IMG/VR virus record: IMGVR_UViG_3300014205_000003
Location: 1-64,000 of that record
Strand: one strand, 5' to 3'
Length of the DNA stretch: 64,000 bases
DNA from: a virus
Taxonomy: Duplodnaviria; Caudoviricetes
Of the stretch, positions 1 through 64,000 are shown in pieces (the first letter of the stretch is position 1; the number at the start of each line of letters is the position of its first letter). Both the position numbers and the translations under genes were made by a program. A model generated the notes under the pieces. The model was not told where the DNA came from. It searched no databases and saw nothing but the letters and a program-made list of their open reading frames with translations.

Positions 1-2
1 AT

Positions 3-737
3 GTGCAAACCCGCATCCTTTGTCCTCTCCATCGGACACAAAGCTCACTTCTCCACAAAACAGACTCCCACGAGGAAATTATCCAGGAGCACGGGCTCTG
101 CCCGGACGACGGAAGATTCTCCAAAATAGTTCGTGTAGAACTCTCCCCAACTGACGGAAATCTCAACTCCGATCCCTCCACTTGGATCTTTACAGCCGAC
201 CAAACCGAAGTTCCCAAGTGGTACTCCCCTGAAGAAGCTGAAGCTGCTGTTCGTCTCAAAATAGCTGAGTGGAAAGCTTGCAAAGTCTTCACCGAAGGTG
301 AACATACTTGCAAAGAAGGCACCTGCTACGCATATGGCAATGCTACTGTCTATGCCAACAACAATGCTACTGTCTATGCCAACAACAATGCTACTGTCTA
401 TGCCAACAACAATGCTACTGTCAATGCCTACAACAAAGCTACTGTCTATGCCTACGACAAAGCTACTGTCAATGCCTACGACAATGCTACTGTCAATGCC
501 TACGACAATGCTACTGTCAGTGCCTACGACAAAGCTACTGTCAATGCCTACGACAATGCTACTGTCTATGCCTACGACAAAGCTACTGTCTATGCCAACA
601 ACAATGCTACTGTCAATGCCAACAACAATGCTACTGTCTTGACTTATTCCACGTATGTCGTTTGTATATTGTCGGGTTCTCTTGCTGTAGAAGTCAAGCG
701 TGTTTTAAGCAGTGCTCTGGTGACCATAGGCAAATAG
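3..737 (+). CDS. Repeat protein with about 13 octapeptide repeats (VxAY/NxNAT), beta-solenoid-like; 5' end may be truncated
   Basis: Translation shows tandem ATVYANNN/ATVNAYDN units after a globular N-terminal region. Confidence 0.75.
   Translation: MQTRILCPLHRTQSSLLHKTDSHEEIIQEHGLCPDDGRFSKIVRVELSPTDGNLNSDPSTWIFTADQTEVPKWYSPEEAEAAVRLKIAEWKACKVFTEGEHTCKEGTCYAYGNATVYANNNATVYANNNATVYANNNATVNAYNKATVYAYDKATVNAYDNATVNAYDNATVSAYDKATVNAYDNATVYAYDKATVYANNNATVNANNNATVLTYSTYVVCILSGSLAVEVKRVLSSALVTIGK
339..638 (+). repeat. 24-bp coding tandem repeat (AAWGCTACTGTCWRTGCCWACRAC)
   Basis: Directly visible, contiguous units without spacers. Confidence 0.9.
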
Positions 738-754
738 TATCGTTATGTACTTGA

Positions 755-796
755 GAAGCTTGCTGTGGCTCTTCGGAGCCCCTCAAGCTTTTCTTT
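755..796 (+). terminator. Rho-independent terminator with UUCG loop
   Basis: AAGCTTG..GGCTC-TTCG-GAGCC..CAAGCTT followed by TTCTTT, after the stop at 737. Confidence 0.7.
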
Positions 797-897
797 AGCT
801 ATCGGTGGATACTGGAAAATATTTATTGTATGTCTGTTTGACTTCTCAGATTCAGCTTCGAAATTATAGATATCTGCAACCCCTCAAGGAGACTCAT

Positions 898-1158
898 ATG
901 AAACGTATCCACTACTCCGAGTCCGATGAACTGCAAGTCGATACCTTCTGCGACGTCTGTAAGCAACCCTCCGATCGAGCAGTCTCCGCAACTTACGAGG
1001 GTCCGGTAACCATCACCAACGATAAAGGAGACTCTCGTACAGGTCTTGCAAGTACTGTTATTGATCTCTGCTCAATTTGCATGCACAACATCCTCACAGA
1101 AGCTTATAAGTTGAAACTCTTTGCAGTTCAAGACACTAAACTTCCTGATGAACTTTAA
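898..1158 (+). CDS. Small Zn-finger protein (CDVC...CSIC)
   Basis: AGGAG RBS before ATG 898; two CxxC pairs. Confidence 0.6.
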   Translation: MKRIHYSESDELQVDTFCDVCKQPSDRAVSATYEGPVTITNDKGDSRTGLASTVIDLCSICMHNILTEAYKLKLFAVQDTKLPDEL

Positions 1159-1194
1159 CTATACTTACGATATTTAGCAATAAGAGGGTTAGAT

Positions 1195-1404
1195 ATGACA
1201 ACTGAAGAGAAAGAACTCTGTAAACAACTTCCTGAGCATCTGGTGAAAGCTCTTAAACTGGCAGGAGTCCCTCTGCGACTCCTTCTCGACGAAATGAACG
1301 ATATCCAGAAATCAGCAGATGCTGCAGGGATCTCCTACGAAAAAGAAATAAAGAAACGTCTAGATCAATGTGACTCTACAGAAAAGGAAACAGCCCATGC
1401 CTAA
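1195..1404 (+). CDS. Hypothetical protein
   Basis: ORF track, RBS, overlap with next gene. Confidence 0.55.
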   Translation: MTTEEKELCKQLPEHLVKALKLAGVPLRLLLDEMNDIQKSADAAGISYEKEIKKRLDQCDSTEKETAHA

Positions 1405-1660
1405 ACTCACAGTCGATGCAGGTAACAAGAACACCCCAGATCTCCACAGCTGTACTCTCATGAGCGCTGTCCTGGAAGGCAAGACAGCTGAACCTAAGAT
1501 CCTCATCGTAAACGACACCTCTCAGATCTCCAAGATCGTCCCTCTTCCAGTCAATGCCTCAGAAGCCTTCTACATCGGCTTCAAGTCTGCATGCGACTGG
1601 CTTGCCTCTCAAGACCTCAAAGTACTAAGAAGTGTTTCAACAGACAGCAAGGAGAAGTAA
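1397..1660 (+). CDS. Hypothetical protein
   Basis: AAGGA RBS, ATG 1397. Confidence 0.55.
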   Translation: MPKLTVDAGNKNTPDLHSCTLMSAVLEGKTAEPKILIVNDTSQISKIVPLPVNASEAFYIGFKSACDWLASQDLKVLRSVSTDSKEK

Positions 1661-1664
1661 CTCT

Positions 1665-1967
1665 ATGGAAACTCCTAAACTCTTATCTGAAGATTCTGTT
1701 CCAGTCTTGTCTGTTGCAGAAGATCTTGGCTACACAGATCTCAAAGCTCACTTTGCGGAAGATACAACGCTCTCCTGCTTGCAACACCATGAATTCCATG
1801 CAACGATGCAACATGGTAAAGATCGCATCCTTACTTGCAGATATCGCAAGACCAATCCTACACTCAAAGATGCCTTCATGGTAGGACTTATGTGCGGACA
1901 AGACCTCTACGGAGAAATCCTTAGAAAGTTCATGTACGATCAATCTGTTAAGAACAAGGAGAAGTAA
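1665..1967 (+). CDS. Hypothetical protein
   Basis: AAGGAG RBS, ATG 1665. Confidence 0.55.
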   Translation: METPKLLSEDSVPVLSVAEDLGYTDLKAHFAEDTTLSCLQHHEFHATMQHGKDRILTCRYRKTNPTLKDAFMVGLMCGQDLYGEILRKFMYDQSVKNKEK

Positions 1968-1971
1968 CTCT

Positions 1972-2121
1972 ATGTCCAATAGTCTTGACATGAGTGGCTA
2001 TGATGTCCTTGGCTGGCTCGTAGTAACTATGATGATCCTCTGCCTAACCTTTGTTCCTCTTGGAATTTGGAAAGCTGTAGAACTTCTCATTGCAGTCTGT
2101 CAATATATCCATTGGAGCTGA
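1972..2121 (+). CDS. 49-aa membrane protein (not in ORF track)
   Basis: MSNSLDMSGYDVLGWLVVTMMILCLTFVPLGIWKAVELLIAVCQYIHWS; AAGGAG RBS; fills the gap exactly. Confidence 0.6.
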   Translation: MSNSLDMSGYDVLGWLVVTMMILCLTFVPLGIWKAVELLIAVCQYIHWS

Positions 2122-2123
2122 AT

Positions 2124-2477
2124 ATGAAAAAACGCCCTGACATCTTCGTAGAAGGAGACCTCCCAAAGTCTCCTACAAATGTTCAAGTTGAGTCTGCCCT
2201 TACATATCTGCGCAGTCTCCTCGCAGCAGACCCTGAAGCAATCGAAGAACTCTTCTCTATAACAATTCCTGCAAACAAGAACCTCGTCAATCACCCTCTC
2301 ATCCCTATCCATCGTACCGCAGATGACGTAGACATTATTCGTGTAGGTGGACTCCTTACTGGCCTCTGCCTCTCTATGGGACTTCCTCGCATAGGTTCTG
2401 TTTGGAGTACTCCAACTGCAACCTCTCCTGAATCTGAACAACACCTGACAGACTTCGCTATCTATCCAGAACGCTGA
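2124..2477 (+). CDS. Hypothetical protein
   Basis: GGAG RBS, ATG 2124. Confidence 0.55.
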   Translation: MKKRPDIFVEGDLPKSPTNVQVESALTYLRSLLAADPEAIEELFSITIPANKNLVNHPLIPIHRTADDVDIIRVGGLLTGLCLSMGLPRIGSVWSTPTATSPESEQHLTDFAIYPER

Positions 2478-2489
2478 GGAGTCTCCAGA

Positions 2490-2837
2490 ATGCCCAAGAG
2501 CACATCTAAGTTGACCAAGAAGACCCCTAAGACACGTAAGCAGTCTCCCAGTATCCCCCAGTACCCTAAGGGCCTCCAAGAGGCTTTCTTGCAAGGGCTG
2601 ATGCAGAGTGTACTCGACGGAACCTTCCAACTCACAACCCTTCTGCCAGACGCAAAGCTCAATCTGCGATGCTCTGGCAGAGACCAGGAAGGCTGCAAAG
2701 GGGATTGTCCACACAGAATCAAACACTCAGAAGTTGTAGCAGTTGTCGGTACTGTAGATAAACCTGAAGTCCTTTCCTTCTGTGGTAAATGCTTCTGCTA
2801 TCAAGTAGACAAAGAAGTAACCTGTACAAACAAGTAG
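2490..2837 (+). CDS. Cys-rich hypothetical protein
   Basis: GAGGAG RBS; C-x-x-x-C-P-H and CGKC motifs. Confidence 0.55.
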   Translation: MPKSTSKLTKKTPKTRKQSPSIPQYPKGLQEAFLQGLMQSVLDGTFQLTTLLPDAKLNLRCSGRDQEGCKGDCPHRIKHSEVVAVVGTVDKPEVLSFCGKCFCYQVDKEVTCTNK

Positions 2838-2850
2838 GAGACTTCCCCCA

Positions 2851-3336
2851 GTGCTTACAGACTTCATCCTCATCCCATTTGACATGACCGTCAAATACAT
2901 CCCTCCGAAACCTATCCCTAAGATTCTCCTCGTTGCTGCTCCTCCTGAACTCCCTAGGAATGGCTCAGGTATCTGTCCCATCTGCTTCAAAGACTGTACA
3001 GGTGATAATCGCTTTACCTTCCGAGTACCTGAAGGATCACGCTTTGAAGACCCTGTAGAGTACTGCGGACGTGTCTCCTGCTGGAAAGAACTCTATCACT
3101 CAGGTCTCTATATCTGCACAGGTAAAGGCATACATGAAGGTTGCAAAGACTGCTCTCATGCAGTTCCTCACTACCTCGACAAGAAAGCCTGTAACCCTGT
3201 TCAGTGTGTACGAGGAGAAACTAAGATGTGGGTCAAATGTGTAATGATGAATCAAGGCATCCCCGCAGATCCTGATACTCAGAACAGGCTGAAAACATTT
3301 ATTGAGCGCTTCAGCAAACTCTCAAAGGAGAAGTAA
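2851..3336 (+). CDS. Cys-rich (Zn-binding) hypothetical protein
   Basis: CPIC and CKDCSH motifs; AGGAG RBS. Confidence 0.55.
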   Translation: MLTDFILIPFDMTVKYIPPKPIPKILLVAAPPELPRNGSGICPICFKDCTGDNRFTFRVPEGSRFEDPVEYCGRVSCWKELYHSGLYICTGKGIHEGCKDCSHAVPHYLDKKACNPVQCVRGETKMWVKCVMMNQGIPADPDTQNRLKTFIERFSKLSKEK

Positions 3337-3338
3337 AC

Positions 3339-3578
3339 ATGCTAGATCAGTCTCCTCAGCAGTTCGTAGTAGTCTGGCCGAATCCTCCTATGGAGAAAGG
3401 CCTAGATGAATACTTGACTGTTACCTTCAAAACAGATTCTCGAGTAGCTAAAGCTCGTCTCTTCTCAACTCTCGAAGACGCTATGTCTACAATGAAGCAA
3501 GCCGAAGAAGTCGTCTACTACCCTAATCGTACTCCTTACGTTCAAAAGGTTGAACTCGCTTGGAGGGTTGTACAGTGA
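3339..3578 (+). CDS. Hypothetical protein
   Basis: AAGGAG RBS. Confidence 0.55.
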   Translation: MLDQSPQQFVVVWPNPPMEKGLDEYLTVTFKTDSRVAKARLFSTLEDAMSTMKQAEEVVYYPNRTPYVQKVELAWRVVQ

Positions 3579-3919
3579 GAATCGTCAAGAGGAAAGAATT
3601 CTTAGCTCTCCCCGCAGGTGCAGTCTTCGCTAAAGGATACCTCCTCAACTTCTCCTCCTGGCAAATCAAAGGAGATACCTGCTACTCTGATGACTTCTAT
3701 GCTATGCAGACAGACTACTCAGCTACTGACAATAACGACTCTGGAGAACTCCTCGACCAGTACATCAGCATGATTGATCACCAGAAAGAAGTTCCCCTCT
3801 GCATCAACTCCGAATGCCGCGATGGAGTGTTCGCAGATAAAGATCTCTTCCTCATACTCGATAACAAAGACATTCAACACTTGATCACAACCCTCCAAGC
3901 ATGTATCACAAAAGGATAA
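3575..3919 (+). CDS. Hypothetical phage protein
   Basis: GGAGG RBS; GTGA overlap with upstream stop. Confidence 0.6.
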   Translation: MRIVKRKEFLALPAGAVFAKGYLLNFSSWQIKGDTCYSDDFYAMQTDYSATDNNDSGELLDQYISMIDHQKEVPLCINSECRDGVFADKDLFLILDNKDIQHLITTLQACITKG

Positions 3920-3924
3920 GTACT

Positions 3925-4686
3925 ATGTCTAAACAACCCCGCAAACCCAATGGACAGTTCTGCAAGACAACTCTCAAAGTCTCTCGTAGTATGGGTAAAA
4001 CCTTCCCCATGTGTACAACCCCTAAAGAACTTCCTTGCACAGATACTCAGCAAGACGCCCTACGGGCAGAACGACTGAAAGACCTGCAAGAGAAACTCAA
4101 GACCTTTAATGACGTACTTCTTACTGGCAATGGTAAGTCAGCTCCTTCTACGGGATCATGGCTAGAACGCCTTAATGAAGACGTTGTAAAAGAAATCTAC
4201 GCAGAAGAAGACGCTAAGTTCCTGAAGACTTTGGATGACATGATCTATGTCTGTAGTAACTCCGAAGTTACTAGCAAGTCATCTGAAAGTAACCAACCTA
4301 TATCTAGCGAAGCTAGGTATCAGTCGAAAAAGTGTATCGATACAAGTTGCCCCAAACAAGACCTTCCAATCGACCTTGGACATCCTGGAAAGTCAGCTGA
4401 AAGTACAAAGGAAACGAAAGAATCCTTGACTAATCTTACTTCAGATCAGAAGATTGTCCATCTCGCCAATGCTCTGTATACAACTCTTGGTATCCTTGAA
4501 TCTGTTGATAAGACTACTTCAAAGGACATTGAGGACTTGGTTAAGTCGATGAAGGACTTCGCTGATAAGACTGCAGATTGTATCGAAGCTCTGCTGAATG
4601 TTCATGACGTTGAAGTGAAAGCTTTGAATGAGAGGATTGAGAAGCTTGAAGCAGTTATCAATGAATGTCGCGGAATGCAAGCTTAA
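3925..4686 (+). CDS. Coiled-coil protein with N-terminal RKPNGQFCK motif
   Basis: ORF; heptad-rich C-terminus. Confidence 0.6.
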   Translation: MSKQPRKPNGQFCKTTLKVSRSMGKTFPMCTTPKELPCTDTQQDALRAERLKDLQEKLKTFNDVLLTGNGKSAPSTGSWLERLNEDVVKEIYAEEDAKFLKTLDDMIYVCSNSEVTSKSSESNQPISSEARYQSKKCIDTSCPKQDLPIDLGHPGKSAESTKETKESLTNLTSDQKIVHLANALYTTLGILESVDKTTSKDIEDLVKSMKDFADKTADCIEALLNVHDVEVKALNERIEKLEAVINECRGMQA

Positions 4687-4696
4687 CTAAGGAGAA

Positions 4697-5128
4697 GTGT
4701 ATATGATGCGAAACTCTAAAGGTCAGTTCTGTAAAGAGTGTAAATCTGAATTAGTGTTTACAAACTCTCCAATGGGTCATGAGCAGTTTGCCCGTGAGAT
4801 CTGGAATGAACTTGTAGGTCTTAGAGAAGATGACAAGGAGATAGCTAAGAGCTTGGTGATCTTACGTAAAGATGCTGAGCTGATTAGTGAGACTGTAGCG
4901 ATTACTACAGAGACTCTTGTCAAAGCTGTTGTGAAGCTGCAGAAAGAATTAGCTGCTGTCAAGGAAGAGAATCTGTTTACCTTGAAGCTGCTGAACATGG
5001 CTCTGGAGAAGGTTTGTCTGAGGAACAAGGAGACAAAAGATGATCTCGCTACAGTGCGATCAGTGCTTAAAGAACATACGAGTTGCAGCGACACTTACAC
5101 TTCCAGCTCCAAAGGAAATCAAGGATAA
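4697..5128 (+). CDS. Coiled-coil protein with N-terminal RNSKGQFCK motif
   Basis: ORF, AAGGAG RBS. Confidence 0.55.
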   Translation: MYMMRNSKGQFCKECKSELVFTNSPMGHEQFAREIWNELVGLREDDKEIAKSLVILRKDAELISETVAITTETLVKAVVKLQKELAAVKEENLFTLKLLNMALEKVCLRNKETKDDLATVRSVLKEHTSCSDTYTSSSKGNQG

Positions 5129-5264
5129 AGTTGCCTTCGGATTTGCAAGTCTACCTAAAGGGTGTACTTTACATTTCTGCTCAGATGTCTGCTTGTCTGA
5201 GTACTTCAACGACAGCATCGAAGCAGATCAATATGCAAACGAAGGTAAGGGGAAGAAGACATGA
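5040..5264 (+). CDS. Small TRASH/FCS-like Zn-binding protein
   Basis: CDQC...HFCSDVC. Confidence 0.5.
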   Translation: MISLQCDQCLKNIRVAATLTLPAPKEIKDKVAFGFASLPKGCTLHFCSDVCLSEYFNDSIEADQYANEGKGKKT

Positions 5265-5779
5265 ACTGCCCACAATGCTCTGTTGAGATCGACGAAGACA
5301 TTACGATGGCTAACGCAGACCGCTGCGTAATGTGTCAGGGTACTCTTGATGCAGAGAAGTTCCGTAAGCAGCTTGACATGCCTGCAATCACCTATCTGCG
5401 TACAGTATGTAGCGACCTGAACTATCCCGCATATCCTCTCTACTTGGATGTGACTTCGTTCTTCTTAGTGAATGAGCGTCACATTCGTCCAGAGTACAGC
5501 TTCAGTGTTGAGAGGTGGCAAGGAGCTTTGACTCAGTTCCCTTACTTGCCTTCACATCTGTGTACAAGGGACATCCACATCAGCGAAGGCTTCTTTAGTG
5601 CTTGGAGGAAGGCTAAGGACTTGGATGAAGTGTCTGTAAAGGTTCAAGAACGACTCAAGGACTCGTATATGTCTCAAGGTACACGGATGAAGACTGTAGA
5701 GGGTTTGTTTGGTCTTCCTATGCGTATGTATATGTACAGGGAAGACTTCTGGTGTGTCATGAGTGCCCCACAACTGTAA
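5261..5779 (+). CDS. Hypothetical protein with N-terminal Zn ribbon
   Basis: CPQC...CVMC; ATGA overlap. Confidence 0.55.
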   Translation: MNCPQCSVEIDEDITMANADRCVMCQGTLDAEKFRKQLDMPAITYLRTVCSDLNYPAYPLYLDVTSFFLVNERHIRPEYSFSVERWQGALTQFPYLPSHLCTRDIHISEGFFSAWRKAKDLDEVSVKVQERLKDSYMSQGTRMKTVEGLFGLPMRMYMYREDFWCVMSAPQL

Positions 5780-5792
5780 GGGATTGATTTAT

Positions 5793-6863
5793 ATGCAAAA
5801 CATTGTAAACGCTGTTAAACTCTGTGTCAACAATCTCTCGATCAATCCAGAGCCTTGTCAGTTGGACGTAGCTGCTGTGGAACGTCTCAAGGACTACTCT
5901 TCTAAGCTCTGCAAGGCCTACGATGAGCTTTCTGACAAGTATTCCAGGCTTAGTCTGAACATGTCGATGATTCAGGAGGATGCTAGAAAGGCTCTCAGTG
6001 TTTCTCCTACACTTCCAGAGACTTCTGAAAAGTCCTTTCCCCCGAAGGGGGAAGGAAAAACGATATCCTACAAAGCATTGGACATGTTGTGGAATGCTTT
6101 TAAGGAGATCTACGGTGGTGTTGAAGGACGTCCTTACTCTGATCCTATTCCTTCTAAGGTTACGATTGACTGGGATGCTGAGCGTAAGAGAATTATCGAC
6201 GAGATGGAAGACGAAGCACTGATAGAAGTACAGAAGGCTACTGGTGCTGTTACACAGAGATGTAGTGAAGCGCTTAAGATTACTGATTGGAAAGTAGACA
6301 AAGCTATTCACTGGTTGAAGCTGTCTGATCTCAAGTATATGGGATACAAGAATGACTTCGACAACGAACAAGCTCTGATTGCCTGTAAGGACTCTGTAGG
6401 TGATGCAAGTTTCTATCTCTTCGTTCAAGCGCAGGGATGTAGGACTGCAGACAAGATTGAAGCATTGATGCAGTTGACTAAGTGTACTCAGGATACTGCA
6501 GATATTTGTCTACAGATGTACAGCGGTGATTGGTACAAAGCTTTGACTCACATTCGAGAGACTTGTGAAAAGTCCTTTCCCCCTAAAGGGGAAGGAAAAG
6601 AGGCTTCCAACTCTGCTGAGTCTATTCAAGACCCTGTGATCTACAACAGTGTTCAGAGTCAGAAGGCAGATACATACACAGAGCCTTTTGTCAATCCTCC
6701 AGACGAACACTCGTTGCTTACAGCAAAGCTTCACTTGGATACTAAGGCATCTCTTGAACTCTGCTACAATGCTCTTGAGCTCAACAAGTGGGATTACGAG
6801 AATGCTAAGAATGCGTTAGTCTGTTACAAGCAACTCTTTGATACTGTCAACAAGAAACGATAA
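5793..6863 (+). CDS. Protein with three UBA/EF-Ts N-terminal-like helical repeats
   Basis: LIEVQKATGAVTQRCSEALKITDWKVDKAIHWL resembles the EF-Ts N-domain; two further degenerate copies. Confidence 0.55.
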   Translation: MQNIVNAVKLCVNNLSINPEPCQLDVAAVERLKDYSSKLCKAYDELSDKYSRLSLNMSMIQEDARKALSVSPTLPETSEKSFPPKGEGKTISYKALDMLWNAFKEIYGGVEGRPYSDPIPSKVTIDWDAERKRIIDEMEDEALIEVQKATGAVTQRCSEALKITDWKVDKAIHWLKLSDLKYMGYKNDFDNEQALIACKDSVGDASFYLFVQAQGCRTADKIEALMQLTKCTQDTADICLQMYSGDWYKALTHIRETCEKSFPPKGEGKEASNSAESIQDPVIYNSVQSQKADTYTEPFVNPPDEHSLLTAKLHLDTKASLELCYNALELNKWDYENAKNALVCYKQLFDTVNKKR

Positions 6864-6882
6864 ACGCACAGATGTGCACTTT
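6862..6882. repeat. Dispersed palindrome, copy 1 (AAACGCACAGATGTGCACTTT)
   Basis: GCACA-NN-TGTGC core with A/T flanks. Confidence 0.85.
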
Positions 6883-7009
6883 CAGAGGACTAAAGATCGT
6901 CAAATGCAAACTATTTGAGAAGTTTGCAGTGTGCGAGAAAACCCAAGTAAACCTTCTCAAATTCAATTAAAGCACTGCAAAGAAGTTTGCAAGCCAGTTA
7001 GAGCTAAAG

Positions 7010-7030
7010 AAAACGCACAGATGTGCACTT
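7010..7030. repeat. Dispersed palindrome, copy 2
   Basis: AAAACGCACAGATGTGCACTT. Confidence 0.85.
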
Positions 7031-7046
7031 GAAGGAGAAAGAAAGT

Positions 7047-7229
7047 ATGTCGGATTCTGTTGAACTAGCTGTACAGAGTGCTCGAGAGGACATGAAGGAC
7101 TGCATCTACCGAGAACTCTTTGAGAAGATCTTCGGATACGCCGCAGGACATGGGATGAATACTGAGACTGTTATGCAGTGGGTACATGACTGGGTAAGCA
7201 ATAGAGTAACTGAGGAGACATGGAAATGA
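7047..7229 (+). CDS. Hypothetical protein
   Basis: AAGGAG upstream of ATG 7047. Confidence 0.5.
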   Translation: MSDSVELAVQSAREDMKDCIYRELFEKIFGYAAGHGMNTETVMQWVHDWVSNRVTEETWK

Positions 7230-7597
7230 AAAGTTCCTTCACCGATGGAAGTCTGTTAGGCAACAAGCAAGAACGAGGACACATGTGTATAAAGCAGGAC
7301 TATGTAAACAAAACGACAACGCGCTGGACTATTCCTCCTAATCGTGAATGCTTGAAGGTTGCTTCTGCAAAGTCACTGAAAGCTTCTGATGCACTTACCC
7401 ATTGGGTCATTGTCCTTTCACCAGAGAATCAGTGCACTGCATGCATCGGTTTTACGTCGCAACAGGAAGCTACAGGTTTTGCAACAGATATGAATGAGAA
7501 GCAGAGCAGTCTTCACGCTATGGTCTGTACGAAGTTCAAAGCTGTGACAGACATTGTAGATCTTTGCTGGAGAAAGGAGACTACTAACAATGCTTAA
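7220..7597 (+). CDS. Hypothetical protein
   Basis: ORF track, GAGGAG RBS. Confidence 0.5.
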   Translation: MEMKSSFTDGSLLGNKQERGHMCIKQDYVNKTTTRWTIPPNRECLKVASAKSLKASDALTHWVIVLSPENQCTACIGFTSQQEATGFATDMNEKQSSLHAMVCTKFKAVTDIVDLCWRKETTNNA

Positions 7598-7823
7598 AAC
7601 AAAACAAATCTACCTGAAAGGTAGTTCTGAACTTCCTTGGTGGCTCATCATCGTTCGTACAGACACTGATACGGTTGTCCTGACTACTTGTTGGAAGACA
7701 CGTAAAGAAGCTCGAGCTGGCCAAAAGTGGTATACCGAGTCACCAGAACTCATACGAAGTGTTCCAGTACGTGCGATAATCTGTAAAGACTTCGAGTGTC
7801 AAGCAAACAAGGAGATTAAGTAA
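7590..7823 (+). CDS. Hypothetical protein
   Basis: ORF track, AAGGAG RBS. Confidence 0.5.
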   Translation: MLKTKQIYLKGSSELPWWLIIVRTDTDTVVLTTCWKTRKEARAGQKWYTESPELIRSVPVRAIICKDFECQANKEIK

Positions 7824-7824
7824 T

Positions 7825-8739
7825 ATGAAATGTTTCTACCATGCTGATAATGATGGCAAGGCTTCTGCGTTCTGTGTATATGCTTGGGTAGGGATAAAGA
7901 ATGAAGAAGCTCCTAGTTCTTTTATTCCTATGGTGTATTCCACTCCTTTTCCAATGAGTGAAATTGTGAAAGACGAGCAAGTCTGGATTGTTGATTTCTC
8001 TATTTCTCCAGATGAAATGACACAGCTTTTGCAGATTACTAAGGATGTGACGTGGATAGATCATCATAAGACAGCAATTGAGAAGTTCAAGAACTTTCCT
8101 ACACATATCAAAGGTATTCGAAAAGATGGGGAAGCTGGTTGTGTCCTAACTTGGAAGTATGTACATTGGTATTCTGGTAGAGGGTCTGACACGGAAAACT
8201 TTGAGGACTCAGAGAATGCAAAGATCTACCCTGTGCCTAGATACATCGATTTGATTGGGGATAGAGATATTTGGGCGTTTAAGTACGGGGATGAGAGTAG
8301 GAAGTTCTTTGCGGCGTCTGTTTTATATGATCTCGATCCATCTTCAGATTTCTGGTGGAAGTGTGAGAACAAGCTAAATACAGATTTCTGGCACATTCTT
8401 TTGTTGCAAGGGAATACGCTACTTCAGGCGTCTAAGATGCAGGCTGTTGAGCGTGTTAAAGCTAACGCTTTTTTGACAACTTTGGATGGTTTTGAAATGT
8501 TAGCACTCAATCATTGGCCAACTTCTTCAGAAGCCTTCGGTGGAGATGAACTGTTTACGAAGCACACAATTCTTTGCTGTTTTTATTACACAGGAACAAA
8601 ATTCTCTGTCAGTCTATACAGTCAGTCCGTGGATGTAAGTACTATCTGTAAGGCGCACGGAGGTGGAGGACACAAAGGCGCTGCGGGTTTTATCTGTGAT
8701 ACTTTACCCTTTACGTCGGTAAACAAGGAGGTTAAGTGA
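7825..8739 (+). CDS. DHH/DHHA1-family phosphoesterase
   Basis: YHADNDG, IVDFS, WIDHHKT and GGGGHKGAAGF motifs. Confidence 0.9.
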   Translation: MKCFYHADNDGKASAFCVYAWVGIKNEEAPSSFIPMVYSTPFPMSEIVKDEQVWIVDFSISPDEMTQLLQITKDVTWIDHHKTAIEKFKNFPTHIKGIRKDGEAGCVLTWKYVHWYSGRGSDTENFEDSENAKIYPVPRYIDLIGDRDIWAFKYGDESRKFFAASVLYDLDPSSDFWWKCENKLNTDFWHILLLQGNTLLQASKMQAVERVKANAFLTTLDGFEMLALNHWPTSSEAFGGDELFTKHTILCCFYYTGTKFSVSLYSQSVDVSTICKAHGGGGHKGAAGFICDTLPFTSVNKEVK

Positions 8740-8740
8740 T

Positions 8741-8962
8741 ATGAAGTACATATTCAACGAAGGTTGCAAAGCCATTTGGATTCTGGTAGAAACTACACCT
8801 AATGGTGACCTTGTAGGCCTTCGAGCTCATCCTTCCAGGACCAACGCAAGAGCCTGTAAGAAAAAACTGGAAGAACACAACAAGCTCTACGCAGAAGCGA
8901 AGCGAAACTTCTATACAGTTGTTCACTGTTCAACACTCAGTTGCTATTCAGAAAGGGATTAA
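8741..8962 (+). CDS. Hypothetical protein
   Basis: AAGGAGG RBS. Confidence 0.5.
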   Translation: MKYIFNEGCKAIWILVETTPNGDLVGLRAHPSRTNARACKKKLEEHNKLYAEAKRNFYTVVHCSTLSCYSERD

Positions 8963-8967
8963 CTCAT

Positions 8968-9468
8968 ATGGGTATCGCATCGACAATCCAAGCAGTTATT
9001 CGTGCAATAGCTAACTTCTTTGGGTACAAATACGATCCCAAGACAATCGCTAAGAAGGAAGCTAAGGAGACTGAAGTAGCCAACGCTAAGAACGCTAAGG
9101 CTATTCAAGACAAAGACGTTCCTAAGGTCAACACAAACCTGAAGGATATCCTGGATGGTAAACCTCTGCAGATTCTAGTGATCTGCTTTATCCTTACTAT
9201 GTGTACAGGGTGCTGGATTCACTTCGGAGACAATACGAAACCTCCAATCGTATACATTCCAATTGAGCAGAAGGCTACTCCTATTCCTAAGGACTCTGTA
9301 GTACTTCTGCGTCAAACTCTAGATGATGTTGTACACAACAAGAAGGTATTAGTAGAGACTGACGTGATAAGTTATACAGTGACAGACGGATGGTTCGTAC
9401 CGGACGGCGTTATGACTATTCTGATGGACAAAGCCAACAGGTGGAATGCTTCGCAAGTAGGCAAGTAA
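8968..9468 (+). CDS. Membrane protein or lipoprotein (internal lipobox-like CTGC), possibly spanin-like
   Basis: Hydrophobic ILVICFILTM followed by CTGC. Confidence 0.4.
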   Translation: MGIASTIQAVIRAIANFFGYKYDPKTIAKKEAKETEVANAKNAKAIQDKDVPKVNTNLKDILDGKPLQILVICFILTMCTGCWIHFGDNTKPPIVYIPIEQKATPIPKDSVVLLRQTLDDVVHNKKVLVETDVISYTVTDGWFVPDGVMTILMDKANRWNASQVGK

Positions 9469-9592
9469 CATGCTGAGAGCTTTAGCCAAACTGGTTGTAG
9501 ATCTTCTGCAGTCACCAATGGCTAAGACTTTCATAGCAATGGTTGTGCAAGAAGTCGTGTCTCAAGTGGTAGTCAAACTAAAGAGGTGTCTA

Positions 9593-9925
9593 ATGAACGC
9601 GTTCCTGAAAACTATCCTGAATGTCATCCTGCCGAAAGTCAACGTCAAACAAGTTGTTGCGATGTGTCTTGGATATCTGCTCAACAAACTCTTGAAGGGC
9701 AAGACTCCTGAACAGATCAAGGAAGCTACTGACATTGTGGATTGTGTCCTTGAGGGTGCTGTCGCTGCTAAGGCAGTAGTTGAGAAGGTCTCAGCAGTTG
9801 CTGCGGATGCTTCAGTCAGTTCTGTAGAGTCTGACGAAGTAGTTACTAGTGCTATGGATGCGTTCAAGGCTTGGGGACAGGCTGACAGTACTCCTGCGAA
9901 ATACAAAGAGTTGTTCCGCAAGTAA
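9593..9925 (+). CDS. Amphipathic hypothetical protein
   Basis: AGAGGTG RBS before ATG 9593; ORF could start at 9470. Confidence 0.5.
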   Translation: MNAFLKTILNVILPKVNVKQVVAMCLGYLLNKLLKGKTPEQIKEATDIVDCVLEGAVAAKAVVEKVSAVAADASVSSVESDEVVTSAMDAFKAWGQADSTPAKYKELFRK

Positions 9926-9947
9926 GTGAGTTAGTACAGATTCTTTC

Positions 9948-9982
9948 AGACCCTTCAAGCCCTATCCGGGTTGGAGGGTTTA
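9948..9982 (+). terminator. Rho-independent terminator
   Basis: AGACCCTTCAA..TTGGAGGGTTT hairpin after the stop at 9925. Confidence 0.6.
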
Positions 9983-10041
9983 TCTATTTGTAGAAGATGT
10001 CATATTAGATACCATCGATTCTTTTCTTTAGCTCTTAGTGG

Positions 10042-10060
10042 AAAAGTGCACATCTGTGCG
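10042..10060. repeat. Dispersed palindrome, copy 3
   Basis: AAAAGTGCACATCTGTGCG(CGGAA). Confidence 0.85.
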
Positions 10061-10073
10061 CGGAAGAACACAT

Positions 10074-10445
10074 ATGCAGAAACAGGCAATCTATTCTAAG
10101 GAAATGTACTTAGCTGCTAAGAAAGCTTTGGAGGGATTGAAGCGACTTGGTATGACTAAAGATTCTCCTGCAGTACGTATGATGCGCTTAAACACTATTA
10201 AGGACTTAGCCCTTGGAACTCGTAAAGAGAATAGTCTTGCTCGCTTAGGGTCTAGAGTTGCTAAACGAATTCCTCAACCTGTTAAACCTTTTCCAGAGTT
10301 TACCAAGTTGAAACGATCCGTAGGGATTACTCCAGACATTCCTTTACCTGATACAGGATATAATGTTCCTGAGGCTTTCAAATCTGTAGTAGATCCTAAG
10401 AAGTACTTGGAGTCCCTTAACCAGTTCGACTTCTCTGCAATATAG
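10074..10445 (+). CDS. Basic protein beginning MQKQA (KxA family)
   Basis: ORF; KxA motif at N-terminus. Confidence 0.5.
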   Translation: MQKQAIYSKEMYLAAKKALEGLKRLGMTKDSPAVRMMRLNTIKDLALGTRKENSLARLGSRVAKRIPQPVKPFPEFTKLKRSVGITPDIPLPDTGYNVPEAFKSVVDPKKYLESLNQFDFSAI

Positions 10446-10514
10446 TGAAAGTTCGTCGACACTTATATTAACTCAGTATCTGAAGTACTGTATTGTAGAC
10501 ACAAGAGGTTGGAC

Positions 10515-11363
10515 ATGGATACTCTTTTCGACGCTGTCTTAGGCAAACTTCGCATTCACGATATCGGCAACACTGGAGCAACAGGTCCTCAAGGTACTCC
10601 TGATGGTCCTACAGGTCCCACAGGTCCTCAAGGAAACACTGGAGCAGTTGCTTCTACAGGTCCAACAGGCGCTCAAGGTACTACAGGTCCTGCCGGAACT
10701 ACTGGTCCTCTTGGCTACACTGGCCCTACAGGTCCTCAAGGATCTACTGGAGCAGGCACTACAGGCGCTACGGGTCCTCAAGGTGGTAGTGGAGCCACTG
10801 GAGCTACTGGTGCAGGTACTACAGGCGCTACAGGCCCTATTGGCTTAACTGGGGGACAAGGCTTTACTGGAGCTGGTACTACAGGAGCTACTGGTCCTAC
10901 CGGACTAACTGGTGGAACAGGCAGTACTGGTCCTACAGGTGCTGGTACTACTGGAGCAACAGGCCCTCAAGGAGCAACTGGCGCAGATCAGAAGCTCTAC
11001 AGATATGCTGTAAGTGCAGCTTCTGGCGAAGATGTCGTAGTCCTTGCCTCTGGCACAGGCATTACATATGCTCGCGTCAGCAATGTAGGAACCTTTACGA
11101 TTCCTGCAAACGTTCGACTTGTGTCTGCTATGTTGCGTATTCCTTCAGACGTTCAAGTTCTGGGAGTCTTTACTGTAGATACTGGAACTGTTGACATGGC
11201 TAATACAGGTAATGCTGATCGTTGGCAACCTATTGGAAGTGCTATACGAGAAGACACTGGCGCTGTACAAGCTATGACGATTGCTTTTGGGTCAACTGCT
11301 TCAAAGTACGACTTGAACAACATGAACACGACTACTACAACGCATGTGCGTTTGACTTTCTAA
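10515..11363 (+). CDS. Collagen-like (G-x-T/G-P-Q) fibre protein
   Basis: Long [10 protein letters not shown] tract and beta-rich C-terminal domain. Confidence 0.85.
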
Positions 11364-11402
11364 GTAGTGGTTGTTCATATATCTACTAGGATCTAAGCAG
11401 AC

Positions 11403-12338
11403 ATGAGTACTACTCTGTTTCAAGCTCGCTATGAAGTTGTAAGCATTACAGAGATTACTCCAGGTACTTTGTGGCAACTCTACGGACGGATCTACGATTC
11501 TAGTGGATCTGGATTCTCTCCTGCAGATGCGTCTGTAGGGAATTTAGTCTTCGACGAAGATCTCAGTTACTATGTTGGTACAACTAACTGTTGGAAGGTT
11601 TCCGACATTGTTGCTGCAGGTCCGGGAACAGCACTAACTGTTCAAGTAGTGTACAACGAGACTGGAGATCCTGGAGGATTGGGACAGCCTCTTCCTGGAA
11701 GTTCTATCATCTGCGCTGCTGTAGGAACTTCTGATCTCTCTCAAGTAGCTGCTCCGGGCTGGACTCAAGTAAGTGAGACACTTGTCAATGCTGTAAGAAA
11801 CTACGACAATCGGAAAGATGCTGGAGGTACTGGAGGAGAAGGAGCTACAGGACCTCAAGGAGCAACAGGACCTATTGGAGAAACTGGAGCAACAGGTGCA
11901 GCTTCTACAGCTCCTGTAATCTACCTAGATTTTCAGCAAGCATCTGCCCCTACAGGACCCTCTATTGGCGACACTAGAATCTTCGCTTCAGAGGTTGGTA
12001 AGCTGTATATTCAATCTTCTACAGGGCCTTCTGCGTACTTTGGAGGAGCAACTGGACCAACAGCTTTTGGTAATATCTCTGGAAGTGTTTCTCTTACTCT
12101 TGAAAAAGATATGACACATACAGCGTCTATTACAGGAGCTGTTACAGATTGGACAATTGCTGGACTAATCGATGGAGACAGTGCTGCAATCATATTGACG
12201 AATGCTGAGGCAAGCGTAGTAGCTACAACAGGGTTGACAGCTTGGATAGGAGCTTCAGCAGCTCTCACAAACATTGCAACAGACGGCATTGAAGTAATTG
12301 TAAAGCGTAGAGGAGATACCTACTATGCGATTTGCTAG
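11403..12338 (+). CDS. Virion structural or fibre protein with short collagen-like tract
   Basis: [19 protein letters not shown]; T/G/S/A-rich. Confidence 0.7.
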   Translation: MSTTLFQARYEVVSITEITPGTLWQLYGRIYDSSGSGFSPADASVGNLVFDEDLSYYVGTTNCWKVSDIVAAGPGTALTVQVVYNETGDPGGLGQPLPGSSIICAAVGTSDLSQVAAPGWTQVSETLVNAVRNYDNRKDAGGTGGEGATGPQGATGPIGETGATGAASTAPVIYLDFQQASAPTGPSIGDTRIFASEVGKLYIQSSTGPSAYFGGATGPTAFGNISGSVSLTLEKDMTHTASITGAVTDWTIAGLIDGDSAAIILTNAEASVVATTGLTAWIGASAALTNIATDGIEVIVKRRGDTYYAIC

Positions 12339-12975
12339 ACACGCCGCATTGTTGGCACAGCACCGCCGATCCTCGCCATGGTGGCTCGCTGGCGGTGTTG
12401 ACCCCTCTAATACCGTGTGGGCGTATCAACCCAAAGGCGCCGCAGACTTGGCCACGTCCTACATCAATCTTGCCAGTCCTGACACGTACGACGCCGCGCC
12501 TGGCGTAGCTCCGACTCATGCCCCGGAAACGGGATGGTACACCAACGGCAGCAAATGGCTGTCAACAGGGTACGTTTTGCCGGCATCGCAGACGCATTCG
12601 CTGGTCGTGCGATTTGCGGGCTGCACCGTAAACAACGACGTGCATGCACTGGTCGCCACATATCCCGGATTAAGCATCTACAACGACGCTGGAAATGTGA
12701 TCGCTTTTACGCTCGGCATTTCCCAGATAACATCGGCGCCAGGAATGACCGACGGTGTGCTCGGTGTTGCAGGTAGAGACTGTTTTAAAAACGGAGTATA
12801 CCTTGGCACCACAAGCGAGTCGGATAGAGCACCTTCCGCTTCGCCCATAAATCTTCTTGGCTTGCCGGACTATGGGCAAATGATGATCGGCTACATGTAC
12901 GCTGCCGCGCTCTACTCGACGATCATTACCGCCGATCAGCAACTTGCCATCACGGAGGCTGTAAATGATCTATGA
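12325..12975 (+). CDS. LamG/concanavalin-like beta-sandwich, candidate receptor-binding protein
   Basis: C-terminal GYMYAAALYSTIITADQQLAI resembles the LamG terminus; GC-rich segment. Confidence 0.55.
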   Translation: MRFARHAALLAQHRRSSPWWLAGGVDPSNTVWAYQPKGAADLATSYINLASPDTYDAAPGVAPTHAPETGWYTNGSKWLSTGYVLPASQTHSLVVRFAGCTVNNDVHALVATYPGLSIYNDAGNVIAFTLGISQITSAPGMTDGVLGVAGRDCFKNGVYLGTTSESDRAPSASPINLLGLPDYGQMMIGYMYAAALYSTIITADQQLAITEAVNDL

Positions 12976-13378
12976 CTACACGCATAACGGCTCCCCCCGC
13001 GTTGTCTCCCGCCCCGCCACCGGGTGCATGTATCTGGACGGCGTGAGCATCCCGTCCGGCGCCACGGACGTACAGCTTGCCGCGCTTGGCCTGACGCCGC
13101 ACGTTGAGCCGCCTGCACAACCTCCTGCGGATCCTCAGACATTGAAGAGTCTTGGCTTGAAGCAATCAGAGAATCGCTTCATTCTCTTCTGCCGATCTCT
13201 CAACCTTCCAGACGTTGCTGGTTCTGCGGACTTTGAAGGTCTTGCACAGGATATGGAGGTTGCTGGTCTGCAAGCAGAGGCTATGGTTATATCTATCAAA
13301 GCCTTAGCTCTTATCAACGATGTGACTCAAAACAATGGTAAGTGGTCAGACATAGCTTTCCATCCTGAGATCATATGA
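12965..13378 (+). CDS. Tail-fibre-associated hypothetical protein (chimeric composition)
   Basis: GGAGG RBS; GC-rich 5' part, native-composition 3' part. Confidence 0.5.
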   Translation: MIYDYTHNGSPRVVSRPATGCMYLDGVSIPSGATDVQLAALGLTPHVEPPAQPPADPQTLKSLGLKQSENRFILFCRSLNLPDVAGSADFEGLAQDMEVAGLQAEAMVISIKALALINDVTQNNGKWSDIAFHPEII

Positions 13379-13473
13379 AGCTCTCTCCACAACTCAAAGA
13401 ATTCCTGATGTGGTTCGTAGGAATTCTCATTACCCTTATCTACATCTTCGCGATCTACAGGTTGACATCATGA
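13375..13473 (+). CDS. 32-aa single-TM protein (not in ORF track)
   Basis: MKLSPQLKEFLMWFVGILITLIYIFAIYRLTS; ATGA overlaps at both ends. Confidence 0.55.
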   Translation: MKLSPQLKEFLMWFVGILITLIYIFAIYRLTS

Positions 13474-13610
13474 ACGAGTCAAAAGAATCTAAAGAAGCTT
13501 TTCGCTGGTTCATCTCTTTTATTGTCTTCACACTTGTAACCTTCTTCATTGTTTCTCTTGCTTGTGGATGTGCTCACATACATATCGTTCACAATCCTGT
13601 AACCATGTAG
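13470..13610 (+). CDS. Small TM protein or lipoprotein
   Basis: MNESKES..FISFIVFTLVTFFIVSLACGC. Confidence 0.5.
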   Translation: MNESKESKEAFRWFISFIVFTLVTFFIVSLACGCAHIHIVHNPVTM

Positions 13611-13621
13611 GAGACTTGCAG

Positions 13622-14428
13622 ATGAATCTCTTTACTTCTCTCTGGAGGAAGTTCATATTTTTCACTGGAGATGTAAGGAGACTGCACAAGTTTCCCTATG
13701 TGACTTGGGACACAGAAGAAAACGAACTGACCTACAGAGAGTGCTGTGAAGCCTTAACCTTAGTCAAAGCAGGTGATGTAGGTCTTCACAGAGACAGAGG
13801 CTTCCTCAGCAATCTTGCTATTCCTGGATGCTTCAAACATGCTTGGATCTTTGTTACAGGCTCCAATGGTAACGACATTACAGACTGCATGATTGTCGAA
13901 GCTACCTCCGACGGAGTAATTCATCGACATGCCATGTATCCTATGTGGGCAGACTTCGACATTATCCTTCGTCCAAAGAACATTACCAAAGACTGCATCG
14001 ACAAAGCTGTAGGGAAAGCTCGTTCTATCATTGGACATCCTTACGACATCTTCTTTCGCTTCAATGTAGAAGAAGAGCTCGATAAGCTTCAAACGATAGA
14101 CATTGATCAAGATGGAAAGGCTGCAGCTAAACAGTTTGAAACTTTCGATATGGCCTTCAGCTGTACTGAAGTGGTTGCTTACAGTTATTGGCATGTACGT
14201 AATGCACTTCAGATCTTTCGTACAGGATCGATGGGGAAGAAGGTTATCCTTGCAGACTCATATGTAAATCCAGCTTGGGAAATCATATATGTTTCTCCCA
14301 ACTTGACCTTAGAGCAAGCAGCAGAGTTTGGACTTCCTGAAGAAGGACTTGAGCAGTTAAAGTTCTACTGGCAAAAGAAAACCCCTAGTAAGCTATTTGA
14401 CACAAGCCTTTTAAGCGATAAATTGTAA
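13622..14428 (+). CDS. Permuted papain-like NlpC/P60 (YiiX/YebB-like) enzyme
   Basis: KAGDV, FKHAWI, IVEA, IGHPYD and FSCTEVV (His before Cys). Confidence 0.8.
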   Translation: MNLFTSLWRKFIFFTGDVRRLHKFPYVTWDTEENELTYRECCEALTLVKAGDVGLHRDRGFLSNLAIPGCFKHAWIFVTGSNGNDITDCMIVEATSDGVIHRHAMYPMWADFDIILRPKNITKDCIDKAVGKARSIIGHPYDIFFRFNVEEELDKLQTIDIDQDGKAAAKQFETFDMAFSCTEVVAYSYWHVRNALQIFRTGSMGKKVILADSYVNPAWEIIYVSPNLTLEQAAEFGLPEEGLEQLKFYWQKKTPSKLFDTSLLSDKL

Positions 14429-14433
14429 TTACT

Positions 14434-14880
14434 ATGTCGAACTGCAAGAATCAACGCTTCGAACAAATTCTCCAGCGACTCGACACGTTGTACAGTGCTG
14501 GAGACTTGTACAGACGTTCTCCTACACGCTTTCCAATTCCTGGCTTAGATGATAAGAGCTGGGAACGCTTTACTTCATTGGTGTCATTCTTCCGTGCTTA
14601 TTACAGCAATGCCAATCGTTGGAAGGTTGTTCCTTTCCTCATTGGTCCATACGACGGAAGAAACTGGTGGGGCATCATAACGTTTATCCGTAAGGATGTC
14701 TTCTATGGAAACATCGACGAAGCTCTGACAATACTTATCCATGAAGCCCAACATGACTGGATACAGTTTGGAGCAGATATTCCACACAGCAAGCCGGGAT
14801 ACAAGTGGGATGAACTAATAGGCGATGGGATCTCTGCTTGTGTATGTGCTTTGCGAGTGCAAGCTGAGCACAAAACTTGA
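14434..14880 (+). CDS. HExxH metallopeptidase-like protein
   Basis: ILIHEAQHD. Confidence 0.5.
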   Translation: MSNCKNQRFEQILQRLDTLYSAGDLYRRSPTRFPIPGLDDKSWERFTSLVSFFRAYYSNANRWKVVPFLIGPYDGRNWWGIITFIRKDVFYGNIDEALTILIHEAQHDWIQFGADIPHSKPGYKWDELIGDGISACVCALRVQAEHKT

Positions 14881-14905
14881 GAAAAGTGCACATCTGTGCG
14901 TTTTT
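14881..14905. repeat. Dispersed palindrome, copy 4
   Basis: GAAAAGTGCACATCTGTGCGTTTTT immediately after a stop codon. Confidence 0.9.
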
Positions 14906-14926
14906 CTCTCTATCTGAAAGCTCTAT

Positions 14927-15712
14927 ATGCTAGATCTCTCTGATGTAACCTTTGTCATGCGGTACAAGCACGACTCCAATGAGCGCATGTACAACATTCG
15001 AAGCATCATCAACTGGCTGCAGACAGACTTCGACACACACATCACTCTTGTAGAGCAGTCTGCAGATTCATTCGCACTCAAGGACATCTTAGGTATTCAG
15101 CACATACCGTTTGTGTCTGAGAATAAGTTGATTCAGATGACTGCGATGAATAATGCAGCTTTAGGCAGGGTAAAGACCCCTTTTACGGCCATTTTGGATG
15201 CAGATGCGTGTACTCGTACATCGAGTATTCAGAAGGCCTTGTACTTGCTTCGCTCTGACATTGCTGACGTAGTCTATCCTTACAGGAACCGTTTTGTCAA
15301 TGTGCCTCGTCACATCTTCGAGGGGTCTTCGAATGTAGTCAAGTCTGTCTTGGAAGGTCCTTTGTCTACATATCCAGTAGTGAGTATTACATCTGTTGGA
15401 GGACTCGTCTTCGCTTCTACAGAGAAATACAAAGCTTCTGGAGGAGACAACCAAAAGATTGAAGGTTGGGGCTACGAAGATGTAGAGCGCTTCTCCAGAT
15501 GGAACAAGCTAGGCCTTCGTGTACTTCAGGGAACTGCTCAAGAAGACATACTATTTCACTTAGATCATCCTAGAGGGATCAATTCTGGATACGATCACGA
15601 GATGATCTCTATGAATCAAGCAGAATACGAGAAAGTCTTTCAGATGCCTCAATCGCAATTGAAAGCCTACATAAGGACTTGGTCATGGACTCAAAACTTC
15701 AAGTCGGAGTAA
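14927..15712 (+). CDS. GT-A glycosyltransferase, GT7/galactosyltransferase-like
   Basis: DADA, VGG, GWGYEDVE and FHLDH motifs. Confidence 0.85.
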   Translation: MLDLSDVTFVMRYKHDSNERMYNIRSIINWLQTDFDTHITLVEQSADSFALKDILGIQHIPFVSENKLIQMTAMNNAALGRVKTPFTAILDADACTRTSSIQKALYLLRSDIADVVYPYRNRFVNVPRHIFEGSSNVVKSVLEGPLSTYPVVSITSVGGLVFASTEKYKASGGDNQKIEGWGYEDVERFSRWNKLGLRVLQGTAQEDILFHLDHPRGINSGYDHEMISMNQAEYEKVFQMPQSQLKAYIRTWSWTQNFKSE

Positions 15713-16434
15713 TATTCCTAGGCACTTCCAACTACACGCAGTTCCTTCCTGCATGGGTTCAATCTGTGTGCGCAAATCTATTGGTGAACACGGATAGACA
15801 CTTAGTACTGCTTACAGACGACCACGAGAGAAGTGAGCAGACTGCCCTGGAGTTTGCAGATTTACCTATCCAATCATATCATGTAGACCACGAAGAGTGG
15901 CCACTGGTTACTCTTAACAGATATAAGAACCTGTTGAGCTATTCAGAGCAGCTCTTAGACCTTGACTTGCTTGTCTATCTAGACGCAGACATGAGTGTAG
16001 TGAAGGATGTAGACCTCAACGATCTCTTAGGAGGTAAGAGGCTCTTTTCTGTAACACATCCAGGACTCTGTATAGGTGACTTGGGTGATGTTGAACAGAA
16101 TCCGCAGTCGTGCGCGTATATCTCTAACAGAGATCCTAAAGTTTCTGCATATTGTCAAGGATGTCTGTGGGGCGGATATAAGCCGTTCATATGGGATTTG
16201 ATTGCAACTTGTGCAGAGTGGACTCAGCAAGATTGGGACAGGAAGATAATTGCTAAGTGGCACGACGAGTCCTACCTGAACAGATATATGTACGAGCACC
16301 GTAGTGATAAGTATTTAGCTCCTCCTTCGTTTGCATATCCTGAGAAGTGGAAACTTGACTTCGAGCCGGTTATCATTCATCGTCACAAACTTCAGACAAT
16401 CTTTCCAAGATTTCCTGGAGGAGTTGTCTCATGA
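15685..16434 (+). CDS. GT6-family alpha-1,3-Gal/GalNAc transferase (ABO-like)
   Basis: WPLVTLNRY, YLDADM and AKWHDESYLNRY signature. Confidence 0.85.
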   Translation: MDSKLQVGVIFLGTSNYTQFLPAWVQSVCANLLVNTDRHLVLLTDDHERSEQTALEFADLPIQSYHVDHEEWPLVTLNRYKNLLSYSEQLLDLDLLVYLDADMSVVKDVDLNDLLGGKRLFSVTHPGLCIGDLGDVEQNPQSCAYISNRDPKVSAYCQGCLWGGYKPFIWDLIATCAEWTQQDWDRKIIAKWHDESYLNRYMYEHRSDKYLAPPSFAYPEKWKLDFEPVIIHRHKLQTIFPRFPGGVVS

Positions 16435-17210
16435 TCGACATGTCTGACTTCACCTTTTGTATTCCCTGCAAGATTGACACTCCAGCGCGTCAGGAGAACT
16501 TAAACGATACGATTGACTTTCTTACCAAGCACATCAAGACAAACATCTTGGTTGGCGAACTCGATACTATACAGAAGTGTAAAGTTTCTGTCAGTGTACA
16601 ACACTTGTTCTTCAAGGACACTAAGACTTATTGGGATCGTACAGGACTTAGGAACAAACTTTTCCAAGAGGTAAAGACTCCTTATCTTGTCAATCACGAC
16701 ATGGACATCTTTACAACTCTCAGTGCTTGGGAGAGAACTGCAAAGATCTGCAGAAGCAACAAGTACAGCTTTGTCTTTCCCTACAACGGGATTTGCTACT
16801 ACGCAGACAGAAGCTTCAGGAAGGCCATTCTAGACACTTGTGCATCGAACCAGCACTTGTACCACTCTTCCTTCAAGTACACGCCTGCAGTGATCCCTGG
16901 AGGCTCTGTAGCGTGTCGTAGAGATCATTGTCTGGAGTTTGGTGGAGAGAATGAGAATTTTCGAAGTTGGGGATGGGAGGATTGGGAGCGATGGGTTCGC
17001 TGGGAAACGCTTGGATACAACTGGAGTCGAGTAAGTCTTCCAGAAGCTGTTATCTATCACATTGCACATCCAACCCCTCCAGATTCCTCCAGAGCTAATC
17101 CTTATGCAGTAAGCAACGAAGCTTTGTACAAGTGGATTAAGACGTTGAGTAAAGAGCAACTCGAAGAGCAGATCAACATGTGGCCTTGGAGAAAGAACTT
17201 CAAACTATGA
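16431..17210 (+). CDS. GT7-like glycosyltransferase
   Basis: HDMD, GGENENFRSWGWEDWER, YHIAH. Confidence 0.85.
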   Translation: MIDMSDFTFCIPCKIDTPARQENLNDTIDFLTKHIKTNILVGELDTIQKCKVSVSVQHLFFKDTKTYWDRTGLRNKLFQEVKTPYLVNHDMDIFTTLSAWERTAKICRSNKYSFVFPYNGICYYADRSFRKAILDTCASNQHLYHSSFKYTPAVIPGGSVACRRDHCLEFGGENENFRSWGWEDWERWVRWETLGYNWSRVSLPEAVIYHIAHPTPPDSSRANPYAVSNEALYKWIKTLSKEQLEEQINMWPWRKNFKL

Positions 17211-17989
17211 TCGACATGTCTGACTTCACCTTTTGTATTCCCTGTAAGATTGACACTCCAGAGCGTCAGGAGAACTTGAGGATAAACCTTGAGTACATGA
17301 CGCAGAATGTCAAAGCTACTTATCTGGTTGGAGAACTGGACGAAGCTCCTAAAGCAGTTGTGCTTAAGCATCCGAGTGTTCAACACATATTCACTAAGTC
17401 TACCGAAAGTTTCTTTTATCGTACAAGGCTGCTGAATAGTCTGTTTACGCAAAGCAAAACTTCTTTTGTTGTCAATTACGACTTAGATGTTCTGATACCG
17501 CTCAGCAGTTGGAAGATGACTGCAACACTGCTTAGAACAACAGTCTACAGCTTCGTGTATCCTTACAACGGCATCTTCTACTTCTGTCCTCGTACGTATA
17601 TAGACGGAGCTCTGAAGGCTTGCACAGAAGGCACGCACTTGTTCAGTAAAGACTTCCTGTATGCAGGACATACGTCTTATGGAGGTGCTGTAGCCGCAAG
17701 TAGAAAAGATTACCTTGCAATGGGTGGAGAGAACGAGAACTTCAAGTCTTGGGGATGTGAAGACTGGGAGCGGATGTGTCGTTGGCAAGCCCTGCAGTAT
17801 CGTTGGACACGTGTAAGCGCACCTGAAGCTGTTCTCTATCATATGAATCATCCAATGCTTGCAGACTCAAGTAAAGGAAATCCTTACTACACTGCAAACG
17901 AGAACGAATACTTTCGACTTCAGCGAATGACTACGGAAGAGATGCAAGCACATGTAAACAGTTGGTCGTGGAAGAAAGGACTTTCTTAG
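17207..17989 (+). CDS. GT7-like glycosyltransferase (paralog of 16431)
   Basis: YDLD, GGENENFKSWGCEDWER, YHMNH. Confidence 0.85.
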   Translation: MIDMSDFTFCIPCKIDTPERQENLRINLEYMTQNVKATYLVGELDEAPKAVVLKHPSVQHIFTKSTESFFYRTRLLNSLFTQSKTSFVVNYDLDVLIPLSSWKMTATLLRTTVYSFVYPYNGIFYFCPRTYIDGALKACTEGTHLFSKDFLYAGHTSYGGAVAASRKDYLAMGGENENFKSWGCEDWERMCRWQALQYRWTRVSAPEAVLYHMNHPMLADSSKGNPYYTANENEYFRLQRMTTEEMQAHVNSWSWKKGLS

Positions 17990-18778
17990 ATGTTTACCTT
18001 TTCTCGCTTGGGAAACTATGGGCGTTTAGGAAATCAACTCTTTCAAATAGCAAGTACTACAGGACAAGCTTTACTCCATGAAGAGGACGTAACTTTCCCT
18101 CCTTGGAAGTACAGCGAGTGTTTCGACTATCCTTTTCCTTCATATCCTGTAACAGGTTCCGTTAAGACATATGAAGAACCTTGTTATGCTTATCGTCCAG
18201 TTCCTTCCTATTCGCCAAATGTGACAAACCTCTTTGGATACTTTCAAAGTTGGAAGTACTTCAAGCATTGTGAACAGTCCATTCGACGCATGTTCACTCC
18301 TACAGCACGCTTGTTAGGAGAAGTCGCGCAGTTGTATCCACAGATCTTAAAGGAAGAGGACACTTGTTCTATTCATGTGCGCAGAGGTGATTATTTAACT
18401 ACATGTCGGGGTTGCTTTACAGAATTGAACCCCTATGGTTACTACTCAGCTGCTATGCGTGAAGTAGATACAGGCTCTACAAAGTTCTATCTCTTCTCAG
18501 ACGAACCTGTATGGTGTCAGATGCACTTCAGACATCCTCGAATGACCATCGTAAGAACCTCTCAAGATATCTACGACTTTACCTTGATGTCTCTCTGCAA
18601 GAACAACATCATAGCTAATAGTAGTTTCTCCTGGTGGGCAGCTTGGCTAAATCCACATCCCTCCCACAGAGTAATCGCTGCAAACTTCAACAAGTGGTTC
18701 ACAGGACCTTTAGCAAATCACGATGTATCGGACCTCATCCCTCCAGCTTGGCAGCAGATTTCTCCTACCGGAAGCTAA
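17990..18778 (+). CDS. GT11 alpha-1,2-fucosyltransferase
   Basis: GRLGNQLFQ, GYFQSWKYF, SIHVRRGDY and IIANSSFSWWAAWL. Confidence 0.92.
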   Translation: MFTFSRLGNYGRLGNQLFQIASTTGQALLHEEDVTFPPWKYSECFDYPFPSYPVTGSVKTYEEPCYAYRPVPSYSPNVTNLFGYFQSWKYFKHCEQSIRRMFTPTARLLGEVAQLYPQILKEEDTCSIHVRRGDYLTTCRGCFTELNPYGYYSAAMREVDTGSTKFYLFSDEPVWCQMHFRHPRMTIVRTSQDIYDFTLMSLCKNNIIANSSFSWWAAWLNPHPSHRVIAANFNKWFTGPLANHDVSDLIPPAWQQISPTGS

Positions 18779-18820
18779 ATTAAGACTTACAACAAGTTGA
18801 GCGGAAAGGATTTTCTCCAT

Positions 18821-19033
18821 ATGCCTGCCAAGTCTAAGAAGCAATCCAACTTCATGAAGCTTGTATATGCTTACAAGAAAGGGGCTCTTAAACAAAAGGA
18901 TGTTGGAGAGAATGTAGTTAAAGCTGCTGGCTCTATATCTGAACAAGCAGCTAAGGACTTCACTAAGACTGCTGCAGAAGAAAAGGCAAAGATCAAGCAG
19001 TTGCTGATGACTGTTGTATTTCCAATCCGCTAA
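18821..19033 (+). CDS. DUF3008-like small protein
   Basis: MPAKSKKQ..M...KKG..SISEQAAKDF pattern. Confidence 0.55.
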   Translation: MPAKSKKQSNFMKLVYAYKKGALKQKDVGENVVKAAGSISEQAAKDFTKTAAEEKAKIKQLLMTVVFPIR

Positions 19034-19048
19034 CCAAGAGGTTCCTAC

Positions 19049-20356
19049 ATGTCTATCGCTTATCAAATCCGTAATACAGATCTTACAGTCCAAGTAGTTC
19101 GAGACATCAAGAAAGATTTTGCAGAAGGCCTGACTAAGACAGAGCTGGAAATCAAGTATCAGATTCCTCGCAAGACCATTCATCGCCTGCTCGAAGCCCT
19201 CTCAGAGGATCGTGAACTTGAATTCCTCGACGGTACTCGCGTATGCTCTTGTGAGCTTGACAACGTATCAGATGAAGAGCTTGTAAGTGAAAACAAACGT
19301 CTGGCGAAGTCTCGTCAGAAGCAGATGGACACCAATCGAGTTGAACGCAAAGCTTTCCGTGAAGTAGCTCGAGTCGAGAATGCTCAGGAAGAATACGCGA
19401 AAGCTCTTACAGGACTCTTGGAAGAGAACAAGTGGCACGATCCAGAGTTTGAAGTTCAGGACAAAGGTGGAGACTCTGTAGGAATCGTTCATCTGTCTGA
19501 CTTGCACTTCAACGAAGAGATCAAGGTTCAAGGAAACGTCTATAATTTTCGAGTAGCTTCTGCGCGTCTCAAGTACTTCATTGAACAGCGAGCTCTTCCC
19601 TGGTTTAAACAACGCGGAGTGAAGACTGTTCTAGTTGCTATGACAGGTGACATGCTGAACAGTGATCGACGGCTTGAAGAGTTGATGTGTAATAGCTACA
19701 ACAGGGCTAAGGCTACTTACTTGGCTGTAGACATACTACAGCAGGTTATCCGAACCCTCGCGGCACACTTCGAGAACGTTAAAGTTGCTTATACGGTAGG
19801 TAACGAGTCGCGTGCTACAGATAAAGTTGCTTGGTCTTCCAACACGGCAAGTGACTCGTACGATTGCTCGATCTTCTATTGGCTTCGTTCACTGTTCTCT
19901 CAGTCGAAAAATGTTTCCTTTATCATAGGCGACGAGAGCGAACTGGTGATTGAGATTGCTGGTAAGAACATTTTGCTGACTCATGGACACGGCTTCAGCA
20001 AAGACCTTGAAGGTTCTGTTGCGAAGTGTCGTGCACGTTACGCAGCTCGTGGTGTCATGTTGAGTAAGGTCTTGTGCGGACACGTTCACAGTGCTTGTAT
20101 CAGTGACACGTATGCTCGCAGCAGTTCTCTCAGTGGTCCTAACGCCTTCTCGGAGACTGGTCTGAATCTTACAGGACGTGCCTCTCAGAACTTGTACATC
20201 TGTTCTGCTGATGGTAGTTTTGACGGACAGGTTGTGGATCTGCATAAGGTTGATGTTGAAGATCGCTATGCTTTTGAGGAACATCTTGAGTCCTACAATA
20301 CTCAAGCTAACGAGAAGCTTCACAGAGAGACAACTATTGTCAAAATCGTCATCTAA
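19049..20356 (+). CDS. Calcineurin-like metallophosphoesterase with N-terminal HTH and coiled coil
   Basis: SDLHF, GDML, GNE, THGH and GHVH motifs. Confidence 0.85.
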   Translation: MSIAYQIRNTDLTVQVVRDIKKDFAEGLTKTELEIKYQIPRKTIHRLLEALSEDRELEFLDGTRVCSCELDNVSDEELVSENKRLAKSRQKQMDTNRVERKAFREVARVENAQEEYAKALTGLLEENKWHDPEFEVQDKGGDSVGIVHLSDLHFNEEIKVQGNVYNFRVASARLKYFIEQRALPWFKQRGVKTVLVAMTGDMLNSDRRLEELMCNSYNRAKATYLAVDILQQVIRTLAAHFENVKVAYTVGNESRATDKVAWSSNTASDSYDCSIFYWLRSLFSQSKNVSFIIGDESELVIEIAGKNILLTHGHGFSKDLEGSVAKCRARYAARGVMLSKVLCGHVHSACISDTYARSSSLSGPNAFSETGLNLTGRASQNLYICSADGSFDGQVVDLHKVDVEDRYAFEEHLESYNTQANEKLHRETTIVKIVI

Positions 20357-20357
20357 G

Positions 20358-20381
20358 GAAAGTGCACAGGTGTGCGTTTTT
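20358..20381. repeat. Dispersed palindrome, copy 5 (GG centre)
   Basis: GAAAGTGCACAGGTGTGCGTTTTT after a stop codon. Confidence 0.85.
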
Positions 20382-20440
20382 CTTGACAACCGGATATATT
20401 CTCTTTGTATGACTTGACAACTATTTCTCTGGAGAAGTCT

Positions 20441-20992
20441 ATGTTGAAGACTGCAGATTTCGATTCAAGTGGCAGTAAGCCAGTTGATGCCTCGAAGTAT
20501 CGTCCCTTGTCTATTCGCCGTGAGCCAACTCACTTAGACAAAGCTCTCATAGATGCAGGTTCGTCTCAGCTCTTTGGACCTATCTTCGACGATCCCGGCG
20601 ACCCTATTGCGGCTGACATGTCTTCTCCTGCTAAAGGAGCGGCCATGTATGGTGCTTTGGCAGGTTTGCTAGGTGCTGCCGCAGGCAAGGGTGTCAGCAA
20701 GTTGTCCAAAGAAGTTTCTCCAGATAAGCCTGTAGATGAAACAAAGGCGATGCTGATTGGTGGATCTACTACAGCTGTCTTAGCTGCTATGGCGGCTTAC
20801 ATCAGTCGCTTCCGCAAAAACAACGAGTTGAAAGATCAGATGTTGCGACTTCCTCAAGGTGCTACTCGACGAGATGTAGCCTTGAATCCTGTCTTAGGTG
20901 CTGAGAACAATCCCGAATACGTCAAGCAGATGGGGATTCTCAATGCCGCTCTCAAGGGTCGTCTTCCCAAAGACTGGAATCAGATGGCATGA
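20441..20992 (+). CDS. Gly-zipper protein starting MLKTA (KxA family)
   Basis: GGAG RBS; GALAGLLGAAAG. Confidence 0.6.
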   Translation: MLKTADFDSSGSKPVDASKYRPLSIRREPTHLDKALIDAGSSQLFGPIFDDPGDPIAADMSSPAKGAAMYGALAGLLGAAAGKGVSKLSKEVSPDKPVDETKAMLIGGSTTAVLAAMAAYISRFRKNNELKDQMLRLPQGATRRDVALNPVLGAENNPEYVKQMGILNAALKGRLPKDWNQMA

Positions 20993-21345
20993 GCATGTTT
21001 GCTACAGAGCACGGCTATGATAAGCGTGTCCATAGGGATCATCGTCCTCGACGTGGAGGAAATCCTTTTGGGTCTGACTCTAAACCTGACTGGATGGACC
21101 CGAAGACTTACTTAGCTCTTAAAGAACTCTCATTGCGTTCTGCTCCTGCAAAAGCTCCTGCTAAGTCAATAGAACCTCTTCAACAGTTCTCTACTCCTTC
21201 TACTCCCAAAGAACCTACTCAGGTTCAGATTCCTTCTCAGGATGTCTTTCAGAAGATGTTGGAGTACTTGACGGCTCGTTCAAGAGTTACGGCAAAGCAA
21301 CCTGCAATAAGTGATAGTGAGGCGGCTGCTGTAAGGATGTCTTAA
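20989..21345 (+). CDS. Hypothetical Pro/Ser-rich protein
   Basis: ATGA overlap. Confidence 0.5.
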   Translation: MSMFATEHGYDKRVHRDHRPRRGGNPFGSDSKPDWMDPKTYLALKELSLRSAPAKAPAKSIEPLQQFSTPSTPKEPTQVQIPSQDVFQKMLEYLTARSRVTAKQPAISDSEAAAVRMS

Positions 21346-21346
21346 C

Positions 21347-21565
21347 ATGCTTGTTGCGCTACCTGAACACCCACCACAACAGTATACACGACCGTCGCAA
21401 TCCGTAGAAGACTCATCTGTTCAGGAATTCTTAGATTTGCAAAAATCGTTCTTAAGTCGCACCATTGAGATGTGCAGTGCCATCAATTCATTTATAGTAG
21501 TAGCAGACACTCACATCAACCGCCAGGTGCAGCCAAAGGATCATTCTCATGCCGACCGATATTAG
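21347..21565 (+). CDS. Hypothetical protein
   Basis: ORF packing. Confidence 0.45.
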   Translation: MLVALPEHPPQQYTRPSQSVEDSSVQEFLDLQKSFLSRTIEMCSAINSFIVVADTHINRQVQPKDHSHADRY

Positions 21566-22130
21566 TGCCGACATGCTCAGCGAACTCCGCAACGTTATGT
21601 CCAAAGTCAATGAGACTATGGGCAAACTTTCCGTCTACTCCAGTTCTATGGAACGCTTGGCAGAAGATCGAGCAACCATTCAAACTCTTAAGGAGAAGCT
21701 CCAAGAACTTAAAGGTTCTGTGGACGAACTCTACGACTTGATGCAGAAGGATACGACTTCTCCTGCAGTGTTTACTCGACTCAGTAGGATTGAAGGTTCC
21801 CTTAGAGCTATTGATGATACTCTGAAGACTTTGGAGAAGAACACAGCCGTTCTTCCTGGGATTCAGAATCAGATGCACGACTTTGAGAAAGATTGCATGG
21901 TCTGTAAGGAATCTGTAGAAGAGCGCTTGGATGCAATTGAAGGAACTGCTAAGGAAGAAAAGAAGAATCGTGAAGAGTATAGCAGGAACTTTAAGATCTC
22001 GTTGATTGCTGCGATTGCTCCTCAGATTCTCACTTGGCTCTTGGCAATTCTTGGATATGTGTATATGATGTCACAGCAGGCAACAGTAGCTACGAATGCT
22101 GCTCCTGACACTGTTAAGGTGGCGAAGTGA
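21549..22130 (+). CDS. Coiled-coil protein with C-terminal TM helix
   Basis: Heptads followed by ISLIAAIAPQILTWLLAILGYV. Confidence 0.65.
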   Translation: MPTDISADMLSELRNVMSKVNETMGKLSVYSSSMERLAEDRATIQTLKEKLQELKGSVDELYDLMQKDTTSPAVFTRLSRIEGSLRAIDDTLKTLEKNTAVLPGIQNQMHDFEKDCMVCKESVEERLDAIEGTAKEEKKNREEYSRNFKISLIAAIAPQILTWLLAILGYVYMMSQQATVATNAAPDTVKVAK

Positions 22131-23653
22131 ACAAAGAGTCGTATACAATCCCTCCGGCTTTCAAAGACGCCTTCAAGTTGCGTGGAGGTCAAGCACTTGC
22201 TCTAGGTGCCGCAGGTGTTTCTCCCTATGTAGGGAGTCAACTGCTGGACAGGTCTAAAGAGACTGCAGAGGACATAAAGAACAAGGACATCAAGGGAGCG
22301 ATCGGAAGTGGCCTTGCAGGCTCTTCTAGGTTGATTCTGCTGTCTCTGTTGGCAGGTCCTGCTCTGCGTGGTGTAGGGCTTACTCTTAAGGCTCCTGCGG
22401 CACTTGCTACAAAGATGTCTACTGCTTCTCCTGTAGGAGAAAAGGCTTTAGGCCATGCCGCAGATTACTTTGGAGAAGGTTCAAAGGCTTTGGAGAGTGC
22501 TGGTCAATCGTTCTCGAAGTCTCCCTTTACAGGAAAGACTGTAAGTCCTTTGTGGGATATTCCTGTGGTTGGTGGAGTAATTGGTGCAGACATGTTGGCT
22601 GAGAAGATTAGGAATAGAGCTGTACCAGACATGCCTGGGACTTCAGGAATGATTGAGAAGCAGGTGAAGACTAAGTTCCAAGACGTACTGGACAGACTTC
22701 ACTTGTCTAAGGATGACAGGGATCGCAAGAAAGAGCTTACACGTACTTTGGATGCTCTTACCAGTTTGAAGCAGGCTTCTATGGATAAGGAAGCACTTCT
22801 TCCACTTGCGCTTGCTTGGCCAGTACTTAAGATTCTTGGTGGCGCTGGAATGGCTTACCTGTCCGGTAAGCAGGTTCTGGAAGATGTTCCTCAAGCGTAT
22901 AGAGCGTTTAAAGCTGGTGATTGGAAGAGTGGGCTCTTGCACGGTGGAAGTGCTGCTATCAACACTTTGTTTGCTCCTATGATGGGAGCAGGGGCTGTCA
23001 AAGGTTTGTCAATGCTTCCAAGTGTTATGAGAGCACACAAAATTTCCAAGATGGTTAAGGGTACAGAAGGAGCAACGGAGGCAATAAATGCTTTGTCTCC
23101 CATTAAACCCCGCTGGAATTGGAACCCCTTTAATCAGGCTGGAACAACTAGATCTTTGCATAATCAGCAGATGGAACAATTTTCGAATCTTGGTGAGAAA
23201 TATCAGCACGGCGAGAACGGCGTTCATCGACTCTTCCAGAAGAACCCCGAGATTGCCGACGCCATTCATAACTACAACGAAAAACGTCTGATGAATCCTG
23301 TGCATAATTGGACGAACAAAGCAATGAACAAGGTTCACATGGGAACTCCTGAAACCTTTATGGGTCAGACTATACCCGGAACTAAAGGTACATTGGGGCA
23401 TGTTGCCGGATATGGTGGTTTAGCTCAGATGGCTCTTCCTATTGCAGGCATCAATCCTACGAGCTACGGTGCAGATGGGCGTCCTGAGATTGATCAAACG
23501 GAATCTGTTGTCAATGCTGTCAAACCTCTTGCTACTAACTGGAAAGATACGTTTAACAGTCAGAACATGCAGAGCACATTCAATGCTGTAAAAGCGCGCG
23601 CTGGCAAGATGGACGTAGATGTCCGCAATCGCGCTAACGCTATATTGAGATAA
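22127..23653 (+). CDS. Two-module Gly-rich amphipathic protein with KxA/S motifs (candidate internal-head or ejection polyprotein)
   Basis: MNKES and LKQASMDKEA each followed by a similar hydrophobic module. Confidence 0.6.
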   Translation: MNKESYTIPPAFKDAFKLRGGQALALGAAGVSPYVGSQLLDRSKETAEDIKNKDIKGAIGSGLAGSSRLILLSLLAGPALRGVGLTLKAPAALATKMSTASPVGEKALGHAADYFGEGSKALESAGQSFSKSPFTGKTVSPLWDIPVVGGVIGADMLAEKIRNRAVPDMPGTSGMIEKQVKTKFQDVLDRLHLSKDDRDRKKELTRTLDALTSLKQASMDKEALLPLALAWPVLKILGGAGMAYLSGKQVLEDVPQAYRAFKAGDWKSGLLHGGSAAINTLFAPMMGAGAVKGLSMLPSVMRAHKISKMVKGTEGATEAINALSPIKPRWNWNPFNQAGTTRSLHNQQMEQFSNLGEKYQHGENGVHRLFQKNPEIADAIHNYNEKRLMNPVHNWTNKAMNKVHMGTPETFMGQTIPGTKGTLGHVAGYGGLAQMALPIAGINPTSYGADGRPEIDQTESVVNAVKPLATNWKDTFNSQNMQSTFNAVKARAGKMDVDVRNRANAILR

Positions 23654-23673
23654 GATGTTTGAAAGGATACACG

Positions 23674-24483
23674 ATGCAGAAGTACTCTGAAGATACAAAG
23701 CAACTCGCTACAGTTATCGCAGGAATCCTCCAGAAGGAAGCAATCACTCCGGGGTATACACCTCAGGGTGGAGGCTATCAAGTACAGCCACCCCTAGTTA
23801 CCCCTCTTCCTGCCACAGCAGCTACCACCTCTCCCGCAGCGGCTGTTAAGAAAGCTTCCAGTCTCGGCAAAGGAGGCAAGTGGGCTATTGCAGGTGTACT
23901 TGCGGCGTTGGGCGTTCCCTATGCCTACAAAGCTATTCAGCGCATGAACTGGGGCAACATGGCCGATCAGAAGATGGGTCCTGAACGCGCGCAGGAAGAA
24001 CTTGCCAAAGAGTACAAGCGGCGTATTGCCGCTCGCGACGAAGCTATGGATGCCTACAAGGGCAAGTGGCAGGAAGATTCTACTGGCGGCTTCTACAATC
24101 CTGAGACAGGTGCTCTCACTGGACGTCAAGCTTTCTTCGCTCGCATGGGCAAGATGAAGAGTTCTGCAGATGCGGCTGAAGCTCAGTGGCTGAAAGATCG
24201 TATCAAGAAGCAGACGCGTTCTGGTACGTTGCTTTCGCCTAGTCTTCCTAATGAGACTGAAGCAGACTTCCAAGCTTGGAAGCAGAAGCGGTTTGAGCCG
24301 GGGATTCTTCCCTTCTTCACACATCATGGAACAATCTTTGGTAAGGATACTGGATTGACTGCGGCGCTTACTGGACGTCGTCCTCTTGGTGGTGGAGACA
24401 AGGCTGAGGACGAAGCGAAGTTGAGGGACATCTACAACAAGGCTCGTGGAAGTCTGTACTCGAATCCTACGGGGACTGTATAA
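23674..24483 (+). CDS. Leader/KxA-family protein with one TM segment
   Basis: IAGILQKEA; WAIAGVLAALGV. Confidence 0.6.
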   Translation: MQKYSEDTKQLATVIAGILQKEAITPGYTPQGGGYQVQPPLVTPLPATAATTSPAAAVKKASSLGKGGKWAIAGVLAALGVPYAYKAIQRMNWGNMADQKMGPERAQEELAKEYKRRIAARDEAMDAYKGKWQEDSTGGFYNPETGALTGRQAFFARMGKMKSSADAAEAQWLKDRIKKQTRSGTLLSPSLPNETEADFQAWKQKRFEPGILPFFTHHGTIFGKDTGLTAALTGRRPLGGGDKAEDEAKLRDIYNKARGSLYSNPTGTV

Positions 24484-24486
24484 CAT

Positions 24487-25587
24487 ATGAAGAATCCACT
24501 GTACAGTTTTTGCTTTGAGAAGAGCGGAGCTACTGTTGGCGGTATTCCTGATTGGAAGAGCACGCTTAAAGGGGAAGTCGTTACAGACAACCCTAATAAG
24601 GTTGTTGGGGGAACTGATAAGTTTCCTGCCAAAGAAATCAAAGTTCCTGAAGCTGTAGGTACTAAGCCTTTGACTACTTGGGGAGATACTCCACGATCTG
24701 TACTAGCACCTTCAGGGGATCTTGCTAAAGATTCCAGGAATCAGTATCACGAAGATCTTAATCAGTCGGCAAACAGGGCACGTGTTACAGCCCTTATGCA
24801 GAACAACGCTGTGACGGAAGCGGATTATGATCTTGCGAGTGAGATTGATCCACGTAGTTATCCTAATCGTCAGCGTAAAGCTCAACTGGCTGAGAAGTAT
24901 AACTCTGTTGTGCGAAACGATGCTCTACTTGCTGAAAAGAAGAAAGCTGAAGATGCTGCTAAAGCTGCTTTGTTAAAGAACCAAGTAGCGCCTCCTCCTG
25001 TTACGGGAGATCCTGGAATTCTTCCTACCGATGTGAAAAAGACGCCAGAAGAGAACAAAGCAACAACGGAAGCACATAATAGAGCTGTTGCTGAAAACAC
25101 TCGTACTATTACAGGACAGGACATTGCAGGGCCTGGAAAAAAGCCTAACGCCTTTCAAGATGCGGGGGCGGGTTCTTTGAATGCCCTAGGTACAACGCCA
25201 GAACTTGCAGCGAAAGCTACTGAAAAGCTTTCTCCAACATACGCAGAACGTCTTGATAAGATGTCTCCAGGACAAGCGGCGGCTGAAGGGGCTCTTGCTG
25301 GATCTGTTGTTCCTGGTGTGGGTACGTTAATTGGGGCGTTTGCTAATCCGATAAATCAAGTAGGTGTTGCTCGTAATCGTGCTAACGAGTCAACAGTAGA
25401 AGCTTCTCGAAAAGAGCAGATCTATCGACTTGACCAACAAATACGTGACCCTAGGAATAAGGCAATTCTTCCTAACCTTTGGAAGTCAGCTATTGCCAGT
25501 GGTGTAATTCCTCCCACAATGAGTCTTCAACAGTTCTCTACTCCTGGAAGTCTGCGTCAATACTTCAATGCGTCCTTTGCTCAGTAA
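24487..25587 (+). CDS. Leader-family protein with Gly zipper
   Basis: MKNPLYSFCFEKSG; GALAGSVVPGVGTLIGA. Confidence 0.6.
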   Translation: MKNPLYSFCFEKSGATVGGIPDWKSTLKGEVVTDNPNKVVGGTDKFPAKEIKVPEAVGTKPLTTWGDTPRSVLAPSGDLAKDSRNQYHEDLNQSANRARVTALMQNNAVTEADYDLASEIDPRSYPNRQRKAQLAEKYNSVVRNDALLAEKKKAEDAAKAALLKNQVAPPPVTGDPGILPTDVKKTPEENKATTEAHNRAVAENTRTITGQDIAGPGKKPNAFQDAGAGSLNALGTTPELAAKATEKLSPTYAERLDKMSPGQAAAEGALAGSVVPGVGTLIGAFANPINQVGVARNRANESTVEASRKEQIYRLDQQIRDPRNKAILPNLWKSAIASGVIPPTMSLQQFSTPGSLRQYFNASFAQ

Positions 25588-25608
25588 TCCTGTATAGTAT
25601 TCCTTCAT

Positions 25609-26319
25609 ATGCAACCAGATATTCCAGTAGTCATCACGAACTTCAATCGCTTCGAGCCATTTCTCCAACAGGTGAAGTGGCTTCGAACTTTAGAAGGCCT
25701 TTCACAGATCCATATCTTGGACAATGCTTCTACCTATCCTCCCCTCCTTGACTACTACTCTGCAAATCCTGACAACCTTTCTATACATCGTATGTCCACT
25801 AATACTGGACACTTGGCCTTTAAGAACAACATCTTGTCTATTACAGATACCAAAGATCGTATCCTTGTAACTGATCCAGACTTGATTCCTTATCCTACAA
25901 CTCCTAGTGATATTCTGCAGAAGATGCACAGACTCTTGGATACTCACTTAGACACTCACAAGATTGGCGCTGGACTAGGCATCAAGGATATTCCAGATTG
26001 CTATCCCTTTGCCAACGACGTCAGGAGACACGAGAGCAACCTTCTAGGGGCAATCTATCCAGACGGGAGTAGAAAGTCTTTGGTAGACACTACGTTTGCC
26101 TTGTACAGGTGTCCTGAGGCCTTTGGCAACTGGAGAGATCAAGCCATTCGTACAGTGCATCCATATATGTTGAAGCACGTAGATTGGTATGTTGATCCCG
26201 AAAACCTTTCAGAAGAGTACATTTATTACTTAGAGCATTGTACAGAGTCTGCAAGCTATGCGTGGAAGCTGAAAGACTGGATGACAAGACTCAAGATCAA
26301 TTGGAAGAAACGACAATGA
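25609..26319 (+). CDS. GT2-like glycosyltransferase
   Basis: VVITNFNR, ILDNASTY, VTDPD and VDTTFALY. Confidence 0.75.
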   Translation: MQPDIPVVITNFNRFEPFLQQVKWLRTLEGLSQIHILDNASTYPPLLDYYSANPDNLSIHRMSTNTGHLAFKNNILSITDTKDRILVTDPDLIPYPTTPSDILQKMHRLLDTHLDTHKIGAGLGIKDIPDCYPFANDVRRHESNLLGAIYPDGSRKSLVDTTFALYRCPEAFGNWRDQAIRTVHPYMLKHVDWYVDPENLSEEYIYYLEHCTESASYAWKLKDWMTRLKINWKKRQ

Positions 26320-26624
26320 ATAAAAATGCTCTCAATGCTTTTTATGCAGGATATATGACTAAGGAGTCAAGTAAGAACACAGAGATTAGCGCTCAAGGAA
26401 ATATTGCAGCTCCTAAGCGGACTCTGTCTAATTTGAATCCTGCTAAACCTATGGACATGTCTGATTCTCCTTTGAGTGGTGCTAAGCGAGAGAATGCAGG
26501 ACAAGAAATTACCAAAGGACAGATTACAAATGAAATCAAGGCTCCTGCCGGTGCTGGTACGCCAAAAACACCTACACCATTGGTAGCAGGACCTACTACG
26601 TCTCCTCTGTGGACTCCTCCTTAA
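26316..26624 (+). CDS. AFxxGY-leader protein
   Basis: MNKNALNAFYAGYMTKES. Confidence 0.65.
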   Translation: MNKNALNAFYAGYMTKESSKNTEISAQGNIAAPKRTLSNLNPAKPMDMSDSPLSGAKRENAGQEITKGQITNEIKAPAGAGTPKTPTPLVAGPTTSPLWTPP

Positions 26625-26639
26625 GATTGTTAGCTTTAC

Positions 26640-26864
26640 ATGCAACCTCCTCAAATCAAACGAACGCTGTCACGTTTTGAGATCAAGATTGGTGACTGGA
26701 TTCACCTCTTCGATCTCAACGGAAAATACTTCGACTCTGTCTCAATGGCTGATCTGCCACCTATGCAGCGCGTAGCTGAGTTCTATAAGTGGATGCCCAA
26801 ACGTAAACCAGTACTAGGTAAAGGAAAAGCTAGACATGGAAACAGAAAACAATCCGGTAAGTGA
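26640..26864 (+). CDS. Hypothetical protein
   Basis: ORF packing. Confidence 0.45.
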   Translation: MQPPQIKRTLSRFEIKIGDWIHLFDLNGKYFDSVSMADLPPMQRVAEFYKWMPKRKPVLGKGKARHGNRKQSGK

Positions 26865-27336
26865 CGCGTGCTACGCTAAGACCTTTGAAGCAATGCGTAA
26901 AGATCAGCAAGAAGCAATCAAGAAGTTGCTCGACAAGTCCATGTGGGACGATCTGAAGGATATGGATGATAAACTTCAGACAAAGCACAATTGGAGTGGA
27001 GGCCTTATGGAGTCCAGTAGTTTCATTGCGGATATTATTCCGGGACGTGTGTACAATGGTGAAGCTGGGATGTGGACAAAGGGACATCTTTTCAAAGATC
27101 TTTACGCCGCTGACAAAATGATGCAACGTGAGCGCGATCACGAGAAGAACATGGAAACGTCTCGCTGGTATCGCTTCAAGTACTTCTGCTCAGAGTTTCC
27201 TGGAATGTGCAAACAGAAGTATCTGAACTGGAAGTCAGATCTTAATCGTAATGGCTTGAAACAGCAGGTACGGTTACTTCAGTGTCGTTGTGACTATCTT
27301 GAGATAAAATTGAAAGAACTGAAAGAGGTCAAGTAA
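26836..27336 (+). CDS. Hypothetical protein
   Basis: AAGGA RBS. Confidence 0.55.
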   Translation: METENNPVSDACYAKTFEAMRKDQQEAIKKLLDKSMWDDLKDMDDKLQTKHNWSGGLMESSSFIADIIPGRVYNGEAGMWTKGHLFKDLYAADKMMQRERDHEKNMETSRWYRFKYFCSEFPGMCKQKYLNWKSDLNRNGLKQQVRLLQCRCDYLEIKLKELKEVK

Positions 27337-27338
27337 CT

Positions 27339-28046
27339 ATGGCAACAGGACATCTCTTTCAAGAGTCTGAAGAACACGCTGTAGGAGACCTCGACAATCC
27401 TATCAGTCATCCTACTATCCGTGGAGCTCAAGTAGACGGCACTGAACAGTCTGCCTACAAAGTCTCCAAGGAAGTCAATCAAAGCATCCGCACAGGCACT
27501 CAAGTACCTATTGCCACTACTACAGGAGGCATTGCTGGCACTAAAGACCTTGTAGGATATGTCAAACCAGGCAAGCAGTGGGAGATTGATAAAGAGTCAG
27601 GTCACTTGGTTCCTGTAGGACCTTCTATCATCGATCCCCAAACTGTTGAGTCCTGTACGAATGGTGTACAAGAGACTAACATCAATACTGCTCCTGTAAA
27701 GAAGCAGACCAAACGTCAACAGAAGAACACACTTGCAATTGAAACCATACTGAAGGAGATGCCAGAAGTTATGCAACCAGCAGCTAAGAAAATCAAAGTG
27801 AAACTCTCTGGCTACTTCGGAGAGTTTGTCGGAAGCTATCTCCAAGCTGTCAAAGAGAAGAACCTTGTCGTACTTGCTATGGAGGAAGACGCCAATGGTT
27901 TTGTTCCTCCTGTAAGTCAGGAAGATCAGACCTTTACACTTACGATGTACACAGAGAGCTCATCTGTTGATTGTGAAGTGCAATACCTCGGATTGACATT
28001 CACAATGCTTGAGATGCGTTTCTTTCTGTATCATGCAGTCGGTTGA
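27339..28046 (+). CDS. Hypothetical protein upstream of portal
   Basis: GAGG RBS, 235 aa. Confidence 0.6.
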   Translation: MATGHLFQESEEHAVGDLDNPISHPTIRGAQVDGTEQSAYKVSKEVNQSIRTGTQVPIATTTGGIAGTKDLVGYVKPGKQWEIDKESGHLVPVGPSIIDPQTVESCTNGVQETNINTAPVKKQTKRQQKNTLAIETILKEMPEVMQPAAKKIKVKLSGYFGEFVGSYLQAVKEKNLVVLAMEEDANGFVPPVSQEDQTFTLTMYTESSSVDCEVQYLGLTFTMLEMRFFLYHAVG

Positions 28047-28093
28047 GCAATTAGATTAACTTCTAGTTCCTATACAGCTAAGGCAGGTAAACT

Positions 28094-29947
28094 GTGGGCA
28101 AACGACTAAGTATTCGTCGAGTACCATATGCGCTGACAGCGCCTATCTTCAAGTCTCTTACTCGGATGCTCTATCCGAAGAACGTTGAAGAGACTATGGC
28201 GTGGGCGTCAGAGCTGTGGAAACATCACGGACTCTACGCTCAGGCTATCCGCAAAGCTGTAAGATACTTCATGACAGAAGTAGAGCTTACAGGCAAAGAT
28301 GTAAGCTTCTCAGAACGCAAGTCATATCTTGAAGTCCTCAACGACAAGTTCAATGTTCTTGGGGAAGTAGCCGCTGTAGGCGATGACTGTATAGGTTGGG
28401 GACAGTCCTTCACTTCTACTTATGTTCCCTTTACTCGCACTCTCTCCTGTCCTTGTGGGTGTGACTGGGGGTTTAGAGTTGCCTCTGAACAGATGGGACT
28501 TACTCATGACAAACAAGGATTCACTATCAAGTGTCCTGCTTGTCGTAAGACTACTCGTCCTCAAGTGAAAGACCGTACGTCTGAAGACAGTCGCAAGAAG
28601 ATGATTGTCAACAGATGGCCTCCGCAGTATGTAAAGATTCGGATGAATCCAATTTCTCGCAGGAAGATCTTTGAAGTAGACATCTGGAATTATGACTGGC
28701 TTGCAGATGGTATTCGCAGTGGTGATCCTCTGTATCTTGAGGACACTCCTATGGAATACATCCAAGCTATTATGAATGACCAGTCCATTGAGTTTACTGG
28801 TGATGGTTTCTTCCACATGATTCTTCCTAATCCTGCCGCAATCGAATGCGACTTGAAGGGCTGGGGAGTTCCTCTCTTTATGAACGAGTTTGAAGATGCT
28901 CTGCGTGTGATCATGCTGGATCGTATGAACGAAGCGATCATGACAGACTGCAGTGTACCTTTCAAAGTCCTTGCTCCTCCTACTGCATCAGGTACTGGAA
29001 GCGATCAGGGCGGCTCGATGGATGCTATGTGGGGCATTGGTCTCAATCAGTTTGCTGGTAATGTCAAGGACATGCTCTTGCGTCATCAGACGAATCCTAC
29101 TGGATACAACTTCCTTCCGTTCCCTCTCGAGTATCAGCAGCTTGGCGGTGGCGCTAAGGATATGGTGAACATTGAGATGATGGAACATGAAGAGATGCGT
29201 CTGTTGAGAGCGATGGGAATCCCTACAGAGTTCTATACAGGATCGTTGAACTCTGCTGGGCCTATTATAGGGCTTCGTATGTTCGAGCGAGAATGGCAGT
29301 TCTTTGCGAAAGCTCTCAACGATTGGATTTCTTGGCTGGTTAGACAGCAAGGACAGCTTATGCAGTGGAGTAAGGTTAAGGCCAACTTGATTCCTGTATC
29401 CATGTATGAAGATCCCAATGAGAAGGGTGTCATCATGGAGATGAACAACGCCGGTAAAGTTTCGGATGCTACAGCGTTCCGTCAGCTTCGCCTGAATCCT
29501 GAGTACGAGGCTCAGAGGATTATGGATGAGCAGGACGAGAAGCAGGACTTGCTTGCGAAGCGTCAGGAGAAGATGCAGGCTCAGGCAGAGAACTCGAGCG
29601 CATTGAAGAGTCCTTCAGTGGCGGCTACTGTTCAATCTCAGCAGGCTCCTCAGGGCGGTCAGGGAGCTCCTGCTGGCGGTCCTACTGGACAAGCTCCTGC
29701 GACACCTGGAGCGGCTGGAGCACAGAGCATGAGTCCTCAAGGTGCTACACTTGATCAGATGATGGCTGATGCAGAGAGCAAAGCTCAAGAGCTCATGCAG
29801 ATGGACTCACTGACCAAAAGACGTAGTATGCAGGACTTGAAGCACAACAACGAGACTATGTACAATCAAGTCAAGGGCTTTTTGGACAAGATGGAGAATG
29901 ACGCAAAGATGCAGGGTCTTCAACAGGCTCGTCAGCCTCAGCAATAA
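28094..29947 (+). CDS. Probable portal protein with Zn-ribbon insertion
   Basis: 617 aa, largely helical, CPCG..CPAC insert, Q/A/G-rich tail, upstream of head-associated genes; inferred from context. Confidence 0.55.
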   Translation: MGKRLSIRRVPYALTAPIFKSLTRMLYPKNVEETMAWASELWKHHGLYAQAIRKAVRYFMTEVELTGKDVSFSERKSYLEVLNDKFNVLGEVAAVGDDCIGWGQSFTSTYVPFTRTLSCPCGCDWGFRVASEQMGLTHDKQGFTIKCPACRKTTRPQVKDRTSEDSRKKMIVNRWPPQYVKIRMNPISRRKIFEVDIWNYDWLADGIRSGDPLYLEDTPMEYIQAIMNDQSIEFTGDGFFHMILPNPAAIECDLKGWGVPLFMNEFEDALRVIMLDRMNEAIMTDCSVPFKVLAPPTASGTGSDQGGSMDAMWGIGLNQFAGNVKDMLLRHQTNPTGYNFLPFPLEYQQLGGGAKDMVNIEMMEHEEMRLLRAMGIPTEFYTGSLNSAGPIIGLRMFEREWQFFAKALNDWISWLVRQQGQLMQWSKVKANLIPVSMYEDPNEKGVIMEMNNAGKVSDATAFRQLRLNPEYEAQRIMDEQDEKQDLLAKRQEKMQAQAENSSALKSPSVAATVQSQQAPQGGQGAPAGGPTGQAPATPGAAGAQSMSPQGATLDQMMADAESKAQELMQMDSLTKRRSMQDLKHNNETMYNQVKGFLDKMENDAKMQGLQQARQPQQ

Positions 29948-29966
29948 GTCAAGGAGTTTTAGATAT

Positions 29967-30257
29967 ATGAATAAACTTGCTGTTACCTTAGTAGAGCTGG
30001 GACTGGTTGGAGCGCCTCTTACAGCGGTTGCAGGAGCTGGTGGTTATTTGCTCGGTAAGAACAAGAAAGATCCTAGCCTAGGGAAAGCGATAGGCGGTTC
30101 TACCTTGGCAACAGCAGGTGTTCTTCCTGCTGCAGGTCTTGCAGGGATGATGGCGCATCCTGTAGGTTCTCCTTTGACTGTCGGGGTTCCTTTAATGGCA
30201 GCTGTAGCGTCTTATCTGGTGGCGAAGAAGAGAACTCCTGATACCAGAAAGAAGTAA
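29967..30257 (+). CDS. Gly-zipper membrane protein starting MNKLA
   Basis: AAGGAG RBS; hydrophobic Gly/Ala helices. Confidence 0.55.
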   Translation: MNKLAVTLVELGLVGAPLTAVAGAGGYLLGKNKKDPSLGKAIGGSTLATAGVLPAAGLAGMMAHPVGSPLTVGVPLMAAVASYLVAKKRTPDTRKK

Positions 30258-30258
30258 G

Positions 30259-30284
30259 AAAAAACGCACAGATGTGCACTTTTC
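30259..30284. repeat. Dispersed palindrome, copy 6
   Basis: AAAAAACGCACAGATGTGCACTTTTC after a stop codon. Confidence 0.9.
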
Positions 30285-30314
30285 ATAGGTAGTTAAGAAC
30301 AAAGGATCACACAG

Positions 30315-30878
30315 ATGAACAAGTTCCAAGCAATGACATATCTTGAAGGATACCTGTCAAAAGAAGCTGTTCGTGGAGATCAGCTTGAAATACTGAAAAA
30401 GAGGTTGGAGAATACCCAGCGAGCTTTTGAAGATCCTGCAGCAGTGGAGACAATTTCTGGCTCAAAAGTAAAAAGGGACCTCGATACTGTCGCACAAAGG
30501 TTACAGCAAGCTTTGAATTCAAAACGTGCAGTACGTATGACTGATTACACAGAAGCTCCATATCTGAAGTTGCCGTCCTTAAATGAGTCGGGGTTAGCTC
30601 GCACTACCGAGCTTTATGATCCTGCTTCCAAGCACATACTAAACAGGAACTCAATGGACGCGCACGGCTATAGTCTTAGGGAGTTGGCCAAAAGTATGCG
30701 CGTAGCAAAGAAAGATGTGTCGTCAGCAAACAAGGAATTGCCCTCGCTGGTTCGTAAGGGGGAAACTATACTCAAAAACAAAGCAAAGGCACAGGGAGCA
30801 TCCGTGCGAAATATTGCTAAGCCCATATCTAAAGGCCTTGTAGACTTTTTGCAAAGCGTCTTAAAGCGTGTGAAATAA
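30315..30878 (+). CDS. Leader-family protein
   Basis: MNKFQAMTYLEGYLSKEA. Confidence 0.65.
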   Translation: MNKFQAMTYLEGYLSKEAVRGDQLEILKKRLENTQRAFEDPAAVETISGSKVKRDLDTVAQRLQQALNSKRAVRMTDYTEAPYLKLPSLNESGLARTTELYDPASKHILNRNSMDAHGYSLRELAKSMRVAKKDVSSANKELPSLVRKGETILKNKAKAQGASVRNIAKPISKGLVDFLQSVLKRVK

Positions 30879-30897
30879 TCTTAAAGGAATTAGAGAC

Positions 30898-31245
30898 ATG
30901 CAGAACAAACAACAGCTCGAGGCTTTCTACACAGGGTACGTTCAGAAGACTGCTATGAATATCCCTCCTGTGGTAGGGGATGCGGCTAAATTTGCAGGAG
31001 CGGCAGCTCAGTCTACAGGGTCGGAACTTTTGCGGAAACTGAAATCGGTAGTCCCGTTTCTAAAAAAGGTTCAGGAAGACGCTGGTTTAACAGGTGACGA
31101 TTTTAAGATGGTCGGTAGAGTGTTGAACAAAACAAAACCGTCTATTGCAGTCGGTGCCGCCGCTGGTTTACCCGTAGGAGCTGCTTTAGGTTCAGCTCTT
31201 AAGAAAGACGAGAAGCCTGTGGATCTTGCTACTGCGAAGGTGTAA
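30898..31245 (+). CDS. Leader-family protein
   Basis: MQNKQQLEAFYTGYVQKTA. Confidence 0.65.
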   Translation: MQNKQQLEAFYTGYVQKTAMNIPPVVGDAAKFAGAAAQSTGSELLRKLKSVVPFLKKVQEDAGLTGDDFKMVGRVLNKTKPSIAVGAAAGLPVGAALGSALKKDEKPVDLATAKV

Positions 31246-31247
31246 TT

Positions 31248-31526
31248 ATGCCTTCCACACTTGATTCAATCAAGGCATGGGCCGCGAACAGCGCTCTGGG
31301 CCAAAATTATTTGCAGAGGAAGTTCTCCACTGCCCTAGAGACTGGAGAGCTTCCTGAGGGTTCTGGAGAGTCCTTGAAAGATCCTCGCATGCGCGAAGCG
31401 ATCCTCAAGGCTTTCCACACGTTCAGCTCTACTCCTGAGAATCAGAAGAAGATTGCAGAAGCGCTTCCTAGGATTCTGCAGAAGAAGTTCAGCAAGATGT
31501 TTCCTAGCGGAGACGTAAATGCCTGA
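31248..31526 (+). CDS. Hypothetical protein
   Basis: ORF packing, AAGGTG RBS. Confidence 0.5.
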   Translation: MPSTLDSIKAWAANSALGQNYLQRKFSTALETGELPEGSGESLKDPRMREAILKAFHTFSSTPENQKKIAEALPRILQKKFSKMFPSGDVNA

Positions 31527-32295
31527 CCCCTTCCAATTGACGCGCAAGTACCAAGAATCTGTAGGCAACGATCCGAGGAGAGATATTCCTTTCCTTGCAG
31601 GAGCTGCGGGGCTTGGTACGTATGCTTTGGCTAAACCTCTCGTCAGTGCTCTGGTAAGTGCTGCAGGTACTGCTGGTGGTCCACAGATGCAACAAGGCAT
31701 CCAAGACTACTTAGCTCCTGGTGGTGACGTAGAGAAGACTCGACGTCGCTTAACCATTATGGCAGCTCTTGCCGCTGCTGCTTATGGTGTATACAAGCAC
31801 GGGGACACTCGTGGTGGTTGGCAAGGCATGAAGGCAAGTCTTACAGATCCTGACTACTGGAAGAAGAATCCTCAGCGTGTTGAAGCATACAAGACAAAGG
31901 TTCCTCCGACACTTGCGGAGCAGGAAGCAGATGCTGTCAGTATGACGAAGACTGCTTATGGCCTTGATGAAGGCTTCAACAAGAATCCCTACTTCCGTGA
32001 GAACATTCCTGTAGGAGCTTCGATCAATCTTATTAGGAACGATCCTATTCTCTTTCAGAGTTCTAGGAACAAGGTAAGTTCTTTGCTTACTAGCAGTGCG
32101 TCTGGCACACATACAAGCAGTTTCAACTTGACTAATGCTGCTGTGAATGCTGGAGTGGACTTCGGAGCGGCTTATTTGTTTGGACAGGGTGTTGGAAAGA
32201 TCTTGGCTATTCCTCAGCCAGTTGTGAATCGTGTAAGTATGGCTGGAGGACTTGCCGCTGCTGTAATCGGATCTGGAGTGCTTAAACAGCTATGA
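31519..32295 (+). CDS. Gly/Ala-rich membrane-type protein with internal MTKTA
   Basis: Several hydrophobic helices. Confidence 0.6.
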   Translation: MPDPFQLTRKYQESVGNDPRRDIPFLAGAAGLGTYALAKPLVSALVSAAGTAGGPQMQQGIQDYLAPGGDVEKTRRRLTIMAALAAAAYGVYKHGDTRGGWQGMKASLTDPDYWKKNPQRVEAYKTKVPPTLAEQEADAVSMTKTAYGLDEGFNKNPYFRENIPVGASINLIRNDPILFQSSRNKVSSLLTSSASGTHTSSFNLTNAAVNAGVDFGAAYLFGQGVGKILAIPQPVVNRVSMAGGLAAAVIGSGVLKQL

Positions 32296-32840
32296 GTATT
32301 TTAGACGAATCTGTTAGGTCTAATATTCAGAACATCAAGAAGTTGTTGGCTGCTATAGAGCGCGAGACACCTTCGATGTCACATCTTGCTGCAGATAGAT
32401 CGAGAGCTACTGGTTATAATCCTAGAGAGGTACTCAAGAAGATCTTTCCAGATTACGAAACTACATTAAGTAAGAACTCTAAGGATGTTTCCAATATGCC
32501 CACTAAACAAGCTTCTAAAGCTTACTTCAACGGATACATGTTTAAGAACGCTGGTTGGGGCGAAGCTCTTGGCGGCATCTTGGACAAGGCCACTGGAAGT
32601 GCCTTAGCTCTTGGACAGAACACAGCTCTATTGGCTCCTGCGGCTGCTGGCTTGCTTGGTGGAGCGGCTGTAAGTAAGTTGACTTCTCCTTCTGGTGAGG
32701 CAACTGTTGCTCAGAAGGCTTTGATTGCAGCTGAGTTGGAAGAAGCTGTTGCAGAGATGAAGCGTCAGCGTAAAATTGAAACCATTAAAGAGGTCATGCG
32801 AGATGGACAAGGATACAAAGGTAGAAGTCTCCACATCTAA
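32292..32840 (+). CDS. Protein with internal leader motif and Gly zipper
   Basis: MPTKQASKAYFNGYMFKNA at 32496. Confidence 0.6.
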   Translation: MSILDESVRSNIQNIKKLLAAIERETPSMSHLAADRSRATGYNPREVLKKIFPDYETTLSKNSKDVSNMPTKQASKAYFNGYMFKNAGWGEALGGILDKATGSALALGQNTALLAPAAAGLLGGAAVSKLTSPSGEATVAQKALIAAELEEAVAEMKRQRKIETIKEVMRDGQGYKGRSLHI

Positions 32841-33147
32841 GGAACCTAAAGAACCTTCGTGGCAAGGATTGCCTTTCAGAGGACAGATTCCTCACATTAA
32901 GAAGGACGATCCTGAGCACATGCTTCCAGTAAAAGACTGGGACATCTTTGTTGAGATCTTCGACATAACTAATGCTGAACAGAAGGCTAAGTACATTGAG
33001 GTCTGCAACAAAGCTGTTAAAGGACAAGCTCAGTGTTTTATTGAGAAGTACTTGGATGTGAAGGACACGGTTAAGATCTATCTGAAGTGGGGAGAACCCT
33101 ACTACAGGAATCGTACTAAGACAGAGAAGTCGAGGATGCTATCCTGA
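32803..33147 (+). CDS. Hypothetical protein
   Basis: GAGG RBS, ATG 32803. Confidence 0.55.
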   Translation: MDKDTKVEVSTSKEPKEPSWQGLPFRGQIPHIKKDDPEHMLPVKDWDIFVEIFDITNAEQKAKYIEVCNKAVKGQAQCFIEKYLDVKDTVKIYLKWGEPYYRNRTKTEKSRMLS

Positions 33148-34019
33148 TGTCTAAAGACTCAAAGACACGCAATGAACAACTTGCTGTAGCTGCACGACAC
33201 GCTGCAGGTATCGGAGCAGGTTGGTTTACTCTTACTCTCCTTGCTCGTCAGCTGATGGATGCTGCGGGTAAGGCAGAGTCAGACGACTACAACAAAACCC
33301 TCAAGAGCCTTGTCAATGCTCGTCGTCCTACCTTCTCTCCTGACTTGAAACTCAACGATCAAGCCAAAGAAGATGCTATGGCGAACTTAGGCTCTACTGA
33401 AGAGACGTCTAAGGACATCAGTGCTCTGTTGAGCAAACGTGCTTCCGATGACAATGAGAAGGACTCTGGGATTGGTCGTAAGATTATGGACAAGTTCATC
33501 AATCCAGTTCCAGTAGGTCCTGGACCAGTTACTCCCGGAAGTGTTGCAGGAGCCTTTGGTAATACTGGAATACATCCTTTGCACATTGCCTTGACACTTG
33601 CCGCAGGTATTGCTGGTACAGCAGGTGGAATGGCACTCAGCAAGAAGCTGTCAAACAAGTCTAAAGAACGTGAACTGGACGAACGGATTCGCGTCAGTAA
33701 GCAAGAGATGGATCAATTGATTGCTGAAGAGTATCGTCGTACTCGCGGATTGGACAAGACTGCTAAGGACAATGACACGTTTCTTGAGAAGGGTTTGAGT
33801 GGAGCTACAAAGCTCTATCTGCTGTATGCGGCTGGAGTAGCCGCTTTGAGCTATGGCATCAGCAAGAAATATCTTGACGAGAACGATCCTAACAGGGCTC
33901 GCTTGAGTGCCTTGAAAGACTTAGCTAAGGATCGTGCTCGCATGAGTGGTGCTCCGCAGATCATGGTAGATCCTACAGATCCTACTTATAGTAAGCTTTC
34001 ACAACCAGCACAGGGATAA
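33147..34019 (+). CDS. Three-TM protein segmented by KRA and KTA motifs
   Basis: LLSKRAS and GLDKTAK lie between hydrophobic helices. Confidence 0.6.
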   Translation: MSKDSKTRNEQLAVAARHAAGIGAGWFTLTLLARQLMDAAGKAESDDYNKTLKSLVNARRPTFSPDLKLNDQAKEDAMANLGSTEETSKDISALLSKRASDDNEKDSGIGRKIMDKFINPVPVGPGPVTPGSVAGAFGNTGIHPLHIALTLAAGIAGTAGGMALSKKLSNKSKERELDERIRVSKQEMDQLIAEEYRRTRGLDKTAKDNDTFLEKGLSGATKLYLLYAAGVAALSYGISKKYLDENDPNRARLSALKDLAKDRARMSGAPQIMVDPTDPTYSKLSQPAQG

Positions 34020-34024
34020 TTAAC

Positions 34025-34339
34025 ATGTCTAACGTAAAATTGCAGGCCTTTTACACAGGATATATGGAGAAACGTGCAGAGTTTCCTCCAGAAGCAAATG
34101 ACATTACTGGTGGGAAGATTAACCAGCTCCCAGAAGTGAAGAAAGCTACTTTAGAAGTTGTTAAGCCTGTTGCGGCGAAAGCACCCGCAACCTTTGTTGA
34201 TCCTGCTCCTAAGATGTCAGCAAATGCTCAACAGGTAGCTAACGAGACTATGCAGGATGCTGAGCGTATCAAAAAGAAACAAGCAACAGTTCCTGCACAG
34301 ACAGTAAAACGTGTGTCTTCGACTCCTAAGGACAAGTAA
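34025..34339 (+). CDS. Leader-family protein
   Basis: MSNVKLQAFYTGYMEKRA. Confidence 0.65.
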   Translation: MSNVKLQAFYTGYMEKRAEFPPEANDITGGKINQLPEVKKATLEVVKPVAAKAPATFVDPAPKMSANAQQVANETMQDAERIKKKQATVPAQTVKRVSSTPKDK

Positions 34340-34340
34340 C

Positions 34341-34898
34341 ATGGCTACCTTGGCAATTCAAGCATTCTTCGAAGGTTACATGACCAAGCAAGCTTCTCCA
34401 CTTGAGGGAGATGCTCCTACAGCTGGGACTGGCGGTGCTGGTCCTTCTCAGGAAGCTACTGGAGCTCTTGGAAGTGCTGTCGGCCAACCTGCAGGTGCTC
34501 AGCCTACGGCAGATGCTCAGCAAGGCCCTTCGAATGTTGCTCCTGATGCTTCTGCTGGAGCGGCTCCTGAGCAGGCTTCTGTGGGTGTTCAAGAGGCCCC
34601 TGCAGCCTTCAACAGTCCTATGCAGAAAGAGATGGCAGAGCGCGAGAAGAATAAGAAGAAGAATGCGGAAGCTGTTGCCAAGACTACTGAGAAAGTCCGT
34701 GGTGACATTCAGAAGCATGAGCAGAAGGCTCAAGAAGCTGTTCAGGAAGTTAAGGTTTCTCAGGTTAAAGGTAATTCTGAGATTCAGAAGGCTAACGCTG
34801 TTGCTCAAGTGTCCGCTCAGCAAGACAACCAGCTTGCAAAACAGCTTCAGCAGATGATGCCGAGAGCTATGCAACAGCAACCTCAGCAAGTCGCGTAA
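34341..34898 (+). CDS. Leader-family protein (A/Q/P-rich)
   Basis: MATLAIQAFFEGYMTKQA. Confidence 0.65.
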   Translation: MATLAIQAFFEGYMTKQASPLEGDAPTAGTGGAGPSQEATGALGSAVGQPAGAQPTADAQQGPSNVAPDASAGAAPEQASVGVQEAPAAFNSPMQKEMAEREKNKKKNAEAVAKTTEKVRGDIQKHEQKAQEAVQEVKVSQVKGNSEIQKANAVAQVSAQQDNQLAKQLQQMMPRAMQQQPQQVA

Positions 34899-34913
34899 TA
34901 AGGAACACATAAG

Positions 34914-35144
34914 ATGAATATCCAACTACAAGCCTTTTATGCCGGATACATGAATAAGGATGCCAACTCAACTACAGAGAGTCCTACTGTGGATACTCCT
35001 GTAGCCAAGGTTGATCCTGTAGATCCTTCTGCAGAAAAGGGAATGGCAATCTCTACTAATTCTACTCCTACAGGGTTTGGTAAGGTGTTGAAGCAGAACA
35101 AGTCGATTTCTGTTCCTGAGAACAAGACTTCTGGAAACACCTAA
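34914..35144 (+). CDS. Leader-family protein
   Basis: MNIQLQAFYAGYMNKDA. Confidence 0.65.
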   Translation: MNIQLQAFYAGYMNKDANSTTESPTVDTPVAKVDPVDPSAEKGMAISTNSTPTGFGKVLKQNKSISVPENKTSGNT

Positions 35145-35353
35145 TGGATAAGCTGGCAGCATTCTTTGCAGGATACATGCACAAGTGTGCGGCTCTTCCA
35201 GCTGTGTTGCCGCCTTCTCCAATAACTGCTGATCCTGCGACAACCTACAAGACTCCTAGGACTAAGGGAACTCCTCAGCCAGGACAAGTTGTACAGAACA
35301 GTCCACTTCCTACGACTCCTTCAAATGTTATTCAGGAAGGTCCTTCGAAATGA
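35144..35353 (+). CDS. Leader-family protein
   Basis: MDKLAAFFAGYMHKCA. Confidence 0.65.
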   Translation: MDKLAAFFAGYMHKCAALPAVLPPSPITADPATTYKTPRTKGTPQPGQVVQNSPLPTTPSNVIQEGPSK

Positions 35354-36327
35354 CAAAGCTTCAGACTCTTATTTATCTTCAAGGCTACCTGAGCAAGGAA
35401 GCTTTCGACTTCAATCCTTTTGGCGATCGCAAGGGGCGTGCACAAGATGCTAAGGCAAATGCTCGTACTGCTAAGATCAATGCAGCTGAAGCTAAGTCGA
35501 ATCGTCAGAGCTACTTGACTGCTAATGATCTAGGGCTTCAAGATGCTTTAGCTAATCGTGCAACAAATAAAGGTGTGTATGGTCAGATGACTGCAGCGGC
35601 AAATGCTAAAGCTGCTCAGACGCCTGCACCGACTCCTGCTGCTTCTCCAGAGCCTATGCAAGATCCTGCGATTACTCGAGCACAGCAAGTAGCTGCCGCT
35701 AAGAAGATGTCTCCCTATATGCGCGGAAGCACAATGCCTCGGGCTCAACAGCTTAATCAAGCTGCTCCAACTGTTGCACAAGCAACTCCTACAGCTACTC
35801 CTAAGACTGTTGTTGATCCTAATCCGATGAATACAGGAAATGTAGGCGAGAAGCAACGCACAGCACTTTTACAAGAAGAACAACCAAACATGAATCGGTT
35901 AGCTATTCAAACAAAAGCACCTGCAATGCCTCAGTATCCTAGGAAAAATGTTGTTCCTACCTCGCCTAGACCTACGAGAGCTCAAGCGGCGGCACTGAAG
36001 GGTGAGGTAGCTAGTATTAAAGCAGCGCAGACAGCCCAAACACAACAACCTGCAGCAACTCCTTCGTTTAGACCTGTTGCAGCTGTTCCCCAAGGACGTG
36101 CGGCGTATACAGCAAGTAACAAAGATGATATGGGTCAAATTAGAGCAGGTACTGCTACAATGAATCCCGAATGGCTAAAAAGACCGTCTGGGGATTTTTC
36201 AAATAGTCAAAAGCGTCGAGATCTGATTAGAAATCAGCTGGTTGCTTTGCAAAGAGGGAAACGGACTCCAGATATTAACCAAGTTGCAAAAAATACGGGT
36301 GTTAACCTGCTTCTTCCGGCACTATAA
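35350..36327 (+). CDS. Leader-family protein (basic, A/P/Q-rich)
   Basis: MTKLQTLIYLQGYLSKEA. Confidence 0.65.
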   Translation: MTKLQTLIYLQGYLSKEAFDFNPFGDRKGRAQDAKANARTAKINAAEAKSNRQSYLTANDLGLQDALANRATNKGVYGQMTAAANAKAAQTPAPTPAASPEPMQDPAITRAQQVAAAKKMSPYMRGSTMPRAQQLNQAAPTVAQATPTATPKTVVDPNPMNTGNVGEKQRTALLQEEQPNMNRLAIQTKAPAMPQYPRKNVVPTSPRPTRAQAAALKGEVASIKAAQTAQTQQPAATPSFRPVAAVPQGRAAYTASNKDDMGQIRAGTATMNPEWLKRPSGDFSNSQKRRDLIRNQLVALQRGKRTPDINQVAKNTGVNLLLPAL

Positions 36328-37271
36328 TGACATCTCTCTCACATCTCCTAGAGAAAGACGCAGCTCCTGTTGCGGGTCGAGGTCCATTGAAGACCGTCCT
36401 GCGACAAGCTGTTGATCATCCAGACAATCACGCTGTCTCTGAAGACCAGTTGATTGACCTGCATGACTATCCACGCCATCGCCAAGACATCTTCGACAAA
36501 ACCCTCAAAGGTGTCGAAGCCGCCTTCCCAAAAGCCAATACTAAACATACGTTGACAGTAACTGATCTGCACTACGATGGTCCTGATCACTACTCCAAAG
36601 AAGACTACAAGAACGCGATTCTTGAACGACGTTCGATGACTCGCAAGCTTGTAGGAAAGTACGTCCTTACAGACAACGCAACAGGTAAAGTGATTTCGAC
36701 TAGTGGTCGTAAAACCATAATGAACGTTCCTTACTTGACAGATCAAGGGACGTTTTTGCGTAACGGCACAGAATCTGTGATACCTAGGCAGCTTAGGCTT
36801 CAACCAGGAGTCTATACGCATATGACTTCTGATGGATATCCAGAAGCACAGTTCAACGTAAAGCCCGGAACGGGAAGTGGCTTTCGTACTTATCTAGATC
36901 CTGAGACGTCTGTCTTCTATATGACTACACGCGGACGCAAAATTCCCCTTTATCCCCTGATGCAAGCCCTAGGAGTCGATGACAGATCTTTGCAGGCTAC
37001 TTGGGGAGATGAGATCTTCAAGGCCAATCAGGAGATGCGTACGAGTTCTCATGCTGCTCGCTGGCTGAACGAAATGAATACTAAGCTTGCTCCGAAGGTT
37101 GTAGATGTTCCTGAAGTGGAAGAACAGGATGTGAATCCTGGCGACGAAGAACTGCCTACTTCCAATTATCAGGAGACACCTGACGATGAACTCACAGATC
37201 TTACAGTTGGAGAAGCTGATCGATTACCTTCTACCGTTTCTGGAGATCAAGGAATCCTCGAACAACCCTAA
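36327..37271 (+). CDS. RNA polymerase beta subunit, N-terminal fragment
   Basis: [31 protein letters not shown] aligns with RpoB IPLMT..[34 protein letters not shown]. Confidence 0.85.
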   Translation: [314 protein letters not shown]

Positions 37272-37587
37272 AGCTGTTGGAGACAACGGCAAGGCTCGAG
37301 GAATCCTTCAGATACATCAGATCTTTGTTGACGACGTCAATCGAATATATGAAAGCAACTTCACTTGGGATGACTGCTGGAGCAAGAGTCTCTCCGAGCA
37401 AATAGTTAAGCTGTATCTTGTCCATTATGGTCAACGCTATATGGACAAGGAGAAGCAAGACTTAACGATCGACGTACTCGCTAGACTACATCAGGGTGGA
37501 CCAGATGGATATAAGCACACTTCTACAGTTCCTTACTGGCACGCAGTCAATCAAATCATTCGACATTCAGAAATAACGAACATGTAA
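37186..37587 (+). CDS. Invertebrate-type lysozyme/destabilase-like muramidase
   Basis: KESS, GILQIH..FVDD and ARLHQGGPDG. Confidence 0.7.
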   Translation: MNSQILQLEKLIDYLLPFLEIKESSNNPKAVGDNGKARGILQIHQIFVDDVNRIYESNFTWDDCWSKSLSEQIVKLYLVHYGQRYMDKEKQDLTIDVLARLHQGGPDGYKHTSTVPYWHAVNQIIRHSEITNM

Positions 37588-37614
37588 AAGTGCACATCTG
37601 TGCGTTTTCTGGAG
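37586..37614. repeat. Dispersed palindrome, copy 7
   Basis: AAAAGTGCACATCTGTGCGTTTTCTGGAG. Confidence 0.9.
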
Positions 37615-37798
37615 GATGCGTGTCACAGCTCTGGCAGAAAGCTCAAGTATACGAAGCACATGCTCATGGTGACGCAGAGATCGCAAGAATTATAGTGATT
37701 AATCGACAGTACGGTTTAGAGACGTTCAGTTGGGAAGTTTTGTTGAAGAGATATCAAGAGAGTCTTGTCACCTTGTTGCAGGGGCAGTGTAAGAACTA

Positions 37799-39055
37799 AT
37801 GAGCATTTGTACGAATCTCTTGCAGGATGTAAATGCAGGATATCAAGTTGCAAGAAATATGGATAGACTGTATCCTTGTGTAGATCCTATTCAGCGTCTA
37901 CAGGAAATGCATCCTGTCATTGTAGACTACGGAAGTAACTTTGGGGCTTTCTCTCTTACACTCGCTCAGATGTTTCCTAACGCTACAGTCTTCTCTATTG
38001 AGAGTGGGGAGATGCAGTATAATCCTGATCCGAGGTTTATAACCTCTAAGGGAGTAAGCTATCAAACGCAGAAAAAGGCTGAAAGAGGTTTAACCAACTT
38101 AGAGATCGGCCAGACTCACCTTACTTGTGACTTCTTCGAGCGTATGCGCAGATCCAACTGTCATGTAAGTGTTCATTTGATGATGAGCTTCATTCACTGG
38201 TTGGATGTGAAGAACTACACCGACTTCAGAAACCTGATTGAGAATCTCGTCCTTACATCTAGGGTTGTAATCTTGGAGTTGCCCTGTAAGAATGTGGATC
38301 AGTACAATCGAGCTGTAATCGACAACTGGTATGAAGGCGTAGAGACACCTGCGGAACTTCTCAAGAAGGTAAACAGAGATACAAAGCTAAACTTCAAGTT
38401 GATTCAAGTACGTCTGGCTGCGGCCTGCAGTCGTCCAATCTTTGTACTAGAAAACACACAAGCAGTTGTCTGCGGACGTTCTCCAGAAGGCTTGAAGTAT
38501 ATACTCACAGAGCAGGACAAGAAAGAGCCTTTAAACGAGTTGAGAAGACTGCCTTGGACAAAGACAAGTGTCAGTACAGTTGCTACAGATATACTAGAAG
38601 CCTCGTTCAATGGTAAGCCGGTTATCTGTAAGACGTTTAGAGATGTGCTGACTTGGCCCGATGGTGGACCTGTGGAGGAATCTACTGCAGTACGTCTGGA
38701 TGTACTTAGACATTTGAAAGGTGTTGCAGGTGTTCCTGAGTATCTTGCCTATGACTCTTACACAAAGCGGTTGTATACGAGTCATTGTGGTTGCAGGTTA
38801 ACTAAAGCGAATCTGCCTGCTGACTGGAAAGTACAACTTACAGATTTGTACAGTAGTTTGTGGAATTGTGGGGTTCTGATAAACGACTTCAAGTTAGAGA
38901 ATCTAACGGTTAGGGATAAAAGATTGTCCTTGGTAGACTTTGGGGCTGACGCTTTGATAGGGATACATTGCAGGACATCTACATATTTGCAGTATCGAGA
39001 GAGTGAAACTGCGGAGAATAGTATTGGGTGTTTGATTCGAGTCTTGTCCTTGTAG
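37799..39055 (+). CDS. SAM-methyltransferase plus kinase fusion (WbdD-like architecture)
   Basis: VDYGSNFGAFS SAM motif; NDFKLENL and LVDFG kinase motifs. Confidence 0.7.
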   Translation: MSICTNLLQDVNAGYQVARNMDRLYPCVDPIQRLQEMHPVIVDYGSNFGAFSLTLAQMFPNATVFSIESGEMQYNPDPRFITSKGVSYQTQKKAERGLTNLEIGQTHLTCDFFERMRRSNCHVSVHLMMSFIHWLDVKNYTDFRNLIENLVLTSRVVILELPCKNVDQYNRAVIDNWYEGVETPAELLKKVNRDTKLNFKLIQVRLAAACSRPIFVLENTQAVVCGRSPEGLKYILTEQDKKEPLNELRRLPWTKTSVSTVATDILEASFNGKPVICKTFRDVLTWPDGGPVEESTAVRLDVLRHLKGVAGVPEYLAYDSYTKRLYTSHCGCRLTKANLPADWKVQLTDLYSSLWNCGVLINDFKLENLTVRDKRLSLVDFGADALIGIHCRTSTYLQYRESETAENSIGCLIRVLSL

Positions 39056-39075
39056 TAGATGCGGTAAATTAGTAG

Positions 39076-39097
39076 AAGTGCACAGATGTGCGTTTTC
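39076..39097. repeat. Dispersed palindrome, copy 8
   Basis: AAGTGCACAGATGTGCGTTTTC. Confidence 0.85.
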
Positions 39098-39117
39098 TCC
39101 TTTGAAAGGATATACAG

Positions 39118-39375
39118 ATGAGTCAACTTCAATTGCAGGCTTTCTACTGTGGCTATATGGACAAGAAGGCGGCTGATCCTGCTAATCAGCAAGTGCTGGC
39201 AACCAAGCTGCAAGAGGAACAGACGAAACCTAAAGCAGGTATGTGGGGCCAGTTGCCGAGTGTTGTTGGACAGAAAATCAAAGATATAACCCTAGGCAAA
39301 CAGACTACTCCTAGTCTTAATCAGCAGATTGCTCCAGTTAAGAACACTCAGAAAGACTTGATGTCGTCCCTGTAA
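39118..39375 (+). CDS. Leader-family protein
   Basis: MSQLQLQAFYCGYMDKKA. Confidence 0.65.
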   Translation: MSQLQLQAFYCGYMDKKAADPANQQVLATKLQEEQTKPKAGMWGQLPSVVGQKIKDITLGKQTTPSLNQQIAPVKNTQKDLMSSL

Positions 39376-39382
39376 CCTTAAT

Positions 39383-39455
39383 GCACTACTGGTGTTCAAT
39401 GGTAGCACATGACCCTTCCAAGGTTATGGAATCAGTTCGAATCTGATGTAGTGCT
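39383..39455 (+). tRNA. tRNA-Gly (UCC)
   Basis: Acceptor GCACTAC/GTAGTGC; D arm; anticodon arm TGACC-CTTCCAA-GGTTA; T arm ATCAG-TTCGAAT-CTGAT; U discriminator. Confidence 0.92.
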
Positions 39456-39519
39456 CTCCACTTAACTCTTATGTCAAAAGAAGATACAAGTCACAAAGCA
39501 GATCAGACGGAGGTGTCGG

Positions 39520-39804
39520 ATGATTCCGAGCCCCCTCTCAACTCTAGTTCTCTATGGACTGTATTTACTTGTTGGTGCGAGCGAGTGGTCGCTCTGTGTC
39601 GTTCGTACAAGGGCAATAGCCTTGAATCATGTGCGGACAGCGGTTGTTATTGTCTTTATCGAAAACGCGCTTTCGCTTTGGGTACTCTCGAACTTTGTAA
39701 GAAGTAATGACTTTGGTCTAGCGTTTGCTTATTGCTTAGGTGGTTCAATCGGGGCGTATACAGTTTGTAAGAGTTCTGCGGGGAATAAGACAAATGACAA
39801 ATAA
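39520..39804 (+). CDS. Small 3-TM membrane protein
   Basis: GGAGG RBS; AYCLGGSIGAY. Confidence 0.6.
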   Translation: MIPSPLSTLVLYGLYLLVGASEWSLCVVRTRAIALNHVRTAVVIVFIENALSLWVLSNFVRSNDFGLAFAYCLGGSIGAYTVCKSSAGNKTNDK

Positions 39805-40366
39805 TCAACTGAACGCTTTCTTCACTGGCTACTTGCAGAAGTCTGATACAGACACTATGCAGAAGACTGCCAACAGTGTAGATATGCCTATTGGAGAGTT
39901 CTCCAAGATTCAACCTTGGGATCTGTACAAGCGCTTAGGCATTGCAGACAATACTGGACACGCTCCTCGAATAGAAGCTATCATTGCCAGTCGCAGAGAA
40001 CAAGGACAGCGGCTCAATGGAGATACCGCTAAGGCCTTTGAGTGTACTAAGCTCGCCAATGACTCTACAGATGCACGCAAGTATAGAGACTTCGTCGACA
40101 ACGACGGCAAGTACAACAAGTCAAAAGACACTGATGTAGATAACGAAAAAGCAGAGCTTGCTGCTGGACGTAAGGTAGAGAAGGAACATACGAGTAATCC
40201 TGAGATTGCTACTCGCATAGCGAAGGATCATCTCGTTGAATCCAAGGAAAGTCCTCTAGGATACTACAAGGGCTTGAGCATGCTGGAACGATTCATGGAC
40301 AAGCTCAAGCAGAAAGCACGTCCAACAGAAGCCATCAAAGAGTTCGATGAGGTTACTAAGAAATGA
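39794..40366 (+). CDS. Leader-family protein with DUF5661-like domain
   Basis: MTNNQLNAFFTGYLQKS; GRKVEKEHT..IAKDHL.E...YY..L. Confidence 0.65.
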   Translation: MTNNQLNAFFTGYLQKSDTDTMQKTANSVDMPIGEFSKIQPWDLYKRLGIADNTGHAPRIEAIIASRREQGQRLNGDTAKAFECTKLANDSTDARKYRDFVDNDGKYNKSKDTDVDNEKAELAAGRKVEKEHTSNPEIATRIAKDHLVESKESPLGYYKGLSMLERFMDKLKQKARPTEAIKEFDEVTKK

Positions 40367-40944
40367 CTAGAGCTCAGCAGACAGCTTTCATGCATGGTTA
40401 TCTGGAGAAGTCTGGGAGCATTGTACAGAACGGTATTCGTTTCTTTAGTCGTGCAGGATTAGGTACATCTACACTTAAACCTAGTCAGTTTGAGTTCATA
40501 GAAAGATCCAAAAGCTGGAATCCTGTTAATAGGATGTTTCTAAAGGCTCTTAAAATGGCGGGTGGAGAAAAAGCTTTAGCAAAAATACGTGATGCATCTA
40601 TGCTTGAGGATATACAACCCGGAACAGGTCTTGCAGGAGTCGCGGCGACAGGCGGAAAAGTTGTTGCGTTGGCAGATGCAAAAGCTTTCACGCCAATGCA
40701 ACGACGATCTGTTATAGCACACGAGGCATTTCACGCCAACAATCCGCAGATAGGTAAATATGAGTTACTAGCTCGTCTGTATGGAGGGTATAAATCCCAG
40801 AAGAGTAGCAGTCTGTTCTCCAGACTGAAAGCAAGTGCAGACGAAGGGAGAGATTATATATCTTCCTTCAAGAATCCAGAGTTTGCAAAGCATTATCCTA
40901 AATCTCCTTTTCAGAACGAGACGGTTAGACGTCTTTTTGTGTAA
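40363..40944 (+). CDS. Leader-family protein with HExxH motif
   Basis: MTRAQQTAFMHGYLEKSG; IAHEAFH. Confidence 0.65.
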   Translation: MTRAQQTAFMHGYLEKSGSIVQNGIRFFSRAGLGTSTLKPSQFEFIERSKSWNPVNRMFLKALKMAGGEKALAKIRDASMLEDIQPGTGLAGVAATGGKVVALADAKAFTPMQRRSVIAHEAFHANNPQIGKYELLARLYGGYKSQKSSSLFSRLKASADEGRDYISSFKNPEFAKHYPKSPFQNETVRRLFV

Positions 40945-40970
40945 CACTAGAGACCTTATAGGACACCCTT

Positions 40971-43900
40971 ATGCCCGATGATCTCAAAACACCCATCGTT
41001 GAACCAACTCCTAACTACATCAAGTCCTACTTCGAGAAAATGGAGCTCGATCCTGAATCTGTCCAGTCAACACTCGGTCGTCCGCATACTCATGCGACAG
41101 CCGATGCGATCCTCGACGCCACCTCCAAAGTCCTCAAGCTCTCCCGCCGAGAAGTAGATCCAGACGACAGAGACTCTCTGGAGTTTCAAACTGTCCACGA
41201 TGCTTCCGACTTCCTTCCAGACAAAGTACGTATGGACCAAGGTGGAATATTGCGGAAAGCTCTGTGGAAGCTTACAAACAAGAACGGAGACTTCTCTAAG
41301 GTTCCTGCAGGACTCTTGGACAAACACAATGACAACCTGTTCAACGTCAGTGGTTTAAGCCAAGGCATTGAAGAAACGTCAAATTTCGAGATGTATGATC
41401 AGAACACTCGAGTTCATCGAATGGGTGAAGGCGCTCTTCCTAGCATTGATGCCATTCCTTTGGAAGCACGTGCAGTCTCTCCAAGTTACTTAGGTTTAAT
41501 AGATTGCGTCCGCACCCCCGAAAGTTTGAAGGTAGGTGTTGACCTCAAATTTGCGCGTAATGTGAAGAAGGGTCCTAACAACCTCGTCTATACCAAGATG
41601 CTGGATAAAGATGGGAAAGAGGTTTGGGTATCTTCTAGAGATTTACCTCGGTCGATCGTTATGTTTCCAGACTCTGGAGATAAAAACGATAAGTTCGTGC
41701 CTGCTATTGTTAGAGGACGTACTTTGGAGTATGTGGATAGGAAAACTGTAAATTACACGCTTCCTTCTGGAGATGACATGTTCTCAGAGGGCGGTAATCT
41801 TACTCCTAGTGTGTCTGGTGTAAAAGGTATGCGCTTGTTGCTTGCAGGCAAATATCCTGCGGCAGCACTGTCTATTACAGGACGTGAAGCTCCACTAGTA
41901 CAGACAATGTCTTCTGATGGAACTCCTACGTCCGATCGTATAGGAAAACACTTGGGGCCTTCCTATTCGTCTATTGAGGGTACTGTTACTAAGGTTACTC
42001 CTACAGAGATCTGGATCAAAGATGCTAAGGGTAAGATTGAAAAGAAAGATCTGTACAATGATCATCCGTACATGCGTAAATCCTATCTGCACAACACTCC
42101 TGAAGTAGAAGTCGGGCAGATGGTTAAAGCTGGAGACATTCTAGCTTCCAGCAACTTTACAGACTCTAAGGGTAATGCGGCCTTAGGTGCAAACGTACGT
42201 ATGGCTTACATGCCGCACGATGGTTTGACCTTTGAGGATTCCTCAATCATATCAGAGTCTTTGGCTAAGCGCATGACTTCGTTACATATGTACAACGAAG
42301 ATATTGACACAGATGACGCTACTCGCTTGGATAAGAAGACCTTCATGCAGATGTTCCCTGGAAAGTACTCTAAGGAACAACTGGCTAAGCTGGATGCCAA
42401 AGGCATGGTATTGCCGGGAGTAGTCCTCAATAGTGGCGATCCTATGTTCTTAGGAATTAAGGAAACTCCTCCGGGTCCTGGTAATATGGGACGTGGCTCT
42501 GTTCGACAGGTTGTCAAGAACTGGGAATACGACACTCCCGGAACTGTTGCGTACGCAGCTAAGACTAAGGGAGGCTTTACTGCCTTTGTAAAGACTCAGG
42601 AACCTTTTCAAGAGGGTGGAAAGATTGCTACTCCATATGGAAGCAAGTCAGTAGTTGCTAGAATCTATCCCGACGATCAGATGCCTAGGGACAATCAAGG
42701 ACGTCCTGTAGAGTGGATCATGAGTCCTTTTGGCGTTCAAAGCAGAACGAATCCAGCACTTATTCCTGCAGGAGCTTTAGGTAAGATTGCTGCCAAGACA
42801 GGTATTCCTTACAACCTTAGAGGCTTCAATCCCGGCGAGGTTAAGAAATTTGCAGACGAAGAGCTTGCTAAACATAACATGACCGATAAAGAAGACGTGT
42901 ACGATCCTGTGCGCAAAGTAACAATTCCAGGCATCTATGTTGGAAACGTTTACGCCTACAAGATGCAGCAAACTGCTGAGAATAAAGGACATGCACGTTC
43001 TGTAGGTACGTATAGTGCTGAGGATGTGCCCCTTAAGGGTGGTTCTAGCGGAAGTAAGCATGTGGGCGACATGGAGTGGTTTGGTTTACTTTCTCACAAT
43101 GCAATTGCGAATATCTATGATATGAAGCAAGTTAAAGGTCGTCGCAATGATGACTACTGGCGTCAGGTTAAGCTTGGACAGACTCCTAGTGTTCCCGGAA
43201 CTCCTGTAGTCTATTCCAAGTTCAAAGACTTGCTCAAAGCTGCTGGTGTAAATCTGTCGGAAGGTAAGGACACCACGTCTATCTTTGGTATGACTAACGC
43301 ACAAGCGGAGAAGTTGACAGGTAATCGAGAACTTGACTCTGCTTCTACCTTCAACGCGAATACCTTCAAGCCAATTCCTGGAGGTCTCTTCGATTCTGAT
43401 AAGACAGGTTCGTTGGGGGATGGTAGAGGCTGGAGCTACTACAGTCTTCCAGAACCTTTGCCCAATCCTGTAATGGAAGAGCCTATTCGAGCTTTGCTTG
43501 GAGTTACTAAGAAAGACTTCGACAAAGTGATCTCTGGAGAACTTCCTCTCAACGGTAAGTATGGTGGACAGGCTATTACAGAATACCTGAAGCGTGTCAA
43601 TCTGGATGATGTGATGAACACAGCTTCAGAGACCATTCGCAGTGGCAGTAAGTCTAAGCGAGATGCCGCTGTTAAGGTTTATGGCTACGCCAGTGCCATG
43701 AAGAAGCAGGGTGTACGCCCTGAAGAGTTCATGATGACTCGTGTACCTGTCCTGCCTCCTGCTTGGCGTCCTATTACTGCTAGTGGAGCTCGTACGATGG
43801 TTGCTGATCAGAACTATACGTATCGAGCATTGTTCGACAGTATTCAGGACTACAAGGATTCCATGAGTCTTCCTGAGGATCTTCGACAGACAGCTCGACA

Positions 43901-44663
43901 GAACATGTACAACAGCTACAGAAGTCTCGTAGGCACTACTGATCCTACACAGGAGAAGCTGGTACAGAAGAACGTTGGCGGTTTGCTGGACAGTCTGCTT
44001 GGCAAATCCTCGCCAAAACTGGGATTCTTTCAAAGGCGTGTAATTGGTTCTAACATTGACATGGGTGGTTTAGGGGTTGTTACCTTGAACTCCTCTCTCA
44101 AATTGAACGAAATAGGTTTACCAGAAGCGACTGTCTGGGACTTGTACAGTCCTTTCATTGTTCGTAAGCTTGTTCAGCAGGGTATGCCAGCTATGCAGGC
44201 AGCTGAAGCAATCAAGAGTAAGACAGAACAAGCAGGTAAAGCTCTACAGGGTATTATGAAAGAGCGACCTGTACTGATGAATCGTGCGCCTACCAACCAC
44301 AAGTACAGCATTATGGCTGTGTGGCCTAGAATGACTAAGGGACATTCTGTACAGGTTAATCCTACCCTTATGGGTCCCTACACAATGGACCTGGACGGCG
44401 ACGTTGCAAGTTATTCTGTTCCAGTGAGTAATAACGCTGTCAAGGAAGCAATTGCGCGTATGCTTCCTGAGAAGAATCTGCTGTCTGTTTCAAATGACAA
44501 GCCGATGTATGTTCCGAGTCAGGAGTTTGCTATGGGTGGCTGGACGATGTCCAAGGAGCCTAACAGGGACAAGCCTGTACGTTTCAACACTTGGCAGGAT
44601 GCTGTGAAGGCTTACAAGACTGGGCAGATTAAGGTAGATACTCCTGTAATTGTAGGACGTTGA
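40971..44663 (+). CDS. RNA polymerase beta(C-terminal)-beta'(N-terminal) fusion with catalytic DxDGD
   Basis: TPES, GGKIATPYGSKSVV, SRTN, GDMEW (beta); VPVLPPAWRP, LMNRAPTNH, TMDLDGD (beta'). Confidence 0.92.
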   Translation: MPDDLKTPIVEPTPNYIKSYFEKMELDPESVQSTLGRPHTHATADAILDATSKVLKLSRREVDPDDRDSLEFQTVHDASDFLPDKVRMDQGGILRKALWKLTNKNGDFSKVPAGLLDKHNDNLFNVSGLSQGIEETSNFEMYDQNTRVHRMGEGALPSIDAIPLEARAVSPSYLGLIDCVRTPESLKVGVDLKFARNVKKGPNNLVYTKMLDKDGKEVWVSSRDLPRSIVMFPDSGDKNDKFVPAIVRGRTLEYVDRKTVNYTLPSGDDMFSEGGNLTPSVSGVKGMRLLLAGKYPAAALSITGREAPLVQTMSSDGTPTSDRIGKHLGPSYSSIEGTVTKVTPTEIWIKDAKGKIEKKDLYNDHPYMRKSYLHNTPEVEVGQMVKAGDILASSNFTDSKGNAALGANVRMAYMPHDGLTFEDSSIISESLAKRMTSLHMYNEDIDTDDATRLDKKTFMQMFPGKYSKEQLAKLDAKGMVLPGVVLNSGDPMFLGIKETPPGPGNMGRGSVRQVVKNWEYDTPGTVAYAAKTKGGFTAFVKTQEPFQEGGKIATPYGSKSVVARIYPDDQMPRDNQGRPVEWIMSPFGVQSRTNPALIPAGALGKIAAKTGIPYNLRGFNPGEVKKFADEELAKHNMTDKEDVYDPVRKVTIPGIYVGNVYAYKMQQTAENKGHARSVGTYSAEDVPLKGGSSGSKHVGDMEWFGLLSHNAIANIYDMKQVKGRRNDDYWRQVKLGQTPSVPGTPVVYSKFKDLLKAAGVNLSEGKDTTSIFGMTNAQAEKLTGNRELDSASTFNANTFKPIPGGLFDSDKTGSLGDGRGWSYYSLPEPLPNPVMEEPIRALLGVTKKDFDKVISGELPLNGKYGGQAITEYLKRVNLDDVMNTASETIRSGSKSKRDAAVKVYGYASAMKKQGVRPEEFMMTRVPVLPPAWRPITASGARTMVADQNYTYRALFDSIQDYKDSMSLPEDLRQTARQNMYNSYRSLVGTTDPTQEKLVQKNVGGLLDSLLGKSSPKLGFFQRRVIGSNIDMGGLGVVTLNSSLKLNEIGLPEATVWDLYSPFIVRKLVQQGMPAMQAAEAIKSKTEQAGKALQGIMKERPVLMNRAPTNHKYSIMAVWPRMTKGHSVQVNPTLMGPYTMDLDGDVASYSVPVSNNAVKEAIARMLPEKNLLSVSNDKPMYVPSQEFAMGGWTMSKEPNRDKPVRFNTWQDAVKAYKTGQIKVDTPVIVGR

Positions 44664-44821
44664 TAATCTCTTATGAGGTTGTCGATGACTTCATTTGATA
44701 TTCCTAGATCTGTTCAGCATGATACGTATTCCTGTGGAGCTCATGCTGTAAGAAGTCTGTTGTGGTACTTCAAGCGTCCTGTTCATTAGTTGTCGAAATA
44801 GTTAATAAGCTGTAAGAAGCA

Positions 44822-44850
44822 TTGACAACTTTGACTTGGTGGTCTATATT
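44822..44850 (+). promoter_or_regulatory. Sigma70-type promoter for tnpB (leaderless transcript likely)
   Basis: TTGACA-N17-TATATT, ATG 7 nt downstream. Confidence 0.7.
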
Positions 44851-45958
44851 AAGATTATGATCAGAACCGTAAATATAGACCTAAATCATCTGACGCAACA
44901 TAAGCGGTCTAGCATTGCTGCGTTACTTACTGCATATAGAAGTGCTGTAAACTTCTACTGCAAAAGCCTATGGAACACTCCAGGGAAACTAGATGCAGTT
45001 ACAGAGAAACGTCTTGTAAACTCTCGTCTGACTGCCCGATATCGTTGCACTGCTCTCAAGACAGCTCTCGCAATTGTTATTACAACCCGCAGAGCTCTGA
45101 AGGTAACTAAGAAGTACGGATCAATTCCAGTTCTTACAGGTATGGTTTCTCTGGATCAGAAGTTCGTTACAGTTGAAAAAGGTAAGCAAAGCTTCGACTA
45201 CGTACTCAAACTCTCCTCGCTGTCTTCTGGAAACCGGATCACAATTCCTTTCAACTCTCACAAGAGACTTCAGTATTGGCTATCGAAGCCAGGAGCGGTC
45301 CTGAAACAAGCTTGTCAGATCTCTGAAGACAGGATGAAACTCTATGTAGAGTTTCCAGACGAAGCTCCTCGCACAACAGGACGTGTCCTAGGTGTAGACG
45401 TCGGAATAAACAAACTGCTGACTACTTCGGACAATGTCTTCTTAGGAACAACTTGGAAAGCTCTGTCTCTGAAGATCAGACGCTGCAAAGTTGGAAGTGC
45501 TGGAAGACAACGAGCATACAGAGAACGTGATCAGTTTATTAATCGTACTGTCAATCTTCTTCCTTGGTCAGAACTTCGAGCAATCGGAATTGAAGACCTC
45601 AAAGGTATGAAGACAGGTAAAAGTAAGAATCGAGGAAAAGCATTTCGTAAAGCACTGGCACCATGGCTGTACCGTCGACTGCTCAACCGCATAGAGGTTA
45701 AAGCAGAGGAGAACCGTGTTCGTCCTCTGCGTGTACCTGCGGCCAATAGTTCACGGGAATGTCCACGTTGTGGAATGGTGTCGAAGCTGAATCGCACAGG
45801 AGAGAACTTTGTTTGTATTCGTTGCGGCCACGCTGCGGATGCCGACTACGTCGGAGCAAGCAATGTTCTCGCTCGTACTATGCAGATCCTAGGGAGCTAG
45901 AGTCCCCTAGTGCCAAAAGCTGGAATTGTTAGCGCAAGTTAACTATTACGGTAACTCT
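44827..45958 (+). mobile_element. Non-autonomous TnpB element (IS200/IS605 superfamily)
   Basis: Starts after TTGAC and ends at ACTCT; removal restores the interrupted reading frame. Confidence 0.7.
44857..45900 (+). CDS. tnpB: TnpB RNA-guided endonuclease
   Basis: GVDVG, IEDL, CPRCG..CIRCG and DAD; RuvC triad intact. Confidence 0.9.
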   Translation: MIRTVNIDLNHLTQHKRSSIAALLTAYRSAVNFYCKSLWNTPGKLDAVTEKRLVNSRLTARYRCTALKTALAIVITTRRALKVTKKYGSIPVLTGMVSLDQKFVTVEKGKQSFDYVLKLSSLSSGNRITIPFNSHKRLQYWLSKPGAVLKQACQISEDRMKLYVEFPDEAPRTTGRVLGVDVGINKLLTTSDNVFLGTTWKALSLKIRRCKVGSAGRQRAYRERDQFINRTVNLLPWSELRAIGIEDLKGMKTGKSKNRGKAFRKALAPWLYRRLLNRIEVKAEENRVRPLRVPAANSSRECPRCGMVSKLNRTGENFVCIRCGHAADADYVGASNVLARTMQILGS

Positions 45959-46229
45959 CTCCCAAGCCCTCTGAATGTCTAGACTACTCCTAAGAACAAT
46001 TCCTGTATGCTTCAAACCACTTGCTGTAAGTGCTCTAAGCAGACACACCCACCTTATCCTTCTTCCGTCGTGCAACATAGCTTCTTCATAGCCCTCCAAT
46101 ATGGTAATAGGACGCTAAATTAGTCTATGTTGTTGATTCAAGCAATGGCAGGGATACAGAGTTCAGTCACTTAGAGTGGTTTCGGTACGAATACGATCAC
46201 ATACGAGTGTTTGCGATAAAGAATTAACT

Positions 46230-47156
46230 ATGACCGAAGCAGACCTTCAAAAACTTGCGGCAATCTCTTGGGGAAAACTTCTGCACGAAGGTTCAGAAGG
46301 GCAGAATGCTTCTAGAGATGCTATCGCAAAACTCTTGCAGATCATGCGCAAGCATACGCCTACAACTTTTCTTCCTCACAAATATCGCTTGCCTAATCTG
46401 TTTAACAAAGCTCCTGACTTCTTCTTTCCTGGTTGGTCAGAGCGAAAAGTTCTAGAGCATCCTGTAACGCAGAAAGTCCTTCAAGCGACTGTAGGTAAAG
46501 TTCCAGGTATGTCCTTGCCTATCTCTAATCTGCCAAACAGGCTTGAGCAGGTTTCTGGACTACTGTCAGATGCCGCTAAGCAGTATACGGCTCCTCTCAG
46601 TAGAGGTGTTAACAAAGCTGTATCTCTTCTTCCTCGTAAGACTCAAAAGATTACACCTCTCAAGGTGGACGATTTGAAGATTACCGACGATGTATCGAAG
46701 CTGGACAAGACAGGTTCAGACGCTTGCAGTCTGTTGCTTCAGAAGCTCGCAGAGAAAAACGATGAGTGGACTGCAGGCGATGTAGCTCTAACAGGCGCGG
46801 CTGGAAGTCTAGCCGCTCCTATCTATGCAGGGTCTGAATATGCTACAATGAAGCACTTGGCCAAGAAGCAACCTGTTGCTCAGGGTTTGATGAATCCTAA
46901 CAAGTGGGCACATGTAATTGCTAAGTTGATCAAAGCCCAGAAAGATGTTGAAGTTTCTGACAAGACACGTGCAACGTATATAAAACAGTGGAACAATGCG
47001 GCTAAGAGTACTTGGAGAAATGGTAGAGACGTTATGCTTACTGCAGAAGGTGTAAATCCTAAGCTGGTTAAAGGCGGTAAGTACAGTTTGATGATTCTTC
47101 CTGCAGTACTTACTGCTTTAGCCATTCAGAGTAAGCATAATGACAAGTTAAGTTAA
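46230..47156 (+). CDS. KxA-family protein
   Basis: LQKLAA, LDKTGS, LQKLAE; C-terminal hydrophobic helix. Confidence 0.6.
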   Translation: MTEADLQKLAAISWGKLLHEGSEGQNASRDAIAKLLQIMRKHTPTTFLPHKYRLPNLFNKAPDFFFPGWSERKVLEHPVTQKVLQATVGKVPGMSLPISNLPNRLEQVSGLLSDAAKQYTAPLSRGVNKAVSLLPRKTQKITPLKVDDLKITDDVSKLDKTGSDACSLLLQKLAEKNDEWTAGDVALTGAAGSLAAPIYAGSEYATMKHLAKKQPVAQGLMNPNKWAHVIAKLIKAQKDVEVSDKTRATYIKQWNNAAKSTWRNGRDVMLTAEGVNPKLVKGGKYSLMILPAVLTALAIQSKHNDKLS

Positions 47157-47179
47157 TAAGTAGAACAAAGGAAACGCAC

Positions 47180-47857
47180 ATGTCAGTTCACACGCAACGT
47201 CTTATCCAGCTTCTGCAAAAAGAAGGCTTCGTTCCTCCGACTCCTCCCCCGCAGGGTATGCCTCCTGGCGCTCCTCCTGCTGATCCGAATGCTGGAATGC
47301 CTCCCCAAGGTGATCCTGCTGCCGCTGGTGCACCTGTTGATCCCGCGACAGGTATGCCAATGGACCCTGCAATGGCTCAGCAGATGCCAGCAGATCCTGC
47401 CGCAATGCCTCCTCCGGGTGATCCTGCAGCTATGGGTGGTGCACCTGTTGATCCTGCTACAGGTATGCCGATGGACCCTAACGCTATGCCTGCTGATCCC
47501 AATGCTCAGCCGCCAGTTCCTACTCTTGCAGAGATTCCTGTGGATCAGTTCATGGCGATGATGCAGGACATGATGACTGCTGGTAAAGCTCCTGAGGGTC
47601 CTGCGGATGACGGCAAGAAAGAATCTGTTGCCGATCTGAGCAAGCGCATGGAGAATCTTGAAGGTATGCTGAGTCAGCTCCTGCAGGCTTCGGGTATGAT
47701 GCCTCCTGAGCAGGGCGCGGCTCCTATGGCTCCTCCGATGCCTCCTCCTGACGCTACGCAGAAGACTGCCGCTCTTGCTGAGTTGAAGAACAAGAACGCT
47801 GTCAAGAACGCAACTCTGGCAGGCAAGCTTCGTAAACTCGGTGGCGTGGTTCGCTAA
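47180..47857 (+). CDS. Pro/Ala/Met-rich protein with leader-like N-terminus
   Basis: LIQLLQKEG; repeated GAPVDPATGMPMDP; TQKTAA. Confidence 0.65.
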   Translation: MSVHTQRLIQLLQKEGFVPPTPPPQGMPPGAPPADPNAGMPPQGDPAAAGAPVDPATGMPMDPAMAQQMPADPAAMPPPGDPAAMGGAPVDPATGMPMDPNAMPADPNAQPPVPTLAEIPVDQFMAMMQDMMTAGKAPEGPADDGKKESVADLSKRMENLEGMLSQLLQASGMMPPEQGAAPMAPPMPPPDATQKTAALAELKNKNAVKNATLAGKLRKLGGVVR

Positions 47858-47885
47858 AAAGTGCACATCTGTGCGTTTTCTGGAG
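47856..47885. repeat. Dispersed palindrome, copy 9
   Basis: AAAAAGTGCACATCTGTGCGTTTTCTGGAG, identical to copy 7. Confidence 0.9.
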
Positions 47886-47892
47886 ATTGTAG

Positions 47893-48570
47893 ATGCCTGA
47901 TCAAGATCATCAGAGTCGTGTTGAGCGCATGAAAAACTCTTTGAAGAGTCTGGCTACTCAAGCTGGAAACACTCTCAAAGAACATCCAGAATACGTTACA
48001 GCGCCTGCTGGAGCTCTTGCCGGGGGTTACTTAGCTAACAAGGCTACAGGTAATCCTTTGATGACTGCTGGAAGTGCCGCTGGTGGTGCAGGACTGGCTT
48101 ATGCTCTAACAGACGTCTTGAAACATCAGACTCCTGGAGTACTTGCTAAAGACTTGAAGCCTGAGAGTACTTCTAATGCTGTCGAGGACTTTGCAGAGTC
48201 TCCAATAATGACGACTGTTGGAACAGCGGCATCTGCTCTACCTTCTGCGGCTCTTACAGGAGCTCAACTTACAGGTCTGTCTGCTATTCCTGGATATGGT
48301 CTCTATCGGCTTAAAGAACTTCTCAGACGTAAGGGTGTTTTTGACAAAGTAGTAGATGAAACAGGTAAAGCAAAGAAACCCACAGGTGTTTTAGGTGGGA
48401 TTAAAGGCTTCGTTACAGGCAATGAACACATTTGGAACCCTATTCAGGCTAGTGGGATAAACCCTATTGCTCAGAAAGCTCACAGAGTTGTTAAAGCTTC
48501 TGCAATTCCTGAAGGCGTTAAGAAGGTCTTGCGTGCGGTCATAGGTTCTGGTATCATTAAGGCTAAATAA
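47893..48570 (+). CDS. Gly-zipper protein
   Basis: AGALAGGYLA and AAGGAGLAYAL. Confidence 0.55.
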   Translation: MPDQDHQSRVERMKNSLKSLATQAGNTLKEHPEYVTAPAGALAGGYLANKATGNPLMTAGSAAGGAGLAYALTDVLKHQTPGVLAKDLKPESTSNAVEDFAESPIMTTVGTAASALPSAALTGAQLTGLSAIPGYGLYRLKELLRRKGVFDKVVDETGKAKKPTGVLGGIKGFVTGNEHIWNPIQASGINPIAQKAHRVVKASAIPEGVKKVLRAVIGSGIIKAK

Positions 48571-48572
48571 GC

Positions 48573-50405
48573 ATGCCTGCTCAAACAGTAGGTCAGTACC
48601 TAATTCAGAATATCCTTCCAGCAGACGTCTACGACGGCTCTCCGCTGGACAAAAAGGGTATTGCTAAAGTCTTCTCCCAGTTGGCTGAAAAGTATCCAGA
48701 CAAGTACGTAGATATTCTGGATGACTACAACCAAGCTGCTGGAGACGCTGTAGCACGTTATGGTGGCGTTGCTTCTATTGGTCTCTCAGACTTAGACATT
48801 CCAGAACCTGTTAAGATTCATCGTGATGCTCTCCGTCTGAAAGTCAAAGCTATTCAGCAGAGTCCTACGCTTACAGGTAAACAGAAGAATGACGCTGTAG
48901 TCAAGTTGATGCTCTCAGAAGCAGACAACATTCGCAAGATGACTACAGAAGAGTCCATGAAAAATGGCTCACACTTCGGTCTTTCAGCTTCCAAAGGCTT
49001 CAGAGGAAATCCGTTGCAGACTACGCAGATGATTTATGGAGATCTTCTCGTAGCCGACCATAAAGATCGGCCAATCCCTGTTGCAGGTCTGCATGGTTAT
49101 GGCGAAGGTGTAACCCCTGCTGAGTACTTCGCAGGCTCGTATGGTGCTCGTAAAGGACAGGTCTCAGTACAGATTGCTACTGCTAAGTCTGGATTCTTAG
49201 GTAAAGAAATATCCTACGCAGCCCAACGTCAAGTAATTACCGGAGACGACTGCGGAGCTAAGAATGTAGGCATAACAGTCAATGGAGATAATCCTGAGAT
49301 CATAGGAAGTGTTCTAGCCAAGACTACAAAAGGTATCCCCGCAGGAACAGTTATTACCAAGAACAATCTTCCAGACCTTGAAGGTACTAAAGTTCGTATC
49401 CGTTCTCTCAGTACTTGTCAGATGCCTAACGGAGTTTGTAAGATGTGCGCAGGCAAGAGAGAACAGGGAAAGTTCCCCGACACAGGGTCTTACGTTGGAA
49501 TCACGTCTGCCAGAAGTTTGTCAGAACCCTTTACGCAATCGGCACTTAGTTACAAGCATACTGGAGGAGTTGCAAAGGGTAAAATTGATCGTGGTCTTCA
49601 AGGCTTTGCAGAGGTTGAGCAGTTCTTCAATGCTCCTGAGAACTTCAAAGGTGTTGCTCTGCAGTCTACCAAGGATGGGATTGTTCAGAACATCATCAAA
49701 GCTCCTCAAGGGGGCTCGTACGTATTCATTGACGGTCAGAAGCACTACGCTGATCCTGACATGACATTGACAGTTAAGAAAGGTGATTCTGTAGAAGCTG
49801 GAGATGTTCTTTCCGATGGAACTCCTCATCCAGGCCTTGTAGCTCACTATAAGGGATTGGGAGCTGGACGCGCTTATTTCATTGATAAGCTTGGCCAGAT
49901 CTTAGAGAAGAATGGTATTCCTGGGCACATGAGACACGTCGATTCTATGGCTAAAGCCTTCTACGACAGAGTACGTATAACTAATCCAGAAGGCTTCATG
50001 GGATACAACCCTGACGACGTTGTTCCCTATACAGAGATCCAAAAGGATTATAGCCCACGGAAAGGTACTATCTCTGTTGCTCCTAAACAAGCTGTCAATC
50101 AATACTTAGAACGTCCTGTTCTGCACTACACCATTGGAACACGTGTTACTCCCAATGTGATCAAAGAGATGAACGAAGAAGGTGTTCCTGCAATTGAAGT
50201 CCATAAAGACCTTCCAGACTTCGAACCTGAAGTCTCAAGGATTATGGATATCCAAGCATCTGATCCAGATTGGCAGACACAGCTTGCGGGCTTCAATCTA
50301 AGGAAGAGTTTGCTGAAGTCTGTTACACACGGCTCCACAAGTACTACAGCTGGTACTTCCTATGTTCCCAAGTTAGTCAATAGTACGGTTCTGCAAAATG
50401 CTTAA
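48573..50405 (+). CDS. RNA polymerase beta' subunit, C-terminal part
   Basis: Bridge helix EYFAGSYGARKG..TAKSGF; Zn site DDCG/RS..TC...GVCKMC; trigger loop SLSEPFTQ..HTGG. Confidence 0.9.
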   Translation: MPAQTVGQYLIQNILPADVYDGSPLDKKGIAKVFSQLAEKYPDKYVDILDDYNQAAGDAVARYGGVASIGLSDLDIPEPVKIHRDALRLKVKAIQQSPTLTGKQKNDAVVKLMLSEADNIRKMTTEESMKNGSHFGLSASKGFRGNPLQTTQMIYGDLLVADHKDRPIPVAGLHGYGEGVTPAEYFAGSYGARKGQVSVQIATAKSGFLGKEISYAAQRQVITGDDCGAKNVGITVNGDNPEIIGSVLAKTTKGIPAGTVITKNNLPDLEGTKVRIRSLSTCQMPNGVCKMCAGKREQGKFPDTGSYVGITSARSLSEPFTQSALSYKHTGGVAKGKIDRGLQGFAEVEQFFNAPENFKGVALQSTKDGIVQNIIKAPQGGSYVFIDGQKHYADPDMTLTVKKGDSVEAGDVLSDGTPHPGLVAHYKGLGAGRAYFIDKLGQILEKNGIPGHMRHVDSMAKAFYDRVRITNPEGFMGYNPDDVVPYTEIQKDYSPRKGTISVAPKQAVNQYLERPVLHYTIGTRVTPNVIKEMNEEGVPAIEVHKDLPDFEPEVSRIMDIQASDPDWQTQLAGFNLRKSLLKSVTHGSTSTTAGTSYVPKLVNSTVLQNA

Positions 50406-51460
50406 CCACTTTTCACGGAAGGGGGACTATAAGCTCCCCTCTGTCGAATATTAATGGCCGCATTGAAGTCTGCGTCCATCGTCATTCCACACGCGGTACA
50501 ACAGAACGACTCTCCCTTACGGGAAAGTTTGTCTACCGCTCCGCACAAGCTGCATGTCTGCGAAGTATAGGCAGGAGGTACTTTCGTATACTTAATGCCT
50601 AATTCTTCGCTGACCATCTGAAGCCGACTCAAAACTTTTGAGTAGCTCCAGCGTTGCAGCTTGTTCATGAACTGTTTGCGAATCTTACCTTTAGACCCCT
50701 TCTTCACATCCTTCAAATCTTCTACTACAAGCTCTCGAACGTTCTGCAAGTCGAGAAGATTAACAGACTGATTGATCTTCTGATCACGTTCTGTAAGAGC
50801 TCGCTTGAAAGCTTTAGATCCTTGCTTCTTCCTAGCAATTTTCTTATACACATCTTCCATACCTACGTCGTAGATTTGCTGATCTGACGAAGCAAGAAGC
50901 TTCTTGTACCCGCAATCAAGACCTAAGGAAGATCCTATAGAAGAGCTAGGAGTAGTCTTCTCGAAGAAGACATCGAGGAACCACTTTCCGTTTACGTTTC
51001 TTAAACAGGAGCCTTTCAGTAGTTTCCAGCCATTCTGACTGAACTTGAGAAAGTGTTTATGTTTACGTGAAGGGATCTTAAGGATGAGCTTGTTCCCAAG
51101 ACAGTATATTTTTATCCAGAAGTCGAAGGAGTTAGTTTCGGCGTAAAAGGTGCAGATATTTTCACTTAAATCAAACGTCTTCTGTTTGATCACCGGCTTG
51201 GAAGCTTTCTTGCCTTTGTTCTTTCGCGTCCTTGTTCTGTTAAGCACGCCAAAAGCCTGAATAAAGAGACAGTGACAAATTCTATGAGAGAGCCATGTTT
51301 GAACAGGTTGTAGCTTGTCAAATTTTCTTGCTGACGGATATTGCCAAAAGTGATCTACGTAGACGTTGAGAACACGTAGAGCTTCATCACTGAACGTATT
51401 AAGCTTCTGGAGCTTTCCAGCATTAGCAAAATTCAATGACATTTGAACTCGACGAATCAC
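50402..51460 (-). CDS. tnpB: TnpB RNA-guided endonuclease
   Basis: GLDCG, VVEDL, TSQTCSLCG..CTACG and DADFNAA. Confidence 0.92.
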   Translation of the reverse strand: MIRRVQMSLNFANAGKLQKLNTFSDEALRVLNVYVDHFWQYPSARKFDKLQPVQTWLSHRICHCLFIQAFGVLNRTRTRKNKGKKASKPVIKQKTFDLSENICTFYAETNSFDFWIKIYCLGNKLILKIPSRKHKHFLKFSQNGWKLLKGSCLRNVNGKWFLDVFFEKTTPSSSIGSSLGLDCGYKKLLASSDQQIYDVGMEDVYKKIARKKQGSKAFKRALTERDQKINQSVNLLDLQNVRELVVEDLKDVKKGSKGKIRKQFMNKLQRWSYSKVLSRLQMVSEELGIKYTKVPPAYTSQTCSLCGAVDKLSRKGESFCCTACGMTMDADFNAAINIRQRGAYSPPSVKSG

Positions 51461-51624
51461 TTAGAGACTTCTCCTATAAGAGCTTCGACAGCCTTTAAAG
51501 AAACCTTACGGCGTTTTGACGGGGTGACGTAACCTTTAAGATGTCCAGAGTCAAACCAGTTACGAACTGTATCAGGATGAACTCCTAGCATCTTAGCTGC
51601 TTTGACGATTGATATGAATTCCAT
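51457..51624 (-). CDS. 55-aa MerR/excisionase-type HTH protein (like the IS607 TnpA N-domain); not in ORF track
   Basis: MEFISIVKAAKMLGVHPDTVRNWFDSGHLKGYVTPSKRRKVSLKAVEALIGEVSK; GTGA overlap with tnpB. Confidence 0.8.
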   Translation of the reverse strand: MEFISIVKAAKMLGVHPDTVRNWFDSGHLKGYVTPSKRRKVSLKAVEALIGEVSK

Positions 51625-51804
51625 GTTTCTTGTTCTTTCTGTTCTAATTCTAATATAGCACCGCTTTTAAATAAACTGTTCATCTGTGCGTTTTTATTCA
51701 TAAGGTAAATGTTTTGTATTTTTGTTCGTATATTATCTCTAATGACTTTCCTCAGTATATTAGTTGTGTGGCACCTGTTGTAATCTAGTAAAGGAAAACT
51801 CACG

Positions 51805-53967
51805 ATGGCTGACATGACTTTCGAGGCAAAATTTGCTCAGCTCGCTGGGAACCAGTTGTCTGACAAACTGCCGTCGATGCTTCCCTACTTCGTCGGCTTC
51901 CAACTCCTCGACAAAGCAGATGACGAGACGCGTGCCGTAGGCATAAACGTCTTTGTTGTCAACGGCTTGTGGATCTATAATCCTGTCTTCTTCCTCAAGG
52001 GAGACATCAAAGGTCTTCAGGACTTGCTCTTTGTCAAGCAGAAGAACATGTTTGTTCCTGCTATGGATAACTGGATTAGTGCTCTGAAAGATCAGGGACT
52101 TGATTCGCTTACTCCGGGCAAAGCTAAGAAGAACACTGGTCGTGGTGGTTCTAAGAACCCTAAAGAGAAGTCCTTCGCTGCTCATCAGATTCCCTTTGAT
52201 GAAATGCTCTTCTCGTCCAGCTCTTCTCAGGACGGCATGGGCAAGACGGGTTCTGCTGCTAATGATATGGTCACTGAAGAAGACTTCAAGATGATGACCA
52301 AGCTTGCTTCCACTACGTGGGAACTCGGCTTGGATACTCAGTTGTCTGCCATGCCTAAGTACGCTCAGGACATGTTCTTCAACACTCTTACAGCTAATGC
52401 AGATTTTGCTAATGCTGTTCTCAAGTTCTACAGCCCTGACAGCATCAACGGTATGGCTTCTATGATGAAGACTGCTGCGACTGTTGTCAAGAATGAAAGT
52501 ACTTCTCCTGCGGAGGACAAGCTTCTGGTCGTTGACAGTATGTCGCATCCAGATGCCAAGAAGCTTTCTACTGCTGAGAAGAAACTGCTTACTCAGAATG
52601 GAGTCTTTGTACGAGACAATCGCAGCAATCATTCTCTGCTCTTCAAGACTGAAGTCAAGCAGAGCGCGCTGGAGAATCCTACAGCTTCAGGTGTCTACGA
52701 TGTCCTTCAGGCTGATGGAAGCATGAAGCCCTATATCGTGTTTGTAGGCGTTCATGGTCTGCAAGCTGGTAATCGCCCGTGTTGCAAGACTACAGATGGT
52801 AACTCTGGACGCGAAGTAGCACTGATCCCTCTGTCTGACACTACAACGTTTACTACAGAGAATGCGTCTAAGCTCTTTGTACGTCCTGTGAATGACAAAG
52901 AATCCTACAAGAAGGTTACTGGTCGAGTTGGTCGTGTTGCTACTAAGCGCGCTTGGAACACCAACACAGATGGAAGCTATGGCGAGATCTTGATGGTTCA
53001 GCCGTCTACTCAGTCTGTCTATGTGTTTGGTCGCACCGGAAATACTGAACTCCGATTCCACGACACTGAGACTGCTAACAGTGTTGGACGCTCTGATGAC
53101 TCTGGTTGTCTTGAGCCGCAGTTTACTGGTGAAGTCGGTAAGCTCTATGTTCAAGGCGGCGTAGTGGTTATTCCGAAAGACGTCAAGATCTTTACTCAGA
53201 TGAAATATTCTGACAAGCCAAACTTTGGAGATATGAATACGATCAATCGTATGGTCTTCAAAGAAGCTGAGATGCATCCTTTGCAGGTGATCGTCCGTGC
53301 TTCTGGTGTGACTATTCGCAGCGAGAAGATCAACCAGACGATGGACAAGACTGCAGCGATTCGTCACTTGGTTGAGAAGGAAGGCATTACAGGTCAGCAA
53401 GCTTTCATGTCTATCCATCATGACGTTGCTGGTAAGCCGGATGGAAGCGTCAAGTACTTTATCAAGTATGCCTTCGACTACGATGTCAATAACAACCAAG
53501 ACATCAAGCAGAACATCAATCGCAATGAAGAGACTGGTCCTGTTGAGACTATCTCTATGCAAGCTGCTCGTCCAGTAATGCCTGCAGATGCGGTACAGCA
53601 GGCCGTCAAGGCGTCTGAGAATGGGAACCGACAGGTATTCGACGTCACAGTGTTGAACAACCTTGTGCAGTCTGCAGACGTGTCCGAGCTCCGTAAGAGC
53701 TTCATCGTAGATATGATGAAGGGCATGGATAAAACTGGACGTCTTCTTTTTATCTATTACTGGCACAATGATCAGTTCTCAGAGCGCTTCGGCAAGGAAG
53801 ACTTGGCCTCTCTGGAGGATAAGATTCGTCAAGTGTTCCGCAATACTGGCGATCTCATTCTGTACCTCAAGGAGAAGATGCCCCTTGAGACTGGAACTCA
53901 GGAACACATCTTGGGTAATCTGTCCGAGGACATTGGCAGTGCTGAAGAGACTGACAGCAAGAGCTAA
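51805..53967 (+). CDS. Large virion/head-associated protein with many KxA motifs
   Basis: 720 aa; MTKLAS, MMKTAA, FKEAE, MDKTAA, IKYAF; high-expression codon style. Confidence 0.65.
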   Translation: MADMTFEAKFAQLAGNQLSDKLPSMLPYFVGFQLLDKADDETRAVGINVFVVNGLWIYNPVFFLKGDIKGLQDLLFVKQKNMFVPAMDNWISALKDQGLDSLTPGKAKKNTGRGGSKNPKEKSFAAHQIPFDEMLFSSSSSQDGMGKTGSAANDMVTEEDFKMMTKLASTTWELGLDTQLSAMPKYAQDMFFNTLTANADFANAVLKFYSPDSINGMASMMKTAATVVKNESTSPAEDKLLVVDSMSHPDAKKLSTAEKKLLTQNGVFVRDNRSNHSLLFKTEVKQSALENPTASGVYDVLQADGSMKPYIVFVGVHGLQAGNRPCCKTTDGNSGREVALIPLSDTTTFTTENASKLFVRPVNDKESYKKVTGRVGRVATKRAWNTNTDGSYGEILMVQPSTQSVYVFGRTGNTELRFHDTETANSVGRSDDSGCLEPQFTGEVGKLYVQGGVVVIPKDVKIFTQMKYSDKPNFGDMNTINRMVFKEAEMHPLQVIVRASGVTIRSEKINQTMDKTAAIRHLVEKEGITGQQAFMSIHHDVAGKPDGSVKYFIKYAFDYDVNNNQDIKQNINRNEETGPVETISMQAARPVMPADAVQQAVKASENGNRQVFDVTVLNNLVQSADVSELRKSFIVDMMKGMDKTGRLLFIYYWHNDQFSERFGKEDLASLEDKIRQVFRNTGDLILYLKEKMPLETGTQEHILGNLSEDIGSAEETDSKS

Positions 53968-53976
53968 CTGTCAGAC

Positions 53977-55106
53977 AAACTGAAAAACAACGATCTTGTA
54001 TACTGTTATACAAGGGAGTAATTAATGATTCGTAGAGTGCAAATGTCTTTAGAGTCGTCCAATAGAAGCAAACTACAGAAACTGGATACTGTGGAGGTAG
54101 AGGCTTTACGTGTTTTAAACCTTTCGATTGATTACTTATGGCAATATCCGTCTACAAGAAAATTTGATAAACCCCCCGCATTTCAGACGTGGCTCTCTTA
54201 CCGTTTTTGTCAATGTCTTTTTATTCAAGCCTTTAATGTTCTTAAAAAACTGCGAGCACGAAAAAATAAGGCTAAAAAAGTATCAAAACCAATCATCAAG
54301 AATAAAACGTTTGATGTGACTAAAAACATCTGTACGTTTTACAGAGCAGAAAACTCGTTTGATTTTTGGATAAAAGTTTACTGTCTGGGAAATAAAATCA
54401 ATCTCAATATCCCATCAAGAAAACATAAGCAGTTTCTTAAGTATAGTCAGAGTGGCTGGAAACTCTTAAACAGTTCCAGTCTGCGTAAAATAAATGGTAA
54501 ATGGTTCCTAGATGTCTTCTTTGAGAAAGCCCCACCTGCACCCGCTACAGGGACTTCCATAGGTCTTGATTGTGGGTATAAGAAACTCCTAGCGTCTTCA
54601 GATCAGAAAACATACGATGTAGGTATGGAGGTCGTTTATAAAAAGATAGTCAGAAAGAAGCAAGGGTCTAAGGCTTTTAAGAGAGCTCTTATAGAACGTA
54701 ATCAGAAGATCAACCAATCTGTTAAGCTACTAGACTTGAAGAACATTCAAGAACTCGTAGTGGAAGATCTCAAAGACGTTAAGAAGAGTTCTAAAGGAAA
54801 GATCCGTAAACAGTTTATGAACAAGCTGCAACGCTGGAGCTATCCAAAAGTTTTGGACAAACTTCAGATGGTCAGCGAGGAAGTTGGAGTCAAACTCCTT
54901 AAGGTGAGTCCAGCTTACACCTCGCAGACATGCAGCTTGTGCGGAGCGGTAGACAAACTGTCCCGTAAGGGAGAGTCATTCTGTTGTACCGCGTGTGGAA
55001 TGAAGATGGACGCAGACTTTAATGCGGCCAAAAACATTCTGATGAGGGGAGTTTATAGTCCCCCTTCCGTGACAAACCAATTAGAGATTATCTAATGCGT
55101 AACTAT
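53977..55106 (+). mobile_element. Non-autonomous TnpB element
   Basis: Follows CAGAC; left hairpin CTTGTATA..TATACAAG; ends at ACTAT; empty site reads in frame. Confidence 0.65.
54025..55095 (+). CDS. tnpB: TnpB RNA-guided endonuclease (paralog of 50402-51460)
   Basis: GLDCG, VVEDL, Zn finger and DADFNAA. Confidence 0.92.
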   Translation: MIRRVQMSLESSNRSKLQKLDTVEVEALRVLNLSIDYLWQYPSTRKFDKPPAFQTWLSYRFCQCLFIQAFNVLKKLRARKNKAKKVSKPIIKNKTFDVTKNICTFYRAENSFDFWIKVYCLGNKINLNIPSRKHKQFLKYSQSGWKLLNSSSLRKINGKWFLDVFFEKAPPAPATGTSIGLDCGYKKLLASSDQKTYDVGMEVVYKKIVRKKQGSKAFKRALIERNQKINQSVKLLDLKNIQELVVEDLKDVKKSSKGKIRKQFMNKLQRWSYPKVLDKLQMVSEEVGVKLLKVSPAYTSQTCSLCGAVDKLSRKGESFCCTACGMKMDADFNAAKNILMRGVYSPPSVTNQLEII

Positions 55107-55970
55107 TTACCTTCAAACAGCTCTGATGACTTTCACGAGCTCGTCTCAGCTCCTCTCAATCAGCGTCCACCAGCTTGGAGGCTGATTGTCGCTATGGACT
55201 TCCTTGCAGATCTCTCTAAGAATCTGCATCCTCTCTCCGTCGACGAGTATCTCATGCAAGCTGCTAGATACTACAGAGAAACCAAACTCTGCTCTCTAGA
55301 TCCCTCAAGGAGATTCAAAGCTGTTCCAGAAATCAAATGGGCCTTCAAGACTTATGGTCAATCTGGAGCAATGGGAATCCGCTGGACTACAGAAGCCCTA
55401 ATGATTGGCGGAATGGACGACGACAACATTGCTAAACTTACAGGAACCTCTGAAGATATCGTAAAGGCCTACAGGAAGATCTTCTTCGATGTCGATGGTT
55501 TCTTAAGCTCTAAAGATCTGGTCTATGCTTGTGTAATCCCTCAGAGCTTTGGCAACGCTAACTCGTATAACATTTGGGACTTCACCTGGAAGACTATTGC
55601 TCTTGAGTGTGGTGCAGAAGAGTTCTTAAAGATTCGTAGAGCAGACGTAAACATCTCTAAGGATCAAGTAAAGTTACTCAAGCATCAGCAGATGGTCAAA
55701 TCTCTTATATCATCTGGACACTTGCTTTCGGATAACAGATTAGCTTTTACTCAGGAAGCTCAAGGACTTATCGGAGTTGCGCAGAACTACTGGAAGCTCT
55801 CTCAAGCAGACACTCAGGAAATTCCTAAGCACGACGCAGCAGATGCGTTCTTCAATCGCGTAGTTCCGTACATTCAGGTAACTCTGCAGAATGCTGAACT
55901 CTTGACAGAAGCTAATTCCAATGGCAGATATCGAGAGATGGTTCCTGTACAACAACTTCTCAATGCTTGA
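55095..55970 (+). CDS. Conserved-looking helical protein with HTH-like segment
   Basis: NIAKLTGTSEDIVKAYRKIFFDV. Confidence 0.6.
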   Translation: MRNYLPSNSSDDFHELVSAPLNQRPPAWRLIVAMDFLADLSKNLHPLSVDEYLMQAARYYRETKLCSLDPSRRFKAVPEIKWAFKTYGQSGAMGIRWTTEALMIGGMDDDNIAKLTGTSEDIVKAYRKIFFDVDGFLSSKDLVYACVIPQSFGNANSYNIWDFTWKTIALECGAEEFLKIRRADVNISKDQVKLLKHQQMVKSLISSGHLLSDNRLAFTQEAQGLIGVAQNYWKLSQADTQEIPKHDAADAFFNRVVPYIQVTLQNAELLTEANSNGRYREMVPVQQLLNA

Positions 55971-55977
55971 GGATCAG

Positions 55978-56298
55978 ATGAAAACTGTAAATGATTATCT
56001 AATAGACTGTCATGAGAAGAAGTTGGTAGATGTTGTAACTGTTTTGAAGGCGCAAAGTATTGCGTCTGTCCTAGAACGTAAGGGGTTAGATCCCGATGTT
56101 ACTGTAGGTGCTAACCAGTCTATTATGCTTGCTCTAGATAATGGAAACAAGCACTTAGAGTTTGAGTGTCTACCAGATGGTACGATTGAGTACTTCTTTC
56201 TATACAGAGATACAAACAAGATGTTAGACGGTGATATTGAGTTCTTAACGCAAGAACCTCTCTTTCATCTTTTGACTTTATTTTCTCAGCAGACATAG
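55978..56298 (+). CDS. Hypothetical protein
   Basis: GAGG RBS. Confidence 0.5.
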   Translation: MKTVNDYLIDCHEKKLVDVVTVLKAQSIASVLERKGLDPDVTVGANQSIMLALDNGNKHLEFECLPDGTIEYFFLYRDTNKMLDGDIEFLTQEPLFHLLTLFSQQT

Positions 56299-56351
56299 AC
56301 TTATATATTAGATACTGACAGCTCGTAGTCTTCGAACTAAGGAAATATCTC

Positions 56352-57929
56352 ATGGGTCGCCTCAGCTCTAAAGAAGAACAGCGCTTGGTAGATGCAGTCG
56401 CTCGCTCCATCGAACAAGTGAACTCTGGCAGTTCACCCAACGATGCTATTGAGAAAGTTGCTCGAGAAGAGAAGTACAATCCTAACTTCATTCGACAGAT
56501 GGTTGCTGCTTTCAACAAGTCTGCTTCCATCGCTAAGTTTACCAAGGAAGCTTCTCCAGAGAAACGTAAAGATACCTTCGAACTCGCAGATGCTCAGATC
56601 ATATGCCGCAGAATCTTTCCACCGATTGAAAAGACCGCTGAAGAAGTTAAGTGTGAAACACCTAGCTTTGAGATCAAAGCTTCCACAATGGAAAAAGCTG
56701 CGACGGCCTTGGAAGACTACAGCGCATATAAAGGTCTGTCCTATGCCAATATGATTTCTCGTATTGACAAGTGTCGCTCAGCACACAATCTTCTCTCTAC
56801 TAGCTTGAAGAACAAAGAAGCTGCCGCAATGGTAGACTTTGAAGAGACTGTAGATAAACTGGTTAAACACTCTCTCACTCTCGCTCCTGTAGAGTTTCAG
56901 AAGTTTGCGAGATTGACTGTCAATGGCTTTCCGATGACAGGTGAGAAGATGCTCAAACTCATCTCTATCAAGAGTGGACGAGCTCTTCCAAGTGATCTTC
57001 AGAAGACTGCTTCTGCTGCTGTTTTCCCTGCTAAAGAACCCTATTTCAGCTTGGCAAGTGCACATCTGTGCGCGGAATCGCTGGTTCGTGCACATAGGGA
57101 ACGTGACAGCTTTTCCAAGTACGCTGAAGGTTTTGTGAGCAATGCTCTGGATTCTCTTGGTTCAACTATTTCAGATGCGGCTGGCTTGTTCTCCAGTAAG
57201 GATGACAAGAAGGAAGTTGCTAAAGCTAAGACGCCTGAACTGGATCTCGATCCGCAGTTCTTCAATGCTCTGAAGGAAGTCGATTCTAGGAAAGCCTTTG
57301 CAGACTTGGCGTTGTATGATCCAGACTTGAAGCAACACGACATTCCTACACTGATTGGAGCATTCAACAGCGCTGTGCAGAGTGTTCCTGAAGCGGCTAC
57401 AAATCCTCCTGCCTTGAAGACCTTGATGCTTCAGCGAATCAACACAGGCAACCTGCAGGACACTTTCCAGATCGGACAGGAACAAGCACTTGGGAAGAAC
57501 CTGCAGTCGTCTGCTACGTCTGCCAAAGCGGCTCTTGATATGCTCAAAGAGAAGCTCAAGGCTAAGACAGAAGGTGCTCAGGACTGGTGGGAGAAAGAGA
57601 AGAAGCCTGCGGCGGCTCCCTCTGAAGGACTTCTCTCTAAGTTGCTTGCTGGTGGCAAAGGTGAGAAGAAGGAAGAGAAGGCTAAGCCTGCTGTAGAAGA
57701 TACTAAGCGCATTGAGCGTCTGATCAAGTCTGAGATGACTGCTACAAATGGTAAGCCCTTGAATATGTATAATGTCATTCAGGGCATGCAGAACAACGCT
57801 GGTGTTACTACAACTCCTCAGCAGATCGACAAGCTTGTTGAAAAAGCAATCAAGGGCGAGGCCTTTGAGGGCGATGAGCAAAAGATCTATGATGCCTTCC
57901 AAGCGGCTAAGAGTATAACTAATCCATGA
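56352..57929 (+). CDS. Head-associated protein with multiple KxA motifs
   Basis: FTKEAS, IEKTAE, MEKAAT, LQKTAS, FSKYAE. Confidence 0.65.
   Translation: MGRLSSKEEQRLVDAVARSIEQVNSGSSPNDAIEKVAREEKYNPNFIRQMVAAFNKSASIAKFTKEASPEKRKDTFELADAQIICRRIFPPIEKTAEEVKCETPSFEIKASTMEKAATALEDYSAYKGLSYANMISRIDKCRSAHNLLSTSLKNKEAAAMVDFEETVDKLVKHSLTLAPVEFQKFARLTVNGFPMTGEKMLKLISIKSGRALPSDLQKTASAAVFPAKEPYFSLASAHLCAESLVRAHRERDSFSKYAEGFVSNALDSLGSTISDAAGLFSSKDDKKEVAKAKTPELDLDPQFFNALKEVDSRKAFADLALYDPDLKQHDIPTLIGAFNSAVQSVPEAATNPPALKTLMLQRINTGNLQDTFQIGQEQALGKNLQSSATSAKAALDMLKEKLKAKTEGAQDWWEKEKKPAAAPSEGLLSKLLAGGKGEKKEEKAKPAVEDTKRIERLIKSEMTATNGKPLNMYNVIQGMQNNAGVTTTPQQIDKLVEKAIKGEAFEGDEQKIYDAFQAAKSITNP
57056..57077. repeat. 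Dispersed palindrome, copy 10 (inside a CDS)
   Basis: AAGTGCACATCTGTGCGCGGAA, a 22-nt match to copy 3. Confidence 0.8.
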
Positions 57930-59398
57930 TCAACAAGTCTGTTACAGCTGCATTCTGGGACAGAGATCTAGAAGCTTCACATCTCATCGATGTAAGCTCT
58001 AAAGGTCTTGAGAAGTCTCAATTGGATAAGTACGCTGCTTCCAGCATCTTCAAGAATGCTGAGATTCATCCTGAAGACGGCTATGCATTCGTACACGTTA
58101 TTACCAATGCCAGTATGGATCACTATGGTCCAAACAGTAATAACGATGGCTTCAACGAAGCGGCTTGTGAATGGGAATTTCCCTGTAAGTGCGGACACCA
58201 GAAGACTGCGATGCTTGGTGGAGGTCTTAAGGAATATCACTCCACCTATATGCAGTACGGCGGTGCCTACAGGAATCACAAGAACTCTAAGAAGACTGAT
58301 CCTTCTACAGGCAAACCCTTTGAGAAGCTTGGAAGTATTGCCGCAGAAGCTTACAATGAAGACATGCACCGTGGCGAACTCATTCTCAAACTTCCTGTCA
58401 ATAAGTGGGGAGATGTTCTTGAGAAAGTAGCTAACAGTGAACCTGTCTGCTGGAGCATGGGTACGGCGGTTCCAACTGACTGCTGCTCAAGGTGTTGCAA
58501 CCGGGCTAAGAAGCGTAGTGACTACTGCGAGCACCTTAGATACGACATGGGTAAGATTGCAGAAGACGGTTCTCGTACCTTTGCTATCAACGATGTAACC
58601 TTCTATCACGACATCTCTGAAGTAGGGATGAATCCTGCTATGAAGGTTGCCTACACGCTTGAGAAGGTTGCAGCCTTTGGAATGATTCCTCAGAAGGACG
58701 AAATCGTACGTGAAGGCTTGTGGCTTCCTCTTGATCTGGTTAAGAAGCTTTCGTCTGAGCGCGAACGTTCTAGGATTGAAGTTCTGCAGAAGCTTGCAGC
58801 TAAGGAGAAAGAAACTCCTACAGAGTCTGATAAGAATCTTAGTGAAGCCTTTGAACACTCTGATGAAGAGCAGACAGATATTGCAGATAAGCTTAAGGGT
58901 GTTCCGCTTGATCAAGTTATCTCTCAAAGCAAGCAACATAAAGTTTTGTTGCCTCCTAAGAGTTTTAGCATTATAGTAATTCGTAGCGGCAAGCCTGCTG
59001 ACGACCAGACTCCTAACTGGTTAGAAGGGGTTCCTGAGAAGCTCAAGAGCATCTTTGGGGATATCCTTCAAGATCCCAACGATACTGAGGAAGTAGCCAG
59101 CGATGGTCACTACTCTCCTTCGTGTCACTTCCCAGATGTTAAGACTTCTCACAAGGTTAAAGATCTTGTACAGGATTTGTCCGTTGACCCTGAACCTGTT
59201 AAACAGAGAGCCATTAAAGCTTCTGTCAAAGGTAAAGAGAAGATGGATAAAAAGGCGTCAAGCTTGTCAGAAGTCGAGGATCAGATGGCTAGAGTGATGG
59301 CAAAGGAATACGCAAAGTATCAACTTGCATTCCTGTCAGACATCAGGACTCCATCAGATTGCTTGTCAATGGTAATAGCGCAAAACAGAGCTGGTTAA
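57926..59398 (+). CDS. Probable prohead maturation protease
   Basis: RNH, WSMG followed by a CCSRC..YCEH Zn motif, DISEV..PA; position before scaffold and capsid. Confidence 0.55.
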   Translation: MINKSVTAAFWDRDLEASHLIDVSSKGLEKSQLDKYAASSIFKNAEIHPEDGYAFVHVITNASMDHYGPNSNNDGFNEAACEWEFPCKCGHQKTAMLGGGLKEYHSTYMQYGGAYRNHKNSKKTDPSTGKPFEKLGSIAAEAYNEDMHRGELILKLPVNKWGDVLEKVANSEPVCWSMGTAVPTDCCSRCCNRAKKRSDYCEHLRYDMGKIAEDGSRTFAINDVTFYHDISEVGMNPAMKVAYTLEKVAAFGMIPQKDEIVREGLWLPLDLVKKLSSERERSRIEVLQKLAAKEKETPTESDKNLSEAFEHSDEEQTDIADKLKGVPLDQVISQSKQHKVLLPPKSFSIIVIRSGKPADDQTPNWLEGVPEKLKSIFGDILQDPNDTEEVASDGHYSPSCHFPDVKTSHKVKDLVQDLSVDPEPVKQRAIKASVKGKEKMDKKASSLSEVEDQMARVMAKEYAKYQLAFLSDIRTPSDCLSMVIAQNRAG

Positions 59399-59413
59399 AA
59401 AAGGTTTCATATC

Positions 59414-60520
59414 ATGGCGAAAACTACTCAGAACGTGCAGGATGCTTTCGATCTCGTGACTTCCATCTACAAAGAAGTCGAAGCTGCGAACTTTCCGAAA
59501 ACTGCAGAAGTGGGCAAAGACATCTCAGCTGGCACGGACAAAGTAAACGACGAAGAGAAGAAAGCTACTCCAGAGTCCCAGAGCGGTGCTGCGAGTGCTG
59601 CGGAAAATGCTAAGGATCAGCCTGGCAAAATGCCTGTGGCTAAAGGTGAGAGCGCGAAGAACACTGGCGCAACTGCTGTGAAGAATACTGAGCTTACTCC
59701 TATCGCTACTGCAGAAAAGCCTGCTGTTGCGAAGAAGGAGGTTGCTGCAATGTCAGATTCTGAGACTAAGACTGCTATGGCGCAGAAACAGGCTCAGGCT
59801 GAACGTCTCATGGACAACATCGTTGGTATCCTGAAGAGTGCTGAAGCTCCTGTGGAAGCCGCTGTTGATCCTCTGCAGAAGGAAGCGATGGACAAAGGTG
59901 CGGAGTATGCGTACTTCTACTACCTTGGTCGCAAGACTCGTCAGGAACACGCGATGGAGCTGAAAGAAGCTAACATTCGCGCTGACCTGCTGGACAAAGT
60001 TGGTGGCATTGATGGTCTGTTGGACAAAGCTGCTGAAGCTGATCCCGGCAGTGTGCTTCCCCCGGAGCTCGCTGGTGCGGCTGGTGCGATGCCTATGGAA
60101 GGTGCTATGCCTGCGGAAGCTGGTATGGAAGCTCCTGCTGAGGGTGGTGGCGACGACGAAGCCGCGCTTGAGCAGATCGCTCAGGTTCTCTCCGAGTCTG
60201 GTGTGAGTGCTGAAGAGCTTGAACAGATGATTCAGCAGATCAGTGCGCTGAAGGCTCAGGGTATGGACGACGAGCAGATCATGCAGGCGCTCTCTGAGTT
60301 GGCTGACGAAGCTGGTGGCGGCGCTGGTGCTCCTGGCGAAGGCGCTCCTGAGACTCCTGCGATGGAAGCTGCTGAAGATCCTGCTGTTGAAGCCGCTGAG
60401 ACTCCTGCTCAGGAAGCCTCTGAGCATCCTGAGAAGACTGCCAGCATCCAGAAGACTGCTGAACAGGTTCGTGCTGGCATCGACATTGCCAAAGCGTTCC
60501 TCCGTAACGGTGGCAAGTAA
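59414..60520 (+). CDS. Probable scaffold protein
   Basis: Acidic and Ala-rich, many KxA motifs, between protease and capsid. Confidence 0.55.
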   Translation: MAKTTQNVQDAFDLVTSIYKEVEAANFPKTAEVGKDISAGTDKVNDEEKKATPESQSGAASAAENAKDQPGKMPVAKGESAKNTGATAVKNTELTPIATAEKPAVAKKEVAAMSDSETKTAMAQKQAQAERLMDNIVGILKSAEAPVEAAVDPLQKEAMDKGAEYAYFYYLGRKTRQEHAMELKEANIRADLLDKVGGIDGLLDKAAEADPGSVLPPELAGAAGAMPMEGAMPAEAGMEAPAEGGGDDEAALEQIAQVLSESGVSAEELEQMIQQISALKAQGMDDEQIMQALSELADEAGGGAGAPGEGAPETPAMEAAEDPAVEAAETPAQEASEHPEKTASIQKTAEQVRAGIDIAKAFLRNGGK

Positions 60521-60551
60521 GCTAGTACCTTGAAAGAATGAGGTACACACT

Positions 60552-60977
60552 ATGAACATTCCAGAAGCTCTCAAAGTTAAGTTGGTAGAACTACTCGAGC
60601 TCAATGACTCGATCAGGGCTGACTACGAGCAGAAAGTGGCTGAACTTGAAGGTAAACTTCAAGAACAGCTGACTAAGACTGCTAGTACAGCTGCCGTGAC
60701 AGTCCCTCAAGAGCTTGTGGAGAAGACAGCAGAAGCACTTACGTATGTAGGTGTGTTCACTAAGAAAGACAAAGCAGAAGTGATTAGTCGTCTAACGTCT
60801 GATCCTACCTTTGCTTTTACTTGCTTGGAGAAACTTGCTGCAATTGAAAAAGACCGTAAGGACACAGTTGTACCGCTGGGCAGAGTGGTGAAGAGCCGCC
60901 CTGCTGCTGGTGATTACAAGTGTGAAAGCGACCGAGTTTGGGACGAAGGCATCAAAGAACTTCGTCAGTACGTTTAA
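60552..60977 (+). CDS. Coiled-coil head/scaffold-associated protein
   Basis: LTKTAS, VEKTAE, LEKLAA. Confidence 0.55.
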   Translation: MNIPEALKVKLVELLELNDSIRADYEQKVAELEGKLQEQLTKTASTAAVTVPQELVEKTAEALTYVGVFTKKDKAEVISRLTSDPTFAFTCLEKLAAIEKDRKDTVVPLGRVVKSRPAAGDYKCESDRVWDEGIKELRQYV

Positions 60978-61003
60978 CAGTTAAGATAGAAAGGGTTTAG
61001 CAA

Positions 61004-61534
61004 ATGGCTACTCCTGCTCAGAGCTACGATCATATCGTCCGCATCTCCAGCGGACCGATCGAGCCGCACACCCTTCAGTACGGTGCGGCTTACAAAGCGG
61101 CGGAAACTTTCGTCGCTGGTGCTTGTGTTTCGATGCATACCGATGGTACCCTTCAGGCTGGTTGCAGCGACACTGCGATGCCGATGTGGGCTATCAACGG
61201 CGTTGCGGACCTCGATGTTCAGGCTGAAGGCATTGCCTATGCTGGTGGTGCTGGCATTAGTGGTGGCAGCGTGAACGCGTATGTTGCTACTGGTGGTTAC
61301 GAGTTGTTTACCACTGAGTACGACAGCGCTACTGGGAATACCTATACTCCCAACTTCCTGCTCACTCCCGCGACTGCTACTGCGGATGTTGGCAAAGTGA
61401 CCTTGGCTGATCAGAATGCGTATTCTGCTCACATGGTCTGCGGCGTGGTCAGCCGTGGTGTCGTGGCCGAAAAGTTCAGCAAGAACGTCCTGTTCTTCTG
61501 GCCGGTGTATCTCCCCGCTTACAATGGTGCCTAA
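61004..61534 (+). CDS. Probable capsid decoration/cement protein
   Basis: 176 aa, beta-rich, G/A/T-rich, directly upstream of the capsid gene. Confidence 0.55.
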   Translation: MATPAQSYDHIVRISSGPIEPHTLQYGAAYKAAETFVAGACVSMHTDGTLQAGCSDTAMPMWAINGVADLDVQAEGIAYAGGAGISGGSVNAYVATGGYELFTTEYDSATGNTYTPNFLLTPATATADVGKVTLADQNAYSAHMVCGVVSRGVVAEKFSKNVLFFWPVYLPAYNGA

Positions 61535-61543
61535 TAAAGGAGG

Positions 61544-62518
61544 ATGACTCATATGTACGATCCTACTGTCAAAGCTAAGAATGCCACCCTCCTGGACTCC
61601 CTCACGTCTACTGACGGGAATCTTCAGAAGGAAGCCGCTGGGAAACTCACCGACTACTTGATCGTCAAAGCTCGTGAAGATGGTATCTTCCGTAAGGTCC
61701 TTCCTCCGACTCCGGTCACGTGGGACGATATGGTTCCCCAGGTTGATAGCCTTAAGCCGGTTATCATCCGTGAAATGCAGCCCGAATCCAATGGCGCGTA
61801 CAGCTTGCCGTTTGGTGGTGTGCCCTATGACACCTTCTTCGGTGCCCCGCGCTATCGGATTACCTTCGATCGCGTCAAGAGCCGTCGAATGACTGCTGAC
61901 GTGATGAACCTCCGTGGCTATACGATGGACATCCGTCAGGTGTTCAACGACCTCCTGCTCAAGGACATCCTTGCTGAGGAAGATCGTAAGTTCATCGTGC
62001 AGTGCAATGCACTCGTTGGTGCGAAAAACTCGACTGCTACTGCGCGTTATACCGCCGTGGCTGCGAAGGGTTACATCGACCTCGGTGGTCCGATTAGCCG
62101 TTCGACCCTCGAGCTGTTCCGCGAAGCTCTTCCGAGCACCAATCGGCACTTGAATCCGGCCCTGGCACTCGTCAACAACGTGACCATCAATCAGGTGATC
62201 ACGCTTGACCGTGCTGCGATCGGTGGTGACATGGCTCAGGATATCCTGCAGGAAGGTTTCTCCAAGAACCGTCTCGTGGGTATGGACTGGATCTCCACTA
62301 TCAAGACCGATCTCGTTCCGAACAACGTCGCGTTCCAGTTCACCACGCCGGAAGCCCTCGGTGACTTCTGCGTGTTGGAAGATGTGACTGTGAGCACGAA
62401 ATCAGAGAATTATTTCTTTGAGATGTTCGCGTATGAAACTATCGGCGGCAGCATTGCGAACGTAGGCGCTTTGGCCAAAGCCTACTTCGGAGGCAGTACT
62501 GCCGGTGCTTGGGTGTAA
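61544..62518 (+). CDS. Major capsid protein (HK97-like, inferred)
   Basis: 324 aa, strongest RBS (AAAGGAGG), strong codon bias, REDGIFRKVLPP and DILAEEDRKF, followed by a terminator. Confidence 0.75.
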   Translation: MTHMYDPTVKAKNATLLDSLTSTDGNLQKEAAGKLTDYLIVKAREDGIFRKVLPPTPVTWDDMVPQVDSLKPVIIREMQPESNGAYSLPFGGVPYDTFFGAPRYRITFDRVKSRRMTADVMNLRGYTMDIRQVFNDLLLKDILAEEDRKFIVQCNALVGAKNSTATARYTAVAAKGYIDLGGPISRSTLELFREALPSTNRHLNPALALVNNVTINQVITLDRAAIGGDMAQDILQEGFSKNRLVGMDWISTIKTDLVPNNVAFQFTTPEALGDFCVLEDVTVSTKSENYFFEMFAYETIGGSIANVGALAKAYFGGSTAGAWV

Positions 62519-62556
62519 GCTGTATCTTACGTAGCTAGAAATAGTTACGGTACTTA

Positions 62557-62585
62557 GAGCCCTCGGAGAAATCCGGGGGCTTTTC
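62557..62585 (+). terminator. Rho-independent terminator
   Basis: AGCCCTCGGA-GAAA-TCCGGGGGCT followed by TTTCATTTT. Confidence 0.85.
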
Positions 62586-62613
62586 ATTTTACATGTTTTC
62601 AAACCACTTATAC

Positions 62614-62663
62614 GAAATGTTTGCGTATGAAACTAAAACCGCTTCTTCGAAATGTTTGCGTAC
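62614..62663 (+). repeat. Two direct repeats resembling capsid codons FFEMFAYET
   Basis: GAAATGTTTGCGTATGAAACT and TTCTTCGAAATGTTTGCGTAC versus capsid 62414-62440. Confidence 0.8.
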
Positions 62664-62688
62664 CTATAAAATAAATTCCACGAACCGC

Positions 62689-62716
62689 TTGACGATGGGG
62701 TGCTTTATGATAAATT
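62689..62716 (+). promoter_or_regulatory. Sigma70-type promoter of the HNH gene
   Basis: TTGACG-N16-TAAATT with extended TG. Confidence 0.5.
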
Positions 62717-62761
62717 ATTCTTAGGTAGAAATTCATCTATCTAAACAAAGGATACTAGAAA

Positions 62762-63808
62762 ATGCGTCCTCTCGAAACCAGAACCTGTGCATGTGGCAAG
62801 ACCTTCCAGATCAAACCGTACAGCAAGCAGCAGTGTTGCAGCTCTGTCTGTGGCGCTAACTTCCGTAAAGGGAAGACAGGCTTTAAGGATATGACAGGCC
62901 TTAAGGTCAACCTGCTTACAGCTACGCGTCAGGCTACGGATGATGACAAGAAGCATCTCCCTGTGATTGCTCAGCAAAAGATTCACTGGGTGTGCACTTG
63001 TGATTGTGGAAAGACGGGGGTTATTGTTGCAGGTGGTGATTTGCGTTCAGGTGCTGTTAAGAGCTGTGGTTGTGCACGTACTAAACGTCACCCTGAAGAC
63101 TATGTCTGCGAAGTCTGTGGAAAGACTTTTTCAGCTATTCCGTATCCTGGACGTCCTCATCGCGCTTGCTCCAATGAGTGCAAGATCCAGCTGGTGGGCG
63201 GTTTCCACAAGCGGAAAGACTATGTAGGGAAGCGATTTGGTCGTCTTACTGTACAGAGTGTTGACGAGACTTTGTCTGCGGCTCTTGATGGACGTAAGCA
63301 CTGCGTGTTGCATCTTAATTGTAAGTGTGACTGTGGTAAAGAGCTTGTTGTGAAAGCAAATGCTCTGAACAATGGTCAGAAGAGCTGTGGATGCTATCGA
63401 AAAGAACTTACTGCAGAGGATAATCGCATCTCTAGTGCTACAACTCTCTATAAGGTGTATGCGAAGAATGCCGCGAATCGTATGCTTCCCTTCGACCTAT
63501 CTCTTTCAGAGTTCATGCATATCGCTGGCCAAAAATGCCACTACTGCGGAGCTTTACCGAACACTCAAGGAAGCTACTGTGATCGTGTACAGGATCGTTC
63601 AAAAGCTTTTCCTGCTACTGGTGTGGACAGAAAGGACGCGAAGCTAGGTTACAGCTTAGAAAATTGCGTCAGCGCATGCTCATCCTGCAACCTTTCGAAG
63701 CAGTCTATGACCTATGATGATTACAGACAGCACCTGCTTAAATCTGCTGCACACATCATTAGTCAAGCAACTGTAGAAGTTATGCCTTCTGCAGAGCTTG
63801 CTGTTTAA
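62762..63808 (+). CDS. Free-standing HNH homing endonuclease with repeated Zn-binding DNA-binding modules
   Basis: Two (CxCG..CS..C + G.RFGRLTV..CDCG..SCGC) modules; C-terminal CHYCG..GVDRKD..GY..ENCV..C..CN..K. Confidence 0.85.
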   Translation: MRPLETRTCACGKTFQIKPYSKQQCCSSVCGANFRKGKTGFKDMTGLKVNLLTATRQATDDDKKHLPVIAQQKIHWVCTCDCGKTGVIVAGGDLRSGAVKSCGCARTKRHPEDYVCEVCGKTFSAIPYPGRPHRACSNECKIQLVGGFHKRKDYVGKRFGRLTVQSVDETLSAALDGRKHCVLHLNCKCDCGKELVVKANALNNGQKSCGCYRKELTAEDNRISSATTLYKVYAKNAANRMLPFDLSLSEFMHIAGQKCHYCGALPNTQGSYCDRVQDRSKAFPATGVDRKDAKLGYSLENCVSACSSCNLSKQSMTYDDYRQHLLKSAAHIISQATVEVMPSAELAV

Positions 63809-63829
63809 GTTACACACGTTTTCTTCTAG

Positions 63830-63862
63830 GAGCCGCTTCTCAGGATATGGGGAGCGGCTCTT
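63830..63862 (+). terminator. Hairpin, probable terminator
   Basis: GAGCCGCTTCTCA..TGGGGAGCGGCTC-TT. Confidence 0.55.
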
Positions 63863-63928
63863 ATGCTTATCCGCTATATTAGGTAGTGTCGCAGTGACAT
63901 TTAAACTGCAAAACAAAGGAATCTAAAC

Positions 63929-64000
63929 ATGGTATTCAAGACAGCGATTAAGAACAATCTGGGCTATGAACGTCGATTGATGTGGTTGAAGGGTGGATTG
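63929..64000 (+). CDS. Partial CDS running off the window
   Basis: AAGGA RBS; MVFKTAIKNNLG... Confidence 0.5.
   Translation, partial: MVFKTAIKNNLGYERRLMWLKGGL

Follow-up and report, generated by a model that had tools for sequence, protein, structure and literature searches.

Thirteen otherwise unrelated proteins of an uncultured phage share a leader of 16-19 residues that ends in a protease-type site, and this leader is, on balance, likely to be a capsid-targeting propeptide, comparable to the T4 capsid-targeting sequence (CTS) joined to a protease site, with cargo that would reside inside the head and probably be ejected with the DNA. In the complete genome of 188,069 bp the leader, x-x-A-F-[Y/F/L]-x-G-Y-[M/L]-x-K-x-A, occurs exactly 13 times. 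All copies are encoded on the + strand, from 26 to 66 kb, within the portal, polymerase and head region, and 12 of them are N-terminal, the remaining one following an internal ATG. The window analyzed here is the stretch of 64,000 nucleotides that forms positions 1 to 64,000 of the virus record.

A six-frame regex search located 12 of the 13 copies inside the window, all on the + strand (26334, 30333, 30919, 32517, 34043, 34359, 34929, 35156, 35368, 39136, 39812 and 40381), with the 13th at genome position 65918, just past the window. These 12 matches compare with 0.04 expected from mononucleotide shuffles of the genome, and the eight matches in automatically called genes with 0.02 expected from within-protein shuffles. 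A 42-sequence profile searched against the complete genome at E <= 0.1 returned the same 13 copies and no others. With an 18-position HMM, every true copy reached at least 15 bits and nothing else exceeded 6 bits. The glycine of the G-Y pair falls at residue 10-13 in 12 of the 13 proteins. That prediction, made from the DNA sequence, had described one leader on a dozen or more unrelated ORFs, with similarity ending right after K-x-A and codons diverged beneath a selected peptide, and it holds on each of these points. Pairwise BLASTP of the post-leader sequences produced no pair reaching E < 0.4, and all conservation in the leader alignment is gone downstream of K-x-A. The leader codons are mixed, with four glycine codons, three or four alanine codons and a mean nucleotide identity of 55%, indicating that selection acts on the peptide. 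Hydrophobic-moment tests of the leader revealed no significant amphipathicity as either helix or strand; they therefore give no clue to a binding mode, and a role as an amphipathic docking helix was dropped on the same grounds.

The leader genes of the window are all on the + strand and lie on both sides of the portal gene (28094..29947, +), an arrangement also seen in relatives. Upstream of the portal is leader gene 1 (102 aa, 26316..26624, leader 26316-26369), and downstream are leader gene 2 (187 aa, 30315..30878, leader 30315-30368) and leader gene 3 (115 aa, 30898..31245, leader 30898-30954). Leader gene 4 (32292..32840, leader 32496-32552) belongs to a glycine-rich family conserved in the clade, and its leader had been taken for an internal copy. 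The copy itself is real, and the 68 in-frame open codons that precede it are of doubtful status. The leader comes after an internal ATG that has a ribosome site, AAGGA, and homologues in other phages, at 102-119 aa, have the leader at their start, so that this leader is probably N-terminal too. A tandem run follows, consisting of leader gene 5 (104 aa, 34025..34339, leader 34025-34078), leader gene 6 (185 aa, acidic and of low complexity, 34341..34898, leader 34341-34394), leader gene 7 (76 aa, 34914..35144, leader 34914-34964), leader gene 8 (69 aa, 35144..35353, leader 35144-35191) and leader gene 9 (325 aa, pI 10.7, 35350..36327, leader 35350-35403). The last three in the window are leader gene 10 (85 aa, 39118..39375, leader 39118-39171), leader gene 11 (190 aa, with a weak DUF5661 match, 39794..40366, leader 39794-39847) and leader gene 12 (193 aa, with an H-E-x-x-H motif, 40363..40944, leader 40363-40416). 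The leader of gene 11 ends in K-S-D, and a canonical M-Q-K-T-A site stands eight residues further on.

Pfam and PHROGs searches of the head module and cargoes yielded only two matches, to DUF5661 and HTH_38, both below threshold, and none of the cargoes received a confident functional assignment from Pfam, PHROGs or atlas look-alikes. The atlas look-alikes (zincin-type peptidase, LPD23 and DUF5661) are leads only, as is the zincin-type peptidase likeness of leader gene 12. Most cargo genes are without other annotation.

Three further ORFs on the + strand had been listed as bearing weaker versions of the leader. These were rejected as leader copies, as neither model matches them and each has only a Phi-x-K-x-[A/G] near its N-terminus; they are better described as carrying plain protease-type sites equivalent to the last five leader residues only. 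By motif scan, ORF 23674..24483 has an N-proximal L-Q-K-E-A at residues 19-23 and ORF 24487..25587 only F-E-K-S-G at residues 10-14. Orthologue comparison of ORF 47180..47857, which has an N-proximal L-Q-K-E-G, shows this element kept as a Phi-x-K-x-A site in the orthologues from L041 and L118.

The last five leader residues, [M/L]-x-K-x-A, are indeed a copy of a separate motif, Phi-x-K-x-A, that recurs in head proteins. Six core head proteins contain 41 such sites as compared to 6.5 expected (z 13.8), and in the same six proteins variants lacking Phi, K or A are not enriched, nor are L/I-x-E and [S/A/G]-x-E. The enrichment is regional, at 2.1-2.6 fold between 21.5 and 100 kb versus 0.7-0.8 fold elsewhere, and the alignment positions of the sites are kept in orthologues despite diverged flanks, including those of the distant phages Arash and D69. 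The HK97-fold major capsid protein (61544..62518, +) has one site, at residues 27-31. Among its 120 orthologues in relatives, 116 have the site in the first 50 residues, ahead of the capsid-protein body, and in 112 it starts at residues 22-27. Further sites lie in a scaffold-like acidic protein (59414..60520, +; six sites, 1.2 expected), a 525-aa core-type head protein (56352..57929, +; eight sites, 2.1 expected, with the alignment position conserved for six), a 720-aa head protein (51805..53967, +; six positionally conserved sites, 1.4 expected) and a 141-aa small head protein (60552..60977, +; three sites, 0.5 expected). The portal protein has no Phi-x-K-x-[A/G/S] site. The number, placement and conservation of these motifs suggest that they would be real cleavage sites of head proteins. 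None of the 41 sites has a conserved A-F-x-x-G-Y upstream, and A-F-[Y/F/L]-x-G-Y is absent from ordinary Phi-x-K-x-A sites.

A candidate enzyme for such sites is the product of ORF 57926..59398 (+), a prohead protease with the T4 gp21 fold. Its residues 1-235 match T4 gp21 (5jbl_A) with a Z of 11.6 and an rmsd of 3.1 Å over 148/165 residues, the next unrelated match in the fold search having a Z of 4.5, and Foldseek assigned a probability of 0.99. Neither Pfam nor PHROG profiles matched this ORF, and its relation to gp21 is visible by fold only. The candidate catalytic residues His118 and Ser177 do not vary among 27 orthologues, and the helical C-terminal domain is conserved. The protein itself contains Phi-x-K-x-A sites at residues 245-249, 287-291 and 440-444, the first of which is located in a low-confidence linker just after the fold. 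The linker site parallels the C-terminal self-cleavage that was demonstrated for gp245, the SPN3US protease, and is also reported for its phiKZ counterpart (PMC5694885). Together, the Phi-x-K-x-A end of the leader and the gp21 fold of ORF 57926 mean that the cleavage system originally proposed is well supported by sequence statistics. The characterized proteases of the gp21 family all cut after Glu (PMC5694885, PMC9026906), and a Lys/Ala cutting rule in this family would be without precedent.

All phages found to carry the leader belong to one portal-defined uncultured clade, and in each the leader genes share the strand of the portal. Searching 1.84 billion proteins with a profile returned 18 matches, 16 of them apparently genuine, and a scan of IMG/VR with a degenerate DNA pattern picked up 33 loci. 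The majority of these loci contain an unrelated K-A-F-F-L-G-Y-M-V-K within proteins of >1,000 aa, probably Rpb2 polymerase, encoded on several giant-virus (GVMAG) contigs. The others were chance matches except for L019, the sole N-terminal pattern match in a related contig, which adjoins a portal of the leader clade. Portal scans of IMG/VR found nothing with a single-sequence query, but alignment-based scans worked. Public data contain 145 homologues of the capsid protein. Clustering by cargo divides the 59 leader proteins of the clade into 53 groups, so that the leader is found on at least 53 unrelated cargo families; the proteins are mostly small and basic (median 146 aa, median pI 9.5), with cargoes of 53-831 aa. 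The number of leaders per genome ranges from 0 to 13, and one complete relative with a portal identity of 34% is without any. The same leader peptide occurs across phages whose portals are 34-53% identical, whereas the cargoes turn over completely. In one orthologous family a gradient is seen from a full leader to a plain Phi-x-K-x-A propeptide.

Two pieces of a beta/beta' RNA polymerase are encoded among the leader genes, an N-terminal piece (36327..37271, +), which in relatives is part of one chain, and the main piece (40971..44663, +). Homologous polymerase and head proteins were detected in virions of Arash, a cultured distant relative, where no detected protein was more abundant than the homologue of the main polymerase piece. 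The leader is missing from the polymerase and from the conserved internal proteins, showing that not every internal protein needs it. A conserved tag on the polymerase N-terminus was considered and fails, since the proteins of L037 and L041 are without Phi-x-K-x-A and that of L044 has only L-S-K-A-G.

The favored model is that the leader has two parts, an address, A-F-[Y/F/L]-x-G-Y, followed by the [M/L]-x-K-x-A site. The address would bind a conserved prohead component, either the scaffold or core or the shell interior, and any protein bearing it would be built into the prohead. There, the second part would be cut, most likely by the gp21-type protease of ORF 57926-59398, such that the cargo is freed and the short leader exits the head. 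Because such a tag is portable, it would allow the clade to swap cargo genes fast. Cleavage of the leader and the bond at which it would occur, the partner that it would bind, its packaging and its injection are what we infer from these patterns, and the roles in addressing and injection would hold by analogy. The fuller evolutionary account, in which the protease switched from the Glu rule of its characterized relatives to a three-position Phi-x-K-x-A rule and one sub-clade of these polymerase-packaging phages added a portable six-residue address that loads more than 50 unrelated and rapidly changing cargoes, mostly basic proteins and enzymes, for delivery with the DNA, is plausible but falls slightly short of an even chance.

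Processing without targeting is the alternative that deserves most attention, although we consider it unlikely. Here, all 11 residues of the block would form an extended, high-affinity protease site; the leader might also keep the cargo from being active before it has entered the head, and packaging would be set by the mature parts. This would fit the protease-type motif at the leader end, the H-E-x-x-H motif in one cargo, the multi-site propeptides known in phiKZ-like phages (PMC9026906) and the tandem leaders carried by some relatives, as expected of redundant cleavage sites. The 41 core head sites without A-F-x-x-G-Y upstream nevertheless indicate that the protease does not need the block, and a packaging determinant of its own is unlikely in each of 53 unrelated, mostly low-complexity cargoes. 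A co-assembly module, in which leaders bind to each other, or serve as part of the scaffold, and condense the cargoes into an inner body or core, is less probable still. While the small residues four apart in A-x-x-x-G, with aromatic flanks, could permit close helix packing, and phiKZ-like phages form an inner body from cleaved proteins (PMC9026906), an amphipathic signal was not found in the leader, and 0 to 13 leaders per genome suits accessory cargo better than a structural core.

Two other readings are very improbable. A RiPP or bacteriocin-type export leader cut by a C39-like peptidase, offered originally as the alternative, could draw on a C39-like Q...C-G fragment at 44679-44795, but this piece is truncated, beside a TnpB gene and in an insertion missing from leader-bearing relatives; it is the only C39-like sequence, and neither an intact C39 peptidase nor an ABC exporter was seen linked to the leader genes. 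The leader moreover ends in K-x-A with no G-G site, the cargoes reach sizes of 53-831 aa and the genes lie within the head module, so this proposal does not stand. Equally hard to credit is a relic of a paralogous family in which only the N-terminus is still similar and has no function of its own. The tandem gene runs at 34025-36327 would suit duplication, but the peptide is kept while its codons are scrambled, and it is constant across portals 34-53% identical even as the cargoes are fully replaced.

What is new here is the tag together with a Lys/Ala rule that apparently replaces the Glu rule; the principle of targeting plus cleavage is already textbook for T4. If the targeting-propeptide model is true, it provides a simple sequence rule for naming those proteins of a widespread uncultured phage clade that lie inside the head and are probably injected, and a second, unrelated case of the T4 logic with a larger cargo set. 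It would likewise mean that proteases of the gp21 family are not confined to cutting after Glu. The full replacement of cargoes between relatives would point toward an arms-race function, such as anti-defence, that could be mined, and the tag would be a ready-made handle for loading foreign proteins into these capsids.

Several known systems offer points of comparison. Encapsulin cargo-loading peptides are short conserved peptides that send unrelated cargo into an HK97-fold shell, but they are usually C-terminal and uncleaved, have another motif and involve no protease, whereas the leader stands at the N-terminus and has a protease-type site at its end. Herpesvirus assemblin, which gave weak matches in the fold search with ORF 57926, shares the fold class and cleaves behind Ala, at an Ala-Ser bond with a hydrophobic P3. 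A gp21-class fold can therefore read a small P1 residue, which fits a cut after the Ala of Phi-x-K-x-A, although the assemblin site pattern is different. In phage P1, an N-terminal signal of at most 30 residues on DarB is enough to bring a foreign protein into the head (PMC9024508); the DarB cargo is an anti-restriction protein, but the Dar proteins share no consensus and signal cleavage is not reported (PMC9024508).

Head and inner-body propeptides of phiKZ, 201phi2-1 and SPN3US are cut by gp175/gp245 at [S/A/G]-x-E (PMC5694885, PMC9026906). As is proposed for the present phage, these phages have a virion RNA polymerase and a gp21-type protease that acts on many head proteins at a short motif and cuts its own C-terminal part, and the N-termini of SPN3US gp53 and gp54 are identical. 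Unlike the leader, their propeptides are mostly longer than 100 residues and do not form one shared tag, and all cuts are after Glu. The T4 CTS, found on the internal proteins IPI, IPII and IPIII and on Alt and removed by the prohead protease gp21 (PMC9026906, PMC5694885), was the model chosen originally and is the right comparison (PMC9026906). In both cases a short N-terminal peptide, with targeting residues (putative ones in the leader) upstream and the motif of a gp21-fold protease at its end, is carried by otherwise diverged, small, basic, non-conserved proteins whose set varies between related phages. The CTS differs in being 10 residues long, with no sequence likeness to the 16-19-residue leader, and in its L/I-x-E site, which is not enriched here, as opposed to the implied Phi-x-K-x-A. 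The present phage has 13 cargoes in one genome and does not belong to the T4-like lineage: its capsid protein, at 324 aa, is of HK97 size, and its beta/beta' polymerase is of the fused type. By this analogy, the leader would work like the CTS without being a sequence relative of it.

A 16-19-residue N-terminal leader, x-x-A-F-[Y/F/L]-x-G-Y-[M/L]-x-K-x-A, had been noted to recur on many unrelated proteins of this phage, and a six-frame regular-expression scan bore this out, with 12 matches in the window, all in + strand coding frames, as compared to 0.04 in shuffled genomes. A 13th copy is present at 65918, just outside the window, and a profile built from 42 leaders recovered the same 13 places and no others when run against the whole genome (E ≤ 0.1). 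The Gly of the G-Y pair is residue 10-13 in 12 leader proteins. The copy at 32496 does lie inside its ORF, as originally described, but it follows an internal ATG preceded by AAGGA, and homologues elsewhere are 102-119 aa long and begin with the leader; this copy, too, probably marks an N-terminus. The claims that similarity stops after K-x-A and that the leader codons have diverged also stood, as no pair of cargoes (the protein parts behind the leader) gave a BLASTP match with E < 0.4, and conserved leader residues are encoded by mixed codons, with a mean DNA identity of 55%. The supposed weaker versions at 23674, 24487 and 47180 had to be dropped, since they were missed by both leader models and share only the last five residues.

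These five residues, Φ-x-K-x-A (Φ being L, M, I, V, F or Y), also form a stand-alone motif, or plain site, in head proteins. Six core head proteins, encoded by window genes 51805, 56352, 57926, 59414 and 60552 and by a gene for a 349-aa protein at genome positions 88176-89225, together contain 41 copies, where within-protein shuffles predict 6.5 (z 13.8). Variants lacking the hydrophobic residue, the Lys (Arg substitutes included) or the Ala were not enriched in these six proteins, nor were T4-type L/I-x-E or phiKZ-type [S/A/G]-x-E sites. The 349-aa protein, encoded on the - strand beyond the window, has the highest density in the genome (11 copies versus 0.9 expected) and is probably a further heavily processed core or scaffold protein; inspection by eye places its gene next to a terminase-like gene. 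Across the genome, the motif is 2.1-2.6-fold enriched at 21.5-100 kb and depleted outside, and no site was found in the portal protein. In orthologues from two related contigs the sites hold their alignment columns and the flanks diverge. Some are retained even in the distant cultured phages Arash, where the motif is kept at orthologous protease positions, and D69, in which the capsid-protein position was compared. The capsid protein carries a site within its first 50 residues in 116 of 120 orthologues, starting at residues 22-27 in 112. Two of the four exceptions read x-E-K-T-A, and the leaders of one lineage of related loci (L054, L055, L056) likewise end in G-Y-[M/L]-H-E-K-[T/Q]-A, where an additional residue disrupts the Φ-x-K spacing. 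The hydrophobic position may be dispensable where Glu precedes Lys.

Because a sequence logo of plain sites shows no conservation ahead of the hydrophobic position, whereas all leaders have A-F-[Y/F/L]-x-G-Y immediately before it, the leader is, at the sequence level, a Φ-x-K-x-A site plus an additional six-residue element. No significant amphipathic pattern was found in the leader. Conserved internal proteins have individual short N-terminal stretches that end in the plain motif, as at 47180, where the site is kept in orthologues, and the stereotyped leader is found on variable genes. One glycine-rich orthologous family displays, across phages, all steps from a full leader to a plain Φ-x-K-x-A start.

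The candidate enzyme for these sites, ORF 57926-59398, had no match in Pfam or PHROG. Its AlphaFold model, computed with 27 orthologues as input (mean pLDDT 81.5), matches T4 gp21 (5jbl_A) with a Z score of 11.6 and an rmsd of 3.1 Å over 148/165 residues, as compared to Z ≤ 4.5 for unrelated chains and ∼3.5 for herpesvirus proteases; the Foldseek probability is 0.99. Both His118 and Ser177 are invariant. The fold, which ends near residue 235, is followed, within a low-confidence linker, by a nearly invariant L-x-K-V-A at 245-249; more conserved sites, at 287 and 440, precede a conserved C-terminal tail. Homologous proteases in SPN3US and phiKZ have been documented to self-cleave C-terminally, as T4 gp21 is expected to do (PMC5694885, PMC9026906). 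The model of the major capsid protein (61544-62518) is of moderate quality (pLDDT 62.6), and the top matches, with probabilities up to 1.00, are HK97-fold capsid proteins throughout.

The complete genome, of which the window makes up the first 64 kb, is 188,069 bp long and has direct terminal repeats. Nearly all genes of the region lie on the + strand, including the portal gene (28094-29947) and the head module (51805-62518). All cultured relatives, Salmonella phage Arash and Vibrio phages D69, D181 and D148, are distant, with 23-24% portal identity and, for Arash, 27% capsid-protein identity. A β/β′ RNA polymerase is encoded in three pieces (36327-37271, 40971-44663 and 48573-50405; Pfam Rpb2_6, Rpb1_2 and Rpb1_5). 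Two polymerase proteins were among the most abundant detected in purified Arash virions (PMC10585845), and because of this homology the polymerase of the present phage is probably packaged as well. In related loci L037, L041 and L044 it is a single chain of 1482-2021 aa, and the genes in L041 (8300-13747) and L044 (6825-12890) contain intein and LAGLIDADG domains. Here, a 3.7-kb insert (37186-40944) of six genes, three of which carry leaders, interrupts the gene (36327-44663) near residue 255-270. A leaderless 418-aa ORF in the insert (37799-39055) had no Pfam or PHROG match and, by eye, shows a SAM-methyltransferase motif I followed by protein-kinase-like D-x-K-x-x-N and D-F-G; a small ORF overlapping the end of the polymerase N-piece (37186-37587) matches the Pfam family Destabilase (i-type lysozyme) at a borderline 25.9 bits, as compared to a cut-off of 26.2. 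Immediately after the polymerase gene lies a truncated C39-like (Q...C-G) peptidase start (44679-44795), beside the TnpB gene (44836-45900). Since the polymerase in relatives is directly followed by a Pro/Met-rich protein, the 47180 orthologue, this fragment, TnpB and ORF 46176-47156 (44679-44795 and 44836-47156) are, by that comparison, an insertion.

Among 80 related loci collected through portal homologues from metagenomes and IMG/VR, the leader HMM found ∼50 more N-termini, all on the portal strand and in phages whose portals are 34-53% identical to the present one, with no match in a rumen clade (portals 26-28% identical), Arash or D69. Near-complete relatives have 7, 3, 1 and 0 copies, making the 13 found here the highest number seen. 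When 1.84 billion representative proteins were searched with a profile (E ≤ 0.001), only 18 matches were returned, 16 of them apparently genuine and mostly N-terminal, with a few tandem or internal, and the only N-terminal leader that an IMG/VR pattern search found on a related contig adjoins a portal of the same clade. Such pattern searches are contaminated by proteins of > 1,000 aa with a leader-like K-A-F-[F/Y]-L-G-Y-M-[V/I]-K (L005, L012-L014, L017, L022, L024, L025, L028, L030), several on giant-virus (GVMAG) contigs, which we take to be Rpb2 polymerase subunits and whose likeness we attribute to chance. In some relatives (P0190-P0193, P0195, P0199; L101 11834) leaders stand in tandem 12-25 residues apart, and others in this set have a leader with its own Met midway in a 400-500-aa protein, which suggests gene fusions or polyprotein-like cargo.

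Pooling all loci gave 59 distinct leader proteins, whose cargoes form 53 clusters; the proteins have a median length of 146 aa and a median pI of 9.5, and 38 of 54 are basic. In the present genome, 10 of 13 cargoes have a pI ≥ 9.5, and none was assigned to a family with confidence; one matches DUF5661 below the threshold, and another, with an H-E-x-x-H motif, has weak look-alikes among zincin-like proteins. A ferritin-family gene (PF00210) lies three genes past the portal, directly after a leader gene, in two loci (L042 6610-7326; L043 5323-6039), an arrangement that resembles encapsulin ferritin cargo.

Among known systems, the closest is the capsid targeting sequence (CTS) of T4, a 10-residue N-terminal peptide of small basic internal proteins, whose upstream residues target the scaffold core and whose last residues are the gp21 cleavage site; it suffices to package foreign proteins, and the set of genes that carry it differs among T-even phages (PMC9026906, PMC5694885). 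Because the leader shares all sequence-level features of the CTS, although the peptide and the site motif are different, we read it as a putative targeting element joined to a protease site, an assignment we consider reasonably likely. A cut after Lys would preserve the T4 spacing of Φ-x-charged, and a cut after Ala, as in herpesvirus proteases, would suit the strict Ala requirement and the E, A or S that comes next. No paper describing the leader or the Lys/Ala motif was found within the literature collection searched. While the principle of targeting plus cleavage is already known, the present case is distinguished by its tag, by the three-position Lys/Ala motif proposed for a gp21-fold enzyme, and by its occurrence in a phage lineage outside the T4-like phages.

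Follow-up and report, generated by a model that had tools for sequence, protein, structure and literature searches.

Background

The multisubunit RNA polymerases (RNAPs) of phages phiKZ and AR9 include a virion form, and phiKZ-type enzymes use a beta' cut close to the cyanobacterial gamma/beta'' cut (PMC7598289). The multimeric-RNAP-encoding Caudovirales (mReC) described by Weinheimer and Aylward in 2020 sometimes carry two RNAP sets per genome, and fusion of subunits is not mentioned for them (PMC7481178). In the report on Salmonella phage Arash (OQ632216), two chains are labeled beta and beta', again with no mention of a fusion (PMC10585845). The two-gene enzyme of the family to which Arash belongs has apparently never been described in print.

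We analyzed a 64,000-nt stretch of DNA (the window), which is the first third of the complete 188-kb genome of an uncultured tailed phage. A first-pass annotation had described a three-piece RNAP with unusual split points and regarded it as distinct from described families and as captured from a bacterium by a phage lineage.

Results

An RNAP core on three chains

Three intact ORFs jointly encode one colinear, bacterial-type beta plus beta' core, and Pfam, NCBIfam or fold matches to beta and beta' confirm the pieces that had been annotated.

36327..37271, + strand: beta-N, a stand-alone N-terminal beta piece of 314 aa (NCBIfam rpoB, fold search)
40971..44663, + strand: fusion chain of 1230 aa, the rest of beta plus beta' residues about 20-550 (Pfam, alignments with Salmonella RpoB/RpoC)
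43233..43295, + strand: beta/beta' junction (RpoB and RpoC alignments)
48573..50405, + strand: beta'C, 610 aa (Pfam Rpb1_5, E 3e-20; rpoC_TIGR positions 550-1048, E 3e-50)

Residues about 37-245 of beta-N correspond to E. coli beta 1-225, and from residue about 250 onwards the chain is an acidic, unconserved, low-confidence tail. A Pfam search of the 314-aa chain gave no match; its positions 48-226 match bacterial rpoB models (NCBIfam PRK00405, E 3.5e-13). The AlphaFold model has a mean pLDDT of 74, and the top 50 PDB matches in the fold search were all bacterial RNAP beta chains (E about 1e-11). Beta-N aligns with residues 4-261 of Arash gp206 and is 36-52% identical to the N-termini of single-chain relatives.

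The beta part of the fusion chain begins just past the SI1-equivalent site, near E. coli beta residue 360, and extends to the beta C-terminus, where the last conserved block of beta meets the first conserved block of beta' without a linker. Pfam places Rpb2 domain 6 (residues 334-683, E 2.5e-33), Rpb1 domain 1 (909-954) and Rpb1 domain 2 (1090-1162, E 4.8e-17) on this one ORF, which bears out the proposal that both catalytic barrels share a chain. The fusion chain is 31% identical to Arash gp206 across 99% of its length, and beta'C has homologues in Arash gp216 and a D69 protein. RNAP start codons are tightly coupled to upstream genes: that of beta-N overlaps the stop of the upstream ORF, and that of beta'C lies 2 nt past the upstream stop. 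The polymerase set is single, with only one beta barrel in the 188-kb genome, in which no stray RNAP fragments were found elsewhere. Bacterial models fit far better than archaeal ones (E 1e-55 vs 1e-11), and the 60 best PDB matches are all bacterial, with no phiKZ- or AR9-type chains among them. These strong matches uphold the earlier view of a bacterial-type enzyme unlike those of phiKZ, AR9 or crAss-like phages.

Catalytic and structural motifs

The following elements were located on the fusion chain and on beta'C, those of beta'C by alignment with Salmonella RpoC:

41337..41438, + strand: equivalent of rifampicin-binding cluster I of beta (MAFFT alignment with Salmonella RpoB)
42615..42650, + strand: beta barrel motif with two catalytic lysines (alignment)
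43380..43448, + strand: site of the missing beta' N-terminal zinc ribbon, residues 804-826 (RpoC alignment)
43806..43910, + strand: beta' clamp helices, aligning to E. coli beta' 264-310
44382..44402, + strand: catalytic metal-binding motif Thr-Met-Asp-Leu-Asp-Gly-Asp, residues 1138-1144
49125-49226, + strand: bridge helix, in beta'C
within 49227-49457, + strand: second zinc site with its four Cys kept, in beta'C
49470-49562, + strand: trigger loop, in beta'C

The catalytic motif is present as had been annotated (TMDLDGD). All three catalytic aspartates (D1140, D1142 and D1144) are retained and, together with the two catalytic lysines (K551 and K559), are invariant in the family alignment. Across the family Asp-x-Asp-Gly-Asp is invariant and the remaining motif positions vary; two non-Asp positions of the window motif deviate from the family consensus, and its exact form occurs once among 120 relatives. 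The deletion of the beta' N-terminal zinc finger also stands, as an 11-residue Cys-free stretch occupies the place of about 30 residues with four Cys in E. coli. The corresponding segment has 10-16 residues and zero Cys in 46 of the 46 relatives that could be scored. The second zinc site, bridge helix and trigger loop, which had been reported as kept, all lie in the 610-aa chain, as does the C-terminal conserved beta' region; the E. coli SI3 insertion is absent from it in the alignment with RpoC. Compared with Arash, the window has a shorter beta flap-tip region, the part to which sigma region 4 binds in bacteria. In the cluster I equivalent, Asp 516 is changed to Glu, His 526 to Gln, Ser 531 to His and Leu 533 to Met. 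Rifampicin-resistance mutations of E. coli rpoB are known at these positions, and the substitutions suggest that the enzyme would be insensitive to rifampicin.

Alpha, omega and sigma

The first-pass annotation had recognized no alpha, omega or sigma. This is correct for the window, and neither alpha, omega nor a Pfam-detectable sigma was found in the whole 188-kb genome; PF01000 and PF01192 gave no match there, with controls matching in 14 of 14 genomes. For sigma, the statement does not extend to the genome: a divergent sigma70-family gene lies outside the window at genome positions 84507-85223, 34 kb downstream of the RNAP genes. It is a homologue of Arash gp10 (E 5e-13), its product matches Sigma70_r3 at E 2.5e-5, just under the cut-off, and a profile of 13 sigma-like relatives gave PDB matches that were almost all sigma factors (best E 7e-5). 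For the other sigma type present in Arash and D69 (gp196-like), no homologue was found in the genome of the window phage. Host alpha may be an assembly partner.

Complex prediction for the sigma-like protein with beta' residues 800-1230 gave a score of 0.65, against 0.00 for the best of three controls, passing a mark that 58 of 80 solved complexes and two of 110 mismatched pairs attained. Contacts agree between the runs to at least 32%, the partner pLDDT is at least 70, and the predicted interface is on the beta' clamp helices (residues 948-978). Because sigma-clamp-helix complexes have already been solved, the pass may reflect likeness to them rather than binding by this copy. Most likely, the phage sigma70-family protein recognizes promoters for the phage RNAP while docked on the clamp helices, as modeled.

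A two-chain family and an additional cut in beta

In related phages the enzyme usually has beta joined to the N-terminal part of beta', and the remainder of beta' forms a chain of its own. The fusion chain comprises all of beta, head-to-tail with about 40% of beta' from its N-terminus up to and including the active-site barrel, and beta'C is usually encoded about 1 kb downstream of it among related IMG/VR loci. Relatives are encoded on 183 IMG/VR contigs, and both barrels occur together in more than 100 protein clusters (about 1450-1490 aa), whose contigs measure 170-225 kb. Cultured members with the same fusion and beta' cut are Salmonella phage Arash and Vibrio phages D69, D148 and D181. The window phage belongs to this large, mostly uncultured clade of hundreds of phages, and the earlier claim that its split stands apart from described families was largely not sustained, as the fusion and the beta' cut are common to these cultured and metagenomic phages. 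Inteins and homing endonucleases are common in the genes of relatives.

The view that the split points are unusual holds for the extra beta-N cut and fails for the beta' cut, which is near the cyanobacterial gamma/beta'' cut. Beta-N and the remainder are in one frame with no stop in 79 of 79 IMG/VR loci that cover both parts, whereas in the window phage a gene of its own, 3.7 kb upstream of the fusion gene, encodes beta-N. Alignment with Salmonella RpoB places the cut at the SI1 insertion site of E. coli beta. Another locus (L004) has the same split arrangement with different intervening genes, eight clusters of stand-alone beta-N (265-478 aa) are 44-54% identical, and beta-N is missing at the N-terminus of about ten of 120 relatives. 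Inserts at the SI1-equivalent site of relatives comprise DUF5661 plus 2H phosphoesterase, or SET plus LNS2 plus 2H. In one relative (P0049) DUF5661 is inside the RNAP chain at the junction equivalent to that at which a DUF5661 ORF lies between the beta pieces in the window; InPase plus 2H is fused to the front of the beta-less chain, and P0130 carries beta-N plus 2H. Domains of this polyvalent-protein type (2H, SET, InPase) are typical of injected proteins. Judging from these sequences, the extra cut is evidently real and maintained in relatives, and its site appears to be a hot spot for insertions and fusions. The cut is best regarded as an unusual feature, confined to the window phage and a few relatives, whose RNAP is a further-split and rarer version of the family enzyme.

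Genomic setting

The RNAP genes are accompanied by the following genes:

28094..29947, + strand: portal protein gene (tblastn vs Arash gp204 portal, E 1.7e-40; vs D69 homologue, E 3e-47)
37186..40944, + strand: gene block between beta-N and the rest of beta, with the next five ORFs
37186-37587, + strand: destabilase/lysozyme-like ORF (Pfam Destabilase, E 1.2e-5)
37799-39055, + strand: methyltransferase-like plus kinase-like ORF
39118-39375, + strand: small leader-tagged ORF
39740-40366, + strand: leader-tagged DUF5661 ORF (Pfam DUF5661, E 2.9e-4)
40363-40944, + strand: leader-tagged ORF with a His-Glu-x-x-His motif
44836..45900, + strand: inserted TnpB-like gene, 3' of the fusion gene (Pfam Cas12f1-like TNB, E 6e-15; PHROG transposase, E 4e-23)
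47180-47857, + strand: Pro/Met/Ala-rich protein gene, between fusion gene and beta'C
47893-48570, + strand: Gly/Ala-rich protein gene, between fusion gene and beta'C
50402..51460, - strand: second TnpB-like gene, abutting the end of beta'C (Pfam Cas12f1-like TNB, E 3e-19)

The portal gene is the start of the head module, and the RNAP genes are inside that module, with the portal gene upstream and genes of protease-like and capsid-like type on the downstream side. Every family member examined has its RNAP genes in the head module, in the interval between portal and protease; in Arash and D69 one small gene separates the portal gene from the downstream RNAP fusion gene. Mobile genes at the RNAP locus comprise three TnpB-like genes and one HNH endonuclease, and both TnpB-like genes listed above are outside the polymerase. 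ORFs of the Pro/Met/Ala-rich and Gly/Ala-rich types occupy the same position in six other loci (L006, L007, L011, L018, L048 and L066), a likeness judged by eye from composition and N-termini and unscored. An N-terminal leader is common to 12 ORFs neighboring the RNAP genes and is absent from all three RNAP pieces. If this leader is the capsid-targeting signal, the polymerase must either reach the capsid some other way or stay out of it.

Phylogeny

A tree of concatenated beta and beta' (1930 columns, LG+G4; unrooted, no archaeal outgroup) separates 19 family rows from 25 bacteria of 13 phyla by a single branch with a length of 1.84 (SH-aLRT 100). A beta' tree under LG+C20, likewise unrooted and with no archaeal outgroup, gives the same separation. 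The fused Wolbachia enzyme sits inside Bacteria in the concatenated tree, whereas the phage family is outside the sampled Bacteria. Among 597 bacterial matches the best reach 29-33% identity and no phylum is prominent, and divergence between the window phage and Arash (29-31% identity) is as deep as that between family and bacteria.

Discussion

Our favored explanation, to which we assign a probability of roughly 0.7, is that the window encodes the clade's stripped-down RNAP split into three chains, with its own sigma, probably packed in the virion and allowing a host-independent start. The first gene of the usual two-chain form would have been split once more at the SI1 site, which lies in a surface loop on the beta lobe, and the three chains would assemble without covalent joining. 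The beta-beta' fusion probably replaces part of the assembly role of alpha, and promoters would be recognized by the sigma70-family protein on the beta' clamp helices. By analogy with Arash, RNAP and sigma are probably packed in the particle, from which the enzyme would start phage transcription without the host polymerase.

It is appreciably less probable that the RNAP is active but absent from the virion, being made after infection for middle or late genes while the host enzyme reads the early ones, on the model of the non-virion polymerases of phiKZ and AR9. The lack of the neighboring leader on the RNAP pieces favors such a scheme, as does the single polymerase set, since phages known to inject multisubunit RNAP carry a second, non-virion set (PMC7598289). 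The Arash authors caution that abundant intracellular proteins can contaminate virion preparations; yet by mass spectrometry gp206 was the most abundant protein of Arash virions (3516 spectra, 100% coverage), and gp216, the sigma-like gp10 and a helicase were likewise detected (PMC10585845). Arash is the only member whose virions are known to contain the enzyme. The constant position in the portal-protease interval and the polyvalent-protein-type domains built into relatives' chains also argue for packaging.

A recent, independent capture of a host rpoBC operon followed by fusion and splitting, close to what had been proposed at first, would account for the nearness to bacterial rather than archaeal models, the exclusively bacterial PDB matches and the sigma70-family partner. 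We nevertheless hold it to be improbable: the long branch, the lack of a prominent phylum, the depth of divergence within the family and a layout common to hundreds of phages all argue against it. As the family falls outside all sampled Bacteria, recent capture is not supported by these sequence comparisons, and no donor lineage is visible. Least credible of all is decay, in which inserted DNA broke the gene and left the polymerase inactive or on its way out. The crowding of the locus with mobile genes, the inteins and homing endonucleases of relatives and the unusual catalytic motif would suit it, but none of the three ORFs is disrupted, their starts are coupled, all catalytic and structural hallmarks are retained, the same cut persists in relatives only 44-54% identical, and the genome holds no stray fragments.

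Comparison with known systems

The preferred three-chain enzyme is most like the RNAPs of Arash, D69, D148 and D181, which share the fusion of beta to the N-terminal part of beta', the beta' cut, the absence of the N-terminal zinc ribbon, genes beside the portal in the head module and a gp10-type sigma-like protein, in genomes of 180-188 kb. In Arash gp206 (1525 aa) and its D69 counterpart (1527 aa), however, all of beta is in the fusion chain; identity to the window phage is only about 28-33%, and both phages have a second sigma (gp196 type) that it lacks. Like bacterial RpoB and RpoC, the window chains are colinear, readily alignable and complete in catalytic elements, with a sigma70-family factor. 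The natural rpoB-rpoC fusions of Helicobacter and Wolbachia (NCBIfam PRK09603, PRK14844) likewise join the beta C-terminus to the beta' N-terminus. Unlike the bacterial core, the window RNAP lacks alpha, omega, the SI1, SI2 and SI3 insertions and the beta' zinc ribbon, and is cut past the active-site barrel in beta' and at the SI1 site in beta.

The gamma/RpoC1 and beta''/RpoC2 subunits of cyanobacteria and plastids also result from a beta' cut shortly past the active-site barrel. On the 619-position RpoC1 model the window fusion chain stops at position 550, and on the RpoC2 model beta'C begins at position 9; in the alignment the window cut precedes theirs by some tens of residues, the N-terminal beta' part is fused to beta, and the large RpoC2 insertion is missing. 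With the phiKZ and AR9 enzymes the window RNAP shares a phage-encoded origin, the absence of alpha and omega and a beta' cut past the barrel, but those have four or five chains with separate beta and beta' parts, two paralogous sets and no sigma70 homologue, and are far less similar to cellular enzymes, whereas the window phage has both barrels on one chain, a single set and a sigma-like gene (PMC7598289). Here tblastn gave only weak partial matches, to YerA41 and Carin-5. The mReC, which are large, mainly metagenomic tailed phages, also have a bacterial-like RNAP that branches outside Bacteria, but their supplementary file 5 lists separate proteins, with lengths of about 1000-1400 aa for beta and about 900-1300 aa for beta' (PMC7481178). 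Rhizobium phage RHph_Y65 and Vibrio phages Va2 and 1.031.O have a separate full-length beta' and form their own group in the beta' tree, apart from the window family. The crAss-like/YonO RNAP is one two-barrel chain that cannot be aligned by sequence to cellular beta and beta', in contrast to the three alignable chains of the window. Lastly, E. coli beta fragments split in a dispensable region reportedly assembled into active enzyme in work by Severinov and colleagues in the 1990s; those fragments were a laboratory construct, whereas the window presents a split in the same surface region as a natural gene arrangement.

Results

A three-gene RNA polymerase colinear with the bacterial core

The source record is complete, with 188,069 bp and direct terminal repeats; the window covers its bases 1-64000. 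The three RNA polymerase (RNAP) open reading frames (ORFs) reported by the first-pass annotation are all present, on the plus strand, at the positions listed here.

RNAP genes and selected neighboring features (window coordinates)
28094-29947, portal gene, matching gp204 of Salmonella phage Arash
36327-37271, +, beta-N (314 aa)
40971-44663, +, fusion chain of the rest of beta and the front of beta' (1230 aa)
44836-45900, +, TnpB-like gene with a Cas12f1-like TNB domain; an addition, flanking an RNAP gene
46176-47156, ORF; an addition to the locus
47180-48570, a gene pair in the interval separating the fusion gene from beta'C, resembling relatives' genes in the same position
48573-50405, +, beta'C (610 aa)
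50402-51460, -, TnpB-like gene with a Cas12f1-like TNB domain; an addition, flanking an RNAP gene
54025-55095, +, TnpB-like gene with a Cas12f1-like TNB domain

Pfam Rpb2 domain 6 (E 2.5e-33) and Rpb1 domains 1 and 2 (E 4.8e-17) occur together on the 1230-aa product, so a single chain does carry both the beta barrel and the active-site barrel of beta', as had been suggested. Rpb1 domain 5 is found in beta'C. No Pfam match was obtained for beta-N; its positions 48-226 match bacterial rpoB models (E 3.5e-13), it aligns with the N-termini of longer relatives, and the best 50 PDB matches of its structure model are bacterial beta chains only. When aligned with Salmonella RpoB and RpoC, the products in gene order are colinear with beta and then beta', and the C-terminal end of beta joins beta' directly at about residue 20 of beta'. 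In the same alignment the window enzyme lacks SI1, SI2 and SI3, the insertions found in E. coli. As first described, a short Cys-free stretch replaces the beta' N-terminal zinc ribbon, and the second zinc site, bridge helix and trigger loop are retained; two catalytic lysines, three aspartates and the C-terminal conserved region are kept as well. The start codons of the RNAP pieces are closely coupled to the preceding genes. Given these ORFs, domains, colinearity and intact elements, the original observation is therefore confirmed. Judged from its sequence, the enzyme is a real, intact, bacterial-type phage RNAP; it belongs to a widespread family whose usual form has two genes, and its own three-gene form is rare.

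A family of two-chain phage polymerases

A tblastn search against phage records recovered Arash and Vibrio phages D69, D148 and D181, which cover 98-99% of the fusion chain at ~31% identity. Arash gp206 (1525 aa) comprises all of beta and the front of beta', and gp216 (606 aa) the back of beta'; D69 has the same two-chain layout. Among 5.8 billion protein clusters searched, over 100 have both barrel domains and a length of ~1450-1490 aa; they are borne on contigs of 170-225 kb, and many contain inteins. When IMG/VR was scanned with an alignment query, 183 contigs were found to encode family relatives, unlike a single-protein query, which gave no match against viral contigs. Of the fetched loci, 79 span both beta-N and the rest of the chain, and in every one of them the two lie in a single stop-free frame; beta'C usually follows on the same strand after ~1 kb. 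The first-pass annotation named a match to a described phage RNAP family with the same split as grounds against its reading; with both the fusion and the beta' cut being normal for this family, that is largely the case. The annotation was right about the polymerase itself, but it made the enzyme out to be more isolated than it is and argued too strongly for its capture.

In Arash virions, gp206 is the protein with the most spectra, and gp216 and the sigma-like gp10 were found too (PMC10585845). That paper names the chains beta and beta' and leaves the fusion unmentioned (PMC10585845). The family layout is not described in a jumbo-phage comparison (PMC7824862), in two reviews (PMC7598289, PMC13282480) or in the paper on multimeric-RNAP-encoding Caudovirales (mReC; PMC7481178), and a paper on moraphages deals with phages without RNAP (PMC12619734). 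The family has cultured members, yet we found no published description of it. Identity with the mReC group was rejected on gene architecture: mReC phages encode beta and beta' as separate proteins, whereas the window encodes a fusion. The family's RNAP genes are heavily invaded by inteins with LAGLIDADG and Hint domains (relatives P0005, P0014, P0021, P0022, P0034, P0047 and others), and in Vibrio phages D181 and D148 they are split by a homing endonuclease gene.

The beta' cut, catalytic motif and rifampicin pocket

The fusion chain ends at about E. coli beta' residue 550, and beta'C resumes shortly after. In model coordinates this is near the cyanobacterial gamma/beta'' boundary, where phiKZ-type enzymes are cut too (PMC7598289). 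The split point, previously called unusual, is recurrent, because cyanobacterial and phiKZ-type enzymes are cut at about the same place. In 120 relatives the three Asp and the Gly of the catalytic motif never change, and the rest of the motif does: 20 have the canonical bacterial form, 25 a Gly-first form and one the window's form, with related variants in the window's nearest relatives. The window's variant is best read as lineage drift, not loss of function. The rifampicin-pocket equivalent (41337-41438) differs from E. coli at 516, 526, 531 and 533; natural insensitivity of the window RNAP to rifampicin is suggested, as a prediction only.

The extra cut in beta

In the window, beta-N is a gene of its own, 3.7 kb upstream of the rest of beta. 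The same cut is found in a relative's locus, L004, where the fusion gene is preceded, in order, by a beta-N gene of 268 aa, a peptidase-like gene and an InPase (pyrophosphatase) gene. About 10 of the best 120 relatives start where the window's fusion chain starts or carry other domains replacing beta-N, and stand-alone beta-N clusters number only eight in a large protein collection, at 44-54% identity to the window's. On these comparisons the three-gene form is rare but kept across considerable divergence, which argues against decay.

A split intein or an intron was rejected: the 3.7-kb gap contains several ORFs with their own starts, and inspection by eye revealed no recognisable intein blocks at the piece ends. 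A second polymerase set or stray fragments were likewise rejected, the genome having one beta barrel only and no stray RNAP pieces. The cut falls exactly at the position of SI1 in E. coli beta (residues ~225-345 in the RpoB alignment). Among the relatives, the single-chain P0049 has DUF5661 and a 2H phosphoesterase inserted at the equivalent spot, and the single-chain P0039 has SET, LNS2 and 2H there; P0040 has InPase and 2H fused ahead of a chain without beta-N, and P0130 has a 2H domain after a stand-alone beta-N. A window ORF between beta-N and the fusion gene (39740-40366) weakly matches DUF5661. The genes between the pieces might as a whole be former inserts of this kind; BLAST of these genes against the 120 relatives gave a single weak match, to DUF5661 (E 8.6e-4), and such descent therefore cannot be claimed for them as a whole. 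In our reading, the SI1-equivalent loop is an insertion hot spot where the gene came apart.

Gene neighborhood

Protease-like and capsid-like genes lie downstream of the RNAP region. Twelve ORFs around and between the RNAP genes (window 26337-40450, plus genome position 65921) have a common N-terminal leader, Ala-Phe-aromatic-x-Gly-Tyr-Met/Leu-x-Lys, within the first ~25 residues; the RNAP pieces themselves are without it. The leader is possibly a capsid-targeting signal or a protease-cleaved propeptide.

Several further genes were observed. All three TnpB-like genes lie within the head module, with no TnpA seen nearby, and an HNH endonuclease gene (62762-63808; PHROG 374, E 4.5e-24) is just downstream of the capsid-like gene. 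A destabilase or i-type-lysozyme-like ORF (37186-37587) overlaps beta-N at its 3' end in another frame; its match (E 1.2e-5) is slightly below the Pfam cut-off. The 418-aa ORF at 37799-39055, which is without the leader, is weakly methyltransferase-like in its N-terminal part (FtsJ, E 0.064), and its C-terminal stretch resembles a protein-kinase catalytic loop followed by Asp-Phe-Gly. Directly upstream of the fusion gene, ORF 40363-40944 has the common leader and a His-Glu-x-x-His motif; in L004, ORF 8547-9407, between beta-N and the InPase gene, weakly matches Peptidase_M48 (E 0.017). The two may represent a conserved metallopeptidase neighbor of the polymerase. Many two-chain relatives have a conserved ORF of ~80-90 aa immediately before beta'C (loci L007, L011, L018 and L048; about 14370-14770). 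The ORF is missing from this genome; its product could be a small protein associated with the polymerase.

Relationship to bacterial polymerases

The family scores far higher with bacterial than with archaeal models, and only bacterial entries are among its 60 best PDB matches. When 185,579 species genomes were scanned, the search gave bacterial rpoC matches of only 29-33% identity, with no phylum standing out and no family member within any bacterial assembly. In a concatenated beta and beta' tree (44 rows, with 19 family members and 25 bacteria of 13 phyla; 1930 columns), a single branch (length 1.84, SH-aLRT 100) separates family from bacteria, under the simple model LG+G4, which is more prone to long-branch artefacts; the naturally fused enzyme of Wolbachia groups with the bacteria. 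Beta' alone was run under the mixture model LG+C20 and resolves Bacteria, the family, and RHph_Y65 with Va2 and 1.031.O (phages with a separate full-length beta') as three groups, each with support of at least 99. The latter phages are in the beta' tree only, because PF00562 found no beta in their records. Both trees are unrooted because they have no archaeal outgroup. The capture of a bacterial RNAP first proposed is narrowed by these unrooted trees, which rule out that the enzyme was recently captured from one of the sampled phyla.

Alpha, omega and sigma

The absence of alpha and omega was borne out in the whole genome: models for them match nothing, with positive controls in 14 of 14 genomes. 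The statement that no sigma is recognisable stands for the window. In the genome as a whole Pfam sigma regions 2 and 4 have no match, and a homologue of Arash gp10 is encoded outside the window (genome 84507-85223, E 5e-13). Only this type is present, with no homologue of the second sigma type, gp196 of Arash and its D69 equivalent. The gp10 homologue scores slightly below the Pfam cut-off for sigma region 3, has relatives with sigma regions 3 and 4, and as a profile matches almost only sigma factors in the PDB. Complex prediction with fusion-chain residues 800-1230 scored 0.65 versus 0.00 for the best of three controls, passing a mark that 58 of 80 complexes with solved structures attain, as against 2 of 110 mismatched pairs; runs share at least 32% of contacts, and partner pLDDT is at least 70. 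The predicted interface, residues 948-978, is aligned with the beta' clamp helices. Because sigma-clamp complexes have already been solved, the pass indicates likeness to them and is no proof of binding, and it is blind to phage versus host core. A k-mer search of intergenic DNA yielded no clear promoter motif.

Discussion

The three-gene form would be a natural experiment showing that beta withstands division at the SI1 site, which appears recurrent for both domain insertion and gene fission. A bolder reading, which we consider unlikely, is that the SI1-equivalent loop is a cargo site by which effector enzymes (2H phosphoesterase, SET, InPase and DUF5661) are injected into the host within the polymerase. 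In the window lineage the gene would have split there, the cargo would now be separate proteins with a capsid-targeting leader, and the enzyme would be a minimal sigma-dependent holoenzyme of three chains, without alpha or omega. If true, the enzyme would rank as the smallest bacterial-type RNAP in nature, and it would offer a natural test of the extent to which beta can be divided.

That the family branches outside the sampled Bacteria is relevant to the discussion of phage RNAPs as either ancient enzymes or fast-evolving captures. Since Arash and Vibrio phage D69 are cultured, the system can be tested at the bench. The family RNAP is a tractable model for the true need for alpha and omega, for sigma-dependent initiation on a minimal core and for the bypass of host transcription, and this follows from its compact, alignable core, its one-chain barrels, its own sigma and its probable delivery in the phage particle, as the Arash virions suggest. 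To our knowledge, phage multisubunit RNAPs are known mainly from the phiKZ/AR9 type. Those enzymes are far diverged from cellular ones and lack sigma, whereas the family described here is compact and aligns easily with the bacterial core, carries both barrels on one chain, encodes neither alpha nor omega, and has a sigma70-type factor of its own.

Follow-up and report, generated by a model that had tools for sequence, protein, structure and literature searches.

A TnpB element and a short-repeat inversion in the probable remnant of a C39-like peptidase gene of a large phage

Introduction

Peptidase C39 (PF03412) is a papain-fold domain, the double-glycine leader peptidase of bacteriocin ABC exporters. 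The invertible G segment of phage Mu and C segment of phage P1 use the invertases Gin and Cin, respectively, and the target-adjacent motif (TAM) of ISDra2 is TTGAT. TnpB is described as an RNA-guided homing nuclease in two reports (PMC10055086, PMC10690162). In Anabaena cyanophages, genome isomers are flanked by inverted repeats of 500 to 700 bp, and in cyanophage A-1(L) tnpB lies within the invertible module, adjoining the repeat (10.64898/2026.02.14.705889).

The locus considered here contains a TnpB element that resembles the tnpB-only (IS1341-type) elements of the IS200/IS605 family in several respects. Its TnpB has the Asp/Glu/Asp residues of a RuvC domain together with a zinc finger, the sequence of its guide scaffold overlaps tnpB at the 3' end and closes with a pseudoknot on the element's final base, and its guide is predicted to come from the flank. 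As in these elements, a hairpin occupies a subterminal position at the left end and there is no target duplication; a TTGAC motif immediately 5' of that end would be the TAM. Unlike IS1341-type elements, it resides in a phage rather than a cell, and in a phage without any TnpA; only 30 nt separate its left end from the start codon, which the hairpin encloses; the element and both of its flanks would have been inverted together; and it lacks the 55-amino-acid (aa) HTH_17 gene carried by paralogous copies in the same genome.

The gene that can be rebuilt around the element is similar to PF03412 in length (136 aa, compared with 133 to 137 profile positions) and in its N-terminal Gln-x5-Cys-Gly motif, which is followed by a helix and then by a Gly-containing helix-loop. 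It differs from PF03412 in being a stand-alone gene, with no ABC exporter or double-glycine leader peptide gene among its neighbors. The segment bounded by inverted repeats and lying in the opposite orientation recalls the invertible segments of phages, but those use recombinase sites or repeats of 500 to 700 bp and have two functional states, whereas the repeat here is 8 to 11 bp long, is situated in coding sequence, and is accompanied by no recombinase, and neither orientation yields a working gene while the element is present.

Results

The window analyzed comprises 64,000 nucleotides (positions 1 to 64,000) of record IMGVR_UViG_3300014205_000003, which derives from a metagenome assembly; the whole phage genome is 188 kb, and all of its genes lie on the plus strand. 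The site of interest is a variable region between the phage's two large RNA-polymerase (RNAP) genes, and the neighbors of the rebuilt gene are these RNAP genes and unannotated open reading frames (ORFs) of 308 and 225 aa. A preliminary description of this DNA had proposed that one excision (the element) and one inversion (44781-46108) restore a stop-free ORF of 136 aa, and this was reproduced at all coordinates. Four pieces, joined in the order A, B, C, and D, form 136 codons without an internal stop and with TAA at the end (Table 1). The start codon of the rebuilt gene is 21 nt past the stop codon of the RNAP gene and is preceded, 6 nt upstream, by the Shine-Dalgarno sequence GAGG, and 2 nt separate its TAA from the ATG of the following gene (46230).

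Table 1. Positions, in the window, of the gene pieces, inverted repeat, and TnpB element
Feature	Positions	Strand	Details
Piece A	44685-44780	+	Codons 1-32; Gln11...Cys17-Gly motif
Inverted repeat, left arm	44773-44783		8 perfect bases, AGCGTCCT, at 44773-44780; junction 44780/44781
Piece C	44781-44826	-	15 codons + 1 base: V-N-A-S-Y-S-L-L-T-I-S-T-T-N-E
Candidate TAM, TTGAC	44822-44826	+	Directly 5' of the element
tnpB-only IS200/IS605-family element (c1)	44827-45958	+	1132 bp, without target duplication
Left-end hairpin	44841-44881	+	GGTCTATATT / AATATAGACC; encloses the tnpB start codon
tnpB	44857-45900	+	347 aa, full length; PF07282, E 5.9e-15
Omega RNA scaffold, 3' part	45889-45958	+	Hairpin around the tnpB stop codon, plus pseudoknot
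Predicted guide template	45959-45978	+	CTCCCAAGCCCTCTGA; flank past the right end; antisense to the final codons of piece B
Piece B	45959-46108	-	50 codons; corresponds to the region after the Cys helix of C39 domains
Inverted repeat, right arm	46106-46116		Reverse complement AGGACGCT at 46109-46116; junction 46108/46109
Piece D	46109-46227	+	2 bases + 38 codons + TAA

In the DNA as it now stands, the frame of piece A reaches a stop at 44787-44789, and that of piece D is closed by a TAG (46108-46110) exactly on the inversion junction; all four open frames are interrupted 0 to 3 codons past the two inversion junctions. The assertion that all three junctions of the rebuilt gene are in frame holds, with one free parameter. 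Inside the element, the frame of piece C runs on for another 18 codons before it closes, and every candidate left boundary that falls in one of the three phases would fit; the left boundary is therefore left free by the frame and needs fixing from other evidence, and such evidence did fix the left end. The codon usage of the rebuilt ORF is intermediate between that of phage genes and that of stop-free off-frames and is not decisive.

The tnpB gene reported to lie between the repeats is indeed present, and the RuvC residues (D181, E246, and D328/D330) and zinc-finger cysteines (C302/C305/C320/C323) of its product are invariant in the alignment. Four elements were compared at the left end. TTGAC occurs exactly 30 nt 5' of the tnpB ATG both in c1 and in L204, a relative with 52% identity; L195 has TTGGC 32 nt before the ATG, and L196 has TTGTA at 29 nt. 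Upstream of TTGNN, there is no further similarity among c1 and its relatives. Extended by A44827, TTGAC doubles as a -35 box in a promoter-like site, TTGACA-17-TATATT (44822-44850; 11/12 match). The stem of the left-end hairpin (44841-50 and 44872-81) is complementary at all 10 of its 10 positions, and the hairpin is identical in L195. In L196, a C-to-G substitution in the left arm is compensated by a G-to-C substitution in the right arm, despite the resulting codon change from Asp to His.

At the right end, the loop AGAGT (45899-45903) pairs with ACTCT (45954-45958), the last bases of the element, to form the pseudoknot. Covariation of the loop with the terminal 5-mer is seen across six genomic copies, with three pair types: AGAGT/ACTCT (c1), ATAGT/ACTAT (four copies), and ATGGT/ACCAT (c185). 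The terminus ...AACTCT is common to c1, L195, and L197, and the flanks diverge beyond it. On these comparisons among elements, the right end at 45958 and the left end at 44827 are supported independently of the reading frame. From its position immediately after the right end and the known architecture of TnpB systems, the stretch at 45959-45978 would template the guide. No Rfam entry matches the scaffold, and the region contains no group I intron or known RNA family. Its TnpB, guide scaffold, left-end hairpin, and promoter-like site make the element appear intact and still capable of RNA-guided homing nuclease activity. A search of the 188-kb genome at E <= 1 found no Y1 transposase TnpA (PF01797), as expected for the tnpB-only subgroup. 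Other tnpB copies are preceded by an HTH gene; the flanks of this element show no similarity to that gene, and their origin as its remnants was rejected.

The 8-bp inverted repeat given in the preliminary description was confirmed and extends to a match at 10 of 11 bases (44773-44783 and 46106-46116). Such a repeat between the flanks is at chance level, being present in 53 to 60% of dinucleotide shuffles. When the ends of the element were held fixed, the combination of a repeat with an ORF running over all junctions reached at least 125 aa in 0.063%, and at least 136 aa in 0.024%, of 100,000 dinucleotide shuffles; with the left boundary free, the same pattern was reached by 0.3% (at least 125 aa) and 0.1% (at least 136 aa) of shuffles. 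The repeat alone is expected by chance, and the repeat together with a junction-crossing ORF is beyond chance.

Similarity of the rebuilt protein to C39 peptidases was assessed with a custom Peptidase_C39 profile built from 29 PF03412 domains. With this profile, which is distinct from the official PF03412 model and its curated cutoff of 22 bits, the protein scored 18.6 bits (E 6.7e-5) and ranked first among about 1300 sequences, in an HMMER alignment that covers residues 7 to 69 and spans the A/B junction. Alignment with hhalign gave a probability of 91.9% and ran end to end (residues 3 to 131 against template positions 2 to 127). The separate pieces yielded no C39 match with the official Pfam and NCBIfam models. 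The preliminary description had called the product C39-like, and this applies to the N-terminal half, in which Gln11 and Cys17-Gly18 align to the Q...CG columns of the profile (Q-x5-C-G, at the start of a helix), but not to the C-terminal half, which has no significant similarity.

The significant profile signal is confined to A and A+B. On its own, piece A reaches 30.4 in hhalign and about 11.5 bits in HMMER. Joining A to B raises the hhalign score to 40.9, compared with 31.6 +/- 1.6 for A followed by random phage segments, none of which scored as high (0/330), such that the A/B adjacency contributes some 10 extra score units; in HMMER, A+B scores 19.8 bits, a value attained by 17 of 5000 random continuations (P = 0.0034). 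Appending the N terminus of the next gene to A produced an hhalign score of 42.3, against 40.9 for B, and the homology support for the A/B join is thus about P = 0.003 to 0.006 and not decisive; the alignment of the next gene is far less confident than that of B (Sum_probs of 47 versus 70).

Pieces C and D bring no gain in profile score. Either C+D or D alone aligns to the C-terminal third of the template with an hhalign score of 15.3, which 4% of random segments equal. In the greedy end-to-end hhalign alignment, Asp107 and Gly111 fall on the columns of the "DPxxG" turn, which in C39 domains contains the third catalytic residue, Asp. When aligned singly, the pieces fall in domain order (A at 2-31, B at 22-74, C+D at 86-127, and D at 96-127), and C and D would presumably belong to the same fold as A+B. 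The reconstruction is weakest at piece C, which corresponds to the strand bearing the catalytic His in C39 domains. The absence of this His, already remarked on in the preliminary description, is borne out: Ser86 aligns at the His column, in a part of the alignment without statistical support, and no His occurs between residues 68 and 115, the expected location being about 70 to 75 residues past the Cys on the central strand.

With a custom profile of PF13529 (Peptidase_C39_2; 31 domains), the rebuilt protein scored at background, and the official PF13529 model found nothing in the genome in six frames at E <= 10. Piece A resembles XopD in the Cys motif only (Q...YSCG; phmmer against PDB, E 1.2; NCBIfam, E 0.077). 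Assignment to the Ulp1/XopD type of clan CE was rejected: in that type, His, Asp, Gln, and Cys follow one another in this order and the Cys is close to the C terminus of the domain, and here the motif is at residues 11 to 18, immediately past the start codon.

An intact allele was looked for in relatives, and none of the collections searched contained a homologue. Piece B had no homologue among 5.8 billion clusters (longer proteins) or, by full HMMER search, among 1.84 billion representatives, and it is absent from 40 whole records of related phages. No match to back-translated patterns turned up in IMG/VR or in metagenome contigs of JGI, a 29-mer of piece A was not found in JGI contigs, which yielded no second contig, and blastn of phage GenBank records returned no match. 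The rebuilt protein matched nothing by tblastn and phmmer in 80 syntenic loci of related phages, nor in the contig of the closest RNAP relative; PF03412 was not found in 20 related phages, and a protein atlas search gave scores of only 0.81 and no homologue. Relatives do not share the genes that follow the RNAP gene, and synteny could therefore not yield the intact gene. A PF18823 gene beside the RNAP gene in relatives encodes an inorganic pyrophosphatase and is unrelated.

Discussion

The region at 44685-46227 is probably the remnant of an accessory gene of about 136 aa, broken by the insertion of a TnpB element and by an inversion between short repeats. The ancestral gene would have encoded a stand-alone papain-fold, C39-like cysteine-peptidase domain. 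The 1132-bp element would have inserted 3' of TTGAC without target duplication, splitting the gene between B and C, and a 1328-bp segment (46 bp of the gene, the element, and 150 bp of the gene) would have been inverted between repeats located within the gene. We infer that the inversion most likely proceeded by illegitimate or short-homology recombination or by template switching during replication, presumably with no involvement of a dedicated invertase. As read from the DNA, the two lesions appear to be independent, and either order would be compatible with it. The preliminary description had the element inserting antisense before the inversion, an order that is indistinguishable from its alternative because an inversion followed by a co-directional insertion gives identical DNA. 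The gene would now be nonfunctional, with at most a stub of 34 to 38 aa that could be produced. The locus represents ordinary gene decay, i.e., a pseudogene.

Several other readings of the locus were weighed. The flanks could be ordinary noncoding or decayed DNA in which a frame was found by trying many repeats and boundaries, with only piece A, or nothing, being real. The frequency of the 8-bp repeat in shuffled flanks, the lack of a homologue of any piece, the intermediate codon usage, the failure of C and D to add to the profile score, and the ability of an unrelated neighboring sequence to mimic the hhalign contribution of B all fit this reading. We nonetheless regard it as very unlikely, given a shuffle probability for the whole pattern of 2.4e-4 to 6e-4 when independently supported boundaries are held fixed, stops 0 to 3 codons past every inversion junction, natural start and stop contexts, and an A/B adjacency (P of about 0.003) whose evidence is unrelated to stop codons. 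It is very unlikely indeed that the uninverted order is the true or major genome and that the contig is chimeric or represents a minority. The record is a metagenome assembly, and both isomers of segments flanked by inverted repeats coexist in some phage stocks (10.64898/2026.02.14.705889), but the isomers of cyanophages depend on repeats of 500 to 700 bp rather than 8 bp. A repeat of 8 to 11 bp is, moreover, far below what would be the k-mer length of an assembler, and an artifact would presumably require two reciprocal chimeric junctions at the same repeat. A different architecture, in which piece C is the remnant of a second right end in opposite orientation, the ancestor consisted of A+B with subsequent loss, and D is unrelated, has a slim chance of being correct. 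Over 44786-44805, the minus strand of piece C agrees with the terminal 20 nt of the element's right end at 15 of 20 positions, and the region's longest imperfect inverted repeat (31 nt, 71%) pairs 44788-44818 with 45926-45956. About two matches of this 15/20 type to the right end are expected per genome, and the probability of one beside the element is a few per thousand before correction for looking. Against this architecture, a left boundary near 44786 leads to an immediate stop after B and a product of 82 aa, too short for the domain; other copies have no such inverted repeat; relatives set the left boundary at TTGAC, 30 nt 5' of the ATG; and D alone aligns to the proper third of the domain.

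The segment might instead be a programmed invertible module that flips tnpB and its guide RNA between sense and antisense with respect to one-directional transcription. Little besides the complete element lies in the inverted segment, all phage genes are on the plus strand such that orientation would affect read-through, and three of the seven tnpB copies in the phage genome are sense and four antisense. The 188-kb genome, however, encodes no resolvase/invertase (PF00239), tyrosine recombinase (PF00589), or Y1 transposase; the repeat has 8 perfect bases without the extended symmetry of a recombination site and lies inside the coding sequence of the broken gene; and the four antisense copies are evidently tolerated. 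A module of this kind is highly improbable. The still-invertible switch entertained in the preliminary description is likewise unlikely, because no recombinase is encoded, the repeat is only 8 to 11 bp long, and flipping back leaves the element in the gene, which is not repaired. What survives of that interpretation is the restoration of a gene-sized ORF with a C39-like N-terminal half by excision and inversion. There is similarly little prospect that the element is linked to recurrent flipping between short repeats, with the TAM side and the guide side moving together and both orientations present in the population. If such flipping occurred, orientation would set the source of TnpB and guide RNA, i.e., read-through versus a promoter formed by the TAM plus the left end.

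Under the preferred reading, an inserted element followed or preceded by an inversion, the locus provides a worked example of a two-step scar (an insertion plus a short-repeat inversion) that is readable from sequence alone, and it would show that accessory genes are disrupted by such elements in phages whose genomes encode no transposase. The peptidase-like gene is an orphan, without relatives in the collections searched, and the locus reveals no new mechanism. Its TnpB-only element is a natural one, cleanly delimited and situated in a large phage. The left end, candidate TAM, start-codon hairpin, guide-RNA terminus, and predicted guide are defined for it, which makes it useful in mining for compact RNA-guided nucleases. 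Pattern searches of IMG/VR and GTDB genomes for close relatives of this TnpB returned none or only distant archaeal ones. Relatives in the protein database are up to 70% identical, and all five of those fetched are co-directional with their neighboring genes.

Anatomy of the interrupted gene

Joining four pieces in the order A-B-C-D (table), which excises a tnpB element and flips segment 44781-46108, reproduces a stop-free ORF of 136 sense codons plus TAA. All coordinates in the preliminary description were correct on re-derivation from the sequence, including those of the 8-bp inverted repeat, which reaches 10 of 11 bases when extended. The rebuilt ORF starts and stops naturally: its ATG has GAGG 6 nt 5' of it and comes 21 nt after the stop of the upstream RNA polymerase (RNAP) gene, and its TAA is 2 nt ahead of the next gene's ATG. 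In the present DNA, all four frames close 0 to 3 codons past the inversion junctions, matching the expectation for gene fragments cut at those points.

The three junctions are indeed all in frame, as claimed, but the claim hid one free parameter, the left boundary of the element: the frame of C is open for 18 codons into the element, and every left boundary with the correct phase gives an ORF. The element ends were therefore determined independently of reading frame.

Coordinates of the interrupted gene, the element and related features (window positions unless marked as genome)
Feature	Position	Strand	Remark
RNAP beta N-terminus gene	36327-37271		314 aa
RNAP beta/beta'-N fusion	40971-44663		1230 aa; upstream neighbor; Pfam Rpb2_6 and Rpb1_2
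Piece A	44685-44780	+	present frame: stop 2 codons after 44780
Left repeat	44773-44780		AGCGTCCT
Piece C	44781-44826	-	present frame: stop 3 codons past 44781
tnpB element	44827-45958
Left-end hairpin arms	44841-44850 / 44872-44881		perfect 10-bp stem
tnpB	44857-45900		PF07282, E 5.9e-15
Piece B	45959-46108	-	present frame: stop 2 codons upstream of 46108
Piece D	46109-46227	+	present frame: TAG at 46108-46110, exactly at junction
Right repeat	46109-46116		AGGACGCT
RNAP beta'-C gene	48573-50405		downstream; Pfam Rpb1_5
HTH_17 ORF before tnpB copy	51463-51624	-
HTH_17 ORF before tnpB copy	102368-102532 (genome)	-
HTH_17 ORF before tnpB copy	143461-143628 (genome)	-
HTH_17 ORF before tnpB copy	185778-185978 (genome)	-
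HTH_17 ORF before tnpB copy	147933-148097 (genome)	+

Ends of the tnpB element

The tnpB gene is genuine and full length, its product keeping the RuvC Asp/Glu/Asp residues and four zinc-finger cysteines, and the element belongs to the tnpB-only branch of IS200/IS605. At the right end, six of the seven tnpB copies in the genome carry a hairpin at the tnpB stop whose 5-base loop is complementary to the 5 bases closing the similarity, and these pairs covary: this copy, which ends at 45958, has AGAGT/ACTCT, four others have ATAGT/ACTAT, and the sixth has ATGGT/ACCAT. TnpB relatives from other metagenomes (56 to 70% identical) share the ...AACTCT end, beyond which similarity is lost, both to this copy and among the relatives.

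At the left end, the start codon of tnpB lies inside a hairpin that is unchanged in a 70% identical relative (L195, about 1746-1786); in a 62% relative (L196, about 1667-1707), it is kept by changes on both arms even at the cost of an Asp-to-His codon change, indicating that the structure itself is under selection. This copy and a 52% relative (L204) both have TTGAC exactly 30 nt 5' of the tnpB ATG, with TTGGC at 32 nt and TTGTA at 29 nt in two others, and upstream of these motifs there is no similarity between this copy and the compared relatives. The target-adjacent motif (TAM) of ISDra2 TnpB, TTGAT, resembles this TTGAC. Evidence from both ends thus places the limits at 44827-45958, as first proposed, and since it is independent of frame, B joins C in frame without tuning. 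A second TTGAC (44831-44835), in phase and adding three residues, is a less likely boundary, being just 5 nt from the hairpin.

Positions 44822-44850 hold a sigma-70-type promoter close to consensus, TTGACA-17-TATATT (11/12): the candidate TAM and base 1 of the element make up its -35 box, and the left arm of the hairpin contains its -10 box. Transcription from it would begin at the tnpB ATG or beside it, so the transcript may be leaderless.

Chance expectations

Taken alone, the 8-bp repeat is within chance, occurring in 53 to 60% of dinucleotide-shuffled flank pairs. With the left boundary free, an ORF running 125 aa or more through all three junctions arose in 0.3% of 20,000 shuffles and one of 136 aa in 0.1%; with both element ends fixed, the frequencies were 0.063% and 0.024% (100,000 shuffles). 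The repeat combined with an ORF through all junctions is more than chance, and the reconstruction is sound, with well-defined anatomy.

The minus strand of 44786-44805, in piece C, agrees at 15 of 20 positions with the closing 20 nt of the element's guide-RNA scaffold (45939-45958, plus strand), inside a longer inverted repeat (31 nt, 71%; 44788-44818/45926-45956). A genome is expected to contain about two matches this good, which makes the place of this one beside the element odd, and no other tnpB copy in the genome has a comparable inverted match. A boundary there would put a stop right after B; the match may be due to chance.

Identity of the rebuilt protein

No homologue of the rebuilt gene or its pieces was recovered by any search (for piece B, 5.8 billion clusters, 1.84 billion representatives, and 40 related phage genomes; also IMG/VR and JGI contigs and 80 syntenic loci), nor was PF03412 found in the 20 related phages examined. 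The codon usage of the gene is intermediate between genes and open off-frames, and foreign genes such as the tnpB copies score low too.

Custom profiles were built from fetched domains. That of 31 Peptidase_C39_2 domains gave no signal against the rebuilt protein; that of 29 Peptidase_C39 domains (PF03412) gave 18.6 bits (E 6.7e-5) over residues 7-69, spanning the A|B junction, and ranked it top in a set of about 1300 sequences that comprised every ORF from the six frames of the phage together with 200 shuffles and permutations; the best of the other real ORFs reached 6.6 bits. With hhalign, residues 3-131 aligned to positions 2-127 of the 137-position PF03412 template (probability 91.9%). The hhalign score was 30.4 for A alone and 40.9 to 41.4 for A followed by B, as opposed to 30.9 to 35.4 for orders without A-B adjacency; it was unchanged (41.4) when C and D were shuffled behind A+B. 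Random 50-aa segments of real phage proteins appended to A gave 31.6 ± 1.6, 0 of 330 reaching 40.9. In HMMER, the 19.8 bits of A+B were equalled by 17 of 5000 random continuations (P = 0.0034), and several tnpB windows appended to A come near that score. In a blind local-window scan, the N terminus of the next gene (46230-46370) reached a B-level hhalign score when placed after A, although the confidence of its alignment was far lower, which cautions against reading much into short helical segments in append tests. (That gene encodes 308 aa with no Pfam family.)

On its own, piece D falls where it should, on the C-terminal third of the domain; 4% of random segments score as high. Gln11 and Cys17 occupy catalytic columns and Asp107 and Gly111 those of the DPxxG turn; Ser86 stands in the His column, and residues 68-115 contain no His, in keeping with the earlier remark that the catalytic His is not evident. 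The only library matches of piece A, all weak, were to the Cys motif of XopD (clan CE peptidase). Peptidases of that clan carry their Cys late in the domain, at its C-terminal end, whereas here it comes just after the start codon. On these alignments the most suitable label for the gene is C39-like: the N-terminal half is firm, the C-terminal half is unproven, and a canonical His is missing. The gene disrupted by the element is an orphan domain of this C39-like kind.

Origin of the arrangement

Could the segment still be invertible, as was suggested? A programmed switch is unlikely, since genes for a resolvase/invertase, a tyrosine recombinase, or a Y1 transposase are absent from the whole phage genome, the repeat is only 8 to 11 bp and lies inside the coding sequence of the broken gene itself, and flipping the segment back leaves the element in the gene. 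Phage stocks holding both isomers are known only for repeats of 500 to 700 bp (10.64898/2026.02.14.705889), in contrast to the 8 to 11 bp here. As for misassembly, assemblers would not be expected to make two reciprocal misjoins at a repeat of 8 bp.

The simplest account of the inversion would be a single illegitimate event, by short-homology recombination or template switching. Antisense insertion followed by inversion, the order originally favored, and inversion followed by co-directional insertion into the flipped fragment yield identical DNA; all five fetched TnpB relatives are co-directional with neighboring genes, whereas this genome has four of its seven copies in antisense. What the stretch shows is the common making of a pseudogene, through a mobile element together with a small inversion, and its significance is modest. 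TnpB of the IS200/IS605 family is described as a guide-RNA-directed homing nuclease that cuts vacant sites (PMC10055086, PMC10690162).

Genomic setting

The source record is viral, 188,069 bp long with direct terminal repeats, and its plus strand carries nearly all long ORFs; the window covers its first 64 kb. The RNAP beta/beta'-N protein has more than 1000 relatives in phage contigs of about 190 to 220 kb, the closest just 58 to 60% identical. Gene content between the two polymerase genes varies from contig to contig, and the three ORFs after the broken gene have no counterpart among 80 related loci, which places that gene in a variable region.

A 54- to 67-aa HTH_17/MerR-like ORF (PF12728, E 1.2e-8) stands immediately ahead of five of the seven tnpB genes, the exceptions being the present copy and that at 54025; the HTH-bearing copies share a left-end motif, TGCTATATTAG, resembling an extended -10 box. 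On phage-like contigs of other metagenomes, TnpB relatives (50 to 70% identical; L195-L207) are always intergenic and co-directional with their neighbors, and the same insertion is found in several samples. Most RNAP relatives have a beta/beta' fusion of ~1460 aa, which in this phage is split, the beta N terminus forming a separate gene. Many contain intein or LAGLIDADG domains inside the fusion protein, and in several an inorganic pyrophosphatase (PF18823) adjoins or is fused to it.
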